From a virus (lineage: Duplodnaviria; Caudoviricetes), in IMG/VR virus record IMGVR_UViG_3300032309_000894, positions 1 through 53,813 of that record: 53,813 nucleotides of DNA. One strand, written 5' to 3'. The position numbers and the translations under genes are program-made. Shown in pieces: positions 1 to 53,813 of the stretch. Below the pieces are notes generated by a model. That model was not told the origin of the DNA and ran no database searches. It saw only the letters and a list, made by a program, of their open reading frames with translations. Within the stretch, counting starts at the first letter, position 1; each line of letters opens with the position of its first letter.

Positions 1-103
1 AGGGACAGCTCAACCTTATCTTAATCAGTCTGCAATTCAAAATATTGCAGGCGCAGCTCAACCGTATTTTCAGCGTTCTGCGTCTCAAGATATTTTAGGG
101 ACA
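1..103. repeat. Terminal overlap, identical to 53711-53813 (circular assembly junction)
   Basis: Exact 103-nt identity of first and last bases; the reading frame runs through the join. Confidence 0.95.
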
Positions 104-820
104 GCTCAACCTTATCTTAATCAAGCCGCGTCTCAAAATATTTTTGGAGCGGCTCAGCCATATCTTCAAGGATCAGCATCTCAAGACATTGTAGGTGCCG
201 GTCAACCCTATCTTAATCGAGCCGCATCTCAAGATATTGCAGGGGCAGCTCAACCGTATTTTCAACGTTCGGCGTCTCAAGATATTACAGGAGCCGCGCA
301 GCCTTATCTTAACCAAGCCGCGTCTCAAAATATTTTTGGAGCGGCTCAGCCATATCTTCAAAGTTCTGCGTCTCAAGATATTGTAGGGGCAGGTCAACCT
401 TATCTTAATCGAGCCGCATCTCAAGATATTGCAGGCGCTGCTAAATCTTATTTTGACCAAGCTGCGTCAAAAAGCGGCGTCGGTGCAGCTCAAAAATATT
501 TTGATAAGGCATTTAATCTTGACAGTGTAAAAGCCGCTGATCCTTACCTTCAACGCGCATCGAATTTGGATGTCATAGGATCAGCGCAACCCTATCTTAA
601 TCGCGCGGGGTCTTTGGACGTCATAGGGTCAGCACAGCCCTATCTTAATCGTGCCGGGTCTTTGGACGCTATAGGGTCAGCCCAACCATATCTTAATCGT
701 GCGGGGGCTTTGGATGTTATAGGGTCGGCTCAACCCTACCTCAATCGCGCAGGGTCTTTGGATGTTATGGGTGCGGCTCAGCCTTTGCTGGGTAAGGCCG
801 AAACCACCACAGCGCAATCT
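1..820 (+). repeat. 48-nt (16-aa, AAQPYLNQAASQNIxG) coding tandem array, units 10-26
   Basis: Manual translation; continues from 53283-53710. Confidence 0.95.
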
Positions 821-3067
821 CTTGCTGAACGCGCTTTGACAGCGGCAAATCCGTATTTGTCTGCTGCCGGTCAAACATCGGCATCCCAGGTCGGTCAATA
901 CATGTCGCCCTATCAGCAGGGCGTGCTGGACGTCATTGCAAAGCAAGGTGCTCGCAATTTATCCGAGAATCTGCTGCCGCAAGTCTCTGACGCCTTTATC
1001 AAAGCCGGACAATTTGGCAGTAACCGGATGGGCGAGTTTGGTTCTCGCGCTTTGCGAGATACGCAGGAAGCTGTCCTCAAAGAGCAATCCCAAGCGGCCC
1101 AGCAGGGTTACGGCCAGTCTCTCAACGCCGCCCAGGCCGATCTGGCGCGGCAGGCTCAACTGGCTGGCACCGTGGGCAGCATCAGCGGCGCAGACTTGTC
1201 GCGCGTTCTTCAGGGCGGTGCCCAGTACGGTAACCTTGGCCAGACTTCCGGTCAGCTTACCGCTCAACAGTTGCAAGCTCTTAGCAATCTGGGTCAGACG
1301 ACGGGTCAGCTTACTGCTCAGCAATTACAGGGCCTCACTAATGTCGGTCAGACAAGCGGTCAGATTACAGCTCAACAATTGCAGGCTCTTACTAATTTGG
1401 GTCAGACAACTGGTCAGCTTACAAGCCAGCAAATGCAAAATCTTAATAACATTGGTCAGACAACTGGTCAGCTTACCAGTCAGCAGATGCAAAATCTAAC
1501 TAATATTGGTCAGACTTACGGTCAACTTACCAACCAACAAATGCAAAATCTGATAAATCTCGGTACTTCAACAGGTCAGCTAACAAATCAAGAAGCACAA
1601 AATCTTATCAATATGGGTCAGTCTTCTGGTCAGTTAACTGCCCAGCAAGCTCAAACCCTTGCAAATATTGGTCAGACATCTAGCCAAATTACCGCACAGC
1701 AAGCGCAAAATCTTGCTAACTTGGGACAAACATCAGGTCAACTTACGGCTCAACAAGCGCAAAGTCTTGCTAACATTGGTCAAACATCAGGACAACTTAC
1801 CGGCCAGCAAGCCGGTGTTTTGGCAAATCTTGGGCAATCCTCCGGCCAGCTTACCGCGCAACAGGCCCAGAGCCTCGCCAATATTGGCCAAACATCTAGT
1901 CAAATCACCGCCCAACAAGCGCAAAATCTTGCCAATTTGGGGCAAACGTCCGGTCAACTTACGGCTCAGCAAGCTCAGAGTCTTGCTAACATTGGCCAGA
2001 CATCAGGCCAACTTACTGGTCAGCAGGCCGGTGTTTTAGCAAATTTGGGTCAATCGACCGGCCAGCTTACGGCTCAACAAGCACAAAATCTTGCTAATTT
2101 AGGACAAACGTCTGGACAGCTTGCTGGTCAGCAGGCCGGTGTTTTGGCGAATTTGGGTCAGTCTTCCGGTCAGCTAACTGCTCAGCAGGCTCAAAGCCTT
2201 GCTAATATTGGTCAGACATCCGGTCAGCTTACTGGTCAGCAAGCGCAAAATCTCATTAACATGGGTCAATCCACTGGCCAGCTTACCGCTCAACAAGCGC
2301 AGAGCCTTGCCAACATTGGTCAGACATCCGGGCAACTTACGGCGCAGCAGGCACAAAACCTTGCCAATGTTGGTCAGACATCTGGTCAGCTCACCGCTCA
2401 ACAAGCGCATAGCCTTACCAATATCGGCCAGACATCCGGGCAACTCACCGCTCAACAAGCGCAAAACCTCGCCAATGTTGGCCAAACCGCAGGACAGCTT
2501 ACGGGTCAGCAGGCCAATATTTTTGCAAATCTCGGTCAAACCACCGGCCAGCTAACCGGTCAGCAGATGCAATATCTGACTAATCTAGGTCAAACATCGG
2601 GCCAGCTTACTGCCCAGCAGATGCAAACTCTCGCCAACATCGGCCAGATGCAAACAAGTGCGGGTCAGGCTCAGCAACAGTATGGTTTGTCTGCGGTGCA
2701 GCAGGCCCAGGCGGCGCAAGCGCAGGACTATGTGCGTCAGATGTCGGCGTTGCAGAGTGTTGGCGATATAGCGCGCCAGGGTCAGGCGTTGCGCACGGCT
2801 GATGCGGCGGCCCTTGAGTCTGCTGGTTTGGCGCAACAAAACCTTTCCCAAAAGGTTTTTGATGCAAATCTTGCCAAATTTAACGCTGAGCAAAATTATC
2901 CTAAATCTCAGTTGGATTGGCTTAGCACCCAGGTGCGTGGTATTGCTCCCTATGTGTCGGCGGCGCAGACGCAGGCCGGAACCACCACGGGTGCCAGCTA
3001 TTCACCATCGCCGCTGTCGCAATTGGCCACGGGCATCTATACTGCCAAGGGCTTGGCTAGTATCTGA
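1..3067 (+). CDS. 3' part of a giant repeat-rich virion/ejection protein (~1295 aa; true start at 52890, crosses the junction)
   Basis: Frame open from base 2 and in frame with ORF 566..3067; 16-aa and 18-aa arrays flank a YMSPY...AGQFGSNR core; lies among the last late genes. Confidence 0.85.
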   Translation, partial: GTAQPYLNQSAIQNIAGAAQPYFQRSASQDILGTAQPYLNQAASQNIFGAAQPYLQGSASQDIVGAGQPYLNRAASQDIAGAAQPYFQRSASQDITGAAQPYLNQAASQNIFGAAQPYLQSSASQDIVGAGQPYLNRAASQDIAGAAKSYFDQAASKSGVGAAQKYFDKAFNLDSVKAADPYLQRASNLDVIGSAQPYLNRAGSLDVIGSAQPYLNRAGSLDAIGSAQPYLNRAGALDVIGSAQPYLNRAGSLDVMGAAQPLLGKAETTTAQSLAERALTAANPYLSAAGQTSASQVGQYMSPYQQGVLDVIAKQGARNLSENLLPQVSDAFIKAGQFGSNRMGEFGSRALRDTQEAVLKEQSQAAQQGYGQSLNAAQADLARQAQLAGTVGSISGADLSRVLQGGAQYGNLGQTSGQLTAQQLQALSNLGQTTGQLTAQQLQGLTNVGQTSGQITAQQLQALTNLGQTTGQLTSQQMQNLNNIGQTTGQLTSQQMQNLTNIGQTYGQLTNQQMQNLINLGTSTGQLTNQEAQNLINMGQSSGQLTAQQAQTLANIGQTSSQITAQQAQNLANLGQTSGQLTAQQAQSLANIGQTSGQLTGQQAGVLANLGQSSGQLTAQQAQSLANIGQTSSQITAQQAQNLANLGQTSGQLTAQQAQSLANIGQTSGQLTGQQAGVLANLGQSTGQLTAQQAQNLANLGQTSGQLAGQQAGVLANLGQSSGQLTAQQAQSLANIGQTSGQLTGQQAQNLINMGQSTGQLTAQQAQSLANIGQTSGQLTAQQAQNLANVGQTSGQLTAQQAHSLTNIGQTSGQLTAQQAQNLANVGQTAGQLTGQQANIFANLGQTTGQLTGQQMQYLTNLGQTSGQLTAQQMQTLANIGQMQTSAGQAQQQYGLSAVQQAQAAQAQDYVRQMSALQSVGDIARQGQALRTADAAALESAGLAQQNLSQKVFDANLAKFNAEQNYPKSQLDWLSTQVRGIAPYVSAAQTQAGTTTGASYSPSPLSQLATGIYTAKGLASI
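1232..2635 (+). repeat. 54-nt (18-aa, NxGQTSGQLTAQQAQxLA) coding tandem array, 26 units
   Basis: Counted in the ORF translation; unit 26 starts at 2582 = 1232 + 25x54. Confidence 0.95.
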
Positions 3068-3078
3068 GGAAGCTGGAT

Positions 3079-4494
3079 ATGAAATCTGATCTGTATCGGC
3101 TGAACCAGAAATATCGCGGGGCACCGACCAAAAAGTCAGCCTACGCCAAGGGTGGTTCAGTGCGCCGTCACTTTGACGGGGGCGGCCTCAATGACATGGC
3201 GATGGCGTACAACGATGGCTCCGGTCAGGCTGATCCTACTGATGGCGCTGGCGGTGATGTCGCCCCACCGGCTGCGCCTGTTGTTGTCACCCCGCAGGCA
3301 GCGCCTCCTCCGGCAGCGGCGGTCGTCACACCACAAGCAACCGTTGTCGCGCCGCAGGCATCAGCAGCACTTGATCGCACGGCGGAACTTGAGGCACTGC
3401 TCAACCGGTATGCGCCGCCATCGAACCAATACACCCAGGAACTGGCAGAATCTCGGCGCAGGGCTCAGACCGAGACCGAGGCTTTCACCCGGATGATCCA
3501 GCAAATGTCTCAGCGCAGCGAGAGCCCGACATCGCGCGCCGAGATGTACTTCCGATTGGCGGCGGCTTTCGGATCGCCCACCAAGACAGGTAAGTTTGCT
3601 GAGAACTTGTCGCTCGTCGGCAAAGAGATGAGCGAATACGCCAAGGGTCGCCGGGCGGAAGAAAGCGATATGCGTAACCTTGCCTTGAAGGCTCAGGAAA
3701 TCCGCATGACCGGTGCCCGACAGGATTTGACCACGGCGCAGGCTTTGGCCGCACAGGAAACCGGGGAACGCCGCACTCTCGCGCGCGAAGTCATCAAGGA
3801 ATATCTCGCATCGGGTCGCCCGCAATCTGATGCCGGTAAAGTGGCAGAGGATATGGGTCTCCGACAGGGCACGCCTGAGCATCGTGAATTTGTCAACAGG
3901 TACATTGAAAGCAAGCGTGAAAGCGGCGACCTGTATAAACAGGCGATGATTGAGATGCAGCGAACCGGTCTTGAGCTTCGTCAGGCGGAAGCTGCTCGCA
4001 AAGCTGAACGCGACAAAGAACTTACACCTGCCGAACAGCGCATGCGGCTCGACGCAGAAGCCACTTTGAGCGCAACCGAAAGAGCACAAAGAACTATCAA
4101 CGAAGCTCTTAGAATTAACGATAATACTTTTGGCACATCGGCATTTGACACAGCGCAATATGCAATGCGGTCAATGGCAGGGTCAAATGACCCAAAAACC
4201 GCAAATACCGCTCGTCTTCGTGTTCTGTTGGGCGAAGCGGCAATTGCCCAATTGCGCGAGTCTTTTGGTAGTCAAATTACTGACAGTGAACGTGCCGCTT
4301 TGGATAGACTTCAGGGCGCTCTTGCTTCAACTCCAGAAATTCGTCGCGGTATATTGCAAAGGACGCTGGATGAACTTGAAAGGTCGCAGGCTCGCCAACG
4401 TAGCCTTGTCCAAGACATCACCAGCGGCAGGTATCGTCAGCAGCAACCTGCCCAGGCACCCGCCCAGCCGCCTGCCCAAGGAGAAACACCATGA
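3079..4494 (+). CDS. Putative internal virion/ejection protein
   Basis: 471 aa, helical A/E/R/Q-rich; N-terminal YAKGG and FDGGG motifs; GAGGA RBS; position in the late operon. Confidence 0.6.
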   Translation: MKSDLYRLNQKYRGAPTKKSAYAKGGSVRRHFDGGGLNDMAMAYNDGSGQADPTDGAGGDVAPPAAPVVVTPQAAPPPAAAVVTPQATVVAPQASAALDRTAELEALLNRYAPPSNQYTQELAESRRRAQTETEAFTRMIQQMSQRSESPTSRAEMYFRLAAAFGSPTKTGKFAENLSLVGKEMSEYAKGRRAEESDMRNLALKAQEIRMTGARQDLTTAQALAAQETGERRTLAREVIKEYLASGRPQSDAGKVAEDMGLRQGTPEHREFVNRYIESKRESGDLYKQAMIEMQRTGLELRQAEAARKAERDKELTPAEQRMRLDAEATLSATERAQRTINEALRINDNTFGTSAFDTAQYAMRSMAGSNDPKTANTARLRVLLGEAAIAQLRESFGSQITDSERAALDRLQGALASTPEIRRGILQRTLDELERSQARQRSLVQDITSGRYRQQQPAQAPAQPPAQGETP

Positions 4495-6620
4495 GCGATA
4501 GTCTCAATTTTGCCCGCGCCCTGATTGGGCAAGGCGTTGGCATGGGATGGGGTGACGAGGCCGAGGCATGGCTGCGCTCTCGCATTACCGGTCGCCCGTA
4601 TGAGGGCGAACGTGCGCGTATCAATCAGGAATATAACCAGTTCCAACAGCGCAACCCGTATCTGGCACCTGTCGCAGAGTTTGCGGGCGGCGTGCTTCCG
4701 GCAGTCGGTGCCTACATGGCTGTGCCATTCACAGGTGGCGCGGCAGCACCCGCCGCAGCCGCTACAACGGCTCGCACTGCCGGTGCCCTGGGCACCATTG
4801 CAAACCGCATCGCGGGCAACACAGCGGCTCGGGTGGGTGCCGGTGCGGCGACTGGGGCGGCAACTGGCGTGGGCATCAACGATCAGATTGACGAAGGTAC
4901 GGCCATTGATGCTGCCGCGCTCGGCACTCTTGGGGCTGTAACCGGAGGTCAGGCCCCTCGCGTCGCGCGTATGTTGGCAACTCCTTACGGTCGAGGGGCC
5001 GTTACCGGTGCCACACAAGGCGGCATCTCTGGCGCGGGCATGGCTGAACCTGACAGCCGCGTTGAAGGTGGAACGGTTGGGGCTTCTATCGGTGCCCCCG
5101 TCGGCGCGGCTGTCCCCGCTGTTGCGAGGAATGTTGGATCGGCCTGGAGATGGCTGAGCGAACGCCTGTCCCCCACGCCTGCAACTGTTGAACGCGGTGC
5201 CGCTGATCGGATCAACCGGGCTTTGAACCAAGCGGGTCTAGAGCCGTCTGATATTTCCACACGTCTTGACGCGGATAGGGCTATGGGCGTTCCGTCTGTC
5301 GTCGCCAACGTGGACCCTCGTCTGGCCACTCTTGCTGAAACCGTCACACAACGCAGTGGCCCCAGTTCCACCACGGTTGAGCGTGCTTTGGGTGAGCAAC
5401 GGGGTGGTGCCCGCCAGCGAGTTTATGGCCAAGTGGAACAAGGTCTTGATCCTGGCGACTTTTTTAACGATGAACAAAAACTTGTTAACACCATGCGCGC
5501 TCGCGCTGCACCAGCATATCAAGAAGCGTATCGTGTTGGCGAAGTGTTTGATCCGCAAATCACAAGTCTGTTGGAACTTCCACAATACCGGAGCGCTTGG
5601 AATACTGCCCGTGAGCTTGCGGCAGAAGATGCATCAAAAGCGCAAATTCAATCTATTCGTACAGGCTCGGCTTTTGATCCTGAAGAATTCAGGTTGCGCG
5701 AAATCTATCGTGTCACCGGCAAAGACCCCGATACAGGTGCGGACATTCTTGAGCTTGCTCAAACGGTACCTGACGTCCGCACGCTTGACTATATGAAACG
5801 GGCGCTTGATGCTCAACTTACCGCAGCCCTCACATCTGACAATCCTGTTGTTCGCGCTTCCATTTCTGCTTTGCGCGAACGTCGTAACGCCTTACGGGAT
5901 CGCACCAAAGAACTTGTGCCTGAATACCGCCGTGCGGTTGATGAATTTGCCAGTGATGCTAGTGTTTTAGATGCTATGCGTTCAGGCATGGACGATTTTG
6001 GTCGCCTTAAGCATGAAGAAATCGGTAGGCTTTTTGGCAACGGGCCAGGGGCTTTGAATGCTTCTGAACGTGAAGCGTTCCGCACGGGCGCGGCTCGCAA
6101 CATCTACAGCACGATCATGACCCCATCTGGAAACCCCAACATGGCGGATCGCCTTATTGGGTCGCCTGAAACCCGGCAGAAGCTCGAGGCCATGTTTGAC
6201 AGTCCGGCTCAATTTGATCTGTTTAGGGCGGCTCTTGAGCGCGAATCGCAGCTTTTCCAACAATCCAACCGCATTCTTGGAAATTCTGCCAGCGTTCGTC
6301 GCGCGTACAACGCCGCAGAATTTGAAGGCGGCGCTGATGTTGGAGAAGCAATGGCCGATGCTGCCCGTGGTAGCTGGGGGCGTTCTCTTACCAACATGGC
6401 GTTGCGGGCTTTTCGTGGAGGTGCCGACACCGATCAGATTGCTGAACGCACGGCCCGAATGCTCATGTCAAGCGATCCGGCAGAAGTGGCAGCGGCTGTC
6501 AGGGTGCTGGAAAACGCTTCTGAGAGGGCCGCACAAGGCGAGCGCCGCCTTGGCATGGGTGAGGCAGGGGTCATCGGCGGAACGGCTACAGGCGTCATCC
6601 CAGAGCCGTATACGGAGTAG
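4491..6620 (+). CDS. Putative DNA transfer/ejection protein
   Basis: 709 aa; Gly/Ala-rich hydrophobic segments followed by a helical domain; last late gene; ATGA overlap with the upstream gene. Confidence 0.6.
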   Translation: MSDSLNFARALIGQGVGMGWGDEAEAWLRSRITGRPYEGERARINQEYNQFQQRNPYLAPVAEFAGGVLPAVGAYMAVPFTGGAAAPAAAATTARTAGALGTIANRIAGNTAARVGAGAATGAATGVGINDQIDEGTAIDAAALGTLGAVTGGQAPRVARMLATPYGRGAVTGATQGGISGAGMAEPDSRVEGGTVGASIGAPVGAAVPAVARNVGSAWRWLSERLSPTPATVERGAADRINRALNQAGLEPSDISTRLDADRAMGVPSVVANVDPRLATLAETVTQRSGPSSTTVERALGEQRGGARQRVYGQVEQGLDPGDFFNDEQKLVNTMRARAAPAYQEAYRVGEVFDPQITSLLELPQYRSAWNTARELAAEDASKAQIQSIRTGSAFDPEEFRLREIYRVTGKDPDTGADILELAQTVPDVRTLDYMKRALDAQLTAALTSDNPVVRASISALRERRNALRDRTKELVPEYRRAVDEFASDASVLDAMRSGMDDFGRLKHEEIGRLFGNGPGALNASEREAFRTGAARNIYSTIMTPSGNPNMADRLIGSPETRQKLEAMFDSPAQFDLFRAALERESQLFQQSNRILGNSASVRRAYNAAEFEGGADVGEAMADAARGSWGRSLTNMALRAFRGGADTDQIAERTARMLMSSDPAEVAAAVRVLENASERAAQGERRLGMGEAGVIGGTATGVIPEPYTE

Positions 6621-6622
6621 GC

Positions 6623-7084
6623 TTACCGCTGCGTCTCGTAGAGCCACCGCGCCATCAACAGGGCTTCGGCGCGATCCGCGTGTTTCTTCAGATTGAGGGG
6701 TGCTGAAGGAAACATGCGGATCGCCAGGGCACGGCTCATCTCTTTGTCTGACGGCAGCTTAAAATGCTTCTTCCAGGCCGCTGGCGTGACGTAAGTCATG
6801 CCGATACCCATTGTGGCTACAACCGCCCGAGCGGCTCCAAAACTGTCGCCCAGGCTAAACGTCGATGAGGCACCCTGCTTGGGCATCGAGTTGACTCGCT
6901 CGATCACGCATAGCGCATGATAGTCACGAAGAATTGCAGAGAGACCTGCCGGGTCCACTTCATTCTTCACACTGCCCGAGCCTTTTGACACCGTGGGCAT
7001 ATCGAAGACAGCGTGAAACTCGCCGTTTTCGAGCACGCCCACGGCACCGGTCAGGCCCGGATCAATTCCAATTGTCAGCATCAT
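6623..7084 (-). CDS. ruvC: RuvC-like Holliday junction resolvase
   Basis: IGIDPG, VIE, PAAWK and DRAEA motifs. Confidence 0.85.
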   Translation of the reverse strand: MMLTIGIDPGLTGAVGVLENGEFHAVFDMPTVSKGSGSVKNEVDPAGLSAILRDYHALCVIERVNSMPKQGASSTFSLGDSFGAARAVVATMGIGMTYVTPAAWKKHFKLPSDKEMSRALAIRMFPSAPLNLKKHADRAEALLMARWLYETQR

Positions 7085-7917
7085 AGGGCCTCGTGATGTT
7101 CACAGCCCTGGCGTTGCTCATCCAGGGTCAGGGTGAAGCTGTTCAGGTTGCAAACCCACTTGCCTTCGGCACCCGGCGAACACATGGCGCAGGTACGGCA
7201 ATGATGCAGAGGCAGGGCTTCCTTGGTGCAGACCGCCTTCATGCTGCAAAACTTGCAGCCGAACGACGACGCATCATCGCTGATGCCTGCCGGGCGCAAC
7301 TGAGCCTCGACCAGCTTGCCGATCTTGGTTTGCAGCTTCGCCTGGGAGGCTTTGTCTTCCTTGACGCGCTCGACATAAAACTGCTCGTCGTCCTTGCAGA
7401 GGGCCACATACAGCGCCCGGGTGAATCCCCCCAGAGCCATGCTGATCTGCACCTGAGCATAGTGCAGCGGCTTGGCGTCCCTGACACCCTTCTTCAGTAG
7501 GCCGTCGAAGCTCTTTTTATTGTGGGTCTTAATCTCCAGTAGGTGCGGCTTATCGCTCTCTGGGACGTTTTTCACCACACCGTCGACCTTTGTGATGAAA
7601 TGCCCGGTCTGGTCGACAAACTCGAATTGCCGACCGTCCTCGCGCTTGTCCCAGACGGCAAACCCTGCCCGGCGCAGATCGGCCACGATCCGCTCCTCTT
7701 GCAGGTGCCCCGTCTCAAATAGGCGAAGCATGCGCCCTTCAAACTGGCCACGGGCGAAACCTCGCCACTCGAGCCAGATTTGACGGAGGCACTCCTCGCC
7801 TATGAAAGAGGAACCAAGCCGCCCCAGGTACAGGTCAGGGTTGACCTTTTCCTTCTCAATTGCCGCATAGATGCGGTTTACGATCTGCTGCTCAGGAGGG
7901 GGCGGGATGGCTACCAT
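7081..7917 (-). CDS. Cas4-like PD-(D/E)xK exonuclease
   Basis: VDG...LEIK...Q nuclease motif; one N-terminal Cys plus CKFC-x5-C; additional C-terminal Cys cluster. Confidence 0.75.
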   Translation of the reverse strand: MVAIPPPPEQQIVNRIYAAIEKEKVNPDLYLGRLGSSFIGEECLRQIWLEWRGFARGQFEGRMLRLFETGHLQEERIVADLRRAGFAVWDKREDGRQFEFVDQTGHFITKVDGVVKNVPESDKPHLLEIKTHNKKSFDGLLKKGVRDAKPLHYAQVQISMALGGFTRALYVALCKDDEQFYVERVKEDKASQAKLQTKIGKLVEAQLRPAGISDDASSFGCKFCSMKAVCTKEALPLHHCRTCAMCSPGAEGKWVCNLNSFTLTLDEQRQGCEHHEAL

Positions 7918-7920
7918 GGA

Positions 7921-8415
7921 TCAATCCCAGGGGTTCGCGCCCTTGGCTGCGGGCGCAGCCTTGGGTGCCGTCTTGGGGGCCGCTGGGGCCTTTTTCGCGG
8001 GGGCAGCATCATCGTCCTGAGAGGTCAGGAATGCCTTGATCTTGTTGCTTGCCTTGTAACCGTTCTTCGCCGGGTCGATGTCCACCGACGCGGCAAACGG
8101 CTTGCCGAGCAGTTTGTCGGTGTCATCGGCATTCGGCTTACCGCAGGCCGTGGCCCAGGCCACAATCTGCTGGCGACTGATGCGCTGAGCCGTCTCGCTC
8201 GCGTTCACAATGTTGAAGTTCTGCCACAGCAGGCGACCGGTATGCTCACCCTTGGCCACTTCAAACTTCGCCTTGATCATCGTGCCGCCGCTTGCCGTAG
8301 TCTTCTCCTCGGCCTCAACCGCCCGCAGGATATATTCACCTGCCGGGATCGGCTCATAGTCTGTCCGGGGCGCAGACGGTTCGACCTCAGTCACGTCAAA
8401 TCCAAATTTTGCCAT
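7921..8415 (-). CDS. ssDNA-binding protein (DUF669-like)
   Basis: PIPAGEY motif; low-complexity tail ending PWD; adjacent to Sak4-like gene. Confidence 0.7.
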   Translation of the reverse strand: MAKFGFDVTEVEPSAPRTDYEPIPAGEYILRAVEAEEKTTASGGTMIKAKFEVAKGEHTGRLLWQNFNIVNASETAQRISRQQIVAWATACGKPNADDTDKLLGKPFAASVDIDPAKNGYKASNKIKAFLTSQDDDAAPAKKAPAAPKTAPKAAPAAKGANPWD

Positions 8416-8430
8416 TGTCGTATTCCTTTC

Positions 8431-9171
8431 TCAGTTTGCGATGGGGATAACTTTGCCGAGATTCTCAATCGTCATCTCGATTTCGTCGGGGCAGGCATAG
8501 CGGTTCTTGGCCGCATAGGCCGGGTTCTCGACAAAATGCAGGAGGCGTTCGCCGGTCGTAACGCCGCGCGTCTTTTCCTTGTTGAAGCCGCTGTCGCTCT
8601 TGCGGATGATCACCTTGAATGCGGCAAACGCAATCACGTCAGCCCACTCTTGCAACAGCGCATTGCAGCGGTTCGGCAACTTCGGCTGATACCGGTCATA
8701 CGGCTCAGTCCGAGGGTCTTCAAACCGCACTACAGTGGCGTGGGCGATCAGCACCACGTTCATGCCACGCTTCAGGCGCAGCACATCCAGGCCCTGGAGG
8801 ATTTCGCGGAACTCCTCGGCCACCATCATCTGGCCCTTGCCGTATGCCAAATCCTTGGCCTCGTGCGTGGCCTCGACATTGCTGACGATGAGGGGCTCTA
8901 CCAGCCAATCGACGGAGTCGATCACCACGGTCTGAAAATCGTGATCCTCTTTGATCAGCGTCTTGATGCTTTCAACCACGTCCTTGATGTGCGCGGCTTT
9001 GGGAAAGCTGGTCACATCGAGGCTGTCGAGACCGTCTTCCGTGCTGATAAAAATCGGCCTGGGAAACTGGCTGGCGAGCGTGCTCTTGCCGATGCCGTGG
9101 CCGCCATAGATGACAATACGCGGCGGCACAGCTTGCTTGCCCTTCCGTAGGTTGCTTGTCCAATCACTCAT
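8431..9171 (-). CDS. Sak4-like AAA_24 ATPase (ssDNA annealing)
   Basis: Walker A GGHGIGKS, Walker B VVIDS, LIAH, AKNR. Confidence 0.85.
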   Translation of the reverse strand: MSDWTSNLRKGKQAVPPRIVIYGGHGIGKSTLASQFPRPIFISTEDGLDSLDVTSFPKAAHIKDVVESIKTLIKEDHDFQTVVIDSVDWLVEPLIVSNVEATHEAKDLAYGKGQMMVAEEFREILQGLDVLRLKRGMNVVLIAHATVVRFEDPRTEPYDRYQPKLPNRCNALLQEWADVIAFAAFKVIIRKSDSGFNKEKTRGVTTGERLLHFVENPAYAAKNRYACPDEIEMTIENLGKVIPIAN

Positions 9172-9189
9172 TGTGTTATCCTTTCGTTG

Positions 9190-9540
9190 TCAGTTTTCGG
9201 TTTCGCCAAAGTCAAAGCTCAACTGGCGGAAATCCCATTCCTGTTTCAGATATTGGAATGTCTCGCGGTCCCAGCTAAGCACGTTCACCTGATCATACTC
9301 TTCGGTGACCAGGGTCATACAGACAGCGCATAGCGTCGGGTCTCCGATCATCAGCAGGTAGTCGCCCGGCTTCCAATCTCGGAGCACTCGCTTTGCGCGG
9401 TCTATCATCGCACTCGTATCGTAGGGCTTGCGCGGGTTGTTAAACACCGCTCGCAAATTCCCGAAACGACGAGCATCTGAGAAATCTTTGTTTTTGTCGG
9501 CCTGGATCACAAAGACCGTCTTACTGTTTGGGTTTTCCAT
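9190..9540 (-). CDS. Small alpha/beta protein, function unknown
   Basis: 116 aa; GDYLLMIGDP; overlaps the polymerase stop. Confidence 0.6.
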   Translation of the reverse strand: MENPNSKTVFVIQADKNKDFSDARRFGNLRAVFNNPRKPYDTSAMIDRAKRVLRDWKPGDYLLMIGDPTLCAVCMTLVTEEYDQVNVLSWDRETFQYLKQEWDFRQLSFDFGETEN

Positions 9541-11365
9541 TTTTGATCTTCCTGATCTTAGGGGGTGGCGTTATCAGAGTTATGTCGTCGGGTGTTAGGT
9601 AGTTCGTGCATCCCAGGGCCACCGCGATCTTGATGGCTTCCTTGTGATACCACTCGTAATCCAAGTCCGGCGGGTGCTCAACCTTTTCGGGCAATTCCAT
9701 GCAGGCTCGGGCACCATCGGTTTTGGGCACCTTATTGCCATTCGTTTTGTACCGGATCGGCTCGAGGGCTGGGTCATTCGACTGATACCAGCGCACCACC
9801 TTGCCCAGGTATTTGTCCATCTGCTCGCCGCCACCCGTCACGTTGCGAGCAGAGATGAAATCGCAGAACGGGGCCGCCTTGATTGTCTCGAGGAACGGCA
9901 CACCCTTGGCCAGCCACTGCCCAGCCGCATCGGCGCACACCTGGGCGGTGGGATTTTTCTTCAGCGATAACGGGGCGTAAATGCCTTTGGTTTTCAACGA
10001 TCTATCCGGTTTTACAGCTATGTAGTTATTGACGTCTTTCATGGCGAGCACGCGGTAAGGCGTAAACTCAAAGCTGAATTTAGAAGTCTCGCCAAATTTT
10101 GCAACCGCCTGCTGAATGGCAGGGTCAATATTTTTCGGGTAGCGGATGGCGATGCCGTCAGTGTTGGCGCTGAGCGTGGTAGCACCGACAGCCTCGAGCC
10201 ACTCGATCAGCATCAGCAGCGTAAGCTGCCCGGTCAGCGTCACTGCCAGCATCAGATCGGGCGAGTAGAGCACCGAGTAGCGGCTGGCCAGTTTGCCAAA
10301 TGTGCCGTTAAGAGAAATCTTCAGCGTGCCATCGGTCACCTTGTCGCCTGCGCGCTTGGCCTCCAGCCGCCGGTCGTAGATCGTCCGATACTCCTCGATG
10401 AACCGCTGCCCCAGGTTTTCTGGCACGAACCCACACTCGAGGATGATGCTCGGGTAGAAGCTGGCGGCGTCGATGTCGCAGATCACGTCGTCGCCAGCGA
10501 CGTGGCACACCTTGCGATCATGCACGCTGTGGATACCGCCCACCCCGAGTTGGTACTCGCCTGTGCCAAACTTCACCGACGCATCGCCCAGGAAGTCAGG
10601 CAGCTTAACGTGACCGGTGGTTGCGTTGACCTCGAACTGACAGCCATCGACGCTGTTCAGAATGTGCTGAAGCCCGGCATCTCTGAACCGTAGGAACTTG
10701 GGGGCTGTATAGACAACGTGTGCCGGGATGTCGTTCTGCGCGCGTTGCAGGCCCATCGTCGTGATGTAGACCTGCTCAGCCATCTGGGCATCCGACTTGC
10801 TTCGCATGTCGACACCGTAGCGGCGGCTCATCTCCACTCGGAGAATAACCTCCTTCTCAAGCTGGTTGAGAAGCTCGGCGGTGGTCTCCACGTCGTTGTG
10901 GCAATACTCCAGCAGTAGGGCCTCCTGCCCAGGCTCAAGGAAGGCATCGTGTGCCAGGGGCATCTCTTGCAGGCGCGGCATGTGCATGCGAGCCCCGTAG
11001 GCTTTGAGGCCCACGAACGACGGCGCGACCTCGATCAAGTCGATGTGATCGGCAAACACGTCGATCAGCGCGAACTTCCGTGCCGAAATCCAGGGCGGCA
11101 CGTTGTTGGTTATGATGTCATCCGCGATGCGCTTGATCTCGAGTTCGGTGCGACCGGCGCAGAATGCCGAGACGATCAGGCTGTCGAACGACTTGGAATT
11201 GAACCCGACGAATGTCGCGCCCGTTTGGGCGAGGAACTGCTTCAGCCTACCAGGCGCGTTTGCCTCGTGACGCCACAGATCAAACCACGCACCCGTATCC
11301 ACGTTTTTGGCGCAGATCAGGGTGCGGTTCGGCATCGTCTCAGTGTCAAAAACCCAAGTCGCCAT
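9521..11365 (-). CDS. Family B-like DNA polymerase with 3'-5' exonuclease
   Basis: FDTE, FNxxxFD and YCxND exonuclease motifs; DAASFYPS, KISLNGTFG and NTDG polymerase motifs. Confidence 0.9.
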   Translation of the reverse strand: MATWVFDTETMPNRTLICAKNVDTGAWFDLWRHEANAPGRLKQFLAQTGATFVGFNSKSFDSLIVSAFCAGRTELEIKRIADDIITNNVPPWISARKFALIDVFADHIDLIEVAPSFVGLKAYGARMHMPRLQEMPLAHDAFLEPGQEALLLEYCHNDVETTAELLNQLEKEVILRVEMSRRYGVDMRSKSDAQMAEQVYITTMGLQRAQNDIPAHVVYTAPKFLRFRDAGLQHILNSVDGCQFEVNATTGHVKLPDFLGDASVKFGTGEYQLGVGGIHSVHDRKVCHVAGDDVICDIDAASFYPSIILECGFVPENLGQRFIEEYRTIYDRRLEAKRAGDKVTDGTLKISLNGTFGKLASRYSVLYSPDLMLAVTLTGQLTLLMLIEWLEAVGATTLSANTDGIAIRYPKNIDPAIQQAVAKFGETSKFSFEFTPYRVLAMKDVNNYIAVKPDRSLKTKGIYAPLSLKKNPTAQVCADAAGQWLAKGVPFLETIKAAPFCDFISARNVTGGGEQMDKYLGKVVRWYQSNDPALEPIRYKTNGNKVPKTDGARACMELPEKVEHPPDLDYEWYHKEAIKIAVALGCTNYLTPDDITLITPPPKIRKIKNGKPKQ

Positions 11366-11392
11366 TCTCAGTTATCCATTGCGGTCTACAGG

Positions 11393-11884
11393 CTAGAGCT
11401 TGGCCCGCAGGAAGTCCATCGAGCCCATGCGCTGATACCCGCCATCAATTTCGATCAGCAGGTTGGGGATCGACCCCTCTAGATGCTTCTCGATGAACCA
11501 CCAAAGCGCCTTAGCGGATGTCGGGCCCTGATACTCGATCAGTTGCATGTAGGGGATCATGCGCTCAACGTCGTGCTCTGTGTCGCCATCCTTCACCTTC
11601 TCCATATACCGATGCACACGGGCGGTAGCGATGAACCCGCACTGATCGGGCCGCATCCACTCAGGAAAGAATGCCTCTGTCAGATAGCCGCACTTGTAAG
11701 TGACGCAGGGGTTCTCGGGCCGGTCCTCATAGATCGAGCAGCCGCTGTTTTTGAGGAAAAAACACGGGCGACCCTTAAAGAAAAAATGGCCGTGGGCCTG
11801 CCCGCTCAGCGCGCCAGAGCAGCATGCCGAGCAATCCCCGCAGCTTTTTTTGAGGTCTTTGATCATGGTGATTTGAGTTGTCAT
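11393..11884 (-). CDS. YkgJ/CxxCxxCC cysteine-cluster protein
   Basis: CGDCSACC...C...CSIYEDRP..C...C. Confidence 0.75.
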   Translation of the reverse strand: MTTQITMIKDLKKSCGDCSACCSGALSGQAHGHFFFKGRPCFFLKNSGCSIYEDRPENPCVTYKCGYLTEAFFPEWMRPDQCGFIATARVHRYMEKVKDGDTEHDVERMIPYMQLIEYQGPTSAKALWWFIEKHLEGSIPNLLIEIDGGYQRMGSMDFLRAKL

Positions 11885-11896
11885 GAGTATGCCTTT

Positions 11897-12346
11897 CTAA
11901 ACGAATTTCGCACCAACCGGCTCATCCGGCTGATTTTGGTATTTACCGTCAGCGTAGCTGGCCTCTTGCAGGAGGCTGTGAAACAGCACCTGGGCGATGC
12001 CCGCGCCTGCCGGGATCAGAAGCTCACCATTGCCATGATAGACCAGTTCCAGGGTCAGGTAGCCCTCCCATTTGGGCTCGAGCAGGGTGTTGAACACGCT
12101 GAGACCCTGCCGAGCCCAAGTCGATTTGTCATGCACGACACCGACCAGATGGTTCGGCATCTCAAACCGCTCTATCGTCGACGCCAGAACGAATTTGTTC
12201 TGAGGGTTCAGCCGCACCTCCTGCTTGATGCGGACATCATACCCTGCCTCAGTCAGGCCATAACTGACGCCATGCTCGCGCCGCTTGCCGTCAACCATCG
12301 GTGTCAGTGGGCAGCACCGCAGCAATGATTTTCCGTTAATTATCAT
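11897..12346 (-). CDS. dcd: dCTP deaminase/dUTPase superfamily protein
   Basis: AGYDVR, KSTWARQG, EPKWEGYLTLE, IAQ, GKYQ. Confidence 0.8.
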   Translation of the reverse strand: MIINGKSLLRCCPLTPMVDGKRREHGVSYGLTEAGYDVRIKQEVRLNPQNKFVLASTIERFEMPNHLVGVVHDKSTWARQGLSVFNTLLEPKWEGYLTLELVYHGNGELLIPAGAGIAQVLFHSLLQEASYADGKYQNQPDEPVGAKFV

Positions 12347-12899
12347 AAAATTTCTCCAGCATATCAGCAGCTTTTCTTAACCAAACAGGGCTGTCTCGAA
12401 ACGCGCCTAATCCGCGATTGCAGTGACAACATAAAATAAAACGCACTTGCTTTGTTTTATGACAGTGATCGATATTCCAATCGCCATTTTTGTTTCCAGA
12501 ATCTTCAGAAAAACAAATAGCGCATTTACGACCTTGTTTATTAAAAAGCTCTTCAAAATCTTGCGGTGTCATTCTAGCGCCACCACCTCTTTTTTTCATG
12601 TTTATCATTTCACGACGATCTAAATTTTTTCGCAAATTAGCGTGAAATTCTCGTTGTTTTTTACGACAATTTTCAATATTGCGATTATAATAATTTTTAG
12701 ACCTTTCGGTTGCTAACGCGCGAACTTTTTCAGGATTTTTTGCCAGTCTTTTTTGATGACTTTCCTTGTTGTCTTCATTAACGCAAGTTTTGCATCTGGG
12801 CGTAATGCCAAATTTTCCACCAGCGTTACGATAAAAAAATTCAAGTGTTGCCGGAAAATTAATTTTGCATTTACGGCATGTTTTGGTTAAATCAACCAT
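12336..12899 (-). CDS. Endonuclease VII-type HNH homing endonuclease
   Basis: CAIC...IDHCH...VRFILCCHCNRGLG; visibly AT-rich insert. Confidence 0.85.
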   Translation of the reverse strand: MVDLTKTCRKCKINFPATLEFFYRNAGGKFGITPRCKTCVNEDNKESHQKRLAKNPEKVRALATERSKNYYNRNIENCRKKQREFHANLRKNLDRREMINMKKRGGGARMTPQDFEELFNKQGRKCAICFSEDSGNKNGDWNIDHCHKTKQVRFILCCHCNRGLGAFRDSPVWLRKAADMLEKFYDN

Positions 12900-12905
12900 A
12901 TTACC

Positions 12906-15029
12906 TCACAGGTTATATTTGTTTTCGTCGTCGGTCGGTTTTGGTTCGGCAACGCGGATGTAATGGGTTTGCCGCCCCTTGGGGGTGTCAAGTTCGACGA
13001 TCTCGATGATGCCCTTATCCAGCAGTGTGTCTATCGCCTGCAATTTGCGCTCCTTAGAGCCTTTCACGCCGCCTTGGGCAACGGTCAGACGCTCGTAATA
13101 GGTGCGGGATTGCTTCTCGTTGTTGCGGATCAGGTTCAGCATCTCAGCACAGAGGGCGGACACCTGCTCGTCCTCGCGCTTCTGTTTCAAGTCTTCCTTC
13201 AACTGGGTGCGCTCGCCGGATTTCAGAGGCCGGGCGACCGAATGCGAGAACCAGATTTCCTTGTCATAGCCCAGGATGTCTTTGTGCGTTTCGGAATTGC
13301 TGATCAGATCAAAAGACAGTTCGTCGAATGCGGTCGGAAACCGCACCTTGGTGGCTTTGAGTACGCGCGGGGCGTCATTCGTCTCACCATCGCGGAAAAC
13401 CAAATAGACACCCTGGGCATCGCCGGTCCATGCGGATGCACCGCGCGGGCTCAGGAAATCTGACTCGAGCGAGCCCAGGGCCTTCGCCGTGTGCGTGATA
13501 ATAATCAACGGGAAATCGACAAACGATTCTTTAACGTGCGCCATGGCCTTGCCAACCTCGGCGTTATCGTTCTCGTTCTCCAGATCAAAAACTGCATTCG
13601 CTGTATCAAACACCACCAGCGGCAGCGCAGAATAAAACGATCCATCCGCTTTTTCATTCTCGACGGTCCATCCCCGATACTCCTCAGCCACCTGCGCCAC
13701 GATCTTAGGATCAAGCCGCTTGGCATGAATGATCTTGATGCGGTCTTCAAACACCTGGGCGTCACTGCCGACATATCCCCAGTTAAAAACCGAGTAGATG
13801 ACCCGCTGCACCTGCACGACGGACTCAGTGACGATGATCACATTGCGCCGGATCGAAGGCTTGAGTGCGTAGTCTGGCGGGCAGATGTGCGCGGCGGTCA
13901 GGGCCAGCGGCACGATCAACGTGGTCTTGCCGACACCTGGGGCACCGGCAATGACGTTCACGCCCACGCTCATGTAGTCGTCAAAGATGTATTCAAAAAC
14001 GAACACCTTGCTCGCGCCCGACTGAGGCTCGGCACGGGACAAACTGAGTGGGTGCTCGCCTTTCGCAATCTTGGCTTCTGGCACCGCAGGCTTGTCGTTG
14101 TTGCCCTGCCAGCCATTGTCGATGGCCATGCGAAATATCGAGCGATAGGTGATCGAATGGGGCCGGTCGATGTCTCGATCCCATTTCCGGCGTTGGGCCG
14201 CCGCGTCAAATTTTTCGGACTTCGACGCCCATTCGGTCCAAATCTTGTAACCGTTCTCGCCGTAGGGTTTGAGCACTAACCCGACATTTACCCAAGTCGT
14301 ATAGTCATCCGCATCGACGTGCCGCAGGGCGGATCGCAGGTCGTCAAATGTCTGAGCGGTGGCGACCGGCGCGCCGTTGCGCTCGACGAGGCTGTAGTTG
14401 ACCGCTGACCGGCCCCGGCTTGCGATATAGTCGGGCAGGGGTGCGGGCTTCGCCGGGTGTGACTTGCTGATGGGCGACCGGCCCTGAGCCCACCGGTAAT
14501 CGCCGCTGGTGCCGAGCGTGGGTGCCACGCAGATGTAGCCGTGGTGTTTTAGGTCGAGACCCTCGCCCAGCGTGCCCGGGTACGACATCTCGGGATCGGC
14601 GACGAACACCCGATGCTCTCCACCGCCCTGCGTGATGGCCACGCAATCGGAGTGCAGCACACCATGCTCGGCCTCGATCTGTGCCAGCGTGTCGCGCCCG
14701 TCATTGCGCGGATCAATGTCGAGTGCCAGCAAGCCCGACGCAGCAAGGCTGATGCCGATGCCCGCATCCGGGTCAACAGCCCACCAGTCCCTGATCACCT
14801 GCTCATCGGCGCTCGCATCCTGATGCCCGTGCGGAACCAGATTGCTTTGCGGGTGTTTGCCGGGCGTGTGCCCCTTCTCGCCGTGCGGGCGACCGCACCG
14901 GCACTGGCCGTGGGCGTCGACAGACCACACAGGCAGGACGTGCCAGCCCAAACGCGCATAGGCCAAGGCGTAATCGACCGGCTTCGGCTGATCCTCGACA
15001 ACCCAAATATGCGAGGGAGGTTTCGCCAT
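12906..15029 (-). CDS. Bifunctional primase-polymerase with PriCT-2 and RepA/AAA_25-like ATPase domains
   Basis: GKHP, LDID, GGGEH, YTTWVNVG..W..W, GAPGVGKT. Confidence 0.85.
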   Translation of the reverse strand: MAKPPSHIWVVEDQPKPVDYALAYARLGWHVLPVWSVDAHGQCRCGRPHGEKGHTPGKHPQSNLVPHGHQDASADEQVIRDWWAVDPDAGIGISLAASGLLALDIDPRNDGRDTLAQIEAEHGVLHSDCVAITQGGGEHRVFVADPEMSYPGTLGEGLDLKHHGYICVAPTLGTSGDYRWAQGRSPISKSHPAKPAPLPDYIASRGRSAVNYSLVERNGAPVATAQTFDDLRSALRHVDADDYTTWVNVGLVLKPYGENGYKIWTEWASKSEKFDAAAQRRKWDRDIDRPHSITYRSIFRMAIDNGWQGNNDKPAVPEAKIAKGEHPLSLSRAEPQSGASKVFVFEYIFDDYMSVGVNVIAGAPGVGKTTLIVPLALTAAHICPPDYALKPSIRRNVIIVTESVVQVQRVIYSVFNWGYVGSDAQVFEDRIKIIHAKRLDPKIVAQVAEEYRGWTVENEKADGSFYSALPLVVFDTANAVFDLENENDNAEVGKAMAHVKESFVDFPLIIITHTAKALGSLESDFLSPRGASAWTGDAQGVYLVFRDGETNDAPRVLKATKVRFPTAFDELSFDLISNSETHKDILGYDKEIWFSHSVARPLKSGERTQLKEDLKQKREDEQVSALCAEMLNLIRNNEKQSRTYYERLTVAQGGVKGSKERKLQAIDTLLDKGIIEIVELDTPKGRQTHYIRVAEPKPTDDENKYNL

Positions 15030-16558
15030 TAGAAATGTTCCTCGACCACGTTCCAGTATCGTCCCTTTTTGGCGACGGTCAGCGTCGCGGGTTTCCGCGC
15101 GCCCTTGATCTGCCAGGAGAGCGACTTTGCCGGAGATGGTAGGTGAACAACAAGGCCCCGATTGCTAAAAAACTCATGTGTTTTCTGGTGTGGCGTTTCA
15201 GTTGTGACGAATGCCGTCGCGTCGATCCGGGCACCCTCATCGGTGGTGCAGGCGTATTTCACCAGCAACACGGTTTCATATCGAGCCTTCAGGGTGAATG
15301 ACACCGCGCTGACGCCATGAACCGTGACATGCAGCAGTGAGCCGTCTTTAGCCGCTTGGCCGCTCATCGGGTCAATCGGTGTGAGCTTACGCAGGCCCGG
15401 ATAAATCTTGCGCTCTTTCTTCACATACGGCGCGCGTGGTTCGGCGGCGTCGACCGGCTCGAGGCTCTCCTCGCGGTAAAATGTCTCATACATATCCACG
15501 CCGCCCAGGCGGATCAGATTGCCCGCATAATCCAACACAAGGCAGTTGCGCTTGTCAGGATGCAGCCGCGTGCCGCGACCCTGTATCTGCACCCAGAGAG
15601 ATGATGAGAGGGTGGGCCGCAGGCAGACGATGCAATCCATCGCGGGAAAATCAAACCCCGTCGTGATCATGTCCACAGAGCAGAGCACGCGCACGGCACC
15701 CGACATAAAATCACCCAGGGCCACCTGCCGCTCATCCGGCGACATGCCAGAATGCAGCACGGTCACGGGCCAGCCGGTGATCTGCCGGATCAACGCAGCG
15801 GTCTTTGTCGCCGCTTTGACAGTCGGGCAATAGACCCCAATGTGCTGGCGCTTGTCGGCTAGCTTGAGCATCGACCTCGCCACAGACCTAAGCCATGCCT
15901 CGGTCTGGGCGGCTTCGACCTCAGACTGCACAAAATCACCACTCACGGCGATCTTCTGCACATCAAGCTGGATCGAGGTCTCGACACCGACCAGCGGGCA
16001 CAGCCATCCGTCATCCACCGCGCGCGGCACTGTGTAGCTGTAAGCCAGAGTGTTGAACCAAAATTGCGGCCCGCTGCCATGAATGATGCCGTTGTCCATG
16101 CGCCAGGGCGTGGCAGTCATGGCCACCCGGCGGGCGTCTGGATAGCGGCTGAGCACCGTTTCATATTGGCTCGGCTCACCCTCGTTGTGCGGCACCCGGT
16201 GAGCCTCGTCGATGACGATCAGGTCCGGGGCGATCAGCTTGTCGAGCATGCCGGTGACGCTCTGGATCGTGCCATACGTCACGCCGCCCTGTGTGTCTCG
16301 GCGACCAAGGCTGGCGCACACGATGGCCGGTGCAATGCCAACATATCGCTCGTAGGTCGCAGCGTTTTGCTTAACCAATTGCTGCACATGCGTGAGCACC
16401 CACACCTGCCTGTTGGTGGCGCGGTAGTGCTCTGCCAGGGCGGCAATTATGAGGGACTTACCGGTGCCGGTAGCAAGCTGAAGCACCGGGTTAGAGCCCA
16501 GCGCCAACGCTACAATAGCGGCGTCGACGGCGTCTTTCTGATAGGGTCGCAGTTGCAT
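15029..16558 (-). CDS. SF2 DEAH helicase
   Basis: LRPYQ, TGTGKS, DEAH, TAT, TGFD, QxxGRxxR. Confidence 0.9.
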   Translation of the reverse strand: MQLRPYQKDAVDAAIVALALGSNPVLQLATGTGKSLIIAALAEHYRATNRQVWVLTHVQQLVKQNAATYERYVGIAPAIVCASLGRRDTQGGVTYGTIQSVTGMLDKLIAPDLIVIDEAHRVPHNEGEPSQYETVLSRYPDARRVAMTATPWRMDNGIIHGSGPQFWFNTLAYSYTVPRAVDDGWLCPLVGVETSIQLDVQKIAVSGDFVQSEVEAAQTEAWLRSVARSMLKLADKRQHIGVYCPTVKAATKTAALIRQITGWPVTVLHSGMSPDERQVALGDFMSGAVRVLCSVDMITTGFDFPAMDCIVCLRPTLSSSLWVQIQGRGTRLHPDKRNCLVLDYAGNLIRLGGVDMYETFYREESLEPVDAAEPRAPYVKKERKIYPGLRKLTPIDPMSGQAAKDGSLLHVTVHGVSAVSFTLKARYETVLLVKYACTTDEGARIDATAFVTTETPHQKTHEFFSNRGLVVHLPSPAKSLSWQIKGARKPATLTVAKKGRYWNVVEEHF

Positions 16559-16597
16559 GGCAGTGCCTCAGTTATCGGTTATGATTGGGCTATATCT

Positions 16598-16843
16598 CTA
16601 TCTAGCCCATTTGCCCAGTAGCACGGTTTCGCCTTCGTCACGACGCTGCACCGTGGCGATGATACCGTCACTGTAAAATGAGTAATATGGCGTCATGTCG
16701 ACTGGCGAAAAGCACCAGCCCCACACGCGTGTGGCGTGTGGGCATCGTGCTATGATTTTCCAATTCTGAGCCAAATCATTGACGCTATGCGCCTCCTCCT
16801 GCGTGGATATGACCGGCCCAGCACTCAATCCGATGTTGTCCAT
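16598..16843 (-). CDS. Hypothetical protein
   Basis: Tightly packed ORF with start/stop overlap. Confidence 0.5.
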   Translation of the reverse strand: MDNIGLSAGPVISTQEEAHSVNDLAQNWKIIARCPHATRVWGWCFSPVDMTPYYSFYSDGIIATVQRRDEGETVLLGKWAR

Positions 16844-17049
16844 TATCTCTTTTCCGTGGGTTTAACGCGGCCAATGGTGATGTTGTTGTCGGCGCGAATG
16901 TCTTTGTTGCTCCAGCACCAGCACTCGCCATCCGCCTGAAACACGACCCACATCAAATCGTGCTCGAGGCCATAGTCAATCACTAGTTGTGCCATGCCTT
17001 TGCCGATGGGCGTCGTCATCGGGATTGGCGGATTGAGTTGAGTGATCAT
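16843..17049 (-). CDS. Hypothetical protein (MITQLNPPIP...)
   Basis: Start re-called at an ATGA overlap with a GGAGG RBS. Confidence 0.6.
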   Translation of the reverse strand: MITQLNPPIPMTTPIGKGMAQLVIDYGLEHDLMWVVFQADGECWCWSNKDIRADNNITIGRVKPTEKR

Positions 17050-17387
17050 GGCTTCACCTCCAGGGCTGCGCGGGCCTTTGCACCACCATCCCACCGCTGA
17101 GCCGCCGCTGATGGGCCGCCCTGGCCGTACCAAGTCAGCGCTTCCCGCAGCCGCGCGTTCTCGGCGCGAAGGGCGTCATACTCCATATCTTTTGTCAGCC
17201 GCGCAGGCACCACCGCCCACCCTGCCGCGCGGATTGCGGCGAGAGCTGCGTCTGCCTCCATCTCACGATACGACTGCTCGATTTTACTGACATCCATCCA
17301 AGCGGATTCCCCGCCATAGACTGAATCGTGCATCGCCTTAGCCATGCACTGGACAAGGTCGGTTTCGTCTTTTGCTGGTTCGCTCAT
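17046..17387 (-). CDS. Hypothetical protein
   Basis: ATGA-coupled ORF. Confidence 0.5.
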   Translation of the reverse strand: MSEPAKDETDLVQCMAKAMHDSVYGGESAWMDVSKIEQSYREMEADAALAAIRAAGWAVVPARLTKDMEYDALRAENARLREALTWYGQGGPSAAAQRWDGGAKARAALEVKP

Positions 17388-17749
17388 TCCACAATCCCCC
17401 AATGGCTAATGCTTGCAGGTTCTGCTGTCCCCGGCTCCCACCAGCGCAGCATGGACTTGATTGCTCGCGGTAGTTCCATGTCGCGTTCATATTGATGTTG
17501 GTTCGACCGATACATGTCGTAAAATTCTTCCAGTTCCTTAACGGCTACCACCATCAACGGGCGCACCTGCTCCAGCCTCACCCGCATATCCAGCAATTGC
17601 CTTATGTGCTGACGTGATATTTCGGCGGTCGCCTCGATGTAATTGGCGGCGGCATCCAGCAGGGCGACATGGCTGATGAGGGCTTCCGGGCTGTTTGCCA
17701 GGGCGCGCAGGTCGGTGATCATGTCGGGGATTGGGCGCATCTTGTTCAT
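17384..17749 (-). CDS. Hypothetical protein
   Basis: ATGA-coupled ORF. Confidence 0.5.
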   Translation of the reverse strand: MNKMRPIPDMITDLRALANSPEALISHVALLDAAANYIEATAEISRQHIRQLLDMRVRLEQVRPLMVVAVKELEEFYDMYRSNQHQYERDMELPRAIKSMLRWWEPGTAEPASISHWGIVE

Positions 17750-18258
17750 TGTCTCATTTCCTTTCGATTTTTTGCATTTGTGTAAATTCTGAGAGCCTCG
17801 GCCCGGGCCTGCTCAGCAGGTATGCCGCGCGATCTGAATGATTCGGTCATGCGGATCACGGTGTCGGGCACTTCGTCAGTCATTTTCGGCACGATGCGGG
17901 TTTTCATTGGTATAGCAATCGTATTGAGGTTAATCACAGGCGGCTTTCGGTACCGCGAAAATTTCGGATTATCTGACGTGTACCGTGACACCGACTGCCT
18001 GCTGACACCGGTGATGCGAGAAACATCTCGCAAAGAAAAACCAGCCTGTCGCAATTCGACGACCTGTTGAATTTTCTCTGCACTCAAAGACACGCCCTGT
18101 TTAAAATTCTGCGGCAATAGGTTAGCGCAAATTTTTTGGGCGGTTATCCGCGAGCACAAAAATTCAACGGCAAGATCGTCGAGAGACACACCGGCAAGCC
18201 TGCGCTGGCGCATTGTCTCGCGCTCCGCTGGCGTGAAGGGTTTGCGAGGGAACTTCAT
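17746..18258 (-). CDS. Tandem helix-turn-helix protein
   Basis: GVSLDDLAVEF..SRITA and GFSLRDVSRITGVSRQSVSRY. Confidence 0.65.
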   Translation of the reverse strand: MKFPRKPFTPAERETMRQRRLAGVSLDDLAVEFLCSRITAQKICANLLPQNFKQGVSLSAEKIQQVVELRQAGFSLRDVSRITGVSRQSVSRYTSDNPKFSRYRKPPVINLNTIAIPMKTRIVPKMTDEVPDTVIRMTESFRSRGIPAEQARAEALRIYTNAKNRKEMRQ

Positions 18259-18443
18259 TCTGCGTTTTCCTCTCGCAGGGCGTCGCTCAGGGCCTGTGCT
18301 GCGCTGAGCATCGCGTTTCTAGCGCGGTCATACGACCCGTTACTATATGCCATATCGTCGGAATATTGGACATCGATCATTGCATTGAGTGCTCGATCTA
18401 GCGCAGCACGCAGAGTGTCGATGTCAGGCTTTTCTACGGTCAC
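18255..18443 (-). CDS. Hypothetical protein
   Basis: GTGA-coupled start with GAGGAG RBS. Confidence 0.5.
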   Translation of the reverse strand: MTVEKPDIDTLRAALDRALNAMIDVQYSDDMAYSNGSYDRARNAMLSAAQALSDALREENAE

Positions 18444-18931
18444 TGGGCGGTCTCCTCGCGTTTGCGGTACATGGTCAACGCATATGCCCAGGCGGCACCG
18501 CCAAAAACCTTGGCAACAAACTGTAGAGCGATGATGTGCGGCATCAAAACCCCAAAAGCCAACGTCGGAAAAACAATTGAATCCACCAATGCGCCTGCGG
18601 CGTTTGATCCGTTTACTCGGGTCAACCATGCCCCTCGCATCCGAGCAAAAACGCCCCAGTCGACAATAGCAGCAACCGTAAATGCAACCGCAGACGCGAG
18701 AGCTATCGCTCCGGCGGTTGGGTTTAGGGCGTAAGTAAGAAAACCCGTGGCAGAAATGAGAGCGCCCATTTGCCATATTTTCAAACGGCTATGTAGCCAA
18801 TCTCGCAAAGCCAAATCTAATCCAATAAACAGAAAAGCATTTATGGGTGACACCCATGGCCCAAAAGCAGCAATCGAAAGATTAGCCGCAGTTATGGCAG
18901 TGGCATACACCGTCATGGCGATGTAAAGCAT
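18440..18931 (-). CDS. VUT/YhhQ-like membrane protein (queuosine-precursor transporter family)
   Basis: Multi-TM; AAN, LRD, VD, SN...VDSIVF..LAFG and Q...K pattern. Confidence 0.7.
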   Translation of the reverse strand: MLYIAMTVYATAITAANLSIAAFGPWVSPINAFLFIGLDLALRDWLHSRLKIWQMGALISATGFLTYALNPTAGAIALASAVAFTVAAIVDWGVFARMRGAWLTRVNGSNAAGALVDSIVFPTLAFGVLMPHIIALQFVAKVFGGAAWAYALTMYRKREETAQ

Positions 18932-18933
18932 GT

Positions 18934-19650
18934 TTATTCCTTAAAGTTATATGTTGATGGAGAGTTATGGGCTTCTATTCGACTCCGCATAACAAGCGCG
19001 CGAGCTTCTTTTGTGGGGGGCTGATAAGTACCCTTTGCCCATTTTTTATCTATACCCACATTTCTGCCAATGTTTGTGGAATCAGCACTGGCAAATGGAA
19101 TGCGAGTGAACACTTTGGGGTTCAACATTCGCAGTCCATGCAATTTGCATACAGGTCGGCCATCTGTATCACACAACACGGGCATAGCCTGTTCTATCCG
19201 ATCCCACCAAGCCGGTGTGCCTACAGTGGCATATTCACCAGAACTGCCAATGCAGATGCGCGGATACGATCTTGCTAACCGATTTAACCGATCAAGGCTT
19301 TCGTGCATGTGCCAGACAGGTGCCCCGAACCATCGAGGCAACGGCCACTCGTCCAGCAGTTCATCGTTTGCAGTTTCGTCGCCGTCTATGACATCGGGGA
19401 TCACCGCAAAATCGCAAGCCGGGAAGCGGCGGCAATGATCGGCCCAGGCATAAAACGGACGCCAATCAACTACTGGGCGACCGGCTTTCCATGCGGAAAA
19501 GGCCCCGTTGTCAATGGCAAATGATTGGCACACCTCCACCGCGACGTTTAATTGATCCGCGTGAGCAAAGCTCACAAAAGCGTGGCCAGCATTTATGGCG
19601 CTGACAGCCGCCGTTGCCGGTGTGATGGGTAACCCGTGGTAATGGATCAC
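18934..19650 (-). CDS. TGT/DpdA-like transglycosylase-fold protein
   Basis: IDNGAFS, PDVI, PVWH, LHGL and SADST appear in TGT motif order; adjacent to VUT gene. Confidence 0.55.
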   Translation of the reverse strand: MIHYHGLPITPATAAVSAINAGHAFVSFAHADQLNVAVEVCQSFAIDNGAFSAWKAGRPVVDWRPFYAWADHCRRFPACDFAVIPDVIDGDETANDELLDEWPLPRWFGAPVWHMHESLDRLNRLARSYPRICIGSSGEYATVGTPAWWDRIEQAMPVLCDTDGRPVCKLHGLRMLNPKVFTRIPFASADSTNIGRNVGIDKKWAKGTYQPPTKEARALVMRSRIEAHNSPSTYNFKE

Positions 19651-19877
19651 GACTTGCTCACAGCGGCGTCTTCGCGTTTGCGGTACATGACTACTCTGAC
19701 GACGCCGAGAGCCTCCAGCATGGCTCTGCCGGGCTCACAGCGTGAATTTAAGACGTTGCTCACATAGGGGGACGATATGCCGTGGGCGTCGGCCCACTTT
19801 TTCTGGCCACCGGCTGCCGTGCATGCGTCTGTCAGCAGTCGACAGACGTCCACATGGTCGATGTAATATGTGGTCAT
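19647..19877 (-). CDS. Cro/XRE-like HTH regulator
   Basis: GGQKKWADAHGISSPYVSNVL...P....ALG. Confidence 0.7.
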   Translation of the reverse strand: MTTYYIDHVDVCRLLTDACTAAGGQKKWADAHGISSPYVSNVLNSRCEPGRAMLEALGVVRVVMYRKREDAAVSKS

Positions 19878-19894
19878 GTGTTCCCTCTATCGAG

Positions 19895-20662
19895 TTATGT
19901 GTTTGATTTTGAGGAAGTTTCGCATAACACACCGCAATCTGGCATTGATTTCAAACGCCGACCCTTTGTAGTCTCGGGTAGTTCGTCAAGAAAAATTCGC
20001 TTTCCTGCATGTCGAACAAGTTTGGCACCGAGTTCACGGGACAACTTGGCACGCGCTTCAAATGTTTCAGGGTCGGTCGATCTGACCAAATTCCAATAGG
20101 TTGGGCTTGTGGCTTTCACGCAACCCGAGCAGTTGGCGTTGGGAAAACCAACCTTGTATGACCACGGCAGATCAATGCCCGCTTCACGAATTGTGCGAAA
20201 ACAATCTTCTCGGGATATTGCCAGATCAATCAGCACGGGCAGTGTGTTGGGTGCGTCTGTAAACACAATTCTATCGTGGCGATGTTTTTCCTCTGACGTG
20301 AACCCAAACACATGCCATTCAGGTTGATATGTTGCCTCCCATTCAAAGCGGGCACCCTTCTTCAGCAGTCCCGTGCAAGGCGCGCCTTTTGGCCCGCTCA
20401 TGAATGAACGCTGCCGCCAAACTTTATCGGCAGAAGTGTGACCCAAGTCAGAATTTGTCACGTTCTCAATAGGGTGTCTCAGCCAGTCGGAAACATCTTT
20501 TAGAAATCTCCGGTTATCGGCGGGCTCCTCATCAACCATGTTGTTCAAAATTCTCACGTCACACGTCGAGCCGTAAAGCTCCAAAGTCTTTTTTGCGGCC
20601 ACCGCAGACGGTGCCCCGCATGAGAACCATACGGCGATCATATCGTTTTGCTTGGGTGTCAT
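19895..20662 (-). CDS. PAPS reductase-family (PP-loop) protein
   Basis: WFSCGAPS, PCT..LK, NANCSGCVK, C-terminal CGVLC. Confidence 0.7.
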   Translation of the reverse strand: MTPKQNDMIAVWFSCGAPSAVAAKKTLELYGSTCDVRILNNMVDEEPADNRRFLKDVSDWLRHPIENVTNSDLGHTSADKVWRQRSFMSGPKGAPCTGLLKKGARFEWEATYQPEWHVFGFTSEEKHRHDRIVFTDAPNTLPVLIDLAISREDCFRTIREAGIDLPWSYKVGFPNANCSGCVKATSPTYWNLVRSTDPETFEARAKLSRELGAKLVRHAGKRIFLDELPETTKGRRLKSMPDCGVLCETSSKSNT

Positions 20663-20665
20663 TTT

Positions 20666-20941
20666 TTATGCTCCCATTTTGGCTTTTACGCGCAGGGTCG
20701 TGACGACCGTCTGGCGCGTGCATTCAACGACCTGATCAGGCGTCAGGTATTTCTGGGCAATCTTGGCATCGAAATTGCTGCGCTCGCTGAGAGCGATCAG
20801 CACGTCAGCATAATCGCCCGTGACGCGCTCGAGGCCGGTCGAGATGATCTGCTCGCGCAGCGCCTTGACCTGGGCCTCGATCTCTTTGAGGCGCTCGCTC
20901 AGCGTGCAGTAGCGGTCAGCGAGGGAAAGATTATCAAGCAT
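20666..20941 (-). CDS. Hypothetical coiled-coil protein
   Basis: ORF with GGAG RBS behind a repeated leader. Confidence 0.6.
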   Translation of the reverse strand: MLDNLSLADRYCTLSERLKEIEAQVKALREQIISTGLERVTGDYADVLIALSERSNFDAKIAQKYLTPDQVVECTRQTVVTTLRVKAKMGA

Positions 20942-21036
20942 TTTAGGTCTCCGAGTTATGAGTTATCCGGGCGTGTGCCCTGAGACGTCTTTTATAATCC
21001 CAGCACACGGCGCGCAATAGAATTTTTCAAAAATTA
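20942..21036 (-). promoter_or_regulatory. Early-type promoter/leader, copy C
   Basis: AT tract, TTGCGC...TATAAA, GGGC-acac-GCCC hairpin, ATAACTC x2. Confidence 0.55.
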
Positions 21037-21258
21037 TTCAGTCTCTGGCATCAATAGGCCACCCACGGCGAGATGCAGGCCCAGCGCCACGGCAGAGGAT
21101 GCAGGCACGCTGGCATAACCCACCTGGGCCTCGGTCTCGTATACGAGCAGCAGCACGGACGGATCGCGTGACAGCACCTCTTCCAATGCCTTGCGGGCAA
21201 ATGCGCCAATGGCGCAATCGTCGGGGTCAATGCGTTCGATTTTTGCCGATTTCTTCAT
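21034..21258 (-). CDS. Hypothetical protein
   Basis: ATGA-coupled ORF. Confidence 0.5.
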   Translation of the reverse strand: MKKSAKIERIDPDDCAIGAFARKALEEVLSRDPSVLLLVYETEAQVGYASVPASSAVALGLHLAVGGLLMPETE

Positions 21259-22265
21259 GCTGATCTTCCTGCTTGCACGCGCACTCGGTGCTTACCAGCT
21301 ATTTCCTGGCCCCGAAACCAAGCTATTCCATTTTTGATTTCACACAATTCCGGCAGCATGAGTTCCCCATTTCGGAACGTGAGAACGGCAAAACCGGGCG
21401 TCCAGAGGCGCATGTTACCCTGCATGTAGCCAAAACATGGCCATGCCGGATCGGCCAACATACCGCATTGCACGCCATATCTGCGGCCTCGCATGTCAAC
21501 CATCGGTTTATACTCAAGGCAATGTGTATCACCCGACACAAACGACACACCCGATTTGAGTGCGTTGTTCCATGCCGCATGAATGCCACCATGAAACCGG
21601 TGCATGACCACTGAATCATTCAAATCTAGCCGGTGACACATCTGCCAGTCAGGAAATTGCCCAGCAAAATCAAACCCTTCGACACCCTCAAACATGGCAG
21701 CATTCAGCGCCAGAAATTTGTCGAATCTATCGTCGTGATTGCCTCGCACCCACCAGCGCAGGGCTCGAGGCGCGCATCCCATGATATCATCGAGGTGCTG
21801 TTTAGCGGCTTCCAATTCGTCTTTGACCCGGATGCGTTTGTTCCATCCGATTGGGTCATGCCTGCTGGGCTCGCCCATATCCACTAGGTCACCCACGCTC
21901 AGAAGGATGTCGGGCTTGATGGCTGGGATTGCTCGCAGCAGTGCTTCGTGGGCGAGGCTGCGGGGCTGGTGCAGGCTGGTCCAATGGGCATCGCTAAATG
22001 CCACGACGGTTGCATTGGGGTGCCTCACCCGCTCGGTCAGTTCGCATTCCGGCGGATTGTCAGGATCGTATGCCACGGCTTGCCGGTGCATTTTTCGCAC
22101 GTCCGGCTTGTGGAAACGGCTAAGCGCAGCCTCGTACTGATTCGCTGCCGTTTTGTTGGACATCGGCGGGTTAAAAGATCGCGCCGCTGCGGTGACATTT
22201 CCGTGGATGGCGACGGCGGTATAGACCGCCTCGATGTCGGTCCATTTATACGCGGGCTGCGCCAT
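21255..22265 (-). CDS. Calcineurin-like metallophosphoesterase
   Basis: SDAH, GDLVD, GNHD, H, GDTH motifs. Confidence 0.85.
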   Translation of the reverse strand: MAQPAYKWTDIEAVYTAVAIHGNVTAAARSFNPPMSNKTAANQYEAALSRFHKPDVRKMHRQAVAYDPDNPPECELTERVRHPNATVVAFSDAHWTSLHQPRSLAHEALLRAIPAIKPDILLSVGDLVDMGEPSRHDPIGWNKRIRVKDELEAAKQHLDDIMGCAPRALRWWVRGNHDDRFDKFLALNAAMFEGVEGFDFAGQFPDWQMCHRLDLNDSVVMHRFHGGIHAAWNNALKSGVSFVSGDTHCLEYKPMVDMRGRRYGVQCGMLADPAWPCFGYMQGNMRLWTPGFAVLTFRNGELMLPELCEIKNGIAWFRGQEIAGKHRVRVQAGRSA

Positions 22266-22360
22266 AGGGCTGGAACCTCCGGTCAGAAACGCGTCGTCAA
22301 GACGCGTCTCTGTGGATAACCATCAATTCTCAAAAAATCTAGTCCAACATCATATTATCG

Positions 22361-22672
22361 TTATGCGTCATCCTCGGTGTTGAGTTCGGCAATCGCGGCA
22401 AGCTCTTGCACGAGGGCGCTCGCTTCAATCCGTAGCGCGCTGGCAAGGTAGTGCTTGGCAAGCGTCTCGCGCCCATACGCCATGTGCTCGGCGGCGATGG
22501 CCTGCAACATCAGAGAAACATGGGCATCCAGGGCATCGGGGATGCCCGGGTGGCAGTGGCTCGCGCGGGCGATGTCCATCGCCAGTGCGCTGGCTTGATC
22601 GCGCACTGCCTCAGCGAATTTGAGGTATTGGGCATTGACCGGCGGGGCAATCATTTTTTTAAAGATGCTCAT
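22361..22672 (-). CDS. Hypothetical protein
   Basis: ATGA-coupled ORF with AAGGAG RBS. Confidence 0.5.
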   Translation of the reverse strand: MSIFKKMIAPPVNAQYLKFAEAVRDQASALAMDIARASHCHPGIPDALDAHVSLMLQAIAAEHMAYGRETLAKHYLASALRIEASALVQELAAIAELNTEDDA

Positions 22673-22881
22673 GACATGAACTCCTTCGCGACCATTGCGA
22701 CATATTGCACGTCATGCCGGGCACTGTCGTCGTCGCCCTGAGAGCGGTGCGTCAGGTACTCGGCCACTGTCAACATGACCTCGCGGGCCACTTCCGGGTT
22801 GGCGTGCGTTTTGCGGGCAATAGCTTTGACTTGGGCGGCCATCTCGAGGTCAACGAGGTGCATAGGTGTGGGCTTATCCAT
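22669..22881 (-). CDS. Hypothetical protein
   Basis: Start re-called at MDKPTP with AAGGA RBS. Confidence 0.5.
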   Translation of the reverse strand: MDKPTPMHLVDLEMAAQVKAIARKTHANPEVAREVMLTVAEYLTHRSQGDDDSARHDVQYVAMVAKEFMS

Positions 22882-23182
22882 TGTTTTCTTCCTTTGTGGT
22901 TGCGAGGTATGTGGCTTTGCCGCCCGCGCCCAGGCGGCTTTTGCGGCAAAATTGGATGGGTCCGACAAACGCGCATTTGATTTGCAGATTGCGCATTAGC
23001 GTCATTGTCGTGACGCGCCACGTCCGGGGGCGCTCGGTTTTGCTCAAGTAAATGGCATTGGCGATAGCCTCGACCGGCACCTCCTCGCCGCAGTGTTTGG
23101 CGAGGTAGCGCACCGCACGATCCTCGTGCGGCGTGAAGAGTAGGTGCAGCTTGAGCGGTTCGCTCTGCATCATGTCGGTCAT
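22874..23182 (-). CDS. Hypothetical, possibly winged-helix protein
   Basis: ATGA-coupled; LFTPHE...L...GEEV..EAI pattern. Confidence 0.45.
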   Translation of the reverse strand: MTDMMQSEPLKLHLLFTPHEDRAVRYLAKHCGEEVPVEAIANAIYLSKTERPRTWRVTTMTLMRNLQIKCAFVGPIQFCRKSRLGAGGKATYLATTKEENNG

Positions 23183-23784
23183 TCTGCGCGAGGCTTCCAT
23201 GCTGTCCACACAGGTGTGTGTGCGGTGTCGATCCCGTCACGCCTAGGCATCAGCACACCAATACCAGGCACGGCATCGCCAAACGCCACCCATGCCGGGT
23301 TAGGACCATCGGGTATGATAGAGCACTGCGAACCATAGACTGACGCGATTTTACCAAAGTCAGACACATGATCCGGGTTGAAATGCGCCCATGCACCGAC
23401 CTGGCTGTGCTTTGGCAGCACGCGCCGCCACAATGGAAAGCTCCCATCGATCGGCTTAAACACATAGGCATCACCGAAATAGTCGATGCGCCATTCGTCA
23501 CCGGATTGCGTTATCGTGCCGTGTGTGATGCGCTTGTTTAGCTTGATGCGCTTCAGGGTATCGGCAGGAACAATGATCTCCTTCGCGCCTGGCACGGTAT
23601 ACCCGTCCATTTTGCTCGACCATTCGTCGGTCGCAGCTATGGCGACCATGCGATGCCCATCTGTGGCAATTGCCAGCACGCCGCCGTCACTGATTTCGAG
23701 GCACACCCCTTTCAGGTAATAGCGGGTTTCATCGGTGCTCATGGCAAATGAGCAGGCTTTCAAAGCGCGAATATCAATTTCCAT
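23179..23784 (-). CDS. DNA polymerase III beta-clamp-like protein (short)
   Basis: STDETRYYLKGV, ATDGHRM, IDGSFPLWRRVLP; start re-called at MEIDIR. Confidence 0.75.
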   Translation of the reverse strand: MEIDIRALKACSFAMSTDETRYYLKGVCLEISDGGVLAIATDGHRMVAIAATDEWSSKMDGYTVPGAKEIIVPADTLKRIKLNKRITHGTITQSGDEWRIDYFGDAYVFKPIDGSFPLWRRVLPKHSQVGAWAHFNPDHVSDFGKIASVYGSQCSIIPDGPNPAWVAFGDAVPGIGVLMPRRDGIDTAHTPVWTAWKPRAE

Positions 23785-23795
23785 TGTCGTGTCCT

Positions 23796-24143
23796 TTATC
23801 GGTTGCTGAGTTGCATGGTGGCATCTGCCGCGATGTGCGGCGACGGTGCGGGGTAGAGGGGTTTGCGCTCGTAGGGTTTGCGGGCAGGCTGCCACGGCGG
23901 AGCCTCGGCAATCTCGTGCATGTGCCAGCGCCAAACCATGCTGGCAGCAATGCGGTCTAGGCTCTCCGTAGACGCATCAGGGTGCTGCTTGCGCAGCTTC
24001 TTGATGCGCTTGGCTACCTCGATGTCGCACCACTGCTGGGGCCCCTCCTGCAACGCCTGACGGGTCAGGGGCGGCAGGGCGTCATAAGCATCCCACCGGG
24101 CATTCGGCTTGTGGCGGGTGAAGCGGGTGCGTCCGTTGCTCAT
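23796..24143 (-). CDS. Hypothetical early protein
   Basis: AYDALPP.TR.AL motif; ATGA-coupled. Confidence 0.55.
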   Translation of the reverse strand: MSNGRTRFTRHKPNARWDAYDALPPLTRQALQEGPQQWCDIEVAKRIKKLRKQHPDASTESLDRIAASMVWRWHMHEIAEAPPWQPARKPYERKPLYPAPSPHIAADATMQLSNR

Positions 24144-24499
24144 TGTGCGCGTCCTTGCTGGATGAGGGCGTTCAACGCTGCAATACCGCGCTGGAATACG
24201 GCATCGCTACGGGCATCGTCGATCCGCGTATTGATTTCGCAGTTTGTGACGAACGTGTCGATCCGGCCACGCAGCGGTGCCAGCGCGGCTTCGAGGGTGG
24301 CAGCAACCTCGGCCACCAGCTCGTCACCACCGCAGCCACCGGCGATGTCGGCGTGCTGGTCCCAGACGTCAGTGAGCAGGCTGCACAGGCTCTCCAGGCG
24401 CTGCGCGGCGGCGACAAAACGCTCGGCGGGCGTCTCGTCGTGCTCGGCAGCGTAGGGGCTGGCAGGGTGGTTCATGCGGAAATTGTCGGGATAGGGCAT
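24140..24499 (-). CDS. Hypothetical early protein
   Basis: GGAG RBS behind leader copy B. Confidence 0.6.
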   Translation of the reverse strand: MPYPDNFRMNHPASPYAAEHDETPAERFVAAAQRLESLCSLLTDVWDQHADIAGGCGGDELVAEVAATLEAALAPLRGRIDTFVTNCEINTRIDDARSDAVFQRGIAALNALIQQGRAQ

Positions 24500-24605
24500 C
24501 GAAATTCTCCAGTTATTGAGTTATCGGCGTCATTGCCTGGAACCGGTGTAGACCCCGGCTCCGAAAAAGAAAAGAGCCTTTTACGAATTTCGTAAAAATT
24601 ATTTT
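24500..24605 (-). promoter_or_regulatory. Early-type promoter/leader, copy B
   Basis: Degenerate repeat of 25310-25410. Confidence 0.6.
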
Positions 24606-24823
24606 TGGCTCCGGCTCGGGCAGTGCGGTGCCCGACGCGGGGGGCCTTCGGGCAGGCCCAGCACATCCCACTCCCTGGTGGGGCGGACGTAAGCGACGCG
24701 GCCCCCGCGCTCGATCCCATCGGCCATGGTGTTAGCCTCCTCGAGGGTGGCGACAGGCGAGCAGCGGTGCCACTCCCCCATCTCGGTGCCGCCCGTGTAG
24801 TAGACGACGGTGTAGCTGGTCAT
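24599..24823 (-). CDS. Hypothetical early protein
   Basis: AAGGAGG RBS. Confidence 0.55.
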   Translation of the reverse strand: MTSYTVVYYTGGTEMGEWHRCSPVATLEEANTMADGIERGGRVAYVRPTREWDVLGLPEGPPRRAPHCPSRSQK

Positions 24824-24826
24824 CGC

Positions 24827-25033
24827 TCAGGCCTCCTTCCTGATGGCGGTGGCCATGGCTCGTTCGAGGCGTGCGATCACAGCGTGTGAGGTGACCCGCC
24901 GCTTGTTGTGACCCGTAAGCCAGAGACCCTCGGGGCTGAACCAGTAAGTCGAGCCCTTGCTGTTCCGCAGCCATAGCAATCCATCTTCCATCCTGCGGTT
25001 GCTGCTGACAAACCAGCGGGTTTTCTTGATCAT
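24827..25033 (-). CDS. Hypothetical early protein
   Basis: GGAGG RBS. Confidence 0.55.
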   Translation of the reverse strand: MIKKTRWFVSSNRRMEDGLLWLRNSKGSTYWFSPEGLWLTGHNKRRVTSHAVIARLERAMATAIRKEA

Positions 25034-25036
25034 GGC

Positions 25037-25309
25037 TCAGGCCTCCGCTTGCAGGGTGGCGACGAGTGCCTCGGCTTCGCGCTGGGCACGAGCATAGGCG
25101 CACTTGTCCGACTTGCCGACGCTGACCGCGCCGCTGCGCCAGACGATCCGGCGCACGCCACGGGCGCGCTCCGAGATCATGGCAGGGCGGGTGCCGGGCT
25201 CAATCTCGAGCACCGCGACATTGCGGTAGCGGCCAAACTGGCGGGCCTTGCCAGCAACCTTGGCGGTGCTGGTCATGACGATAAATTCGCTGGGGGTGGT
25301 GTTGGTCAT
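25037..25309 (-). CDS. Hypothetical early protein (first gene of the minus arm)
   Basis: AAAGGA RBS behind leader copy A. Confidence 0.6.
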   Translation of the reverse strand: MTNTTPSEFIVMTSTAKVAGKARQFGRYRNVAVLEIEPGTRPAMISERARGVRRIVWRSGAVSVGKSDKCAYARAQREAEALVATLQAEA

Positions 25310-25410
25310 CTGAGTTATCCTTTCTGAGTGGCGTCGTTGCCTGAAACCTCTTTACCGGCAGGCGATAAAAAAGAAAATAGCCTTTCGACGAATTTCGAAA
25401 AAAAAATTAT
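25310..25410 (-). promoter_or_regulatory. Early-type promoter/leader, copy A
   Basis: Shares CGAAATTCGT, AAAGGCTnTTTTCTTTTT, GGTTnCAGGCAAnGACGCC and ATAACTC with copy B. Confidence 0.6.
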
Positions 25411-25417
25411 ATGAATT

Positions 25418-25776
25418 TCGAAAGCCCGGGTGAACGCCCGGTTCCGGGCTTTCGATCCGGGCGTTCGACCGCAGCACTTACGACGCGGGTTGCTGGAGGC
25501 GGTCCTGGCACTCGCCAGACCGCCGCAGGCAACGAAGTGTCTAGGACGTCAGTCACAAAATTATATGAAATTCGAAAGCCCGGCTTTTTGGTTTTCCTTT
25601 AGGCCGGGCGTTCAAATCCGGGCTTTCGATTTGGGTATATAGTCATAAATTTTTGAGGGGGCGTTTGGAGCGCAAAATCGCTTGAAAATGAGCCCTGCGG
25701 TGCCCGGTTTGGGGGCCGGTTTAGGGTTCCGGCGGGGCGAAAGCCCGGATTACAAACTAGCAATCCGGGCTTTCGA
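25418..25776. repeat. Nine copies of CCGGGC(T/G)TTCGA in both orientations
   Basis: Copies start at 25418, 25431, 25444, 25457, 25572, 25604, 25618, 25738 and 25765 (some with one mismatch). Confidence 0.9.
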
Positions 25777-25897
25777 TTGCATGAATTTGATGGGTGTTCT
25801 GTAAACCGAAACGCCGCCCACCGGGGGGTGGACGGCGCTGCCGGGGAGCTGTCATTGCCGGACACCATGTCCGACGCGATGAGGCTATCATCTGCGC

Positions 25898-25927
25898 TTG
25901 AAGGATTGCAAGGGCTCGCGATATGAT
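25898..25927 (+). promoter_or_regulatory. Sigma70-like promoter for terS, possibly leaderless
   Basis: cTTGAAG-N18-TATGAT, 5 nt before the ATG; no clear SD. Confidence 0.45.
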
Positions 25928-25932
25928 GGGGC

Positions 25933-26445
25933 ATGCCAGATATTAAAACGATAACGCGACGAACTGCGGGGGCTCAGCCTGTTGCTCAAAGCAGCGCGGG
26001 GCGGCCCACGAACTATTCTGAGTCTTTGGCTGATCAAATTGTAAACCGCATGATCGACGGTGAGAGTATGGTCGCCATTTGCCGTGATCCGAGCATGCCT
26101 TCGCGTTCAACGGTTTATGATTGGTTTGACGCTCACGCTGATTTCCGGGCACGGTGCGCGCGTGCGCGCGAGGGGCTGGCTGATTATTTGGTCGATGAAA
26201 TCGAGCAGATGGCGAACGACACCAATGAGGACAATCACCAGTCCATGAAGGTGAAGATTGCAACAGCGCAGTGGCGGGCGATGAAGATAGCTCCCAGGCT
26301 GTACGGTGATCGCAGCCGCACCGAGATCACCGGGGCGGATGGTGGCCCTGTTTCGGTTGCTGCTGTCGATCTGCGGAACCTGAGCGATGCTGATCTGGCA
26401 AGCATGCAGATGCTGATGGCTAAGGCCTTGGGGTCAAAAACGTGA
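25933..26445 (+). CDS. terS: Terminase small subunit
   Basis: GRPTNYS...GESMVAIC..MPSRSTVYDW HTH, PRLYGD, EITGADGGP. Confidence 0.9.
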   Translation: MPDIKTITRRTAGAQPVAQSSAGRPTNYSESLADQIVNRMIDGESMVAICRDPSMPSRSTVYDWFDAHADFRARCARAREGLADYLVDEIEQMANDTNEDNHQSMKVKIATAQWRAMKIAPRLYGDRSRTEITGADGGPVSVAAVDLRNLSDADLASMQMLMAKALGSKT

Positions 26446-27152
26446 CGCAACCATATGTTTATCGTTTGGAAGATAAAGAAACCGGTAAATTTTACATAGG
26501 TTGCCGGTTTGCAAAAAAATGCTCGCCAAAAGATTTGGGAGTTACTTATTTTACAAGTAGTAAAATTGTAGCGCCATTATTTAAAGAAAACCCGCAGAGA
26601 TTTAATTGTTTTATTGTTGTAACTGGCGATCAAAATTATGTTATAAATGTTGAAAAAACTATGTTAGATTTTCATAACGCTGTTATTTCTGATAAATATT
26701 ATAATCGCACAAGTGGGCGCGCAATTCACCCTGATGACAGGCTTGCCGGTGCTTATAAAGAACACGCCAAGCGATCTCCAGAATTGTACGCCAGAATTGT
26801 ACATAAGATGCGTTCAAAAACAACTCGTGAGGATTGCGTTAAAGGCGCAAAAAATGCTTATGAGAAAATGACGCCAGACGAACGCATTGCCAAAATGGCG
26901 ATGATGCGCGGCAATAAAACTGAAGATTCAATTGCGCGGGTGAGACTTGCCTCTATTCAACGAGCCAAAGAAAATCCGCAAAGAATGTCGGAAATGGGCC
27001 GGATTGGTGGTAAAGTCGGCGGGCCGATTGGTTGCAAAAAGACAAATGTTCAATTGTGGCGTTGCCTTGAATGTGGAATGTTGAGTAAGCCTGGCCCTAT
27101 TGGGAAACACCAATCTCGCAGTGGCCATGTTGGAAAAGAACGAGTCGAATGA
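26442..27152 (+). CDS. GIY-YIG homing endonuclease (free-standing)
   Basis: YVY-x10-YIG, YFTSS, E, YN; AT-rich; overlaps both neighbours by 4 nt. Confidence 0.8.
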   Translation: MTQPYVYRLEDKETGKFYIGCRFAKKCSPKDLGVTYFTSSKIVAPLFKENPQRFNCFIVVTGDQNYVINVEKTMLDFHNAVISDKYYNRTSGRAIHPDDRLAGAYKEHAKRSPELYARIVHKMRSKTTREDCVKGAKNAYEKMTPDERIAKMAMMRGNKTEDSIARVRLASIQRAKENPQRMSEMGRIGGKVGGPIGCKKTNVQLWRCLECGMLSKPGPIGKHQSRSGHVGKERVE

Positions 27153-28714
27153 ATAAAGTTTATAGCCCTGCTATTATGCTCGACATGATTAAAAAAGAAA
27201 AAGACCGGCGGGCGGCTGAGCGCAATTTGATGGATTTTACTCGGCAAGTGTTTCACATTGTGGAACCCGGGCAGGAATTTAGCGAAAATTGGCACTTAAA
27301 TACAATTTCCGAGCACCTGATGGCTGTTTCAACAGGCGATATTCGGAACCTACTCATTAACATTCCGCCTGGATGCATGAAATCGCTGCTTACGTCGGTG
27401 GCTTGGCCCGCTTGGGAATGGGCTTGTGATCCAACGCTTCGCATTATGGGTGCCAGCTATGGCGTGGATTTAGCTATTCGTGACGCGTCTAAGTGTCGAG
27501 ATATTATAATCTCTGACTGGTACCGCGAACGGTGGCCCGAAGTTAAAATACGCATGGGTTCCGATCAAAAAACAAAATACGAACTGACATCTGGCGGATG
27601 GCGCATGGCCACATCTGTCGGGGGTCGTGCGACAGGTGAACACCCTGATCGTAAAATTGTGGATGATCCTCACAACGCCAAACAGGCTGAAAGTGACGCT
27701 GAGCGCAAAGCCGCAATCACATGGTTTGATCGAACACTCTCGACACGCGGGCAGTCGCGCAACGCCAGCACAGTGGTTGTCATGCAGCGCCTGCACGAGA
27801 AGGACGTCACCGGCCACATATTGTCCGACCTAACCGGATACACCCACCTTTGCATCCCAATGGAATTTGACGGTGTCAAGCGTAAATCGGTGTTGGGTTA
27901 TTACGATCCACGCAAAGAAAAAAACGAACTGCTTTGGCCCAAGATGTTTAGTGATATTTCTGTTACCGAGCTCAAGCAGCTTTTGGGTACATACGGCACT
28001 GCCGGTCAGCTACAGCAAGACCCGACGCCGACGACGGGCGGTATCCTCAAGACATCTGAGATACAGCTATGGCCCGCCGACAAGCCGCTGCCTCAATTTG
28101 AGTACATCCTGCAATCGTACGATTGTGCATTCACCGAAAAGACATCGGGCGATCCGACAGCCTGCACGGTGTGGGCCGTCTTCACACATGCCGGTCAGCG
28201 CAACGTGTTGCTGATCGACGCATGGGATGAGCACCTCAGTTATCCTGACCTGCGCGCCCGGGCGATCAAGGATTGGAGCACCGAGTACGGGGCGACGAGC
28301 GTCAAGGACGGCATCCGCCGCCCGCGCAAGCCGGACAGGATACTGGTCGAGGCTAAGGCGTCCGGTCAGTCGCTGTTGCAGGACCTGCGTCAGGCCCGCG
28401 TGCCTGCGGTGGGCTACAACCCGGGCATGGCCGACAAAGTCAGCCGGGCGCACCAGGCCGCGCCGACGCTTGAGCTCGGGTTCGTGTGGGTGCCAGAGAG
28501 CGGCAAGAATAGGGGTCAGCCGGTAAGCTGGGCTCAGCCTTGCATCAAGCAACTGGCCAAGTTTCCGGTTGCAGAACATGACGATTACGTCGATACGTTT
28601 ACCCAAGCCATTCTGTTTTTGAAGAATGAGCGATGGTTTGAACTGCCACAGGCTCGAGAGCGTGATGAGCCGCCACAATTTAAGCGGGAACGGATAAACC
28701 CATATGCAGCCTAA
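27149..28714 (+). CDS. terL: Terminase large subunit
   Basis: NIPPGCMKS, IVDDPH, VMQRLH, SYDCA, EAKASG, FP..HDDYVD. Confidence 0.95.
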   Translation: MNKVYSPAIMLDMIKKEKDRRAAERNLMDFTRQVFHIVEPGQEFSENWHLNTISEHLMAVSTGDIRNLLINIPPGCMKSLLTSVAWPAWEWACDPTLRIMGASYGVDLAIRDASKCRDIIISDWYRERWPEVKIRMGSDQKTKYELTSGGWRMATSVGGRATGEHPDRKIVDDPHNAKQAESDAERKAAITWFDRTLSTRGQSRNASTVVVMQRLHEKDVTGHILSDLTGYTHLCIPMEFDGVKRKSVLGYYDPRKEKNELLWPKMFSDISVTELKQLLGTYGTAGQLQQDPTPTTGGILKTSEIQLWPADKPLPQFEYILQSYDCAFTEKTSGDPTACTVWAVFTHAGQRNVLLIDAWDEHLSYPDLRARAIKDWSTEYGATSVKDGIRRPRKPDRILVEAKASGQSLLQDLRQARVPAVGYNPGMADKVSRAHQAAPTLELGFVWVPESGKNRGQPVSWAQPCIKQLAKFPVAEHDDYVDTFTQAILFLKNERWFELPQARERDEPPQFKRERINPYAA

Positions 28715-28868
28715 AAAGCCCATCTGGGACAAGAAGCGCCCCGCCGATCTGGGCGAGAGCAAGGAACTGTCATCGAAGCGCAAGGCGTCGGCCAAGGCCA
28801 TGGCTAAGTCTGCCGGTCGACCCTATCCGAATCTGGTCGACAACATGCGGGCGGCGAAGAAGAAGTGA
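28704..28868 (+). CDS. Small basic protein (54 aa, not in the ORF track)
   Basis: MQPKKPIWDK...AGRPYPNLVDNMRAAKKK; fills the gap and overlaps both neighbours. Confidence 0.7.
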   Translation: MQPKKPIWDKKRPADLGESKELSSKRKASAKAMAKSAGRPYPNLVDNMRAAKKK

Positions 28869-29140
28869 CCAAACCTGTCGACAAGGCCGCAATGGCTTGC
28901 AACAAGCCGCGCCGCACGCCGGACCACGCGACAAAGTCGCACGTCGTCAAGGCGTGCTATGACGGCAAGGAGAAAGTCATCCGGTTCGGTGAGCAGGGCG
29001 CGAGCACCGCTGGCAAGCCAAAAGAGGGTGAGTCGGATCGCATGAAAGCCAAGCGGGCCAGCTTCAAATCGCGGCATGGTGAGAACATCGCTAAGGGTAA
29101 ATCGTCCGCCGCGTACTGGGCGGACAAGGTCAAGTGGTAA
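28865..29140 (+). CDS. Small basic protein
   Basis: KVIRFGEQG, FKSRH, SAAYWADKVKW. Confidence 0.7.
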   Translation: MTKPVDKAAMACNKPRRTPDHATKSHVVKACYDGKEKVIRFGEQGASTAGKPKEGESDRMKAKRASFKSRHGENIAKGKSSAAYWADKVKW

Positions 29141-29151
29141 GGAACCGGTAG

Positions 29152-30918
29152 ATGGCTGAGCGCAACGAAATCCCGAACCGCATGACGGCTCTCGGCTTGC
29201 TCGAGCAGATGCGCCGCCGGGCCAGTGCGAACCGCGAGCCCGAGTTCAACCCGATCAACGCAACCCTGCGCGGTCAACGCCAGCCACCCTTGCCGATCCC
29301 GCCGCGCCCACCTGCCGTAATACCCCCGCCACCGCCCCAGCAGGCCGCGCCACAGGCCCGTGGGCAGGCTCAGGCGCTACCGGTGCCACCTGTTCCCCCG
29401 GCGGTTATTCCGCAGCAAGAAGGTGCGCCTGCGAGGCCAATCGCTGAGAGGTTCAATCCGCAAAACCCACATGTGGCGACCGCCATCGAAATGGCCGAAC
29501 GGTATGGTTTGCCGCGCAATGTGTTCCTGTCACTGGTGCAGCAAGAAAGCCGCTTCGATCCGAACGCGGTAAGCCGTGCCGGTGCATTGGGGCTCGGGCA
29601 GTTGATGCCCGGTACGGCGCGCGACCTGGGCGTTGATCCCACGAATCCCACACAGAACCTTGAGGGCAGCGCACGCTACCTGCGCCAGCAGCTGGACCGG
29701 TTTGGCGGTGACATGCCGCTGGCCCTGGCGGCGTATAACGCAGGGCCGCGCCGGGTAATTGAAGCGGGCAATGCTATTCCCGACAACGCCGAGACGCAGG
29801 CGTATGTGCCGAGCGTGATGCGCCGCGCTGGCGTTCCCGGTTACGCTGAAGGCGGCCCGGTGGACGCAATACCGGTACACGAGATAAACGTGGTGGCAAC
29901 CCGCCTTCCGCGTCGTCGCGCACCGCGCCCGGCCCCGCGCGAGGAACTGACGGCAGACCAACTGAATGCCATGGTGCTGGACAGGCTTGCCGCGCGTTAT
30001 GACGTGGCTCCTGAATCCATCATGGCCGCTGAAGCCCGTGACCGCATTGGTCGGGCCATGGGTTACGCTGAGGGTGGCCGCGTCATGAGTGACGAAGAGT
30101 ATGACCGCCGCCTGCTCGAGCGCATGAAGCGCGACACGGGCCGCACCACCGAGTCAACCAATGCCGAGCAGGCTCGGGCTCTACGCAGCGCGGGCTATGA
30201 CGCGGCCCAGTTGGCGTCGGACATCTTTCTGCCGCAGAGCCCTCTGGATGCGGCCCTGATGGTGGCCCTGGGGCCGGGGGGTCGTATGGCCCGGCTGGCA
30301 GGTTCGACGGCTTTGATGGCGATGGAGCCGAGCGAAGCGGAAGCTGGTGGGCTGCGTCGGTTGGGAACGCGATTTGTTCGGAGAAGCAAATCTTTTGATT
30401 CGCCCTTCAACAGAGACGCTGAACATATCGCAATGTTTGCGGAAACCAAAAATCCAAGAGAAACTTTGGGTCAGTTGAGGAGTTATGGACCTGCTGCTTG
30501 GATTTCGCGTGGAGACGACGCGGTAGATGTTAGGGATATTCAACCCGACATTGTTCGCGCATTGCGAAATTCTAGACGTCATGAAGATTATAACACAACC
30601 GCTGCGACATTAGCTCGATTAGCTAACCCAGAAAACATTGTAGACAGCGCGGGCATGTGGGATGACCCCCAACTGGTTCGTGAAGTGTACGAAAACGTTA
30701 TACAACCCCGAGAGATTACGTCAGTGCGTACCAATGACGGTCTTTTGGTGTTTGATCCTGTTAACGTCAGGCCAATTCGTACTGAGTACTCCCACGGCGG
30801 CCTCGCCCAGCTTCATCACAAATACGCCGAGGGTGGCGCGGTCAGTGCTCAACCTGCTATCTATGATCCCGACGCGGTAAACACGCTCGCCAATCAAATC
30901 GAGGCTGGATATGTCTGA
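29152..30918 (+). CDS. Multidomain protein with SLT lytic transglycosylase domain
   Basis: QESRF, GALGLGQLMP, ALAAYNAG, ETQAYV; YAEGG x3. Confidence 0.85.
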   Translation: MAERNEIPNRMTALGLLEQMRRRASANREPEFNPINATLRGQRQPPLPIPPRPPAVIPPPPPQQAAPQARGQAQALPVPPVPPAVIPQQEGAPARPIAERFNPQNPHVATAIEMAERYGLPRNVFLSLVQQESRFDPNAVSRAGALGLGQLMPGTARDLGVDPTNPTQNLEGSARYLRQQLDRFGGDMPLALAAYNAGPRRVIEAGNAIPDNAETQAYVPSVMRRAGVPGYAEGGPVDAIPVHEINVVATRLPRRRAPRPAPREELTADQLNAMVLDRLAARYDVAPESIMAAEARDRIGRAMGYAEGGRVMSDEEYDRRLLERMKRDTGRTTESTNAEQARALRSAGYDAAQLASDIFLPQSPLDAALMVALGPGGRMARLAGSTALMAMEPSEAEAGGLRRLGTRFVRRSKSFDSPFNRDAEHIAMFAETKNPRETLGQLRSYGPAAWISRGDDAVDVRDIQPDIVRALRNSRRHEDYNTTAATLARLANPENIVDSAGMWDDPQLVREVYENVIQPREITSVRTNDGLLVFDPVNVRPIRTEYSHGGLAQLHHKYAEGGAVSAQPAIYDPDAVNTLANQIEAGYV

Positions 30919-33487
30919 CACTCTCAAAGACGATGACGACGACAAGCCCGGCGAGATGATTGAACTCGATGACGAGGACAATCTCGAGGTCGAGGATACC
31001 GAAGACGGTGGCGCGATCATCCGGCTTGAGAACAACAAAGATGAGAAGCGCCACCTCGAGCACTTCGCAAACATTGTTGAAGAGGTCGATCAGGCGGCGC
31101 TAGAGGACATCGTCACCGACCTGCTCGAGAAGATCGAGCGCGACAAGGAGGCTCGCGAGAAGCGGGACAAACTGTACGAGGAAGGGCTGCGGCGAACCGG
31201 CCTAGGCGACGACGCCCCCGGAGGTGCCCAGTTCAGCGGCGCGAACAAAGTCGTCCACCCGATGCTTGTCGAAGCCTGCGTCGATTTTTCCGCACGTTTC
31301 ATGAAAGAAATTTTTCCGTCGAACGGGCCGGTAAAGAGCAAAATTTACGGCGAATCTGACAAGGAAAAAGTGGCCAAGGCTGAGCGCAAGGCGGCGTTCA
31401 TGAACTGGCAGACCACGCAGCAGATGCCTGAGTTCCGCAGCGAACTGGAGCAACTGAGCACGCAGCTTCCGCTCGGTGGTGGTCAGTATCTCAAGTTTAT
31501 GTGGAACCCGCAGCACCGTCGTCCGCAGGCCGAGTTTGTGCCGATTGACGACGTGTATCTGCCGTTTGCCGCGACAAACTTCTACACCGCCGAGCGCAAG
31601 ACGCACGTCCAGTACATCACGAAGATGGAGTACTTGAAGCGCGTCAAAGCGGGCATGTATGTCGACGTTGACCTTGGGTATCCCGATGATCCCGAGTTCA
31701 GCAAGGCAACGATTGCCAACAACAAGATCGAAGGCCGGAAGTCCACCAGCTACAACGAGGATGGCCTGCGGACCATCTTTGAAATCTACACTTACCTCGA
31801 CATCGAAGACGAAGACCTCTGCCCGTACATTCTGAGCGTCGACAAGTCGACCGGCGAGGCCCTGGCGCTTTATCGCAACTGGGAGCCGGATGATGCCCGA
31901 CATCAGGAACTCGATTGGATCGTCGAGTTCCCGTTCGTGCCTTGGCGCGGTGCATACCCCATCGGCCTGACGCATATGATTGGCGGCCTCTCAGGAGCCG
32001 CTACAGGTGCCTTGCGTGCTTTGCTGGATAGCGCCCACATCCAGAACATCCCCACCCTCCTGAAACTCAAAGGTGGCCCTGGCGGGCAGACAATTAACCT
32101 CCAGCCGACCGAAGTGGTCGAGATGGATGGCGGGGCGCTTGTTGACGACGTCCGCAAAATCGCCATGCCGATGCCGTTCAACCCGCCGAGCCCGACGCTG
32201 TTCCAGCTTTTGGGGTTTTTGGTGGAAGCCGGTAAAGGCGTCATCCAGACTTCCTTCGAGAAGCTGAGCGATCAGAACGCCAATCAGCCTGTCGGCACCA
32301 CGATGGCCCTGATCGAGCAGGGTATGGTGGTGTTTTCGAGCATTCATGCTCGTTTGCACAACTCGATGGCCCGGTGTTTCAAGATTTTGCACCGGATCAA
32401 CTCGGCATATCTGACCGAAGAAGACATTGAGGCCCAAGTTGACGGGCTGGAGATTGATCCGTCTGACTTTGACGGCCCTCTTGACGTCGTGCCGGTCAGC
32501 GATCCGGCAATTTTCTCCGAAACGCAGCGTTTTGCCCAAATTCAGGCAATTATGGCGCGCGCAACGGCAATGCCGCAGCTATATGACCCTCGCAAAGTCG
32601 AGGAGATGTTCCTCCGCACCCTAAAAGTCCCGGCGGATGAGGTTCTTCAGCCTAAGCCTGCCCAAGACGACATGGACCCGGTCAGCGAAAACGTGGCTGC
32701 GGCTATGGGTCAGCCGGTTTATGTGCTGCCAAAGCAGGACCACATCGCCCACATTATGACGCACATGGCGTTTTTGAAATCGCCGCTGTTCGGCAGCAAC
32801 CCGGCAATCGTCAAAACCTTCCTGTATCCGATGGCCAGACATCTTCGCGATCACCTGCTGAACTATTATCTTGTTGAGGCTCATAAAACCGTCAGCATGG
32901 CTCAAAAGCAGAATCTGATCCCCGACGAGGCGAGCGATCAGGTCAAAGTCATCGTGCAAGTGCAGCAATACATCGAGCAGCAGTTGGGTGGGATGGCACA
33001 GGAACTTGCTGCAATCGACCAAGCCGCCCAGCAGTTTGCGCCCCAGCCACAGATGCCGCCTGACAGCAGCATGCAAGTCGCCCAACTTGGTGCCCAGGTG
33101 CAGCAGATGGCCATTCAGCAGCGTGCTCAGACCGACCAGCAGCGCGCCCAGGTTGATCAGCAGCGCCTTGCAATGCAGGCCCAGTCTGATCAACAGAAGG
33201 CCCAGCTTGAGCAGCAGAAGGCTCAGATCGACCAACAGCGTCTTGCGATGCAGGCCCAACTTGAGCAGGCGAAGCTACAAAGCAAGCAGATCGAACTCGT
33301 TGAGAAGCTGCGGGCGGATCAGCTTAGGGAAGCCGCAGAGAATGAGCGCAAGGCGGCAGAACTAGCTTCTCGCGAGCGCATGAATCAGGCGGATAACGAT
33401 ACCGCCAAACTGCTTGCCGCTGCCGAAATGGCGACTGGCGAGAAGGTGGCCGTCAGCACGGGCACCGGCATCAACCCCACGCCATAG
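30911..33487 (+). CDS. Portal protein with long C-terminal coiled coil
   Basis: 858 aa downstream of terL; HPMLVEA; Q-rich heptad tail. Confidence 0.85.
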   Translation: MSDTLKDDDDDKPGEMIELDDEDNLEVEDTEDGGAIIRLENNKDEKRHLEHFANIVEEVDQAALEDIVTDLLEKIERDKEAREKRDKLYEEGLRRTGLGDDAPGGAQFSGANKVVHPMLVEACVDFSARFMKEIFPSNGPVKSKIYGESDKEKVAKAERKAAFMNWQTTQQMPEFRSELEQLSTQLPLGGGQYLKFMWNPQHRRPQAEFVPIDDVYLPFAATNFYTAERKTHVQYITKMEYLKRVKAGMYVDVDLGYPDDPEFSKATIANNKIEGRKSTSYNEDGLRTIFEIYTYLDIEDEDLCPYILSVDKSTGEALALYRNWEPDDARHQELDWIVEFPFVPWRGAYPIGLTHMIGGLSGAATGALRALLDSAHIQNIPTLLKLKGGPGGQTINLQPTEVVEMDGGALVDDVRKIAMPMPFNPPSPTLFQLLGFLVEAGKGVIQTSFEKLSDQNANQPVGTTMALIEQGMVVFSSIHARLHNSMARCFKILHRINSAYLTEEDIEAQVDGLEIDPSDFDGPLDVVPVSDPAIFSETQRFAQIQAIMARATAMPQLYDPRKVEEMFLRTLKVPADEVLQPKPAQDDMDPVSENVAAAMGQPVYVLPKQDHIAHIMTHMAFLKSPLFGSNPAIVKTFLYPMARHLRDHLLNYYLVEAHKTVSMAQKQNLIPDEASDQVKVIVQVQQYIEQQLGGMAQELAAIDQAAQQFAPQPQMPPDSSMQVAQLGAQVQQMAIQQRAQTDQQRAQVDQQRLAMQAQSDQQKAQLEQQKAQIDQQRLAMQAQLEQAKLQSKQIELVEKLRADQLREAAENERKAAELASRERMNQADNDTAKLLAAAEMATGEKVAVSTGTGINPTP

Positions 33488-33495
33488 GAGTTTAC

Positions 33496-33636
33496 ATGGA
33501 CGACAAGCCTAAGAATAACGGCACGGTGCCGATGACCGGTGCCTATGTGAAGCAGAAGCACCGCCTTGCGGCGGGTGAGAAGCTCGACGGCCAGTCTCTG
33601 CCGCCTGAACCAAAGACTGAAAAGAATCAGGCGTGA
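33496..33636 (+). CDS. Small hypothetical protein (46 aa, not in the ORF track)
   Basis: AGGAG RBS; GTGA overlap with the next gene. Confidence 0.55.
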   Translation: MDDKPKNNGTVPMTGAYVKQKHRLAAGEKLDGQSLPPEPKTEKNQA

Positions 33637-33827
33637 ACGAAGGCAAACTTCTCAATCTTCTGAAGCAAGCTCAATTTCAGTTTTCTGTGGACGCCCTGAA
33701 GCGCCCACAGGAACGCGATGCCTTTGAATACGGGTATCGTGTTGGTGTCGTTGCCGGATACGAGGCAGCGATTAGCGTGCTGTTGAAACTCATCGAAGAG
33801 GAGAAATCTGGTGGTAACGACTTCTGA
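33633..33827 (+). CDS. Hypothetical head-module protein
   Basis: EY...VG..AG pattern; position before GroES. Confidence 0.6.
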   Translation: MNEGKLLNLLKQAQFQFSVDALKRPQERDAFEYGYRVGVVAGYEAAISVLLKLIEEEKSGGNDF

Positions 33828-34218
33828 GGACGCACTGGCAGAGGCTTTCCCGGATGTAAATCCGGGCGTTCAGCCTTTTGGGAGCCGCGTTCTGGTTCAA
33901 ATCCGTACCCCTCGCAAAGTCACAAAGGGCGGTATCATCCTGTCCTCTGACACGCAGGACACTGAAAAGTGGAACACCCAGGTGGCCAAGGTGGTCAGCG
34001 TCGGGTCGCTGGCGTTCCGAAACCGGAACACCCAAGAGCATTGGCCGGAAGGCGCATGGTGCGTGCAAGGTGATTTCGTTCGCGTGCCAAAATACGGCGG
34101 CGACCGCTGGGAAGTGGCGATCAATCGCGATGACAGCGCGATGTTCGTGATCTTTAACGATTTGGATATTATTGGCCGTGTCACGGGTGATCCGCTGACG
34201 GTCAAGGCTTTCATCTGA
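33811..34218 (+). CDS. groES: GroES-like co-chaperonin
   Basis: QPFGSRVLV, TKGGIIL, VVSVG, GDFV..KYGG, DLDIIG. Confidence 0.85.
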   Translation: MVTTSEDALAEAFPDVNPGVQPFGSRVLVQIRTPRKVTKGGIILSSDTQDTEKWNTQVAKVVSVGSLAFRNRNTQEHWPEGAWCVQGDFVRVPKYGGDRWEVAINRDDSAMFVIFNDLDIIGRVTGDPLTVKAFI

Positions 34219-34231
34219 AAGGAGGTGAATT

Positions 34232-35149
34232 ATGTCTGGCACTCTGAGAGAAGATGACGACAAGGACGAGGAAATCGTCATTGTCGAAGACCCCAGTCAG
34301 CTATCTGACAACGATCAGGATGACGATGACGCTGATGACCGCGTAGCCTCATCCGGCGACGATGATGAGCGCGATGCCATTCGTGAGCGTCGGCGTGCCG
34401 AAAAGCAGGACCGGAAGCAGCGCCGCGACGAGGCAATCAAGCGCGACAAGCTCGAGCTAGATTTCCTCCGCAATCGCAACGATAATCTTGAGCGTCGGCT
34501 TAGCGTTCAAGAACAGCGCACCCACAGCATGGATTTGAGCGCGTTTGATAACGCTCTCAACCAAGCGGCCCATGAAGCCGACATGGCTGAGCGGGTCATT
34601 GCCAAGGCTGTTGCTGCCGGTAACGGCGACGACGTCACGCAGGCGATGCGATACCGGGATCAGGCACTGGCGCGTATCCAGCAACTGAATTTCCAGAAAA
34701 ATCAGGTGGCTCAGCAGCCCCCTCAACGTCCGCAGCCCCAGCAAATCGACGATGTCACGCTGCGCTATGCCCAGGAGTTCATCGAAAAGAACCCTTGGTA
34801 CGATTCGATGGGTCGAAATGAAGATTCTGCTATCGTCATCGCTATCGACCAAGCCCTGGCCAAAGACGGTTTTGACCCTCGCACTTCGGAATATTGGGAC
34901 GAACTGAACAAGCGAGCGGCACGCCGCCTGCCCGAAAGGTTCGAGAAAACCTCCTCCCGGCGCGAGCCGCGCGGTGGTCCGGTGGTGGGCTCTGGCCGTG
35001 AGCACGCCCCGACAAGCACTCGTCGTGAGGTGTATATCTCGCCCGAGCGCAAGCAAGCCCTAGTGGAAGCGGGCGTCTGGGATGACCCGGTTCTGCGTTC
35101 CAAGTACGTCAAACGGTATGCCGAATATGACCGAAACAACAAGGCGTGA
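34232..35149 (+). CDS. Probable capsid scaffolding protein
   Basis: Acidic N-terminus and coiled coil; upstream of capsid gene. Confidence 0.65.
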   Translation: MSGTLREDDDKDEEIVIVEDPSQLSDNDQDDDDADDRVASSGDDDERDAIRERRRAEKQDRKQRRDEAIKRDKLELDFLRNRNDNLERRLSVQEQRTHSMDLSAFDNALNQAAHEADMAERVIAKAVAAGNGDDVTQAMRYRDQALARIQQLNFQKNQVAQQPPQRPQPQQIDDVTLRYAQEFIEKNPWYDSMGRNEDSAIVIAIDQALAKDGFDPRTSEYWDELNKRAARRLPERFEKTSSRREPRGGPVVGSGREHAPTSTRREVYISPERKQALVEAGVWDDPVLRSKYVKRYAEYDRNNKA

Positions 35150-35156
35150 AAAAACC

Positions 35157-35185
35157 TTGCGCGCTGGTTTCAAAAACCCTAATGC
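35157..35185 (+). promoter_or_regulatory. Sigma70-like promoter upstream of the capsid cluster
   Basis: cTTGCGC-N17-TAATGC in an intergenic gap. Confidence 0.4.
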
Positions 35186-35213
35186 TTACTCAATCGCTGA
35201 AAGGAGCGATTTA

Positions 35214-35744
35214 ATGACCGACGAACGCTTGAAAAAATCTGCTGGTGAAGGCCGCGAAAGCCGTGCGATGCAAGATCGCGCTGTTACCCAAAATCGCGAA
35301 GTCTCTGATGATGAGCGGGTTGCTATGTTTCGTCAGCAATTCTTTCAGTCCTCTCTTCCAGACCTGCCAAAAATCCCCGGCTGGCATACCTGCTGGCTGA
35401 CAACCACCAATCCCCGTGACTCGATTCACATGCGTATTCGACTGGGCTACGAGCCCGTGAAGCCGGAAGATGTTCCCGGCTGGGAATATGCGACATTGAA
35501 GACCGGCGACTGGACTGGGCTCATTGGCGTCAACGAGATGCTTGCCTTCAAGCTACCGATTTCTCTTTACGAGAAGTACATGCAGGAGGCGCACCATGAC
35601 GCCCCATTGCGTGAGGAAGAGAAGCTCACCGACACTGCCGATTTCCTCGAGCAGCAGGCGCGGGCTTCTAAATCCAAACTGCAAATTGGGGAAGGCAATC
35701 TGGAGATTGGGCAGCAGCGGGAGGCCATGTTTGACCTCTCGTAA
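35214..35744 (+). CDS. Head-module protein of unknown function
   Basis: AAGGAG RBS; start re-called at MTDERL. Confidence 0.7.
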   Translation: MTDERLKKSAGEGRESRAMQDRAVTQNREVSDDERVAMFRQQFFQSSLPDLPKIPGWHTCWLTTTNPRDSIHMRIRLGYEPVKPEDVPGWEYATLKTGDWTGLIGVNEMLAFKLPISLYEKYMQEAHHDAPLREEEKLTDTADFLEQQARASKSKLQIGEGNLEIGQQREAMFDLS

Positions 35745-35768
35745 CCCCTCAATCCATTAGGAGCCACA

Positions 35769-36362
35769 ATGTCTGCCATTAGCGCACCTTTTGGCTTTCG
35801 CGCGTCGTACCACAACAGTGGCCAGATGCGTCCGAAGGCTTACACTATCGCAAGCACCTATGCCGCCAACATCTTCTCCGGTGACCCGGTCAAGCTGACG
35901 GACAACGGTGTAATCCAGCTTGGCACGTCTGACGGCACCCGCTCGGGTACGACTGACGGCATTGCCCTGCTGGGTATTTTCGCTGGCTGCCAGTATCTCG
36001 ATGCTTCCGGCAAGCCGACGATCAGCCCCTTCTGGCCCTCGGGCGCTACAGGCACGGAAATCGTGGCTTGGGTGTACGATGACCCGGAAACGCTGTTTGA
36101 CGTCCAGTACACCAACCCCTCGGCGGGCACGACTGTGCAGACCGCAGTGGGTGAGGAGTTCGACTGGACCGTTGCTTCCCCGGGTGGTTCCACCCAGACG
36201 GGTCTCAGCAACTGCCAGATCGGTGTCATCCAGGCAACGTCTGGCCAGTTCCAGATGACTGGGTTTGCCGACAACATCAACGACGCACTGACCGACGCCT
36301 ATGTGCAAGTGACTGTTCGTATCAACGAGCATCACTACAAGGCAGCGGTTAACTCGGTCTAA
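35769..36362 (+). CDS. Probable capsid decoration/minor head protein
   Basis: Beta-rich; APFGFR, IFSGDPV, YDDP; directly before the MCP. Confidence 0.65.
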   Translation: MSAISAPFGFRASYHNSGQMRPKAYTIASTYAANIFSGDPVKLTDNGVIQLGTSDGTRSGTTDGIALLGIFAGCQYLDASGKPTISPFWPSGATGTEIVAWVYDDPETLFDVQYTNPSAGTTVQTAVGEEFDWTVASPGGSTQTGLSNCQIGVIQATSGQFQMTGFADNINDALTDAYVQVTVRINEHHYKAAVNSV

Positions 36363-36376
36363 GGGGGGTCTGACAC

Positions 36377-37291
36377 ATGGCTACACCAATGCGTAGTACC
36401 GACTTCCGGTCGGTAGTTGAGCCCATCCTGAACGAAGTCTTCGACGGCGTTTATGATCAGCGCGCTGATGAGTGGAAGATGGTCTTCCGCGAGCAGAAGG
36501 GTATTCCCCGCAACTACCATGAAGAGCCCGTGCTCTATGGTTTTGGCGCGGCCCCTGAACTGCCCGACGGCATGGCCGTTAGCTACCAGAGCGGTGGCGT
36601 TCTGTTCCTCCAGCGTTACCTCTACAAAGTCTACGGTCTGGCCTTCAGCCTGACCAAGGTGCTTGTCGAGGACGGCGATCACATCCGCATCGGCCAGACC
36701 TACGCGAAGCATCTCGCGCAGTCTCTGATCGAGACGAAGGAGACGCTGGGTGCGAACATCCTGAACCGCGCGTTCAATGCTGCCTATCCGGGCGGTGACG
36801 GCGTGGCTCTGGTTGCCAACAATCACCCCATCGTCAACGGCACGTTCTCCAACGTGCTGACCACGCCTGCGGCGCTGTCGCAGACCTCGCTGGAGCAGTT
36901 GCTCATCCAGATTCGCAATGCCGTCGACAACAACGGCAAGCGCATCCGGTTGACGCCGAAGAAGATCGTGACGGGTCCGTCCAACGTCTTCCAGGCGGAA
37001 GTGCTGCTCAAGTCCGTGCTGCGTACCGGCACCGCTGACAACGACATCAACCCGGTGAAGTCGATGGGCCTCCTGTCCGATGGTCAGGCGAACCTGTCGC
37101 GTATCACCTCCACCACTGCTTGGTGGATTCAGACCGATGCCCCCGAAGGCATGAAGCTGATGATGCGTCGTGGTCTCGAGAAGAGCATGGAAGGCGATTT
37201 CGAAACCGACAGCATGCGCTACAAGGCCACCGAGCGTTACACGTTCGGCTGGACCGACCCGCGCGGCGTGTTCGGCACCGCTGGCGTCTAA
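36377..37291 (+). CDS. Major capsid protein (Mu gpT-like)
   Basis: 304 aa; strong codon bias; GDGVAL...HP, TADNDIN, YKATERY.FGWTDPRG. Confidence 0.9.
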   Translation: MATPMRSTDFRSVVEPILNEVFDGVYDQRADEWKMVFREQKGIPRNYHEEPVLYGFGAAPELPDGMAVSYQSGGVLFLQRYLYKVYGLAFSLTKVLVEDGDHIRIGQTYAKHLAQSLIETKETLGANILNRAFNAAYPGGDGVALVANNHPIVNGTFSNVLTTPAALSQTSLEQLLIQIRNAVDNNGKRIRLTPKKIVTGPSNVFQAEVLLKSVLRTGTADNDINPVKSMGLLSDGQANLSRITSTTAWWIQTDAPEGMKLMMRRGLEKSMEGDFETDSMRYKATERYTFGWTDPRGVFGTAGV

Positions 37292-37293
37292 TT

Positions 37294-37325
37294 GGGTGGG
37301 GGGCCTCGGCCCCCCATTCGCTTTT
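37294..37325 (+). terminator. Terminator-like hairpin after the MCP
   Basis: TGGGGGGC-CTCG-GCCCCCCA stem followed by a short T run. Confidence 0.55.
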
Positions 37326-37326
37326 A

Positions 37327-37400
37327 CCGGGTAAACCGGCGTTGCAGACAGTCCCGGCTGACGTCATGCAGACTGTAACGCCTATCTCGCATGAGAGGAT
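37327..37400 (+). ncRNA. Structured RNA candidate (Mu-gpT-DE-like position)
   Basis: 10-bp stem plus two crossing helices; immediately downstream of a gpT-like MCP. Confidence 0.5.
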
Positions 37401-37406
37401 ATTATC

Positions 37407-37826
37407 ATGGCTTCAACTACATTTTCCGGTCCCGTCACTTCTACCAATGGTTTCATCGGTGCCATCACCGGCAACGTAACCGGCAACGTAACCGGCAACG
37501 TAACCGGCAACGTGACCGGCAACATCACGGGCGTCGTGACCGGCACCGTTCAGCTTCTGTCTGGCGCGGGCGCAGTCAACCTGACCACCGCTGTCACCTG
37601 CATCACCACCACTGGCGCATCCCAGGCTCTGACCTTGGCCAATGGCGCGGTCGGTCAGTTCAAGACCATTGTCCACACTGTGGATGGCGGTTCTGCGGTT
37701 CTCACCCCGACCACGGCAATCGGCTTTACAACCATCACGTTCACCGCTGTCGGTGATTCGGCGCAGTTGTATTACTCGACCACGGGTTGGGCTGTCGTCG
37801 GTTCCAAGGGCGTCACAATCGCCTAA
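37407..37826 (+). CDS. Virion structural protein (head fibre-like)
   Basis: TTFSGPV N-terminus; TGNV repeats; Thr/Gly-rich. Confidence 0.65.
   Translation: MASTTFSGPVTSTNGFIGAITGNVTGNVTGNVTGNVTGNITGVVTGTVQLLSGAGAVNLTTAVTCITTTGASQALTLANGAVGQFKTIVHTVDGGSAVLTPTTAIGFTTITFTAVGDSAQLYYSTTGWAVVGSKGVTIA
37467..37526 (+). repeat. 12-nt coding tandem repeat ACCGGCAACGTA x5
   Basis: Three exact and two degenerate copies. Confidence 0.9.
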
Positions 37827-37848
37827 TCCGGCATAGAGGAGGCACACG

Positions 37849-38259
37849 ATGGCTGACAATGTGACATCACAAACCATCCTTGACGGTGAGCGTCTGTTCA
37901 TCGCCAAATACACCAACATTTCAGACGGCACAGGTGAGACGGCGGTTGTAAAGGTCGACGTCTCCACTCTGAACCCGAATATTTTTGGTTACGCCTGCAA
38001 TGGTGTGAAGATCAACAAGATATGGATGGCCGCGCATGGCATGGAGGTTCGCATTCTATGGGATGCGGATGTCAACTTGTTGGCATGGCAGGTAACATCT
38101 AACGGCCCGTATCTGATGGATTTTTCTTCTTTCGGCGGGCTCAGTAACAACGCGGGCACGGGCCGCAATGGTGATATTGCCTTCAGCACGCATGACGCCA
38201 CTGCGGGCGACACCTACACTATTGTTCTGGAGTGCATCAAAACTTACGCGACGTCGTGA
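37849..38259 (+). CDS. Hypothetical structural protein
   Basis: GAGGAGG RBS; beta-rich. Confidence 0.65.
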   Translation: MADNVTSQTILDGERLFIAKYTNISDGTGETAVVKVDVSTLNPNIFGYACNGVKINKIWMAAHGMEVRILWDADVNLLAWQVTSNGPYLMDFSSFGGLSNNAGTGRNGDIAFSTHDATAGDTYTIVLECIKTYATS

Positions 38260-38271
38260 CGAGGTGGCGCG

Positions 38272-38529
38272 ATGGACCTGACGCTGTGGAACACTGGGCT
38301 TTCTTTGGTGGTGGGCATCGTAAGTTGGGTTCTGAAGGATAAGGCGGCTGAACTGAGCCGCATATCCATCCTTCTGAACAAGACGCGCGAGGAAATCGCC
38401 AAGGATTATGTGACGAAGACGGAAGTTCACGCTGACATAAATCGCGTGATGAACCGCCTTGAAGTGCTAGACGCAAAGCTCGACAGATTGATCGAGAACA
38501 ATCGTGTGAAGGGTGCCCCCAATGGGTAA
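38272..38529 (+). CDS. Single-TM plus coiled-coil protein (holin candidate)
   Basis: N-terminal hydrophobic helix followed by a heptad region. Confidence 0.5.
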   Translation: MDLTLWNTGLSLVVGIVSWVLKDKAAELSRISILLNKTREEIAKDYVTKTEVHADINRVMNRLEVLDAKLDRLIENNRVKGAPNG

Positions 38530-39250
38530 AACGCTGAAATACGTTTCCGAGTTCACATTCCCATCCGCCGGTAAGACGGCGGCACCGGGTTATGCCAAGG
38601 GCGGCATGGCTATGGGTAACATGAAGTCAACCAAGCCCGCCGCTTCGCCCGCCCCGAAGAGCGACATGCTGTACAGCAAGAAGGAGAACACCGCTAAGAC
38701 CCTCCTTCATGATGGCAAGGGTGCACCCATGCCGCATGCCAAGGGCTCGGTGAACATGGCCAAAGGTGGCCCTGCGATGTCTGCCGGTCGTGCCGCAATG
38801 GCCCAGGCGGCGGCAAATCGTCAGCCTGCCCAGGCTCAGGCCATGATGCGCCCCCCTACCATGGGTGGTGGCGTACCAGCAGCCCACCAGCAGCGGCTTG
38901 CTCAACTTGCTGCCATGCAAACCCGTGCCCAAGCTCAGCCCATGCCGCAAGTTAAACCGCCCATGCCGCAAATGGGTAATCGACCTCAAGTGTCTCAGCC
39001 TTTGATGCCTGGGGGTGCTGGTGCTGCTGACGAAATGAGACCGGCAGTTATGAAGCGCGGTGGTATGGCCAAGGGTGGCATGAGTGACTGCGGTATGGCC
39101 AAGGGTGGCATGTCCAAGGTCGGCAAGGTCATGGGCGAGTTCAAAGCCGGTGAACTGCATTCCGGCAGCAAGAACGGCCCCATGGTGACGAACCGCAAGC
39201 AGGCGGTTGCCATTGGCATGTCGGAAGCCCGCAAGGCGACCAAGAAGTAG
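38522..39250 (+). CDS. Basic low-complexity protein with MAKGG repeats and DUF6496-like C-terminus
   Basis: KVMGEFKAGELHSGS..GP.VT.RKQAVAI.MSEA. Confidence 0.7.
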   Translation: MGKTLKYVSEFTFPSAGKTAAPGYAKGGMAMGNMKSTKPAASPAPKSDMLYSKKENTAKTLLHDGKGAPMPHAKGSVNMAKGGPAMSAGRAAMAQAAANRQPAQAQAMMRPPTMGGGVPAAHQQRLAQLAAMQTRAQAQPMPQVKPPMPQMGNRPQVSQPLMPGGAGAADEMRPAVMKRGGMAKGGMSDCGMAKGGMSKVGKVMGEFKAGELHSGSKNGPMVTNRKQAVAIGMSEARKATKK

Positions 39251-39251
39251 C

Positions 39252-39312
39252 TTGTTATTTCAGGCCCCGTGACGTATTTTTCGCCAAATACCACGGGGCC
39301 TGCTGAACCAGC
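39252..39312 (+). promoter_or_regulatory. Promoter-like element overlapping an 11-bp inverted repeat
   Basis: cTTGTTA-N17-TATTTT; CAGGCCCCGTG (39261-39271) / CACGGGGCCTG (39292-39302). Confidence 0.5.
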
Positions 39313-39338
39313 GACCGTCGCCTTTGAGCGGAGAAAGC

Positions 39339-40319
39339 ATGGCCTATTCAGGTAATATCGGCGGCACCACGTTTAATGCTCTGAAGGTGGTTGACCACGC
39401 CTTCCGGCGGTGCCGTTTGCCTGCCCAGGCCATCACGTCTGAGATGCAGTCATATGCTCTCGATTCGCTTTATCTCATGCTCTCCGAACTGGCGAACATC
39501 AAAACGCCAAGTTGGTGCATCGAGAAGCTCATTCTGCCGATGTACGAGAACCAGCCCTTGGTGACGCTACCTGTCGGCACGGTTGAGGTGCTGAACCTCA
39601 ATTACCGCACGCTTCAGCTTCTGAGCGGTGCCACGGTGAGCACCTCGACCAGTTACACGGTGAACTTCACCAGCGCGACCGTGGTCAACACGGTGGGTGT
39701 CGAGTGGAGCGGTGCGGGTGTCAACCTCACCTTTCAAGTCAGCAATAACGGCACAACCTGGGTGACGGTTGGCACGCAGACGACAGCGGCAGTTGCCGGT
39801 GACATCACATGGACCGACATCAGCGTTGGCCTGCCCTATCAATATTTCCGCATCACCTCGGCCAGCACGATCAACTACACCGCGATCACTCTGGGCAATC
39901 TGCCGCAAGAAATCCCGCTCGGGCAGTTGAACCGCGACAGCTACGTCAACCAGTCCAACAAGGTGTTTCCGGGCCGACCCAGCAGCTACTATTTCCTGCG
40001 CGATCTGCCCGAGCCGGTGGTGTACCTGTGGCCTGCGCCATTCTCTGCGGCTGAGCAGGCCCAGCTTGTGCTGTGGCGGCATCGCCAGATCATGGACACC
40101 GAGAACCTTCAGCAGGAGGTCGAGGTGCCTGACAGGTGGCTTGAGGCGATCACGAATGGCCTCGCTGCCCGCATGGCGGCTGAGACGCCCGTTGTCGATC
40201 TGAACCTGATTCCGGTGCTCGAAGCGCGCGCCAGCATGTCCATGCAGCGTGCATGGGATGGGGACAACGACGGCTCGCCCACCCAGATCAACCCGGGCAT
40301 TCGGGCATACACCGCATGA
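39339..40319 (+). CDS. Head-tail adaptor-like protein with inserted beta domain
   Basis: AFRRC, L.LML.EL.N, GRP..YY, YLWPAP, P.RWLEA...GLA. Confidence 0.6.
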   Translation: MAYSGNIGGTTFNALKVVDHAFRRCRLPAQAITSEMQSYALDSLYLMLSELANIKTPSWCIEKLILPMYENQPLVTLPVGTVEVLNLNYRTLQLLSGATVSTSTSYTVNFTSATVVNTVGVEWSGAGVNLTFQVSNNGTTWVTVGTQTTAAVAGDITWTDISVGLPYQYFRITSASTINYTAITLGNLPQEIPLGQLNRDSYVNQSNKVFPGRPSSYYFLRDLPEPVVYLWPAPFSAAEQAQLVLWRHRQIMDTENLQQEVEVPDRWLEAITNGLAARMAAETPVVDLNLIPVLEARASMSMQRAWDGDNDGSPTQINPGIRAYTA

Positions 40320-40624
40320 GTGGTGGCAAATTTCTCGATCCGACAGGTCAATCCACCTACGGCATCGGTATCTGCGGGCGCTGCTCGCGCAAGATGTTTC
40401 TTGCCGAGCTCATGCCCGATCCGAATTTTCCGGGCTTGATGGTGTGCGATCTCGACCGCGACCAATACGACCCCTACCGCCTCGCCCCCCGGGCACCGGA
40501 TCAAATCGTGCTGCCGTTCAATCGACCTGATACGCCTATCAATACGCGCCCGGCTGGTGTTATTCAGGAGCAAGGCGACGAGTTCTTCATCACGGAAGAC
40601 GGCAATGGGTATCTGGAGTTCTAA
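40316..40624 (+). CDS. Small CxxC tail-module protein
   Basis: ICGRC...VC...D; ends ITEDGNGYLEF. Confidence 0.65.
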   Translation: MSGGKFLDPTGQSTYGIGICGRCSRKMFLAELMPDPNFPGLMVCDLDRDQYDPYRLAPRAPDQIVLPFNRPDTPINTRPAGVIQEQGDEFFITEDGNGYLEF

Positions 40625-42907
40625 ATGACCGACGTACCTAGCAATCTCATTCCGACGCGGATCACGCAGTTACCTGTCGCCCCCGTGGCTGACGAAAACT
40701 CGCTGATGATGATTGTCTACCAGGGCAACAACTATCAGATTCGCGTCGGTGATCTGCTCTCGGTTGCCGGTGTGCCCACCTCGCGTCAGGTGATTGCAGG
40801 CACCGGCATGACCGGCGGTGGCCAACTTACCTCAAACGTCACGCTGAGCATTGCACCGGGCGGCGTGGGTACCAGTCAGCTTGCTAGTTCAGGCGTAACG
40901 CCGGGTTCCTACGGCACCGCGACAGACATCCCAGTTTTCACGGTTGACGCCACAGGCCGCGTCATGTCGGCCACCACAGTGCCCGCAACGATCAGTGGAT
41001 ATGTACCCACAAGCCGTCAAGTTATTGCTGGAACGGGTCTTAGCGGCGGTGGCCCGCTCAGCAGCAACGTCACGATTACAGCCAATCTGAGCAATTCGAC
41101 CCCGCTGGCTGGGTTTCAGTCGGGTTCCGCAGGCTCGTCTACAAATATGGCCCGCGCTGACCATAAGCACCCGGCGGTTAACGTCGGTGTAGATGACGAA
41201 GTTGACGGTATCCTTGGCCTGGGCAATGGCGGCACCGCCCGAAGCATCGTGGCGGCCGCTGGTGCTATCATTTGGTCCGGTGCCGACGGCTTGTATGTGG
41301 GTCCGGTTGGCACTGCTGGTCAGGTGCTCGTTTCCGGCGGAACCGGTGCCCCGACTTGGGGCACGGCTTTGGTTGTATCTGACCAGCCAGCTAATGTTGT
41401 TTTTGCTGGCCCGGCGGCTGGCGCTGCGGCCCCCGCAGGCTTCCGAGCCTTGGTCACGGCAGACCTGCCCAACTCCGGCGCATCCGCTGGAACCTACGGC
41501 TCTCAAGCTGTCGTGCCGGTCATTGCCGTAAACGCCAAGGGTCAAGTCACCTCTGCAACGAACACGACGATCAATGCCGTCACGCTGACGACCGGCAGCA
41601 TCACGACTGCGCCGACCAATGGCACTGACATCGTCAACAAGACCTATGCTGATTCCATTGCGGCAGGCATCAACTTCCATCAAGCCTGCCGGTTGGCTTC
41701 AACGGCGGCCCTGCCGACCTGCACCTATAATAACGGGTCTTCGGGTGTTGGTGCTACGCTGACCGCCACGGCGAACGCTGCCTTGTCGGTCGATGGCACG
41801 CTGGTTGCGTCCACCAATCGCATCTTGGTCAAGAACCAAGCCAATCAGGCCCACAACGGCGTTTACGTTGTCACGCAGACCGGCAGCGGTGCCGCACCGT
41901 TTATCCTCACCCGAGCGACCGACTTCGACACCCCGGGTTCGGGCGTCAATCAGATCGACGCGGGCGACTTCTTCCTGATCACGGCGGGCACTGCGAACGC
42001 TAACACCTCCTGGGTGCAGCAAACGCCATTGCCCATTACGGTTGGCACCACGGCAATTGTATTCTCGCAGTTTGGTGCTGGGGGTACGACATACTCGGCA
42101 GGCACCGGCCTGACGCTTGCCGGAACCGTCTTCAGCATCACTAACACGGCGGTGACGGCAGCCTCTTATGGTTCAGCCTCGGCGGTTCCTACATACACGG
42201 TGAACGCCCAGGGCCAGTTGACTGCGGCGTCTGACACCTCAATCGCAATTGCCGCCACCCAGGTTACATCCGGCACGTTAAACTCGGCTCGAATCAGCGG
42301 CTCCTACACTGGCATCACAGGCGTCGGCACCTTGACCGCCGGGACGTGGAACGCAACAGCCATAGGAGTTGCTTACGGGGGCACAGGGCTCACCTCTTAC
42401 ACGATTGGTGATCTTGTTTACGCCAGTGGCGCAACGACCCTCGCTTCTTTGGCAGATGTCGCCACTGGCAATGCGCTGATTTCGGGCGGTGTTGGTGCTG
42501 CCCCCAGTTATGGCAAGATCGGCCTCACCACCCATGTGAGTGGCACGCTGCCTGTTGCAAATGGCGGCACTAATGCCACGGCTACGCCAACTGCTGGCGC
42601 TGTTTCTTACGGCACCGGAACGGCATACGCATTCAGCGCGGCGGGCACTGCCAGCCAAGTTCTGCTTTCTGGTGGTTCTGGTGTTCCGACCTGGGCCAAT
42701 CAATCGTCGTTGTCTGTGGGTTCGGCCACCAGCGCAACTAGCGCCACGACGGCCACTAACCTTGCCGGTGGCGCGGCCAGCCGCATTCCGTATCAGACTG
42801 GTGCTGGAACTACGGCATTCATTGCCAATGGCACTGCCGGGCAGGTATTGGTGTCTGCGGGAGCCAGCGCGCCTGCCTGGGGCGGCATCGACGGGGGCAC
42901 ATTCTGA
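40625..42907 (+). CDS. Tail fibre protein
   Basis: G/T/A/S-rich; GSYG...VDATGRV repeats; RILVKNQ...NGVY domain. Confidence 0.8.
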   Translation: MTDVPSNLIPTRITQLPVAPVADENSLMMIVYQGNNYQIRVGDLLSVAGVPTSRQVIAGTGMTGGGQLTSNVTLSIAPGGVGTSQLASSGVTPGSYGTATDIPVFTVDATGRVMSATTVPATISGYVPTSRQVIAGTGLSGGGPLSSNVTITANLSNSTPLAGFQSGSAGSSTNMARADHKHPAVNVGVDDEVDGILGLGNGGTARSIVAAAGAIIWSGADGLYVGPVGTAGQVLVSGGTGAPTWGTALVVSDQPANVVFAGPAAGAAAPAGFRALVTADLPNSGASAGTYGSQAVVPVIAVNAKGQVTSATNTTINAVTLTTGSITTAPTNGTDIVNKTYADSIAAGINFHQACRLASTAALPTCTYNNGSSGVGATLTATANAALSVDGTLVASTNRILVKNQANQAHNGVYVVTQTGSGAAPFILTRATDFDTPGSGVNQIDAGDFFLITAGTANANTSWVQQTPLPITVGTTAIVFSQFGAGGTTYSAGTGLTLAGTVFSITNTAVTAASYGSASAVPTYTVNAQGQLTAASDTSIAIAATQVTSGTLNSARISGSYTGITGVGTLTAGTWNATAIGVAYGGTGLTSYTIGDLVYASGATTLASLADVATGNALISGGVGAAPSYGKIGLTTHVSGTLPVANGGTNATATPTAGAVSYGTGTAYAFSAAGTASQVLLSGGSGVPTWANQSSLSVGSATSATSATTATNLAGGAASRIPYQTGAGTTAFIANGTAGQVLVSAGASAPAWGGIDGGTF

Positions 42908-43251
42908 TGATCAAAGACCTGATTACGAAGTCTTTTGAGGCGCGGAATACCGCGCATGCCAATCATTGGACGACAAACAGCTTTTCCCAGCACGAAGCTC
43001 TCGGTGAGTTTTACGAAGACATCATCGGCGTCCTTGACCGCTATGTTGAGGCATATCAAGGCACGTTTGGGCAGCTTGAACAGGCACCGGAGCAGGTCAA
43101 GGATATTGCTAAGTTTCTTCGCAAAGACCTGCTATGGCTAAATTCCAACCGCAAGGAAATTGCCCGGGGCGTTCCAGCCCTTGAAAATATCCTTGATGAA
43201 ATGACAGCAGTGTATATGAAAACGCTGTATAAGATTGAAAATCTGAGGTGA
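42907..43251 (+). CDS. Ferritin/Dps-like four-helix protein
   Basis: HANHW...HEALGEFYE...D..VE. Confidence 0.65.
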   Translation: MIKDLITKSFEARNTAHANHWTTNSFSQHEALGEFYEDIIGVLDRYVEAYQGTFGQLEQAPEQVKDIAKFLRKDLLWLNSNRKEIARGVPALENILDEMTAVYMKTLYKIENLR

Positions 43252-43255
43252 TCTG

Positions 43256-43981
43256 ATGGCACAAACCGGCTACACCCCGATCCAGTTGTACCGCACGACG
43301 ACCGCTGCGGCGGTGCCGTTGACTGCGAACCTCGCCCCCGGCGAACTTGCGATCAACATCGCCAACACCGACATGGCGCTGTTCGCTGAGAACGCCTCCG
43401 GCACCGTTGTTCGCCTTATGAACAACCCGGCGGGGCTAAAATACCCTACGGCAGACGGCACCAATGGTCAGGTGGTCACGACCAATGGCTCGGGGGTTCT
43501 CAGCTTTTCAACGTCATCTCAAGTTTATCCCGGCGCGGGTGTTGCGGTTTCAACCGGAAGCGCTTGGGGAACTTCCCTTACCGCGCCAAGCGGTGCGCTT
43601 GTCGGCACAACTGACACGCAGACCCTTTCGGCTAAAACCATTGAGGCTGGAACTTTTACCAACGGCTATACCGAAGAGACGGTCACAGCCAACACAACCA
43701 CGGCTTACACAATTTCTCTCGCCAACGGCACCTTGCAAATCCTGACGCTGACTGGCAATTGCACGTTTACGTTCCCAACAGCCACCGCAGGTCAGTCATT
43801 CATGATGTTCCTTAAGCAAGACGCGACTGGTTCTAGAACTGTGACGTGGCCTGCTGCGGTGAAGTGGCCGTTCTCAGCAGCGCCGACGATCACGGCGACA
43901 GCCAGCAAGGGGGATAAGTTTGTGTTTACTGCTGATGGGACGAACTGGCTGGGTTCAGTTGCTGGGCAGAATTACCTCTAA
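43256..43981 (+). CDS. Tail fibre protein
   Basis: L.PGELAIN N-terminal domain; LKQDATGSRTVTWP C-terminal domain. Confidence 0.75.
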   Translation: MAQTGYTPIQLYRTTTAAAVPLTANLAPGELAINIANTDMALFAENASGTVVRLMNNPAGLKYPTADGTNGQVVTTNGSGVLSFSTSSQVYPGAGVAVSTGSAWGTSLTAPSGALVGTTDTQTLSAKTIEAGTFTNGYTEETVTANTTTAYTISLANGTLQILTLTGNCTFTFPTATAGQSFMMFLKQDATGSRTVTWPAAVKWPFSAAPTITATASKGDKFVFTADGTNWLGSVAGQNYL

Positions 43982-45006
43982 TGTTTAGCGCGAACACAAC
44001 TCAAGTCACGGGGTTTCAGCAGATTGCTATTTCCCATGACACAACGCCATTTGTTTCGGCATATCCTTGGTCAGGTTCTGGTTTTGGAGCCAAGTATTCT
44101 GATCCAGCAACATTGCCAACAGGCAATGGGCGTGGCGTAGCATTTAGCCCTAACGGCTCCGCAATTGCGATTTCTCATACTACAACGCCATTTGTTTCGG
44201 CATATCCTTTGTCAAGTTCTGGTTTTGGAGCCAAGTATTCTAATCCAGCAACATTGCCAACAGGCAATGGGTTTGGTGTTGCGTTTAGCCCTAACGGCTC
44301 CGCGATTGCTATTTCCCATGACACAACGCCATATGTTTCGGCATATCCTTGGTCAAGTTCTGGTTTTGGAACTAAATACACTAATCCAGCCACTTTGCCG
44401 ACAGCCGTTGGGTTTGGCGTAGCATTCAGTTCTAGCAATTCCGCGATTGCTATTTCCCATGACACAACGCCATATGTTTCGGCGTATCCTTGGTCTGGTT
44501 CTGGGTTTGGAACCAAGTATTCTAATCCAGCGACGTTACCGACAAGCACTGGGTATAGCGTAGCATTCAGTCCTAGCGATTCCGCGATTGCTGTGGCGCA
44601 TGCCGCAACGCCATATGTTTCGGCATATCCTTGGTCAGGTTCTGGGTTTGGAACCAAGTATTCTAATCCAGCGACGTTACCGGCAAACCTTGCGTTAGGT
44701 GTTACCTTCAGCCCTAACGGCTCCGCAATTGCTGTGGCGCATGGTAGCAACCCCAACATCTCGGTTTATGCGTGGTCCGCAAGCGGGTTTGGAGCCAAAT
44801 ACACCGATCCTGCAACATTGCCGACAGGCACGGGAAGAAGTGTCGCATTCAATCTTAGCAATTCTGCGATTGCTGTTGCTCACAACACAACGCCATTTGT
44901 CTCAGCTTATCCATGGTCAGGTTCTGGGTTTGGAACTAAATACACCGATCCTGCAACATTGCCGACAAACACGGGAAATGGCGTCGCCTTCAACACAATT
45001 ACATAG
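43981..45006 (+). CDS. Seven-bladed beta-propeller, probable receptor-binding protein
   Basis: 7 x 47-aa (141-nt) repeats with VAFSPNG turns. Confidence 0.8.
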   Translation: MFSANTTQVTGFQQIAISHDTTPFVSAYPWSGSGFGAKYSDPATLPTGNGRGVAFSPNGSAIAISHTTTPFVSAYPLSSSGFGAKYSNPATLPTGNGFGVAFSPNGSAIAISHDTTPYVSAYPWSSSGFGTKYTNPATLPTAVGFGVAFSSSNSAIAISHDTTPYVSAYPWSGSGFGTKYSNPATLPTSTGYSVAFSPSDSAIAVAHAATPYVSAYPWSGSGFGTKYSNPATLPANLALGVTFSPNGSAIAVAHGSNPNISVYAWSASGFGAKYTDPATLPTGTGRSVAFNLSNSAIAVAHNTTPFVSAYPWSGSGFGTKYTDPATLPTNTGNGVAFNTIT

Positions 45007-45017
45007 GAGAAAAATAA

Positions 45018-45287
45018 ATGACCGAAACCACCAAAGAAGATCCAAAGACCCGCGAGGAAATCCTCGCCATCAACCTCGAAGCGCGCGAGCAAGAGGTGAT
45101 GCACTACCAGATCAACATCGACAACTACACGCTGGCGCTTGATAACATCGACGCCATGAGCGCGGCTGACCGCCATGAACTGTCTGGCTTTGTCGATCAG
45201 TTGACTGGCCTTCTTGCCTCCGAGCGGCTAGAGCAGAAAAAGGCCAAGGTGATGCTGGCGGTGCTGAAGCAGCAGCTAGGAGACTGA
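45018..45287 (+). CDS. Hypothetical helical protein
   Basis: AGGAG RBS. Confidence 0.6.
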   Translation: MTETTKEDPKTREEILAINLEAREQEVMHYQINIDNYTLALDNIDAMSAADRHELSGFVDQLTGLLASERLEQKKAKVMLAVLKQQLGD

Positions 45288-45288
45288 G

Positions 45289-45756
45289 ATGCTCTACGTC
45301 AAAGCCATCGACAATCAGATCGTCGCGTATCCGTATTCGCCCACGGACCTGATCCGAGCTAATCCAAACACCAGCTTTCCGTCAGGACCGCTGTCGTCTG
45401 AAACGCTCGCTGAATACAACGTGTTCCCGGTCCATTTTGCAAATCAGCCGGTGGTCGATCCTTTGGCGCAGCGCGTAGTTGAGCTTGCCCCGTTGTTTGA
45501 TGGGCAATCTTGGATTCAGCGGTGGGATGTGCAGGCGCTGTCTCAAGATGAGATTGACGCCATGACCGATCAGCAGGCCGCTTCGGTTCGCGCAGAACGC
45601 AATAGACGAATTGCTGACACGGATTGGCGCGTGATCAAGGCTCTGGAGGAAGGCAACGGCCTCGATTTTGACGTTGCCACTTACCGACAGGCACTGCGAG
45701 ACGTGCCGTCTCAGCCCGGCTTCCCGTGGAATGTCGTCTGGCCGGTGCTGACATAA
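45289..45756 (+). CDS. Tail fibre assembly chaperone
   Basis: RAERN...TDW...YRQALRDVP.QPGFP..V.WP. Confidence 0.85.
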   Translation: MLYVKAIDNQIVAYPYSPTDLIRANPNTSFPSGPLSSETLAEYNVFPVHFANQPVVDPLAQRVVELAPLFDGQSWIQRWDVQALSQDEIDAMTDQQAASVRAERNRRIADTDWRVIKALEEGNGLDFDVATYRQALRDVPSQPGFPWNVVWPVLT

Positions 45757-46403
45757 TGTTTCGCCGCGTCAGCCCCGAAGGGCTTGCTTTCATCAAGCAG
45801 TGGGAGGGTCTCCGTTTGGAGGCGTACCGCTGCACTGCCGGTGCCTGGACCATCGGATACGGCCATACGCTGGGCGTCACCGAAGGCATGCGGATCAGCC
45901 AGGAAGACGCTGATAAACTTCTCCTCATCGACCTTTCAATTGCAGAAGAAGCGGTGTCTCGCGCGGTCACCGCCAAACTCACCGACAATCAGTTCGCTGC
46001 CCTGGTCAGTTGGACGTACAACGTCGGCACCAGTGCCATGCGGAATAGCACCCTTATCCGCAAACTCAACGCAGGCGACTCAGGCGCAGTGCCCGGCGAG
46101 TTGGCTCGCTGGAACAAAGTCAAGAAAAAGGTGAATGCCGGTCTGAGCAACAGGCGGGCCGCTGAGGCCGGTCTGTGGGCCAAGGGTGCCTTCGTATCCT
46201 CTCGCAGCGTCGAGCCCGCCACACCGGCCCAGGGATCAACGGCGATGGATGCCAGCAAGCTAGGTGGTGTTGCCGCTGCGGCGGCCACTGCGGCACCGGC
46301 CCTGACTAGCCTCAGCGGTATTCACTGGGCCGTGGGCGTGGCCTTGGTTGCCGGGGCTGTCGTGCTCGCGGCGGTATACCTGCTGAAGAAGAGGGACGCA
46401 TGA
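45756..46403 (+). CDS. GH24 lysozyme endolysin with C-terminal hydrophobic tail
   Basis: EG.RL.AY.C..G.WTIGYGHT, QF.ALVS..YN.G, GL..RR..E. Confidence 0.9.
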   Translation: MFRRVSPEGLAFIKQWEGLRLEAYRCTAGAWTIGYGHTLGVTEGMRISQEDADKLLLIDLSIAEEAVSRAVTAKLTDNQFAALVSWTYNVGTSAMRNSTLIRKLNAGDSGAVPGELARWNKVKKKVNAGLSNRRAAEAGLWAKGAFVSSRSVEPATPAQGSTAMDASKLGGVAAAAATAAPALTSLSGIHWAVGVALVAGAVVLAAVYLLKKRDA

Positions 46404-46621
46404 CCGCTCTTTGGGGTAAGCTGCAAGGCACGCTGGCGGCAATTCTTGTTGTCATCGGTGCGATTGCTTCGGCCTGGGCAATCGGGCGCAGGACCGGCGG
46501 TGAGCATGCTCGCGCCAATGCCGCTGAACTCGAACAGGAAATAAGGAAATCCGCCGATGAGGCTGCTCGTACTGCTCAGCAGTCTACTGCTGCTGACCGC
46601 CTGCGGACAGGCAATTTCTAA
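46400..46621 (+). CDS. Probable i-spanin
   Basis: N-terminal TM followed by a helical segment; directly after the endolysin. Confidence 0.55.
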   Translation: MTALWGKLQGTLAAILVVIGAIASAWAIGRRTGGEHARANAAELEQEIRKSADEAARTAQQSTAADRLRTGNF

Positions 46622-46763
46622 TAGACCCTGCCCGAGGGTCACTGAGTTTCCGGCAGAATTGCAACGGCAGGCCGCTGGTGAATTGACCACGGCACCGGCA
46701 TTAACCCGCATGCTTGATGCCATGTCTGTTGACCGAGCATTCAACCGGGCCATTTGCTCGTGA
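46557..46763 (+). CDS. Probable o-spanin lipoprotein
   Basis: Signal peptide with LTAC lipobox; overlaps the preceding gene in another frame. Confidence 0.65.
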   Translation: MRLLVLLSSLLLLTACGQAISNRPCPRVTEFPAELQRQAAGELTTAPALTRMLDAMSVDRAFNRAICS

Positions 46764-46769
46764 AACATC

Positions 46770-46828
46770 TTGCCCGGTGACTTGTTTGACGCCTATAAAC
46801 CTTTTTGCGGGCACAGGCTGCATCAGCC
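46770..46828 (+). promoter_or_regulatory. Promoter-like element and leader hairpin
   Basis: cTTGCCC-N18-TATAAA; GGCTG-CAT-CAGCC. Confidence 0.45.
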
Positions 46829-46851
46829 TCTGACATAGCTCTGGAGCGCGC

Positions 46852-47484
46852 ATGTCTTATGTAATGACTTACGACAGTTTGTTGGTGGACGTTCGTCGCT
46901 ACCTTGAGCGCGGTTTTACCGCCGAGAGCGACCAGATCGTCTATGAGCAGCTACCGCGTCTTGTTACGCTGGCACAGCGTCGGATTGCGCGCGAACTCAA
47001 AATTCAAGGCTTCATTCGCCCGGTTCAGACCAGTTTGCAGGTTGGCGTGGCAGTCTATGCCAAGCCAGATCGCTGGCGCGACACGATCAGCATGACCGTC
47101 AACGGCACGCCGATTTTTGCCCGATCCTACGAATATCTGCGTAGCTATTGGCCCAACGAGGCGTCGACCGGCACGCCGCAGTTTTACGCCGATTATGACT
47201 TTCAACATTGGCTGCTCGCGCCCACGCCCAGCACGGCAGGGGTTCTCGAGGTCATGTACTACGAGCAACCTGCCCTGCTCGGAGATGACCTGCAAACCAA
47301 CTGGCTGACGGAGTATGCACCTGACATCCTTCTCTACGCCACGTTGTTGGAGGCTACTCCATTCCTCAAGAGCGATGAGAGGATACAGGTCTGGCAAGCG
47401 ATGTACGACAGGACCGCGCAGGCGCTCACGGGCGAAGATATGAAACGCATCATGGACCGTAGCGCGGCGAGGACCGAGGCATGA
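46852..47484 (+). CDS. Head-tail adaptor-like protein
   Basis: MTYDSL, AQRRIAREL, GTPQFYA, LAPTP, NWL...PD.LLYA.L.EA. Confidence 0.65.
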   Translation: MSYVMTYDSLLVDVRRYLERGFTAESDQIVYEQLPRLVTLAQRRIARELKIQGFIRPVQTSLQVGVAVYAKPDRWRDTISMTVNGTPIFARSYEYLRSYWPNEASTGTPQFYADYDFQHWLLAPTPSTAGVLEVMYYEQPALLGDDLQTNWLTEYAPDILLYATLLEATPFLKSDERIQVWQAMYDRTAQALTGEDMKRIMDRSAARTEA

Positions 47485-48815
47485 CCATTTATCAAGACGT
47501 CTTCGGCGGCGCGAATATCTACCCGAGCGAAATCAGCTACAGCGCAATCGCGCTCAGCGTTGATGTGGTTCTTAGCTGGCCGGAAGAGACTTCCGCGAGC
47601 GAGAACCTCGCCACGAAAATCATCGACGTTACGCCGTCTGCTGCCGGGTTCAGCATCTTCCTGCCCGCCGCCAACAAGACCGGCGTCGGTAACACGATCC
47701 TGTTCAACAACCGTGGTTCCGACACTTTCACGGTTAAAAATTCCGTTGGGACGCAGGTCGTCACGGTGGCCGCAGGCACGCTGTGGCAAGTCTATCTTTC
47801 CGATAACTCGACCGCTGCGGGCGTTTGGCGCTCTTTGCAGTATGGTGCGGCGACTTCCATCGCAAATGCCAGCGCCCTGGCCGGGACCGGCATCGTGGCT
47901 GTCGGCACGCTGCTCAGCCAATCGGTTCCCGTCACCACCTTCAACACCAATTACACGGCGGGCGTTACCGACCGCGCCAAGATGTTCAACTGGACATCTG
48001 CGGGTGGCACTTTCACGCTGCCCGACCCCACGGTGGTCGGCAATAACTGGTTCGTCTATCTGCGGAACAGCGGCACGGGTGCGATTGTCGCAGACCCGCC
48101 CGGCCTTATCACGATCAATGGTGCCCTGTTCCTTTCGTTCCAGCCCGGCGAATCCGCAATCATCGCCTCTGACGGTTCAAATTTCTTCACCATTGGCTTC
48201 GGCCAGTCGGCCACCTTCGCGTTCGATTACACGGTTATCAACATCCCGGGCACGGGCACCTACACTCTCACGGGTTCGGAACTGAACCGTGTGGCGTATC
48301 GTTTTACCGGAACTCTTACCGGAAATCGCACTGTCGTGGTGCCCGCTACCGTGCAGCAGTATTGGGTCGATAACCAAACTACAGGGGCATACACGCTTAC
48401 TATTTCGCCGTCTGGTGGCGGAACCGGTTTTAGCATTACGCAAGGTTCTCGAGCAATTTTGTATTGCGATGGGACCGATATTCTTAACGCCTCGACACAA
48501 GGCGTTTCATTTCCATTATCCGTTGCACAAGGTGGTACTGGCGCAACCACCGCCAGCGCCGCTCGTATCAACTTAGGAGGCACTGCCACAGGCATTGCCT
48601 TGTTCACCGCAGCAGATCAGTCAACGGCCCAGTCAGCACTTGGTGGCACAGCAACGGGTATATCCGTATTTACTGCGGCAAATCAGTCAGCGGCCCAATC
48701 AGCACTAGGCGGCACAACCACTGGCATTGCGTTGTTCACGGCTGCAAATCAAGCTGCCGCATGGACCGCCCTTGGCGTGGCGCAATCCGGTAACATCAAT
48801 GGCGGCACATTCTAA
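47481..48815 (+). CDS. Tail structural protein
   Basis: Beta-rich; three 22-aa LGGTATGI..FTAA.Q repeats; ends NINGGTF. Confidence 0.65.
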   Translation: MTIYQDVFGGANIYPSEISYSAIALSVDVVLSWPEETSASENLATKIIDVTPSAAGFSIFLPAANKTGVGNTILFNNRGSDTFTVKNSVGTQVVTVAAGTLWQVYLSDNSTAAGVWRSLQYGAATSIANASALAGTGIVAVGTLLSQSVPVTTFNTNYTAGVTDRAKMFNWTSAGGTFTLPDPTVVGNNWFVYLRNSGTGAIVADPPGLITINGALFLSFQPGESAIIASDGSNFFTIGFGQSATFAFDYTVINIPGTGTYTLTGSELNRVAYRFTGTLTGNRTVVVPATVQQYWVDNQTTGAYTLTISPSGGGTGFSITQGSRAILYCDGTDILNASTQGVSFPLSVAQGGTGATTASAARINLGGTATGIALFTAADQSTAQSALGGTATGISVFTAANQSAAQSALGGTTTGIALFTAANQAAAWTALGVAQSGNINGGTF

Positions 48816-50653
48816 TGCCAGTAACCACGGTCGTTCTAAAATCCAACGCGGGCATCAAGCGCGACGGAACAAAATTTGAGGGCGACTTCTACGTTGACGG
48901 TCAGTGGGTGCGCTGGCAGCGCGCGTTGCCTCGTAAGATGGGCGGCTATCGCTCGACGCAAAAATACCTGCAAGAGATCAGCCGGGGCTTTTCGACCTTC
49001 ACGCAACAGAATTTTGTCTATTGCCACTCGGGTGGCGCAACCACGCTAGATCGTTTCACGATTGATGCGACTGGCAATAGTTCGATTGTGACCGACCGGA
49101 CGCCCATCGCTGTGGCTGCTACAGGCACAGTGACGCTGACGGGCGGCGCGGCTGGGTCGGTTAACATGATCACGGTTGACGGCGTGAATATCATGTCTGG
49201 GGTGGTGGCTTTTGGCGTTGATCTTGCGACCACGGCAACCGCTGTCGCCGCCAACATCAACGCTTACAGTTCCTCACCGGAGTACACCGCTGTCGCTGTT
49301 GGGCCGGTCATTACGATCAGCGCCGCCATCGGTGCTGGTTCTGACCCCAATGGTTTTGCTGTGACGGTCTCAGCAACCATAATCACATTCACAAAAACCG
49401 ATATGTTTGGCGGTTCGTTTGCGCTGACCAATTCAGCACGCAACATGTGGATGTTCGACTATCAATATGATTCATCCACCAACCAGAACTATCTGATTTC
49501 CCATGTCGCACCCAACGAGCGTTGCATTTGCAATGACGAGGGCGGTCAAATCTTCTTCGGTGAGGTGCTCGGAACCGGCGATCTGAAGTCGATCAGCTTG
49601 CCGCCGGATGCCAATGCTACGGGCGGCATCGTCTCCCTACACCCATACCTTTTCTACTACGGTACGGACGGCATCATCGGCTGGTCGGTGCCGGGCGAGC
49701 CCACCAACTTGACAGGCAGCGGATCGGGCTTGGCGCGCGTCTGGGGCCAGAAGATCATCAAAGGCTTCCCACTGCGTGCCGGTTCTGGCACCGCCCCTGC
49801 GGGCATCTTCTGGGCGTTTGACGCCGTACTGCGCGCCACGTTCACCGGGGGCGCGACGGTCTTCCAGTTCGACGTCATCGCCACCGACACCTCGATCATG
49901 TCGCCGCAGTGCGTCGTGGATTATGACGGCGTGTTTTTCTGGTGCGGCGTTGACCGGTTCATGATGTTCAACGGTGTGGTGCGCGAAGTGCCAAACCAGA
50001 TGAATCTGAATTGGTTCTTTGATGGTTTGAACCAGAACCAGCGCAGTCGGGTGTTTGCCTTCAAAATTCCGCGCTTCGGTGAGGTGTGGTGGTGCTATCC
50101 GCGCGGCGACGCCACCGAATGCACCCATGCTGTGATCTACAACGTGCGCGAAAATTGCTGGTACGACACCGAATTGCCCAATTATGGTCGTTCTGCCGGG
50201 CAATTCAATAACTCGTTTGCCGCCCCGATCCTGACGGGCGTCGAAGACACCGGGTCGGGATACCGGGTCTGGGTGCATGAGCAACTAACCGACGAATATG
50301 ATGGCCCGAACATCCGCCCCATCCTTTCGTATTTTGAGACGGCTGACATCTCACAACTGGTGCAGGGTAAAAACGAATATATCCGCATCACCGCGATTGA
50401 GCCTGACTTTGTTCAAAGCGGCCCGATGACGGTGCAGGTGACGGGTCGAGCGAATGCCCGCGCGCCCGAAGTCTACAGCACGCAGTTTGAGTTTCCTGAA
50501 ACTGCCGGGATGCCGTTCGAGCAGATCGTCATGTTGAAGGAACAACGCCGCGAGCTTCGCGTGCGGTTTGAGAGCAACGCGGTCTATGGTGACTATCAGA
50601 TGGGCCAGATCATCGGCCACATGAGCAGTGGCGATAAGACGGTGCTTGGATGA
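48815..50653 (+). CDS. Tail nozzle/DNA stabilization protein (P22 gp10-like role)
   Basis: 612 aa, beta-rich; GIKRDGT, EVWWCYP, VIYN..E..W; position in the tail module. Confidence 0.65.
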   Translation: MPVTTVVLKSNAGIKRDGTKFEGDFYVDGQWVRWQRALPRKMGGYRSTQKYLQEISRGFSTFTQQNFVYCHSGGATTLDRFTIDATGNSSIVTDRTPIAVAATGTVTLTGGAAGSVNMITVDGVNIMSGVVAFGVDLATTATAVAANINAYSSSPEYTAVAVGPVITISAAIGAGSDPNGFAVTVSATIITFTKTDMFGGSFALTNSARNMWMFDYQYDSSTNQNYLISHVAPNERCICNDEGGQIFFGEVLGTGDLKSISLPPDANATGGIVSLHPYLFYYGTDGIIGWSVPGEPTNLTGSGSGLARVWGQKIIKGFPLRAGSGTAPAGIFWAFDAVLRATFTGGATVFQFDVIATDTSIMSPQCVVDYDGVFFWCGVDRFMMFNGVVREVPNQMNLNWFFDGLNQNQRSRVFAFKIPRFGEVWWCYPRGDATECTHAVIYNVRENCWYDTELPNYGRSAGQFNNSFAAPILTGVEDTGSGYRVWVHEQLTDEYDGPNIRPILSYFETADISQLVQGKNEYIRITAIEPDFVQSGPMTVQVTGRANARAPEVYSTQFEFPETAGMPFEQIVMLKEQRRELRVRFESNAVYGDYQMGQIIGHMSSGDKTVLG

Positions 50654-50883
50654 GACCGAGGGTCACGCTGCCAACTGGCATGGGGCTTAGGGATTGGGCA
50701 GATCAAATTGCGCTTGATCTGGATTCGTTCGGGGCGTTCGGTCGGCTGGACATTGAAGATCAGTGGCAAAACTGGGCCATGCAGTTTATAAACAACATGA
50801 CCCTTAAAGAAAACATGCCAATCCCATACGCTTTTGACAATTGGCACGAATGGGCAGAACGATTCTGCCAAACTTTGGAGTGA
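50650..50883 (+). CDS. Small Trp-rich hypothetical protein
   Basis: Repeated W..WA; ATGA-coupled. Confidence 0.6.
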   Translation: MRPRVTLPTGMGLRDWADQIALDLDSFGAFGRLDIEDQWQNWAMQFINNMTLKENMPIPYAFDNWHEWAERFCQTLE

Positions 50884-50889
50884 TATAGC

Positions 50890-52890
50890 ATGTCGATGCG
50901 CGAACAAATCATGCAGATCGCCCAAAGCGATCCGAAATTCGCCCAGGCGGTGGACGCCATGGAGCGCGCCGTCATCAATATGCCAATCATGCCAGACGAT
51001 CTGGATGAGGGTATTGAGACACTTGAAAAGATTATCAAAAATCCTAACAAGTACGCAGAAATCAGGTCAAAGGCCATTGCCGATGACATGGTCGATGAAG
51101 AGATGCTGCCCGAGCAGTACGACCAAGTTTATATCGTGTCACTGCTCATCGCCCTGTATGGCCTGCAAGATCGCATTTCCAAAAAGGGTTACGCCCGGGG
51201 TGGCTTGACCGTTGCTGCCCGGCAATTGGCCGCGCAGGGTCGAGGCGGCGATACTGAACTGGCACACGTCAACCCGCGCGAAGCGGCGATGCTTCGTCGT
51301 GCTGGTGGTTCGGGAACGATCAACCCAAACACCGGACTTCGTGAATACAAAAGCTGGATTAAGAAAATAAAGTGGGGCAAGGTTTTGGCGGCGGTTGCGC
51401 CCATCGCCCTTAGCTTTATCCCCGGCATTGGCACGGCTATCGGTGGATTTTTGAGCGCGGGGCTGCTTTCAGGCACGGCGGCTAGTGCTTTGGGCGGCGC
51501 GGCTATCGGTGCGGCAGCATCCGCAATCGGTGGCGGTAATCCGCTAGTCGGAGCAGTGACCGGTGGTATTGGTGGCGGTCTCGGTGATGTTTTGGGCGGT
51601 GGCATCAACAGTGCACTTGGCTTGGGTCTATCAGATAGCACTGCCAGTCTTCTTGGCGGTGCGGCGGCTGGTGCCGGTGCTTCCGCACTCCAAGGCCGCG
51701 ATCCGATTACCGGTGCCATTACAGGCGCTGTTGGTGCGGGCATTAGCGGGATGGGCGGTCTTGGGATTGAAAACCCTGACATAAGCCGGGTGGTGGCGGG
51801 AGCCACACGAGGTTTTGGTAATGCCCTTACTGCCGGGCAATCGCCTTCAGAGGCTTTAACGGCTGGCGGTCTTAGCGGTCTTGGTGGTCTTGCTAGTGGG
51901 TTCTTAGGCGCGAACCCGATGGGTTTGCCGACATTAACTTCAACCAGTTTCCTGCCTGGCACCAATGCAATTCCCACGCCTAATGCACTTGCAGCCGCTG
52001 ATGCGTCGGGCAGTGCTGATTCTACGGGTGGCGCGGGCGCGGATACCACCAGTAGTCCGTTAACTCAAATTGCTGATGCAGCAGCTACACAACCCGGCAC
52101 AACCCCGGCAACCGAGGTGGCCGCCGCGCCTGGAACAACACCAGCGTACAATATAGGGGATTATGGTGGAGGCCTCGGGCCAACTACACTTACGGGTGTC
52201 CCGGGCCTAAGCGGTTTGGCTGAAAATCCAAACAACATGGCGACCTATGGTGAAAGTGTTGGGCAAGCAACGCCTCCGGCTTATCGTGACGCCGACGGTT
52301 ACCCTCTTTCTGACACTCTTCCACCCAACCCTCCTGGTGAAGGTAGCACCCTGGGTCGTCTGGCTCCGCTTCTTGCGGGCGGCGCGGCTATTGCGGCATT
52401 GTCTGGCATGGGCTCGTCTAAAACCGCCCCTGCCAACGTGCAGCGAGCGGTTGGAAGTCTACCCGCCAATCAGCAGGCATATATTAACCGCCCGGGTATC
52501 ACATGGGATTGGGACAAACTCTCGGCAGATGCGGCGAGCAGCAACCTCACGCTCGATCAGTATATGGCGCGGAACTGGAACCGAGTTACCAGCGGTGAAT
52601 ATAACAGAGCCCCGGCAATGGCGCAGGGCGGCCTGAATGCTATGTCTCGCTTCGTGCGGGGCGGCGGCACCGGGCGCTCTGATGAAATTGATGCCAAACT
52701 CTCTGATGGCGAGTATGTTATCGACGCTGAAACCGTTGCCATGCTCGGTGATGGATCGAGCAAGGCTGGTGCTAAACGGTTGGATGAAATGCGAGCGTCA
52801 ATCCGCAAACACAAAGGCAAAACCCTAGCCCGAGGTAAATTCAGCCCGGATGCTAAATCGCCGCTCACCTATTTGAAGGGAATTGCCTGA
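50890..52890 (+). CDS. Putative ejection protein with glycine-zipper region
   Basis: YARGG + DTELAH..NPNTGLREY domain; long Gly/Ala hydrophobic tract; MAQGG + SDEI.AKLSDGEYV domain. Confidence 0.65.
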   Translation: MSMREQIMQIAQSDPKFAQAVDAMERAVINMPIMPDDLDEGIETLEKIIKNPNKYAEIRSKAIADDMVDEEMLPEQYDQVYIVSLLIALYGLQDRISKKGYARGGLTVAARQLAAQGRGGDTELAHVNPREAAMLRRAGGSGTINPNTGLREYKSWIKKIKWGKVLAAVAPIALSFIPGIGTAIGGFLSAGLLSGTAASALGGAAIGAAASAIGGGNPLVGAVTGGIGGGLGDVLGGGINSALGLGLSDSTASLLGGAAAGAGASALQGRDPITGAITGAVGAGISGMGGLGIENPDISRVVAGATRGFGNALTAGQSPSEALTAGGLSGLGGLASGFLGANPMGLPTLTSTSFLPGTNAIPTPNALAAADASGSADSTGGAGADTTSSPLTQIADAAATQPGTTPATEVAAAPGTTPAYNIGDYGGGLGPTTLTGVPGLSGLAENPNNMATYGESVGQATPPAYRDADGYPLSDTLPPNPPGEGSTLGRLAPLLAGGAAIAALSGMGSSKTAPANVQRAVGSLPANQQAYINRPGITWDWDKLSADAASSNLTLDQYMARNWNRVTSGEYNRAPAMAQGGLNAMSRFVRGGGTGRSDEIDAKLSDGEYVIDAETVAMLGDGSSKAGAKRLDEMRASIRKHKGKTLARGKFSPDAKSPLTYLKGIA

Positions 52891-53813
52891 TGGCTAGTCT
52901 GTTTGAGGGCACGCCGCAAACCGCAACCTCTTACGTCACGACGACATCTGAACTGCCAAAATGGCAGCAGGATGCGCTGTATAATCAGGTTCAATGGGCT
53001 ACTAATACAGCTAACCGACCCTATACACCTTATACAGAACCAACGGTTGCATACTTTGCCCCGCAGCAGATGCAGGCGTACGACCTCGTAAACAAGAACG
53101 TCGGCGCGTGGCAGCCCGACATGAATTATGCCACTGCTGGCATGAAAGACTTTTCCGGTAGGGGAACGGCAGAACAACTGCAAGCCGGGCAGGCTCCTTA
53201 CCTTCGGCCAGATTTGGTCGGTTCAAACCTCGGTGCTGGGCAGTCATTATACAACCAAGCCGCCGGAATGGATATTTCAGGGTCTGCACAACCTTATTTA
53301 CAGCGGGCTGGGTCTCAAGATCTTTTGGGATCAGCCCAACCGTATATTGGTCAAGCCGCCTCTCAAAACCTCATGGGGGCCGCGCAACCTTATCTCAACC
53401 AAGCCGCATCGCAAAATATTACAGGGGCAGCGCAGCCTTATCTCAACCAAGCCGCATCGCAAAATATTACAGGAGCCGCGCAACCTTATCTTAATCAAGC
53501 TGCGTCTCAAAATATTACAGGGGCGGCGCAGCCTTATCTCAATCAAGCCGCGTCTCAAAATTTTGTAGGAGCGGCCCAGCCTTATTATCAACGTGCCGAA
53601 TCTCAAAATATTGCAGGTGCGGCTCAACCTTATCTTGATCGAGCCGCGTCGCAAGATATTACAGGTGCCGCTCAGCCTTATTTTCAACGATCTGCGTCTC
53701 AAGATATTTTAGGGACAGCTCAACCTTATCTTAATCAGTCTGCAATTCAAAATATTGCAGGCGCAGCTCAACCGTATTTTCAGCGTTCTGCGTCTCAAGA
53801 TATTTTAGGGACA
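52890..53813 (+). CDS. 5' part of the giant repeat protein (MASLFEGTPQ...), continues at base 104
   Basis: TGATG coupling to the upstream gene; open to the window end; missing from the ORF track. Confidence 0.85.
   Translation, partial: MASLFEGTPQTATSYVTTTSELPKWQQDALYNQVQWATNTANRPYTPYTEPTVAYFAPQQMQAYDLVNKNVGAWQPDMNYATAGMKDFSGRGTAEQLQAGQAPYLRPDLVGSNLGAGQSLYNQAAGMDISGSAQPYLQRAGSQDLLGSAQPYIGQAASQNLMGAAQPYLNQAASQNITGAAQPYLNQAASQNITGAAQPYLNQAASQNITGAAQPYLNQAASQNFVGAAQPYYQRAESQNIAGAAQPYLDRAASQDITGAAQPYFQRSASQDILGTAQPYLNQSAIQNIAGAAQPYFQRSASQDILGT
53283..53813 (+). repeat. 48-nt (16-aa) coding tandem array, units 1-11
   Basis: Manual translation. Confidence 0.95.
53711..53813. repeat. Terminal overlap, identical to 1-103
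   Basis: Exact match. Confidence 0.95.

What the first reader, a model, noticed from the sequence alone, without database searches (positions are those of the whole stretch)
1..2635. Two unrelated repeat arrays in one protein are mirror-matched unit by unit: candidate antiparallel hairpin ruler
Seen: joining 52890-53710 to 1-3067 gives a protein with 26 units of a 16-aa repeat (53283 to ~820), a ~135-aa core, then 26 units of an 18-aa repeat (1232-2635). Number both arrays outward from the core. The 16-aa units with PYF/PYY-type aromatics instead of PYL are 7, 8, 12, 16, 18 and 20. The 18-aa units with G(Q/T)S instead of GQT are exactly 7, 8, 12, 16, 18 and 20. For one fixed register and feature pair the chance is 1/C(26,6) = 1/230230; the pair was chosen post hoc. 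In addition, the AGQPY units (9, 13) match the SSQI units (9, 13), and both arrays carry a 4-unit duplication at 9-12/13-16. Inference: the chain folds back and unit n packs on unit n, with large-small compensation (F opposite S). If the 18-aa arm (5 helical turns per unit) is a continuous helix, it spans ~70 nm. This suggests a length-tunable DNA ejection conduit or tape measure in a short-tailed phage. Changing its length would need paired indels in two non-homologous DNA arrays.
Basis: partly seen in the sequence, partly recalled or inferred. Interest (0 to 1): 0.9.

Follow-up and report, generated by a model that had tools for sequence, protein, structure and literature searches.

The report
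Phage hairpin protein with co-expanding arms
A short-tailed phage encodes a very long, thin protein that folds back on itself, and its two unrelated repeat arrays always grow and shrink together, unit for unit, across hundreds of related phages.

Summary
The window is a circular 53,710-bp phage genome. Joined across the junction, the gene encodes 1,295 aa: N-domain, 26 x 16-aa units, a ~135-aa core, 26 x 18-aa units, C-domain. Counting outward from the core, aromatic N-units and Ser-type C-units are both 7, 8, 12, 16, 18, 20.

Inside this one protein the match is only suggestive once all possible choices are counted. Relatives settle it.
- In 240 homologues the two arm lengths correlate at r = 0.99.
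- Close relatives follow N = 44+16k and C = 53+18k, with k = 0-8, 10, 14 and 26 (this window is the longest).
- In 57 independent sister pairs that differ in arm length, 49 changed both arms the same way, none changed them in opposite ways, and 8 changed one arm only. Those 8 are all near-identical pairs.
- Marker units stay opposite each other as k changes.
- Aromatic/Ser pairing has no exception in 83 unit pairs outside the window.

An antiparallel helical hairpin with unit-to-unit pairing is therefore strongly supported, although structure predictions for the arms were uninformative.

Function is inferred. The best reading is a genome-delivery protein of a podophage (PHROG 4287 "DNA ejection protein"; the gene lies after the nozzle gene; some relatives are fused to a lytic transglycosylase). 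The principle is known from chemoreceptors and SMC proteins. This implementation and this family are new.

The parts
52890..53183 (+). Gene start and N-terminal domain (aa 1-98) of the 1,295-aa hairpin protein.
   Evidence: ORF. An N-domain HMM built here matches 242 of 265 family proteins. AlphaFold2 of the minimal homologue gives helices here with pLDDT 85-91.
53184..53282 (+). Invariant distal N-arm segment: two degenerate 16-aa units that are present at every k.
   Evidence: Unit tables. It is part of the constant 44 aa in the lattice N = 44+16k.
53283..53710 (+). N-arm array, first part: the outer 16-aa units (26 down to about 18, counted outward from the core), up to the circular junction.
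   Evidence: The junction is defined by the 103-bp terminal overlap.
53711..53813 (.). Terminal overlap identical to 1-103. It comes from circular assembly and should be counted once.
   Evidence: The longest internal exact repeat is only 48 nt, so the overlap is not an internal repeat.
1..820 (+). N-arm array, second part: the remaining 16-aa units down to unit 1 next to the core.
   Evidence: Window 406-820 is confirmed by an independent Logan contig.
821..1234 (+). Conserved core (aa 548-685). It is predicted to be the hairpin turn: helix, Gly-rich GQFGS loop, helix.
   Evidence: 1,099 cluster representatives match at E<=0.001. AlphaFold2 of the minimal homologue gives H93-134, loop 135-142 and H143-255, with mean pLDDT 74. 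The invariant Gly residues lie in the loop.
1235..2638 (+). C-arm array: 26 units of 18 aa.
   Evidence: The whole array is reproduced by a 20,658-nt Logan contig with one differing base. The consensus unit places L1, L8 and L16 on one helical face (read from the sequence).
2639..3067 (+). Invariant distal C-arm segment, C-terminal domain and stop codon.
   Evidence: The C-domain HMM matches 255 of 265 proteins. phrog_4287 matches here at E = 5e-6.
48815..50653 (+). Context: 612-aa tail nozzle-like protein, two genes upstream.
   Evidence: PDB chains named 'nozzle gp16' (8zkk_O) match at E = 5e-9 and 9nwi_Y at E = 7e-15. phrog_3287 also matches.
50890..52890 (+). Context: 666-aa Gly-rich protein immediately upstream. 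It is conserved in synteny.
   Evidence: It has weak matches to tape-measure PHROGs at residues 557-622 only (E = 8e-5).
3079..4494 (+). Context: 471-aa protein immediately downstream. Its homologue is fused to the hairpin protein in some relatives.
   Evidence: 7 of 32 C-terminal extensions match it; the best is P0173 at E = 9e-43 over the full length.
4491..6620 (+). Context: 709-aa protein, the last gene of the structural block.
   Evidence: phrog_5880 matches at E = 2e-61, function unknown. The synteny holds in Caulobacter phage RW and in IMG/VR loci.
29152..30918 (+). Context: 588-aa protein with a lytic transglycosylase domain. A similar domain is fused to the hairpin family in two relatives.
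   Evidence: PHROG lytic and transglycosylase families match. Extensions of P0203 and P0207 match it at E = 3e-22 and 3e-20. Pfam SLT matches in 2 of 32 extended proteins.

Best explanation
**What it is.** The gene encodes the longest known member of a large, unnamed family of podophage virion proteins. Its only database label is PHROG 4287, 'DNA ejection protein'.

**Fold.** The family is built as an antiparallel alpha-helical hairpin.
- The N- and C-terminal domains lie together at one end.
- The conserved core is the turn at the other end (helix, GQFGS loop, helix).
- Between them run two arms. The C-arm is most likely a long helix of 18-aa units (5 helical turns each) with one hydrophobic stripe.
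- The N-arm is most likely a chain of short amphipathic helices of 16 aa, punctuated by Gly and Pro. Each docks on one C-arm unit.
- Unit n therefore lies against unit n, and N-unit position 6 lies next to C-unit position 4 (Leu with Thr, Phe/Tyr with Ser).

**How length changes.** The hairpin lengthens by adding one unit to each arm at mirror positions. One-arm changes do arise, but they do not persist.

**Function (inferred, about 40-45%).** The thin hairpin belongs to the genome-delivery machinery encoded after the tail nozzle gene. It is probably an ejected internal protein that helps bridge the cell envelope, and the number of units sets its reach. That reach is roughly 2.7 nm per unit, about 70 nm for the 26 units here, if the C-arm is helical.

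**Shown versus inferred.** The co-variation, the register and the family size are shown. The helical pairing geometry is inferred. The function is inferred.
For: **Arm lengths co-vary.**
- Pearson r = 0.99 in 240 proteins that have all three domains.
- r = 0.99 in the 120 representatives of 50%-identity clusters, with slope 1.05.
- Among 80 IMG/VR loci, 77 gave both arm lengths, and they follow the same N = 44+16k, C = 53+18k relation up to k = 10. A relative with k = 14 was recovered from two contig ends that overlap by 183 nt with one mismatch. The window has k = 26.

**Independent contrasts.** The tree had 85 sister pairs, and 57 of them differ by 6 aa or more in an arm.
- 49 changed both arms in the same direction, 0 in opposite directions, and 8 changed one arm only.
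- All 8 one-arm pairs have a summed branch length of 0.025 or less.
- The contrasts correlate at r = 0.94.

**Register.**
- The AADPY unit faces the GQTYGQ unit at (3,3) in P0001, P0003 and L004, at (4,4) in L005 and G001, and at (6,6) in the window.
- The KYFDKA unit faces the NQEAQNLIN unit one step further out in each.
- The last three pairs are the same in L004 (6-8), L005 (8-10), G001 (12-14) and the window (24-26).

**Covariation.**
- Over 104 unique unit pairs in 32 proteins, the N6/C4 combinations are L/T 68, F/S 15, M/T 10, I/T 4 and Y/S 1. There is no F/T and no L/S.
- Mutual information is 0.63 at antiparallel register 0, and 0.27 or less at all other shifts and in parallel orientation.
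- G001 unit 8 has Ile facing Thr where the window's same unit type has Phe facing Ser.

**Generality.** Other subfamilies use other matched periods: 59:61, 39:43, 32:36 and 18:18.

**Fold.**
- AlphaFold2 of the arm-less homologue (mean pLDDT 74) gives a helix-loop-helix at the core, followed by a 113-residue helix.
- The best PDB fold matches are all antiparallel helical hairpins, but they are weak (best E = 0.044).

**Function.**
- phrog_4287 matches minimal homologues at E = 1e-14 and the window at E = 5e-6.
- The gene order is nozzle-like gene, 666-aa gene, this gene, 471-aa gene, 709-aa gene. The same four-gene block occurs in Caulobacter phage RW and in IMG/VR loci.
- 7 of 32 extended relatives are fused to the downstream protein, and 2 of 32 to an SLT transglycosylase.
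Against: **No structural confirmation of arm-arm contact.**
- AlphaFold2 of the 5+5 relative had mean pLDDT 52.7, with the arms below 50.
- No contact maps were available.

**The covariation rests on few events.** The aromatic/Ser pairs trace back to about four or five unit lineages. They are not dozens of independent events.

**Intramolecular pairing is not separated from subunit swapping.** The data do not distinguish an intramolecular hairpin from antiparallel pairing between subunits.

**Exceptions exist.**
- About 9 of 239 proteins deviate by more than 20 aa from the fitted line.
- 2 of the 77 loci with both arms measured, L009 and L055, are off the lattice.
- 8 sister pairs changed one arm only. 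Some of these may be assembly collapses.

**Weaknesses of the functional reading.**
- The PHROG label has unknown provenance.
- The family is not related to P22 gp20 (hhalign probability 0.25%), and no solved structure matches it.
- A helical rod of roughly 70-95 nm would exceed the likely inner diameter of a capsid holding 54 kb, so it could not lie straight inside (inference).
- Some distant structural relatives in BFVD are named for tail-fibre or S74 chaperone domains.
- Close relatives range from k = 2 to k = 26 with no matching change in neighbouring genes. That is odd for a part that must span a fixed periplasm.
Confidence: 0.6

Rival explanations
1. The hairpin architecture is the same, but the protein is external. 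It would be a needle-like plug or central fibre on the tail axis. The conserved core would be held in the nozzle or portal channel, and the N/C-terminal end, with its optional extra domains, would point at the host. The number of units would then set how far the tip reaches through surface layers.
For: - The gene lies just after the nozzle-like gene. In P22 the tail needle gene sits in the same relative position, between the gene 10 (annotated 'head closure Hc3') and the ejection genes.
- BFVD structural relatives include proteins named for an intramolecular chaperone (S74) domain (ranks 6, 13, 20) or a tail fibre domain (ranks 17, 45).
- The homologue in Ochrobactrum phage OH is annotated 'tail fiber domain-containing protein'.
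- The core is the most conserved part. That fits a contact with a conserved virion partner.
- Length varies widely among close relatives (k = 2 to 26), as is common for host-contact structures.
- An external rod has no capsid size limit (inference).
Against: - None of the 32 extended relatives scanned here carries a fibre or S74 Pfam domain. The only domains found were SLT in 2 of 32, plus fusions to the downstream protein in 7 of 32.
- The only family label is 'DNA ejection protein'.
- The window already has separate tail-fibre-like genes at 40625, 43256 and 47481.
Confidence: 0.27
2. The two arms do not pack on each other. Each is matched separately to the same external length, or to a third periodic partner. 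The equal unit numbers would then reflect a shared ruler rather than arm-to-arm contact.
For: - No model showed arm-arm contacts.
- Summed mutual information within the window is about as high at some other shifts.
Against: - Orthologous marker units remain exactly opposite in mirror order while units are inserted on both sides of them. A shared length requirement alone does not predict that.
- The aromatic/Ser rule holds only at antiparallel register 0.
- No neighbouring gene changes length with k.
- The minimal homologue is modelled as a helix-loop-helix at the core.
Confidence: 0.07
3. It is a tape measure protein that sets the length of a tail or internal structure during assembly.
For: - It has a long helical repeat architecture whose length varies in discrete steps.
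- The upstream 666-aa protein has weak matches to tape-measure PHROGs (E = 8e-5).
Against: - No tape-measure family matches this protein.
- No tail tube or sheath family was found among the 32 ORFs scanned.
- A nozzle-like gene points to a short tail.
- Related isolates of the HTVC023P type are described as podovirus-like in morphology (passages of bioRxiv 10.1101/2019.12.14.876532).
- A folded-back chain halves the length per residue, unlike known tape measures (recalled general knowledge).
Confidence: 0.03
4. The mirror match is chance plus assembly error at the repeat-embedded junction.
For: - The junction lies inside the N-arm array.
- The feature pair was chosen after the fact.
- The unbiased scan within the window is not significant.
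Against: - The longest exact repeat in the gene is 48 nt.
- An independent Logan contig reproduces window 406-3200.
- Units 18 and 20, which lie beyond the junction, keep the register.
- The rule replicates in 31 other proteins and in a separate 14+14 genome.
- The sister-pair counts are 49 to 0.
Confidence: 0.02

Closest known systems
Cytoplasmic signalling hairpin of bacterial chemoreceptors (MCP length classes 24H-44H)
   Same: Both are long antiparallel helical hairpins with a highly conserved tip. In both, overall length changes through symmetric insertions or deletions in the two arms. This is stated in a passage of PMC5907407 citing Alexander and Zhulin. A chemoreceptor hairpin (2ch7_A) is the top, though weak, fold match of the minimal homologue (E = 0.044).
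   Different: - There is no sequence relationship.
- MCP indels are single heptads of the same kind in both arms. Here the arms are two non-homologous tandem arrays with different periods (16 versus 18 aa; elsewhere 59:61 and 39:43).
- These arrays expand up to 26 steps among near-identical relatives.
- This is a phage virion protein, not a membrane receptor.
SMC / Rad50 / MukB coiled-coil arms
   Same: Both have an intramolecular antiparallel coiled coil in which an N-terminal and a C-terminal helix pair up, so arm lengths must match. SMC arm fragments are among the weak fold matches (5nnv, 5xg2; E = 0.3-0.6).
   Different: - SMC arms are not built from tandem repeats, and their length is conserved rather than rapidly variable (recalled).
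- The ends differ: SMC proteins have an ATPase head and a hinge.
- There is no homology.
Podophage ejection (internal virion) proteins: T7 gp14/gp15/gp16, P22 gp7/gp20/gp16
   Same: - Both are sets of large, mostly helical proteins encoded after the tail genes.
- They are ejected and rebuild into a conduit across the envelope. T7 gp15 forms a slender tunnel about 200 A long, and gp16 carries a transglycosylase (passages of PMC8954989).
- Here the gene follows a nozzle-like gene, and some relatives are fused to an SLT domain.
   Different: - No sequence or profile similarity was found. P22 gp20 gave hhalign probability 0.25%. P22 gp7, gp20 and gp16 fall in other PHROGs. No PDB chain matches.
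- No repeat-based length variation turned up in the papers I searched.
phiX174 H protein DNA-pilot tube
   Same: Both use long alpha-helices rich in amide side chains. The phiX174 tube interior is lined mainly by amide and guanidinium groups (abstract of PMC7354561, seen in the listing). The 18-aa unit here has about five Gln plus one Asn, and equals 7+11 residues.
   Different: - The H tube is a parallel ten-helix barrel of fixed length, and its 7- and 11-residue motifs are recalled rather than checked here.
- This protein is an antiparallel hairpin, and neither its oligomeric state nor any lumen is known.
Tail tape measure proteins
   Same: Both are long helical proteins in which a change in length translates into a change in a physical dimension.
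   Different: - A tape measure is a single extended chain in long-tailed phages.
- No tape-measure family matches this protein, and the phage looks short-tailed.
P22 tail needle gp26
   Same: Both are thin, helical, rod-like proteins encoded between the tail hub and the ejection genes (gene order). The needle is said to make first contact with the outer membrane (abstract of PMC3741392, seen in the listing).
   Different: - No similarity was tested or found.
- gp26 is 233 aa, is a parallel trimeric coiled coil for most of its length (recalled), and has no paired repeat arrays.

Membership tests
PHROG 4287 ('DNA ejection protein') | A significant match to the family profile over most of its length. 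| tested here: met
   - Minimal homologues match profile positions 3-312 of 392: P0254 at E = 1.3e-14, P0149 at E = 2.8e-13, P0133 at E = 1.7e-11.
- Caulobacter phage RW gp065c matches at E = 1.6e-9, and CRP-901 gp33 at E = 1.4e-4.
- The window matches only in its C-terminal part, at E = 5e-6. The direct hmmscan of the 1,021-aa frame found no family, probably because the arms interrupt the profile.
PHROG 4287 ('DNA ejection protein') | Demonstrated ejection from the virion into the host. | not testable with these tools
   The label comes from a database annotation of unknown origin. I found no experiment on any member in the searches.
Antiparallel helical hairpin with symmetric arm indels (chemoreceptor / SMC type architecture) | The N-side and C-side arm lengths change together. 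| tested here: met
   r = 0.99 in 240 proteins. Of 57 sister pairs, 49 changed in the same direction and 0 in opposite directions.
Antiparallel helical hairpin with symmetric arm indels (chemoreceptor / SMC type architecture) | Antiparallel register: positions equidistant from the turn face each other. | tested here: met
   Marker unit pairs stay opposite at k = 5, 7, 8, 10, 14 and 26. The aromatic/Ser rule is exception-free only at antiparallel shift 0.
Antiparallel helical hairpin with symmetric arm indels (chemoreceptor / SMC type architecture) | The two arms are helical and in physical contact. | tested here: inconclusive
   - The minimal homologue is modelled as helix-loop-helix with mean pLDDT 74.
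- The arms of the 5+5 relative were modelled with pLDDT below 50.
- No contact map was available.
Tail tape measure protein | A match to a tape-measure family, in a genome with a tail tube. | tested here: not met
   - No tape-measure Pfam or PHROG family matches this protein.
- No tube or sheath family was found in the 32 ORFs scanned.
- A nozzle-like gene is present.
P22 gp20 / gp7 / gp16 ejection protein families | Sequence or profile similarity. | tested here: not met
   - hhalign of A1 against P22 gp20 gave probability 0.25%.
- P22 gp7, gp20 and gp16 match phrog_598, 917 and 770, not 4287.
- The Atlas lead to P22_gp7 scored 0.88, which is below the tool's trust level.
Pfam DUF3106 / Bactofilin / TerB | A domain match above the curated cut-off that is not explained by repeat composition. 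| tested here: inconclusive
   - DUF3106 scores 39.5 bits against a cut-off of 24.3, but the match lies entirely within the Q/A-rich 18-aa array.
- Bactofilin and TerB are below their cut-offs.
- Homologues with few repeats match no Pfam family.
- I treat all three as compositional.

The most novel reading that the evidence does not exclude
The family is a naturally length-programmable injection device. It would be a two-helix hairpin thin enough to pass through the tail channel folded, with its reach set in steps of about 2.7 nm by paired expansion of two non-homologous repeat arrays. Phages would retune that reach, from almost nothing to about 70-95 nm, to the thickness of their host's envelope or surface layers. 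One-arm variants would arise constantly and be either purged or rescued by a mirror-image change in the other array. That would make this a rare visible case of compensatory indel evolution between two DNA arrays.
Probability: 0.3. Interest if true: 0.88.

Novelty: new variant of a known kind. Interest (0 to 1): 0.78.

Why it matters
- **A structural rule for a large uncharacterised family.** The family has 1,099 cluster representatives at E<=0.001 and no Pfam entry. It occurs in aquatic podophages related to the CRP-901 and HTVC023P groups. HTVC023P-type phages were reported as the most abundant known marine viral group (abstract and passages of bioRxiv 10.1101/2019.12.14.876532).
- **A ready-made experimental series.** Near-identical proteins with 2, 4, 5, 7, 8, 10, 14 and 26 unit pairs allow a direct test of how the length of a genome-delivery part matters.
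- **A clean case of two different tandem arrays co-evolving.** Mismatched variants are seen only among the closest relatives. That makes compensatory indel evolution measurable.
- **A possible building block for protein design.** The 16:18 pairing is a natural modular antiparallel rod whose length can be extended one unit pair at a time.

Tried and rejected
**Structure prediction**
- Complex prediction on the N-arm (residues 100-240) and C-arm (345-495) of P0001, using alignment A2, returned 'no answer' with score 0.00. The controls were not run. I count this neither for nor against binding.
- AlphaFold2 of P0001 (5+5 units, alignment A2) gave mean pLDDT 52.7, with the arms below 50. It says nothing useful about arm pairing.

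**Fold and sequence searches**
- The PDB fold search found 0 matches at E<=0.001. I use the weak top hits only to indicate fold class.
- PDB sequence and profile searches with P0254 and A1 found only chance-level hits at E around 0.5.
- PDB searches with the 709-, 471- and 666-aa neighbours found nothing.
- The megablast of window 3000-23000 against the phage collection found no match.
- tblastn with P0254 and P0018 found only the four Caulobacter 'Riverwalk' phages and Ochrobactrum phage OH.
- The Atlas search gave only unnamed phage clusters, plus a 0.88 lead to P22_gp7. I did not rely on it.
- hhalign against P22 gp20 was negative.

**Statistics within the window**
- The Mantel-type comparison of unit similarity matrices peaks near antiparallel shifts 0 and -1, but parallel shift +5 is similar.
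- The summed and maximum mutual information scans are not specific.
- I rejected both as proofs.

**Other checks**
- Neighbouring gene lengths do not scale with k, so I dropped the idea of a co-varying partner gene.
- Pfam DUF3106, Bactofilin and TerB matches were judged compositional.
- The RNA fold of window 1-200 was a side look with no bearing on the finding.
- Literature searches found no description of this family or of paired repeat arrays in a phage protein.
I draw no conclusion about habitat from them.

Full report
**1. What is in the window.**
The first and last 103 bases are identical. IMG/VR classes the record as a virus with direct terminal repeats, and CheckV rates it 100% complete. 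It is therefore a 53,710-bp circle whose arbitrary break falls inside a gene. Joining 52890-53710 to 1-3067 gives one open frame of 1,295 aa.

Cut in fixed register, the protein reads as follows:
- an N-terminal domain (aa 1-98);
- two degenerate 16-aa units;
- 26 clear 16-aa units (aa 132-547);
- a non-repetitive core (aa 548-685);
- 26 clear 18-aa units (aa 686-1153);
- a C-terminal region (aa 1154-1295).

**2. The observation.**
Numbered outward from the core:
- N-units with Phe or Tyr at position 6 are 7, 8, 12, 16, 18, 20.
- C-units with Ser at position 4 are 7, 8, 12, 16, 18, 20.
- AGQPY units and SSQI units are both 9 and 13.
- Blocks 9-12 and 13-16 are duplicates in both arrays.

The duplicates are old, not artefacts. 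The N-blocks differ at 19 nt but only 3 aa. The C-blocks differ at 35 nt but only 2 aa. The longest exact DNA repeat in the gene is 48 nt.

An independent Logan contig of 20,658 nt from run X1, possibly the source sample, reproduces window 406-3200 with one differing base. Window 1-405 is covered only by short pieces.

How strong is the pattern on its own?
- Of 52 circular shifts and orientations, only antiparallel shift 0 gives 6 of 6 matches. The next best gives 4.
- A scan of all 288 column pairs is not significant by maximum mutual information (271 of 2,000 permutations reach the observed maximum).
- Mantel-type and summed-information measures are similar at a few other shifts.

Alone, the pattern is suggestive but not conclusive.

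**3. Relatives decide it.**
The core has a very large family. There are 228 hits in the word-indexed search. There are 1,099 cluster representatives at E<=0.001 in the exhaustive search.

I built HMMs of the N-domain, the core and the C-domain. I then measured the N-arm (N-domain end to core start) and the C-arm (core end to C-domain start) in the 240 proteins that have all three.
- The arms range from (-14, -8) to (460, 521). The window is the longest.
- They correlate at r = 0.99. Among the 120 representatives of 50%-identity clusters, r is also 0.99, with slope 1.05.
- Nine proteins besides the window lie more than 20 aa off the fitted line.
- Thirty-two proteins carry more than 100 extra residues after the C-domain, yet their arms still match.

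Eighty IMG/VR loci, 77 of which gave both arm lengths, show an exact lattice, N = 44+16k and C = 53+18k.
- Two loci are off the lattice (L009 and L055).
- Relatives with at least 95% core identity have k = 2 (L007), 4 (L008), 5 (P0001), 7 (P0003), 8 (L004) and 10 (L005).
- One relative, G001, has k = 14. Its gene is split over two contig ends that overlap by 183 nt with one mismatch.
- The window has k = 26.

**4. Independent contrasts.**
I built a tree from the three domains only, leaving the arms out. It has 85 sister pairs, and 57 of them differ by at least 6 aa in an arm.
- In 49 pairs both arms changed in the same direction, typically by 16n and 18n.
- In no pair did they change in opposite directions.
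- In 8 pairs only one arm changed, and all 8 have a summed branch length of 0.025 or less.
- The contrasts correlate at r = 0.94.

One-arm changes, or assembly collapses, are therefore seen only between near-identical sequences. They do not persist.

**5. Register.**
Recognisable units keep their partners while k changes.
- AADPY faces GQTYGQ at position 3 in P0001, P0003 and L004, at position 4 in L005 and G001, and at position 6 in the window.
- KYFDKA faces NQEAQNLIN one step further out in each.
- The three outermost pairs are the same in L004, L005, G001 and the window.
- G001 pairs 9-11 equal window pairs 19-21.

Units were thus added at mirror positions, both near the core and in the middle of the arms.

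The N6/C4 combinations over 104 unique unit pairs in 32 proteins are L/T 68, F/S 15, M/T 10, I/T 4 and Y/S 1. There is no F/T and no L/S.
- Without the window, the table at antiparallel register 0 is 72/0/0/11 (Fisher p = 6e-14). Every other shift or orientation has discordant pairs.
- These pairs derive from few unit lineages, so the statistic overstates independence.
- One clear compensatory case exists. The QRSASQD-type unit has Ile opposite Thr in G001, and Phe opposite Ser in the window.

Other subfamilies have evolved other matched periods: 59:61, 39:43, 32:36 and 18:18. The constraint is therefore general to the family, not tied to one repeat type.

**6. Fold.**
- AlphaFold2 of an arm-less homologue (P0254, 43-row alignment) gives mean pLDDT 74 and an all-helical model. 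It has H93-134, a loop at 135-142 that holds the invariant Gly residues, and then one helix covering 143-255. The 'core' is therefore the hairpin turn.
- Foldseek found no significant PDB match (0 at E<=0.001). The best weak hits are all antiparallel helical hairpins: the chemoreceptor cytoplasmic domain, SMC arm fragments, EnvC and RipA.
- The model of the 5+5 relative was poor in the arms.
- Reading the consensus 18-mer on a helical wheel puts L1, L8 and L16 on one stripe, with the covarying position 4 beside it.
- The 16-mer has Gly at one end and Pro at position 4. That fits a short amphipathic helix per unit.
- These two wheel readings are inference from the sequence, not a tool result.

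**7. What it does.**
The genome has the following genes:
- terminase (27149);
- a transglycosylase-bearing protein (29152);
- portal (30911);
- a capsid-like gene (36377);
- tail-fibre-like genes (40625, 43256, 47481);
- an endolysin (45726);
- replication genes on the other strand.

No tail tube, sheath or tape-measure family appeared among the 32 ORFs scanned. The 612-aa gene at 48815 matches PDB chains named 'nozzle' (E = 5e-9 and 7e-15).

The order nozzle-like gene, 666-aa gene, this gene, 471-aa gene, 709-aa gene closes the structural module. The four-gene block from the ~600-aa gene onward is conserved in Caulobacter phage RW and in IMG/VR loci.

Further points bearing on function:
- Minimal homologues match phrog_4287, 'DNA ejection protein' (E = 1e-14). 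P22's ejection proteins belong to other PHROGs.
- Among the 32 relatives with C-terminal extensions, 7 are fused to a homologue of the downstream 471-aa protein, and 2 to an SLT transglycosylase like the one at 29152.
- The terminase is 42% identical to that of Roseobacter phage CRP-901. CRP-901's gp33 carries the N- and C-domains in the same gene position.
- CRP-901's structural genes resemble those of HTVC023P-type pelagiphages (passage of PMC10149686). Those phages look like podoviruses (passage of bioRxiv 10.1101/2019.12.14.876532).

Together this points to the genome-delivery apparatus of a short-tailed phage. An ejected internal protein is my first choice, and an external needle-like fibre is a serious rival. 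The rival rests on BFVD relatives named for S74 chaperone or tail-fibre domains. It also rests on the point that a 70-95 nm rod could not lie straight in a capsid for 54 kb, which is inference.

Neighbouring genes do not change length with k.

**8. Comparison with what is known.**
Symmetric arm indels in a helical hairpin are established for chemoreceptors (passage of PMC5907407). Matched arms are also a feature of SMC proteins (recalled).

The new elements here are:
- two non-homologous tandem arrays with different periods that expand one for one;
- a range from 0 to 26 steps among close relatives;
- the setting, a large phage family with no Pfam entry.

I found no description of this in seven literature searches. 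These cover open-access text only, and supplements were closed.

**9. Verdict.**
- The hairpin and paired-indel interpretation is strongly supported by comparative evidence (about 0.85), but no structure confirms it.
- The ejection-conduit function is plausible (about 0.4-0.45), and the tape-measure idea is unlikely.
- The finding is a new variant of a known architectural principle, in an abundant and uncharacterised phage protein family.

Noticed in passing
window 2351-2458 (run X3): An 899-nt contig of a roughly 90%-identical relative, from another sample of the same study, skips exactly 108 nt in the C-arm. That is two 18-aa units. Variants with other unit numbers therefore co-occur in the same study.
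   Followed up: partly
sister pairs P0038/P0056, P0080/P0081, P0096/P0099, L009/L011, P0076/P0079, P0021/P0025, P0022/P0026, P0064/P0066: All eight pairs in which only one arm differs are nearly identical elsewhere (summed branch length 0.025 or less). They are either short-lived mismatched variants or repeat collapses in short-read assemblies. I could not tell which.
   Followed up: partly
window 50890-52890: The 666-aa protein upstream has long Gly/Ala-rich, weakly hydrophobic stretches. Its C-terminal segment (aa 557-622) weakly matches four tape-measure PHROGs (best E = 8e-5). It is conserved in synteny at about 600-690 aa.
   Followed up: partly
P0173, P0158, P0148, P0175, P0207, P0166, P0182; P0203, P0207: In some relatives the hairpin protein is fused to a homologue of the downstream 471-aa protein, and in two to an SLT transglycosylase. 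P0207 has both. This links these separately encoded window genes functionally.
   Followed up: yes
window 1-103 / 53711-53813; G001 contig ends: In both the window and its 14+14 relative, the contig ends fall inside this gene's repeat arrays. The overlaps are 103 nt exact, and 183 nt with one mismatch. The 'direct terminal repeat' is therefore probably an assembly circularisation overlap, not the physical genome end.
   Followed up: partly
window 45726-46403: An endolysin gene (phrog_7, E = 2.5e-62) sits inside the structural module. It lies between the tail-fibre assembly gene and the block that ends with the hairpin gene.
   Followed up: no
window 19895-20662 (- strand): A gene similar to phosphoadenosine phosphosulfate reductase (phrog_424, E = 1e-35) lies among the replication genes. 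It may be an auxiliary metabolic gene.
   Followed up: no
P0136, P0114, P0103, P0057, P0018, P0027: Other branches of the family have built their arms from quite different repeats, with matched periods of 59:61, 39:43 and 18:18 aa. Paired arrays therefore arose more than once.
   Followed up: partly
PDB chain 9nwi_Y: The best PDB match of the 612-aa nozzle-like protein (E = 7e-15) is deposited under the molecule name 'Capsid and scaffold protein'. The next matches are named 'nozzle', so the first name may be a labelling quirk of that entry.
   Followed up: no

What the first reader, a model, noticed from the sequence alone, without database searches (positions are those of the whole stretch)
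3142..52632. [YMF]-x-x-G-G motif shared by four unrelated late proteins: candidate proteolytic maturation or capsid-loading signal
Seen: YAKGG 3142 and FDGGG 3172; YAEGG 29842, 30064 and 30823, and YSHGG 30787; YAKGG 38591, MAKGG 38756, 39065 and 39095, and MKRGG 39050; YARGG 51190 and MAQGG 52618. The motifs sit in linkers at domain boundaries of presumed internal virion proteins. I did not see them in the capsid, portal or replication enzymes. Knowledge: adenovirus and ASFV proteases cut virion precursors after Gly-Gly. From memory, the processed lambda tape measure gpH has FATGG/YATGG near its C-terminus. Inference: a genome-wide polyprotein-processing or cargo-sorting code. No canonical prohead protease was recognised here, so the enzyme or receptor that reads the motif is unidentified.
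Basis: partly seen in the sequence, partly recalled or inferred. Interest (0 to 1): 0.8.

Follow-up and report, generated by a model that had tools for sequence, protein, structure and literature searches.

The report
Shared joint peptide on phage injection proteins
Four proteins that this uncultured short-tailed phage probably carries in its particle and injects share a short conserved peptide (bulky residue, Ala, any, Gly, Gly) at their module joints; the same peptide sits where phages T5 and lambda trim their tail rulers, so it may be a cutting signal, but no cut is shown here.

Summary
All 13 listed sites exist, in frame, in four + strand ORFs. The core [YM]-A-x-G-G is enriched: 11 against 0.79, 0 of 400. 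Conservation is the real proof. In uncultured relatives the four families hold 181 copies against 4.7 expected. Portal and capsid homologues hold none. Ala and Gly-Gly are near-invariant in 105 diverse homologues.

In the transglycosylase protein, homology blocks break exactly at the motif. Relatives carry other cassettes between copies, including polyvalent-protein domains. In two proteins the motif follows a leader of about 22 to 27 residues.

Lambda gpH does have FATGG and YATGG. T5 pb2 is cut R1127|AEGG, and P22 gp7 is cut by a host protease at E20|KGG.

My reading is a conserved joint peptide of DNA-delivery proteins and a probable processing site, cut before Ala rather than after Gly-Gly. 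No phage protease was found. No cut is shown, and other late proteins do not avoid the motif.

This scan has noted the same motif on other DNA.

The parts
3079..4494 (+). ORF of 471 aa, presumed ejection protein. A leader of about 21 residues is followed by YAKGG and then FDGGG.
   Evidence: No Pfam, PHROG or NCBIfam family. Homologues in 5 related loci. Three of the five keep YAKGG at residue 22. In two of the five, 8 residues that hold it are replaced by one residue, while the second F-[DN]-x-G-G site is kept.
3142..3156 (+). YAKGG (residue 22)
3172..3186 (+). FDGGG (residue 32), a non-Ala variant. Relatives have FDEGG or FNYGG here.
29152..30918 (+). ORF of 588 aa between the large terminase and the portal. 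It has an SLT lytic transglycosylase domain (residues 111-207) followed by motif-bounded modules. It is the cassette-bearing 'polyvalent' cargo-type protein.
   Evidence: Pfam SLT 8.2e-25. PHROG 'internal virion protein with endolysin domain' 2e-24. The 11 homologous ORFs are 358-1524 aa long and carry 2-8 motifs, some cut off by a contig end. Block edges fall on motifs.
29842..29856 (+). YAEGG (residue 231), at the C-terminal edge of the SLT domain
   Evidence: In the AlphaFold model, pLDDT falls below 50 from residue 233.
30064..30078 (+). YAEGG (residue 305), the start of a module that relatives carry at other positions
   Evidence: Query residue 305 aligns to subject motif positions 1129 (alignment starts one residue earlier, q304-s1128), 857, 610, 531, 510 and 8.
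30787..30801 (+). YSHGG (residue 546), an Ala-to-Ser variant. Relatives have YAHGG, YAQGG, FAEGG or FAKGG.
30823..30837 (+). YAEGG (residue 558), inside the conserved C-terminal tail (residues 546-588)
   Evidence: The tail is kept at the C-terminus of six of the seven homologues compared, whatever their length.
38513..39250 (+). ORF of 245 aa: leader, YAKGG, a Met/Ala/Pro/Gln-rich stretch with MAKGG copies, and a C-terminal DUF6496 domain. The true start is probably the ATG at 38522.
   Evidence: Pfam DUF6496 2e-10 at residues 197-245. 400 related stretches in IMG/VR. 75 of 80 homologues carry the motif. YA[KR]GG lies at about residues 17-35 in most of them. Homologues start MGKTLKYV.
38591..38605 (+). 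YAKGG (residue 27)
38756..38770 (+). MAKGG (residue 82)
39050..39064 (+). MKRGG (residue 180), a degenerate copy. Close relatives have MAKGG here.
39065..39079 (+). MAKGG (residue 185)
39095..39109 (+). MAKGG (residue 195), directly before the DUF6496 domain
50890..52890 (+). ORF of 666 aa, a Gly-rich tape-measure-like ejection protein. It is the homologue of Caulobacter phage RW gp066.
   Evidence: Weak PHROG tape-measure hits at residues 565-622. tblastn to RW, GB2A, RLK and KcrB gives 66% identity over residues 577-664. PDB chain 8zdo_S (tape measure gp16) matches at 2.1e-09.
51190..51204 (+). YARGG (residue 101)
   Evidence: Column counts in 104 homologues: F36/Y19/M17, A66, R44/K12, G77, G88, with about 17 gaps.
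52618..52632 (+). MAQGG (residue 577), the N-terminal edge of the tape-measure-type module
   Evidence: A in 93, G in 104 and G in 103 of 105 rows. It follows a helical domain (537-574) with block-mean pLDDT 83-96.
52651..52665 (+).
   Evidence: Column counts: L54/Y24/F10, A56/V33, G in 105 of 105 rows.
52660..52737 (+).
   Evidence: Invariant G, D, A, S, G and E columns. 8073 cluster representatives match the 97-aa C-terminal query at E <= 0.001. Predicted disordered as a monomer.

Best explanation
The pentapeptide is a conserved joint peptide of phage DNA-delivery proteins. Its form is a bulky residue (Tyr, Met, Phe or Leu), then Ala, any residue, Gly, Gly, often with Gly or Lys before it.

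In this phage it marks three kinds of boundary:
- the end of an N-terminal leader of about 22 to 27 residues in two proteins;
- the borders of exchangeable cassettes in the transglycosylase 'polyvalent' protein;
- the edge of the one full tape-measure-type Gly-Gly...Gly-Glu-Tyr-Val module in the tape-measure-like protein.

Shown: the motif is under protein-level selection, is confined to these families, and coincides with module borders.

Inferred: it is a flexible, exposed site at which these proteins are cut, between the bulky residue and Ala. The phage encodes no recognisable protease, so the cut would be made by a host protease or an unknown activity, during assembly or after ejection. Cutting would remove the leaders and separate the cassettes.
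For: Selection and specificity:
- 181 copies against 4.7 expected in the four families. The excess holds after de-replication.
- 0 copies in 38 portal and 62 capsid homologues.
- Ala and Gly-Gly are near-invariant in 105 diverse rows and at the first site of the same protein.
- Synonymous codons differ between copies.

Joints:
- BLAST blocks of the transglycosylase protein start or end on the motif in all seven homologues compared.
- Cassettes between motifs include ART-PolyVal, PBECR5 and DUF7178. More distant phages carry PcfJ-bearing proteins with motif clusters.
- Insertions in the DUF6496 family are flanked by YAKGG copies.
- The shortest family members are a leader of about 20 residues, YAKGG, then the domain.

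Cutting, by precedent only:
- T5 pb2 is cut after R1127 (main-text passages of PMC10038345). The next residues are AEGG.
- P22 gp7 loses 20 residues to a host protease. The P22 record's note names OpdA; the PMC4992974 passages say a host protease and cite the 1992 oligopeptidase A paper. The site reads SYPE|KGGKGG.
- Lambda gpH carries FATGG and YATGG in the unresolved region where it is cut. The site and the catalyst are unknown (passages of PMC12617516). A cut at F733|A734 would give 79.8 and 12.5 kDa, against the gel estimates of about 78 and 14 kDa quoted there.

No phage protease: Pfam, PHROGs and NCBIfam find none in any ORF searched. The Atlas gives none for the two ORFs next to the portal-to-capsid block.
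Against: - No cut is shown for any protein of this phage or its relatives.
- The two precedents differ in register: two residues before Gly-Gly in T5, one in P22. Neither has Tyr, Met or Phe at the bulky position.
- P22's host enzyme is an oligopeptidase, which would not obviously reach internal sites at residues 231-577 (my own knowledge, not tested here).
- Other late proteins do not avoid the motif after de-replication (5 against 6.17 +/- 2.47; 120 of 300 shuffles give as few or fewer). A proteome exposed to a motif-reading protease might be expected to avoid it.
- Two relatives have lost YAKGG from the 3079 family. The cultured relative RW has one copy in all. Single copies are therefore dispensable.
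- A profile of the full tape-measure module finds only its own site in the window. The other sites are orphan pentapeptides, so the link to tape-measure processing rests on five residues.
- The lambda masses fit a cut near residue 710 as well.
Confidence: 0.45

Rival explanations
1. The motif is an uncut structural joint or docking motif. It would be a strand followed by a Gly-Gly turn that folds only in an assembly, for example between copies of the ejection proteins, or against the portal, nozzle or tail lumen. It would hold unfolded cargo in register for ordered ejection or for building the trans-envelope conduit.
For: The most conserved stretch, Ala-x-Gly-Gly through Gly-Glu-Tyr-Val, is predicted disordered as a monomer despite a 105-row alignment (residues 579-583, 585-608 and 619-622 below pLDDT 50). 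That is typical of regions that fold on binding. The same region of lambda gpH (about 690-817) is unresolved in the virion (passage of PMC12617516). MAKGG copies at a 10-residue period, with 1 to 7 copies per homologue, look like an avidity or repeat element more than a set of cut sites. No protease is encoded.
Against: No partner is identified. A partner shared by long-tailed tape measures and short-tailed phage internal proteins is hard to name. Single copies are dispensable. It does not explain why homology blocks break exactly at the motif.
Confidence: 0.27
2. The motif is a permissive linker kept by modular evolution. A short flexible peptide that tolerates any neighbour is carried along with cassettes when they are exchanged between phages. 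It is conserved by descent and as a safe junction, and nothing reads it.
For: Block edges and insertions coincide with motif copies. Copy number and cassette content vary widely between close relatives. Other proteins do not avoid the motif.
Against: Ala and Gly-Gly are near-invariant at orthologous sites in homologues of 48-86% identity, more than a mere spacer needs. The motif also stands at fixed sites that are not cassette borders (residues 101 and 577 of 50890-52890). Codons differ between copies, so the DNA repeat is too short and too varied to drive homologous exchange. The same five residues recur in tape measures of unrelated phages.
Confidence: 0.18
3. The motif is a capsid-loading (cargo-sorting) signal read by the scaffold, portal or capsid shell.
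For: Two of the four proteins carry the motif close to the N-terminus (residues 22 and 27), where T4-type targeting peptides lie (recalled, not from a call).
Against: Tape measures of long-tailed phages carry the same motif but are built into tails, not heads. The constant parts of the transglycosylase family are its N-terminal region and its 43-residue C-terminal tail. These are better candidates for a loading signal than the internal repeated copies. Two large neighbouring presumed internal proteins lack the motif.
Confidence: 0.07
4. The sharing is chance or compositional: Gly- and Ala-rich low-complexity proteins happen to share a pentapeptide.
For: The loose pattern is weakly enriched (7 of 400 shuffles reach it). 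The single-genome excess of YA.GG is not exceptional among all gapped patterns.
Against: Within-protein shuffles that keep composition give 0.79 against 11 observed. In relatives they give 4.7 against 181. Conservation is column by column.
Confidence: 0.02

Closest known systems
C-terminal Gly-rich region of long-tailed phage tape measure proteins: lambda gpH (cut to gpH* and gpHC) and T5 pb2 (cut to pb2* and pb2C)
   Same: The bulky-Ala-x-Gly-Gly peptide is followed by a Gly-Glu-aromatic-Val element: FATGG...RGEFVF...YATGG in gpH and R|AEGG...GEHGTEVV in pb2. Residues 577-622 of ORF 50890-52890 match two such elements of mycobacteriophage Douge tape measure gp16 (PDB 8zdo_S, 2.1e-09). One of the two is preceded by GYANGG. 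Both kinds of protein are thought to leave the virion ahead of the DNA.
   Different: This is a short-tailed phage by gene content (SU10-type adaptor, no tail tube or sheath gene found). Only one of its 14 sites has the full element. The motif is spread over four proteins rather than one. In lambda the cut site is unknown. In T5 the residue before Ala is Arg.
Polyvalent proteins of phages and conjugative elements (Iyer, Burroughs, Anand, de Souza, Aravind 2017, PMC5512222)
   Same: It is a late-gene protein with a cell-wall hydrolase. In relatives it also carries ART-PolyVal, PBECR5, DUF7178 and PcfJ domains in changing combinations. It is presumed to be packed and injected.
   Different: That paper proposes a zincin-like peptidase domain (MPTase) as the processing agent (passages). 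None is present here. A word search of that paper gave 0 hits for 'linker', 'glycine' and 'tape measure', so the joint peptide does not seem to be described there.
P22 ejection protein gp7, whose N-terminal 20 residues are removed by a host protease (OpdA, oligopeptidase A)
   Same: A leader of about 20 residues on an ejection protein is followed at once by Lys-Gly-Gly (SYPE|KGGKGG). The phage has no prohead protease, by my own knowledge of P22. Compare the leaders ending SAY-AKGG (residue 22) and PGY-AKGG (residue 27) here.
   Different: There is no detectable homology. The register differs by one residue, and gp7 has no Ala at the position after the cut. The host of this phage is unknown. 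I could not read the 1992 paper by Conlin and others.
Adenovirus and ASFV protease sites ending in Gly-Gly
   Same: A short peptide with a hydrophobic residue a few places before a Gly-Gly, found in virion precursor proteins.
   Different: By recall, the adenovirus consensus puts Met, Leu or Ile two residues before the Gly-Gly and cuts after it. Here the bulky residue lies three residues before, and the mapped phage precedents cut before the Gly-Gly. No cysteine protease gene was found.

Membership tests
Tape-measure-type Gly-Gly...Gly-Glu-[Phe/Tyr]-Val module (as in lambda gpH 733-782 and Douge gp16) | A bulky-Ala-x-Gly-Gly edge directly upstream of the element | tested here: met
   MAQGG at 577 and FVRGG at 588 lie 29 and 17 residues before S-D-G-E-Y-V. 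Among 150 representatives, 94 have a motif within 60 residues upstream. The preferred distances are 17 (26 cases) and 29 (23 cases).
Tape-measure-type Gly-Gly...Gly-Glu-[Phe/Tyr]-Val module (as in lambda gpH 733-782 and Douge gp16) | The conserved G-x-G-[ST]-G-R-x-D-x-I-x-A-x-L-S-x-G-E-[FY]-V element | tested here: met
   Met for residues 591-610 of ORF 50890-52890: phmmer to 8zdo_S at 2.1e-09 with two stretches, and invariant columns.
Tape-measure-type Gly-Gly...Gly-Glu-[Phe/Tyr]-Val module (as in lambda gpH 733-782 and Douge gp16) | The same element after the other motif sites of the window | tested here: not met
   A profile of the module (105 rows) scores 89.1 bits at its own site. No other site in the 65 proteins scores above 3.1 bits, and all have domain E-values of 0.35 or worse.
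Tape-measure-type Gly-Gly...Gly-Glu-[Phe/Tyr]-Val module (as in lambda gpH 733-782 and Douge gp16) | Proteolytic cut at the module | not testable with these tools
   Known for T5. The site is unknown for lambda. There are no protein data for this phage.
Polyvalent proteins (Iyer et al. 2017) | Two or more unrelated effector or enzyme domains in one late-gene polypeptide | tested here: inconclusive
   The window's protein has one Pfam domain, SLT. Its homologues add ART-PolyVal (31.8 bits, cut-off 31.2), PBECR5 (53.2 bits) and DUF7178 (35 bits).
Polyvalent proteins (Iyer et al. 2017) | A processing peptidase domain (MPTase) in the same protein | tested here: not met
   No peptidase family in the window's protein or in 7 homologues at E <= 0.01.
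Adenain or ASFV pS273R-type Gly-Gly-X processing | A cognate cysteine protease encoded by the virus | tested here: not met
   No protease family in 65 ORFs with Pfam. None in 34 late ORFs with PHROGs. None in 9 ORFs with NCBIfam.
Adenain or ASFV pS273R-type Gly-Gly-X processing | Hydrophobic residue two places before the Gly-Gly, cut after the Gly-Gly (consensus recalled, not from a call) | tested here: not met
   Here the bulky residue is three places before the Gly-Gly, with Ala between them. The mapped phage cuts lie before the Gly-Gly.
T4-type capsid-targeting leader with prohead protease | A prohead protease gene between portal and capsid genes | tested here: not met
   ORFs 34232-35149, 35082-35744 and 35769-36362 match no protease family. 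The Atlas gives only unnamed viral clusters and a weak scaffold lead of 0.87.
P22 gp7-type host-processed leader | A leader of about 20 residues followed by [Lys]-Gly-Gly on an ejection protein | tested here: met
   Motif at residue 22 of ORF 3079-4494 and residue 27 of ORF 38513-39250 (24 if the start is 38522). It lies at about residues 17-35 in most homologues of the latter family.
P22 gp7-type host-processed leader | Removal of the leader by a host oligopeptidase | not testable with these tools
   The host is unknown and there are no protein data.

The most novel reading that the evidence does not exclude
Bulky|Ala-x-Gly-Gly is a general cutting code of phage DNA-delivery proteins. It would be read by a conserved host protease or by the neighbouring Gly-Glu-aromatic-Val element itself. 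The same code would make gpH* in lambda and pb2C in T5, strip leaders from ejection proteins, and let short-tailed phages inject polyproteins that fall apart into separate anti-host effectors. That would explain why cassettes can be swapped freely between copies.
Probability: 0.2. Interest if true: 0.85.

Novelty: new variant of a known kind. Interest (0 to 1): 0.6.

Why it matters
How lambda's tape measure is cut, where and by what, is still stated as unknown in 2025 (passages of PMC12617516). How multi-domain 'polyvalent' cargo proteins are taken apart when they lack a peptidase domain is also unexplained.

A five-residue peptide shared by tape measures and by the injected proteins of short-tailed phages gives one concrete prediction for both questions. 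New N-termini should begin Ala-x-Gly-Gly, and fragment masses can be computed in advance.

It also gives annotators a cheap mark for ejection proteins and for the borders of their exchangeable cassettes.

I found no paper describing it. Whole-word search for FATGG, YATGG, YAKGG, MAKGG, YAEGG and AxGG returned 5 papers, none on phages. A search on tape measure, internal virion protein, conserved motif and Gly-Gly returned 2 unrelated papers. The polyvalent-protein paper has no 'linker' or 'glycine'. Subscription journals and supplements were not searchable.

This scan has noted the same motif on other DNA.

Tried and rejected
- Complex prediction of three copies of residues 570-628 of ORF 50890-52890 (the motif plus the Gly-Glu-Tyr-Val element): no verdict (score 0.02, mark 0.42). 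This says nothing either way.
- AlphaFold of the last 130 residues (105 rows): the motif and element are disordered, so no fold to compare. I ran no fold search.
- AlphaFold of the whole transglycosylase protein (12 rows): mean pLDDT 43.9. It is useful only for the SLT domain edge.
- Avoidance of the motif in other late proteins: an apparent threefold deficit (5 against 14.5) vanished after de-replication at 60% identity (5 against 6.17). Rejected as pseudo-replication.
- DNA-level repeat as the cause: codons differ between copies.
- Self-cleaving Ser-Lys (LexA-like) reading of 'G-R-S-D...G-E-Y-V': lambda's copy has no Ser at that place. Dropped without further test.
- Search for a protease or a motif 'reader' among ORFs 34232-36362: nothing found.
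- tblastn of the DUF6496 protein against cultured phages: no match for the whole protein. The domain alone gave 6 weak matches, none a studied phage. No proteomics could be borrowed.
- Solved structures: none covers the module. Douge gp16 is modelled only for residues 1658-1699 and lambda gpH only for 818-849.
- The 1992 P22 OpdA paper is not held. The T5 cut-site figure and table are in supplements I could not open.

Full report
**What the window is.** The window is a whole IMG/VR virus record of 53,813 bases with a terminal repeat.

- The + strand late block holds the small and large terminase, a portal (30911-33487) and a capsid protein (36377-37291). It also holds two SU10-type adaptor-like proteins, fibre proteins, a lysozyme and a spanin.
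- The minus-strand block holds replication genes.
- No tail tube, sheath or tape-measure family was found, so it is most likely a short-tailed phage.
- The nearest cultured phages are Caulobacter phages RW, KcrB, RLK and GB2A, with 68% nucleotide identity over part of the portal gene.

**The observation.**

- All 13 listed pentapeptides are present, in frame, in four + strand ORFs.
- With composition kept protein by protein, the loose pattern is hardly enriched: 18 against 10.29 +/- 3.20, and 7 of 400 shuffles reach it.
- The core [YM]-A-x-G-G is enriched: 11 against 0.79 +/- 0.88, and 0 of 400 reach it (per protein).
- The motif was picked after looking. An open count of all gapped four-residue patterns does not place YA.GG among the 12 most over-represented of the 116 that occur in at least four proteins.
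- I therefore do not rest the case on this one genome.

**Conservation.**

*DUF6496 family (ORF 38513-39250).*
- This protein has 400 related stretches in IMG/VR, of which 80 were kept.
- 75 of the 80 homologues carry [YMFL]A.GG, 166 copies in 19,112 aa.
- In most of the 48 printed, YA[KR]GG lies at about residues 17-35. MAKGG copy number runs from 1 to 7.

*Other proteins in the same loci.*
- 38 portal homologues (29,922 aa), 62 capsid homologues (18,024 aa) and 22 further late families hold none. The 65 homologues of the 760-aa fibre-like protein hold one.

*Pooled counts for [YMF]A.GG over distinct sequences.*
- The four carrier families hold 181 against 4.7 +/- 1.9 expected.
- Other late families hold 5 against 14.5 +/- 3.9.
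- That apparent deficit is pseudo-replication. At 60% de-replication it is 5 against 6.17 +/- 2.47.
- The excess in the carriers survives de-replication: 32 against 0.69, 41 against 1.12, 2 against 0.06 and 3 against 0.21.

*The C-terminal 97 residues of ORF 50890-52890.*
- These were searched against 1.84 billion representatives. 8073 matched at E <= 0.001 and 2975 at E <= 1e-10.
- I aligned 104 of the 150 listed. The 46 left out were chosen by hand, mostly those under about 360 aa.
- At site 577-581 the columns read M35/K17/L17/A12/F11/Y10, then A in 93, then variable, then G in 104 and G in 103 of 105 rows.
- FVRGG at 588 corresponds to [LYF]-[AV]-x-G in homologues.
- At site 101 the columns read F36/Y19/M17, A66, R44/K12, G77, G88 of 104 rows, with about 17 gaps.

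*Other points.*
YSHGG aligns with YAHGG, YAQGG and FAEGG. MKRGG aligns with MAKGG. FDGGG aligns with FDEGG and FNYGG.
- Codons differ between copies (GCC, GCT, GCG; GGT, GGC; TAC, TAT), so selection acts on the peptide.

**Anatomy.**

*Transglycosylase protein (29152-30918).*
- Its homologues range from 358 to 1524 aa and carry 2 to 8 motifs; some are cut off by a contig end.
- Pairwise BLAST blocks begin or end on a motif in all seven compared. The module starting at window residue 305 starts at subject motif positions 1129, 857, 610, 531, 510 and 8 (in the first the alignment begins one residue earlier). The N-terminal block ends on the motif after the SLT domain.
- The last 43 residues are kept at the very C-terminus in six of the seven.
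- The inserted cassettes include ART-PolyVal, PBECR5, DUF7178 and a wHTH domain.
- In more distant loci, 11 motif-rich ORFs that matched no window protein were scanned. Six of them hold a PcfJ domain, and those six lie at the upstream end of their locus.
- These are the marks of the 'polyvalent proteins' of Iyer and others (PMC5512222).
- The AlphaFold model is poor (mean pLDDT 43.9). Its only moderately confident part, the SLT domain, ends at residue 232, inside the first motif.

*DUF6496 family.*
- Insertions are flanked by YAKGG copies.
- The shortest members are a leader of about 20 residues, YAKGG and the domain.

*ORF 50890-52890.*
- MAQGG follows a confidently folded helical domain (537-574, block-mean pLDDT 83-96).
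- It opens a stretch that is predicted disordered although it is the most conserved part of the protein.

*Limits.*
- Only this one site has the full tape-measure-type element. A profile of it finds nothing else in the window.
- The 1295-aa ORF across the record ends and ORF 4491-6620, both presumed ejection proteins by position, lack the motif.

**Link to tape measures and to known cuts.**

gpH reads FATGG (733), then RGEFVF, then YATGG (778).
[quoted passage not shown] The site and the catalyst are unknown, gpH residues about 690-817 are unresolved, and gpH* corresponds to about residues 1-710.
- A cut at F733|A734 would give 79.8 and 12.5 kDa. This is compatible with the gel estimates but not better than a cut near residue 710.
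I checked it. The main text of PMC10038345 places the pb2 cut after R1127, and the T5 record reads ...NSFVPR|AEGGMMYPGVSYQMGEHGTEVV.
- The P22 record notes that the first 20 residues of ejection protein gp7 are removed by host OpdA. PMC4992974 says a host protease removes them before assembly. The sequence is ...SYPE|KGGKGG.
- Both mapped cuts therefore lie just before a Gly-Gly, not after it. They differ in register by one residue, and neither has an aromatic residue or Met before the cut.
- Mycobacteriophage Douge tape measure gp16 (PDB 8zdo_S) has two copies of the element, one preceded by GYANGG. Only its last 42 residues are modelled.

**Who reads it.**

- No protease family appears in any of the 65 ORFs (Pfam), in the 34 late ORFs (PHROGs) or in the 9 ORFs searched with NCBIfam.
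- The PHROG 'protease' hits of the capsid protein cover only the capsid half of fused families.
- The two unknown ORFs between portal and capsid have only unnamed viral look-alikes, and one weak scaffold lead.
- A cut, if it happens, would therefore need a host enzyme, as in P22, or an unknown activity.

**Verdict.**

It is a conserved joint peptide of presumed injected proteins and the same peptide as in tape measures.
- Cutting is plausible by two precedents but is not shown here. The likely cut is before Ala.
- 'Genome-wide code' and 'capsid loading' are not supported.
- The rivals are an uncut docking joint and a merely permissive linker. Neither is excluded.
- This scan has recorded the same motif on other DNA: tape measures, a marine short-tailed phage and crAss-like phages.
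- I found no paper that describes it. Subscription journals and supplements were out of reach.

Noticed in passing
window 1-454 and 53289-53813: The 103-base terminal repeat of the record lies inside a 48-base tandem-repeat array within one ORF. That ORF reads through the junction (52890 to the end, then 2-3067) and is 1295 aa if the ends are joined. The 'direct terminal repeat' is probably an assembly overlap, and the repeat copy number is uncertain.
   Followed up: partly
window 2-3067: The large protein is built largely of 16-residue and 18-residue tandem repeats, 48- and 54-base periods with up to about 17 copies. A weak DUF3106 hit is the only family.
   Followed up: no
window 44022-44968: A 141-base (47-residue) tandem repeat, 6.7 copies at 80% match, fills ORF 43981-45006. 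It may be a repeat-built fibre or propeller protein.
   Followed up: no
window 26442-27152: A GIY-YIG or homing-endonuclease-like ORF sits between the small and large terminase genes (PHROG 9e-07; Pfam SegE_GIY-YIG 3.7e-04, below cut-off). The RW record has its large terminase annotated in two pieces with a methyltransferase gene between them.
   Followed up: no
window 33811-34218: A GroES/Cpn10-like ORF lies just after the portal gene (Pfam 1.4e-09). It is also annotated in RW (gp090) and present in 44 related loci.
   Followed up: no
window 51238-51348: A second conserved block in ORF 50890-52890 has the consensus G-R-x-G-D-T-x-L-A-H-I-N-P-x-E-A...G-G-x-G-x-x-N-P-x-T-G-L-x-E-[YF]. It is kept in most of 104 homologues and is found by tblastn in a Methylophilales phage and others. 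Its function is unknown.
   Followed up: partly
window 38513-39250: The body of the DUF6496 protein is very rich in Met, Pro and Gln. Relatives carry runs such as MKHGG repeated five times. I did not test whether this is a metal-binding or other low-complexity function.
   Followed up: no
window 37467-37549: A 12-base tandem repeat, 6.9 copies, lies inside ORF 37391-37756.
   Followed up: no
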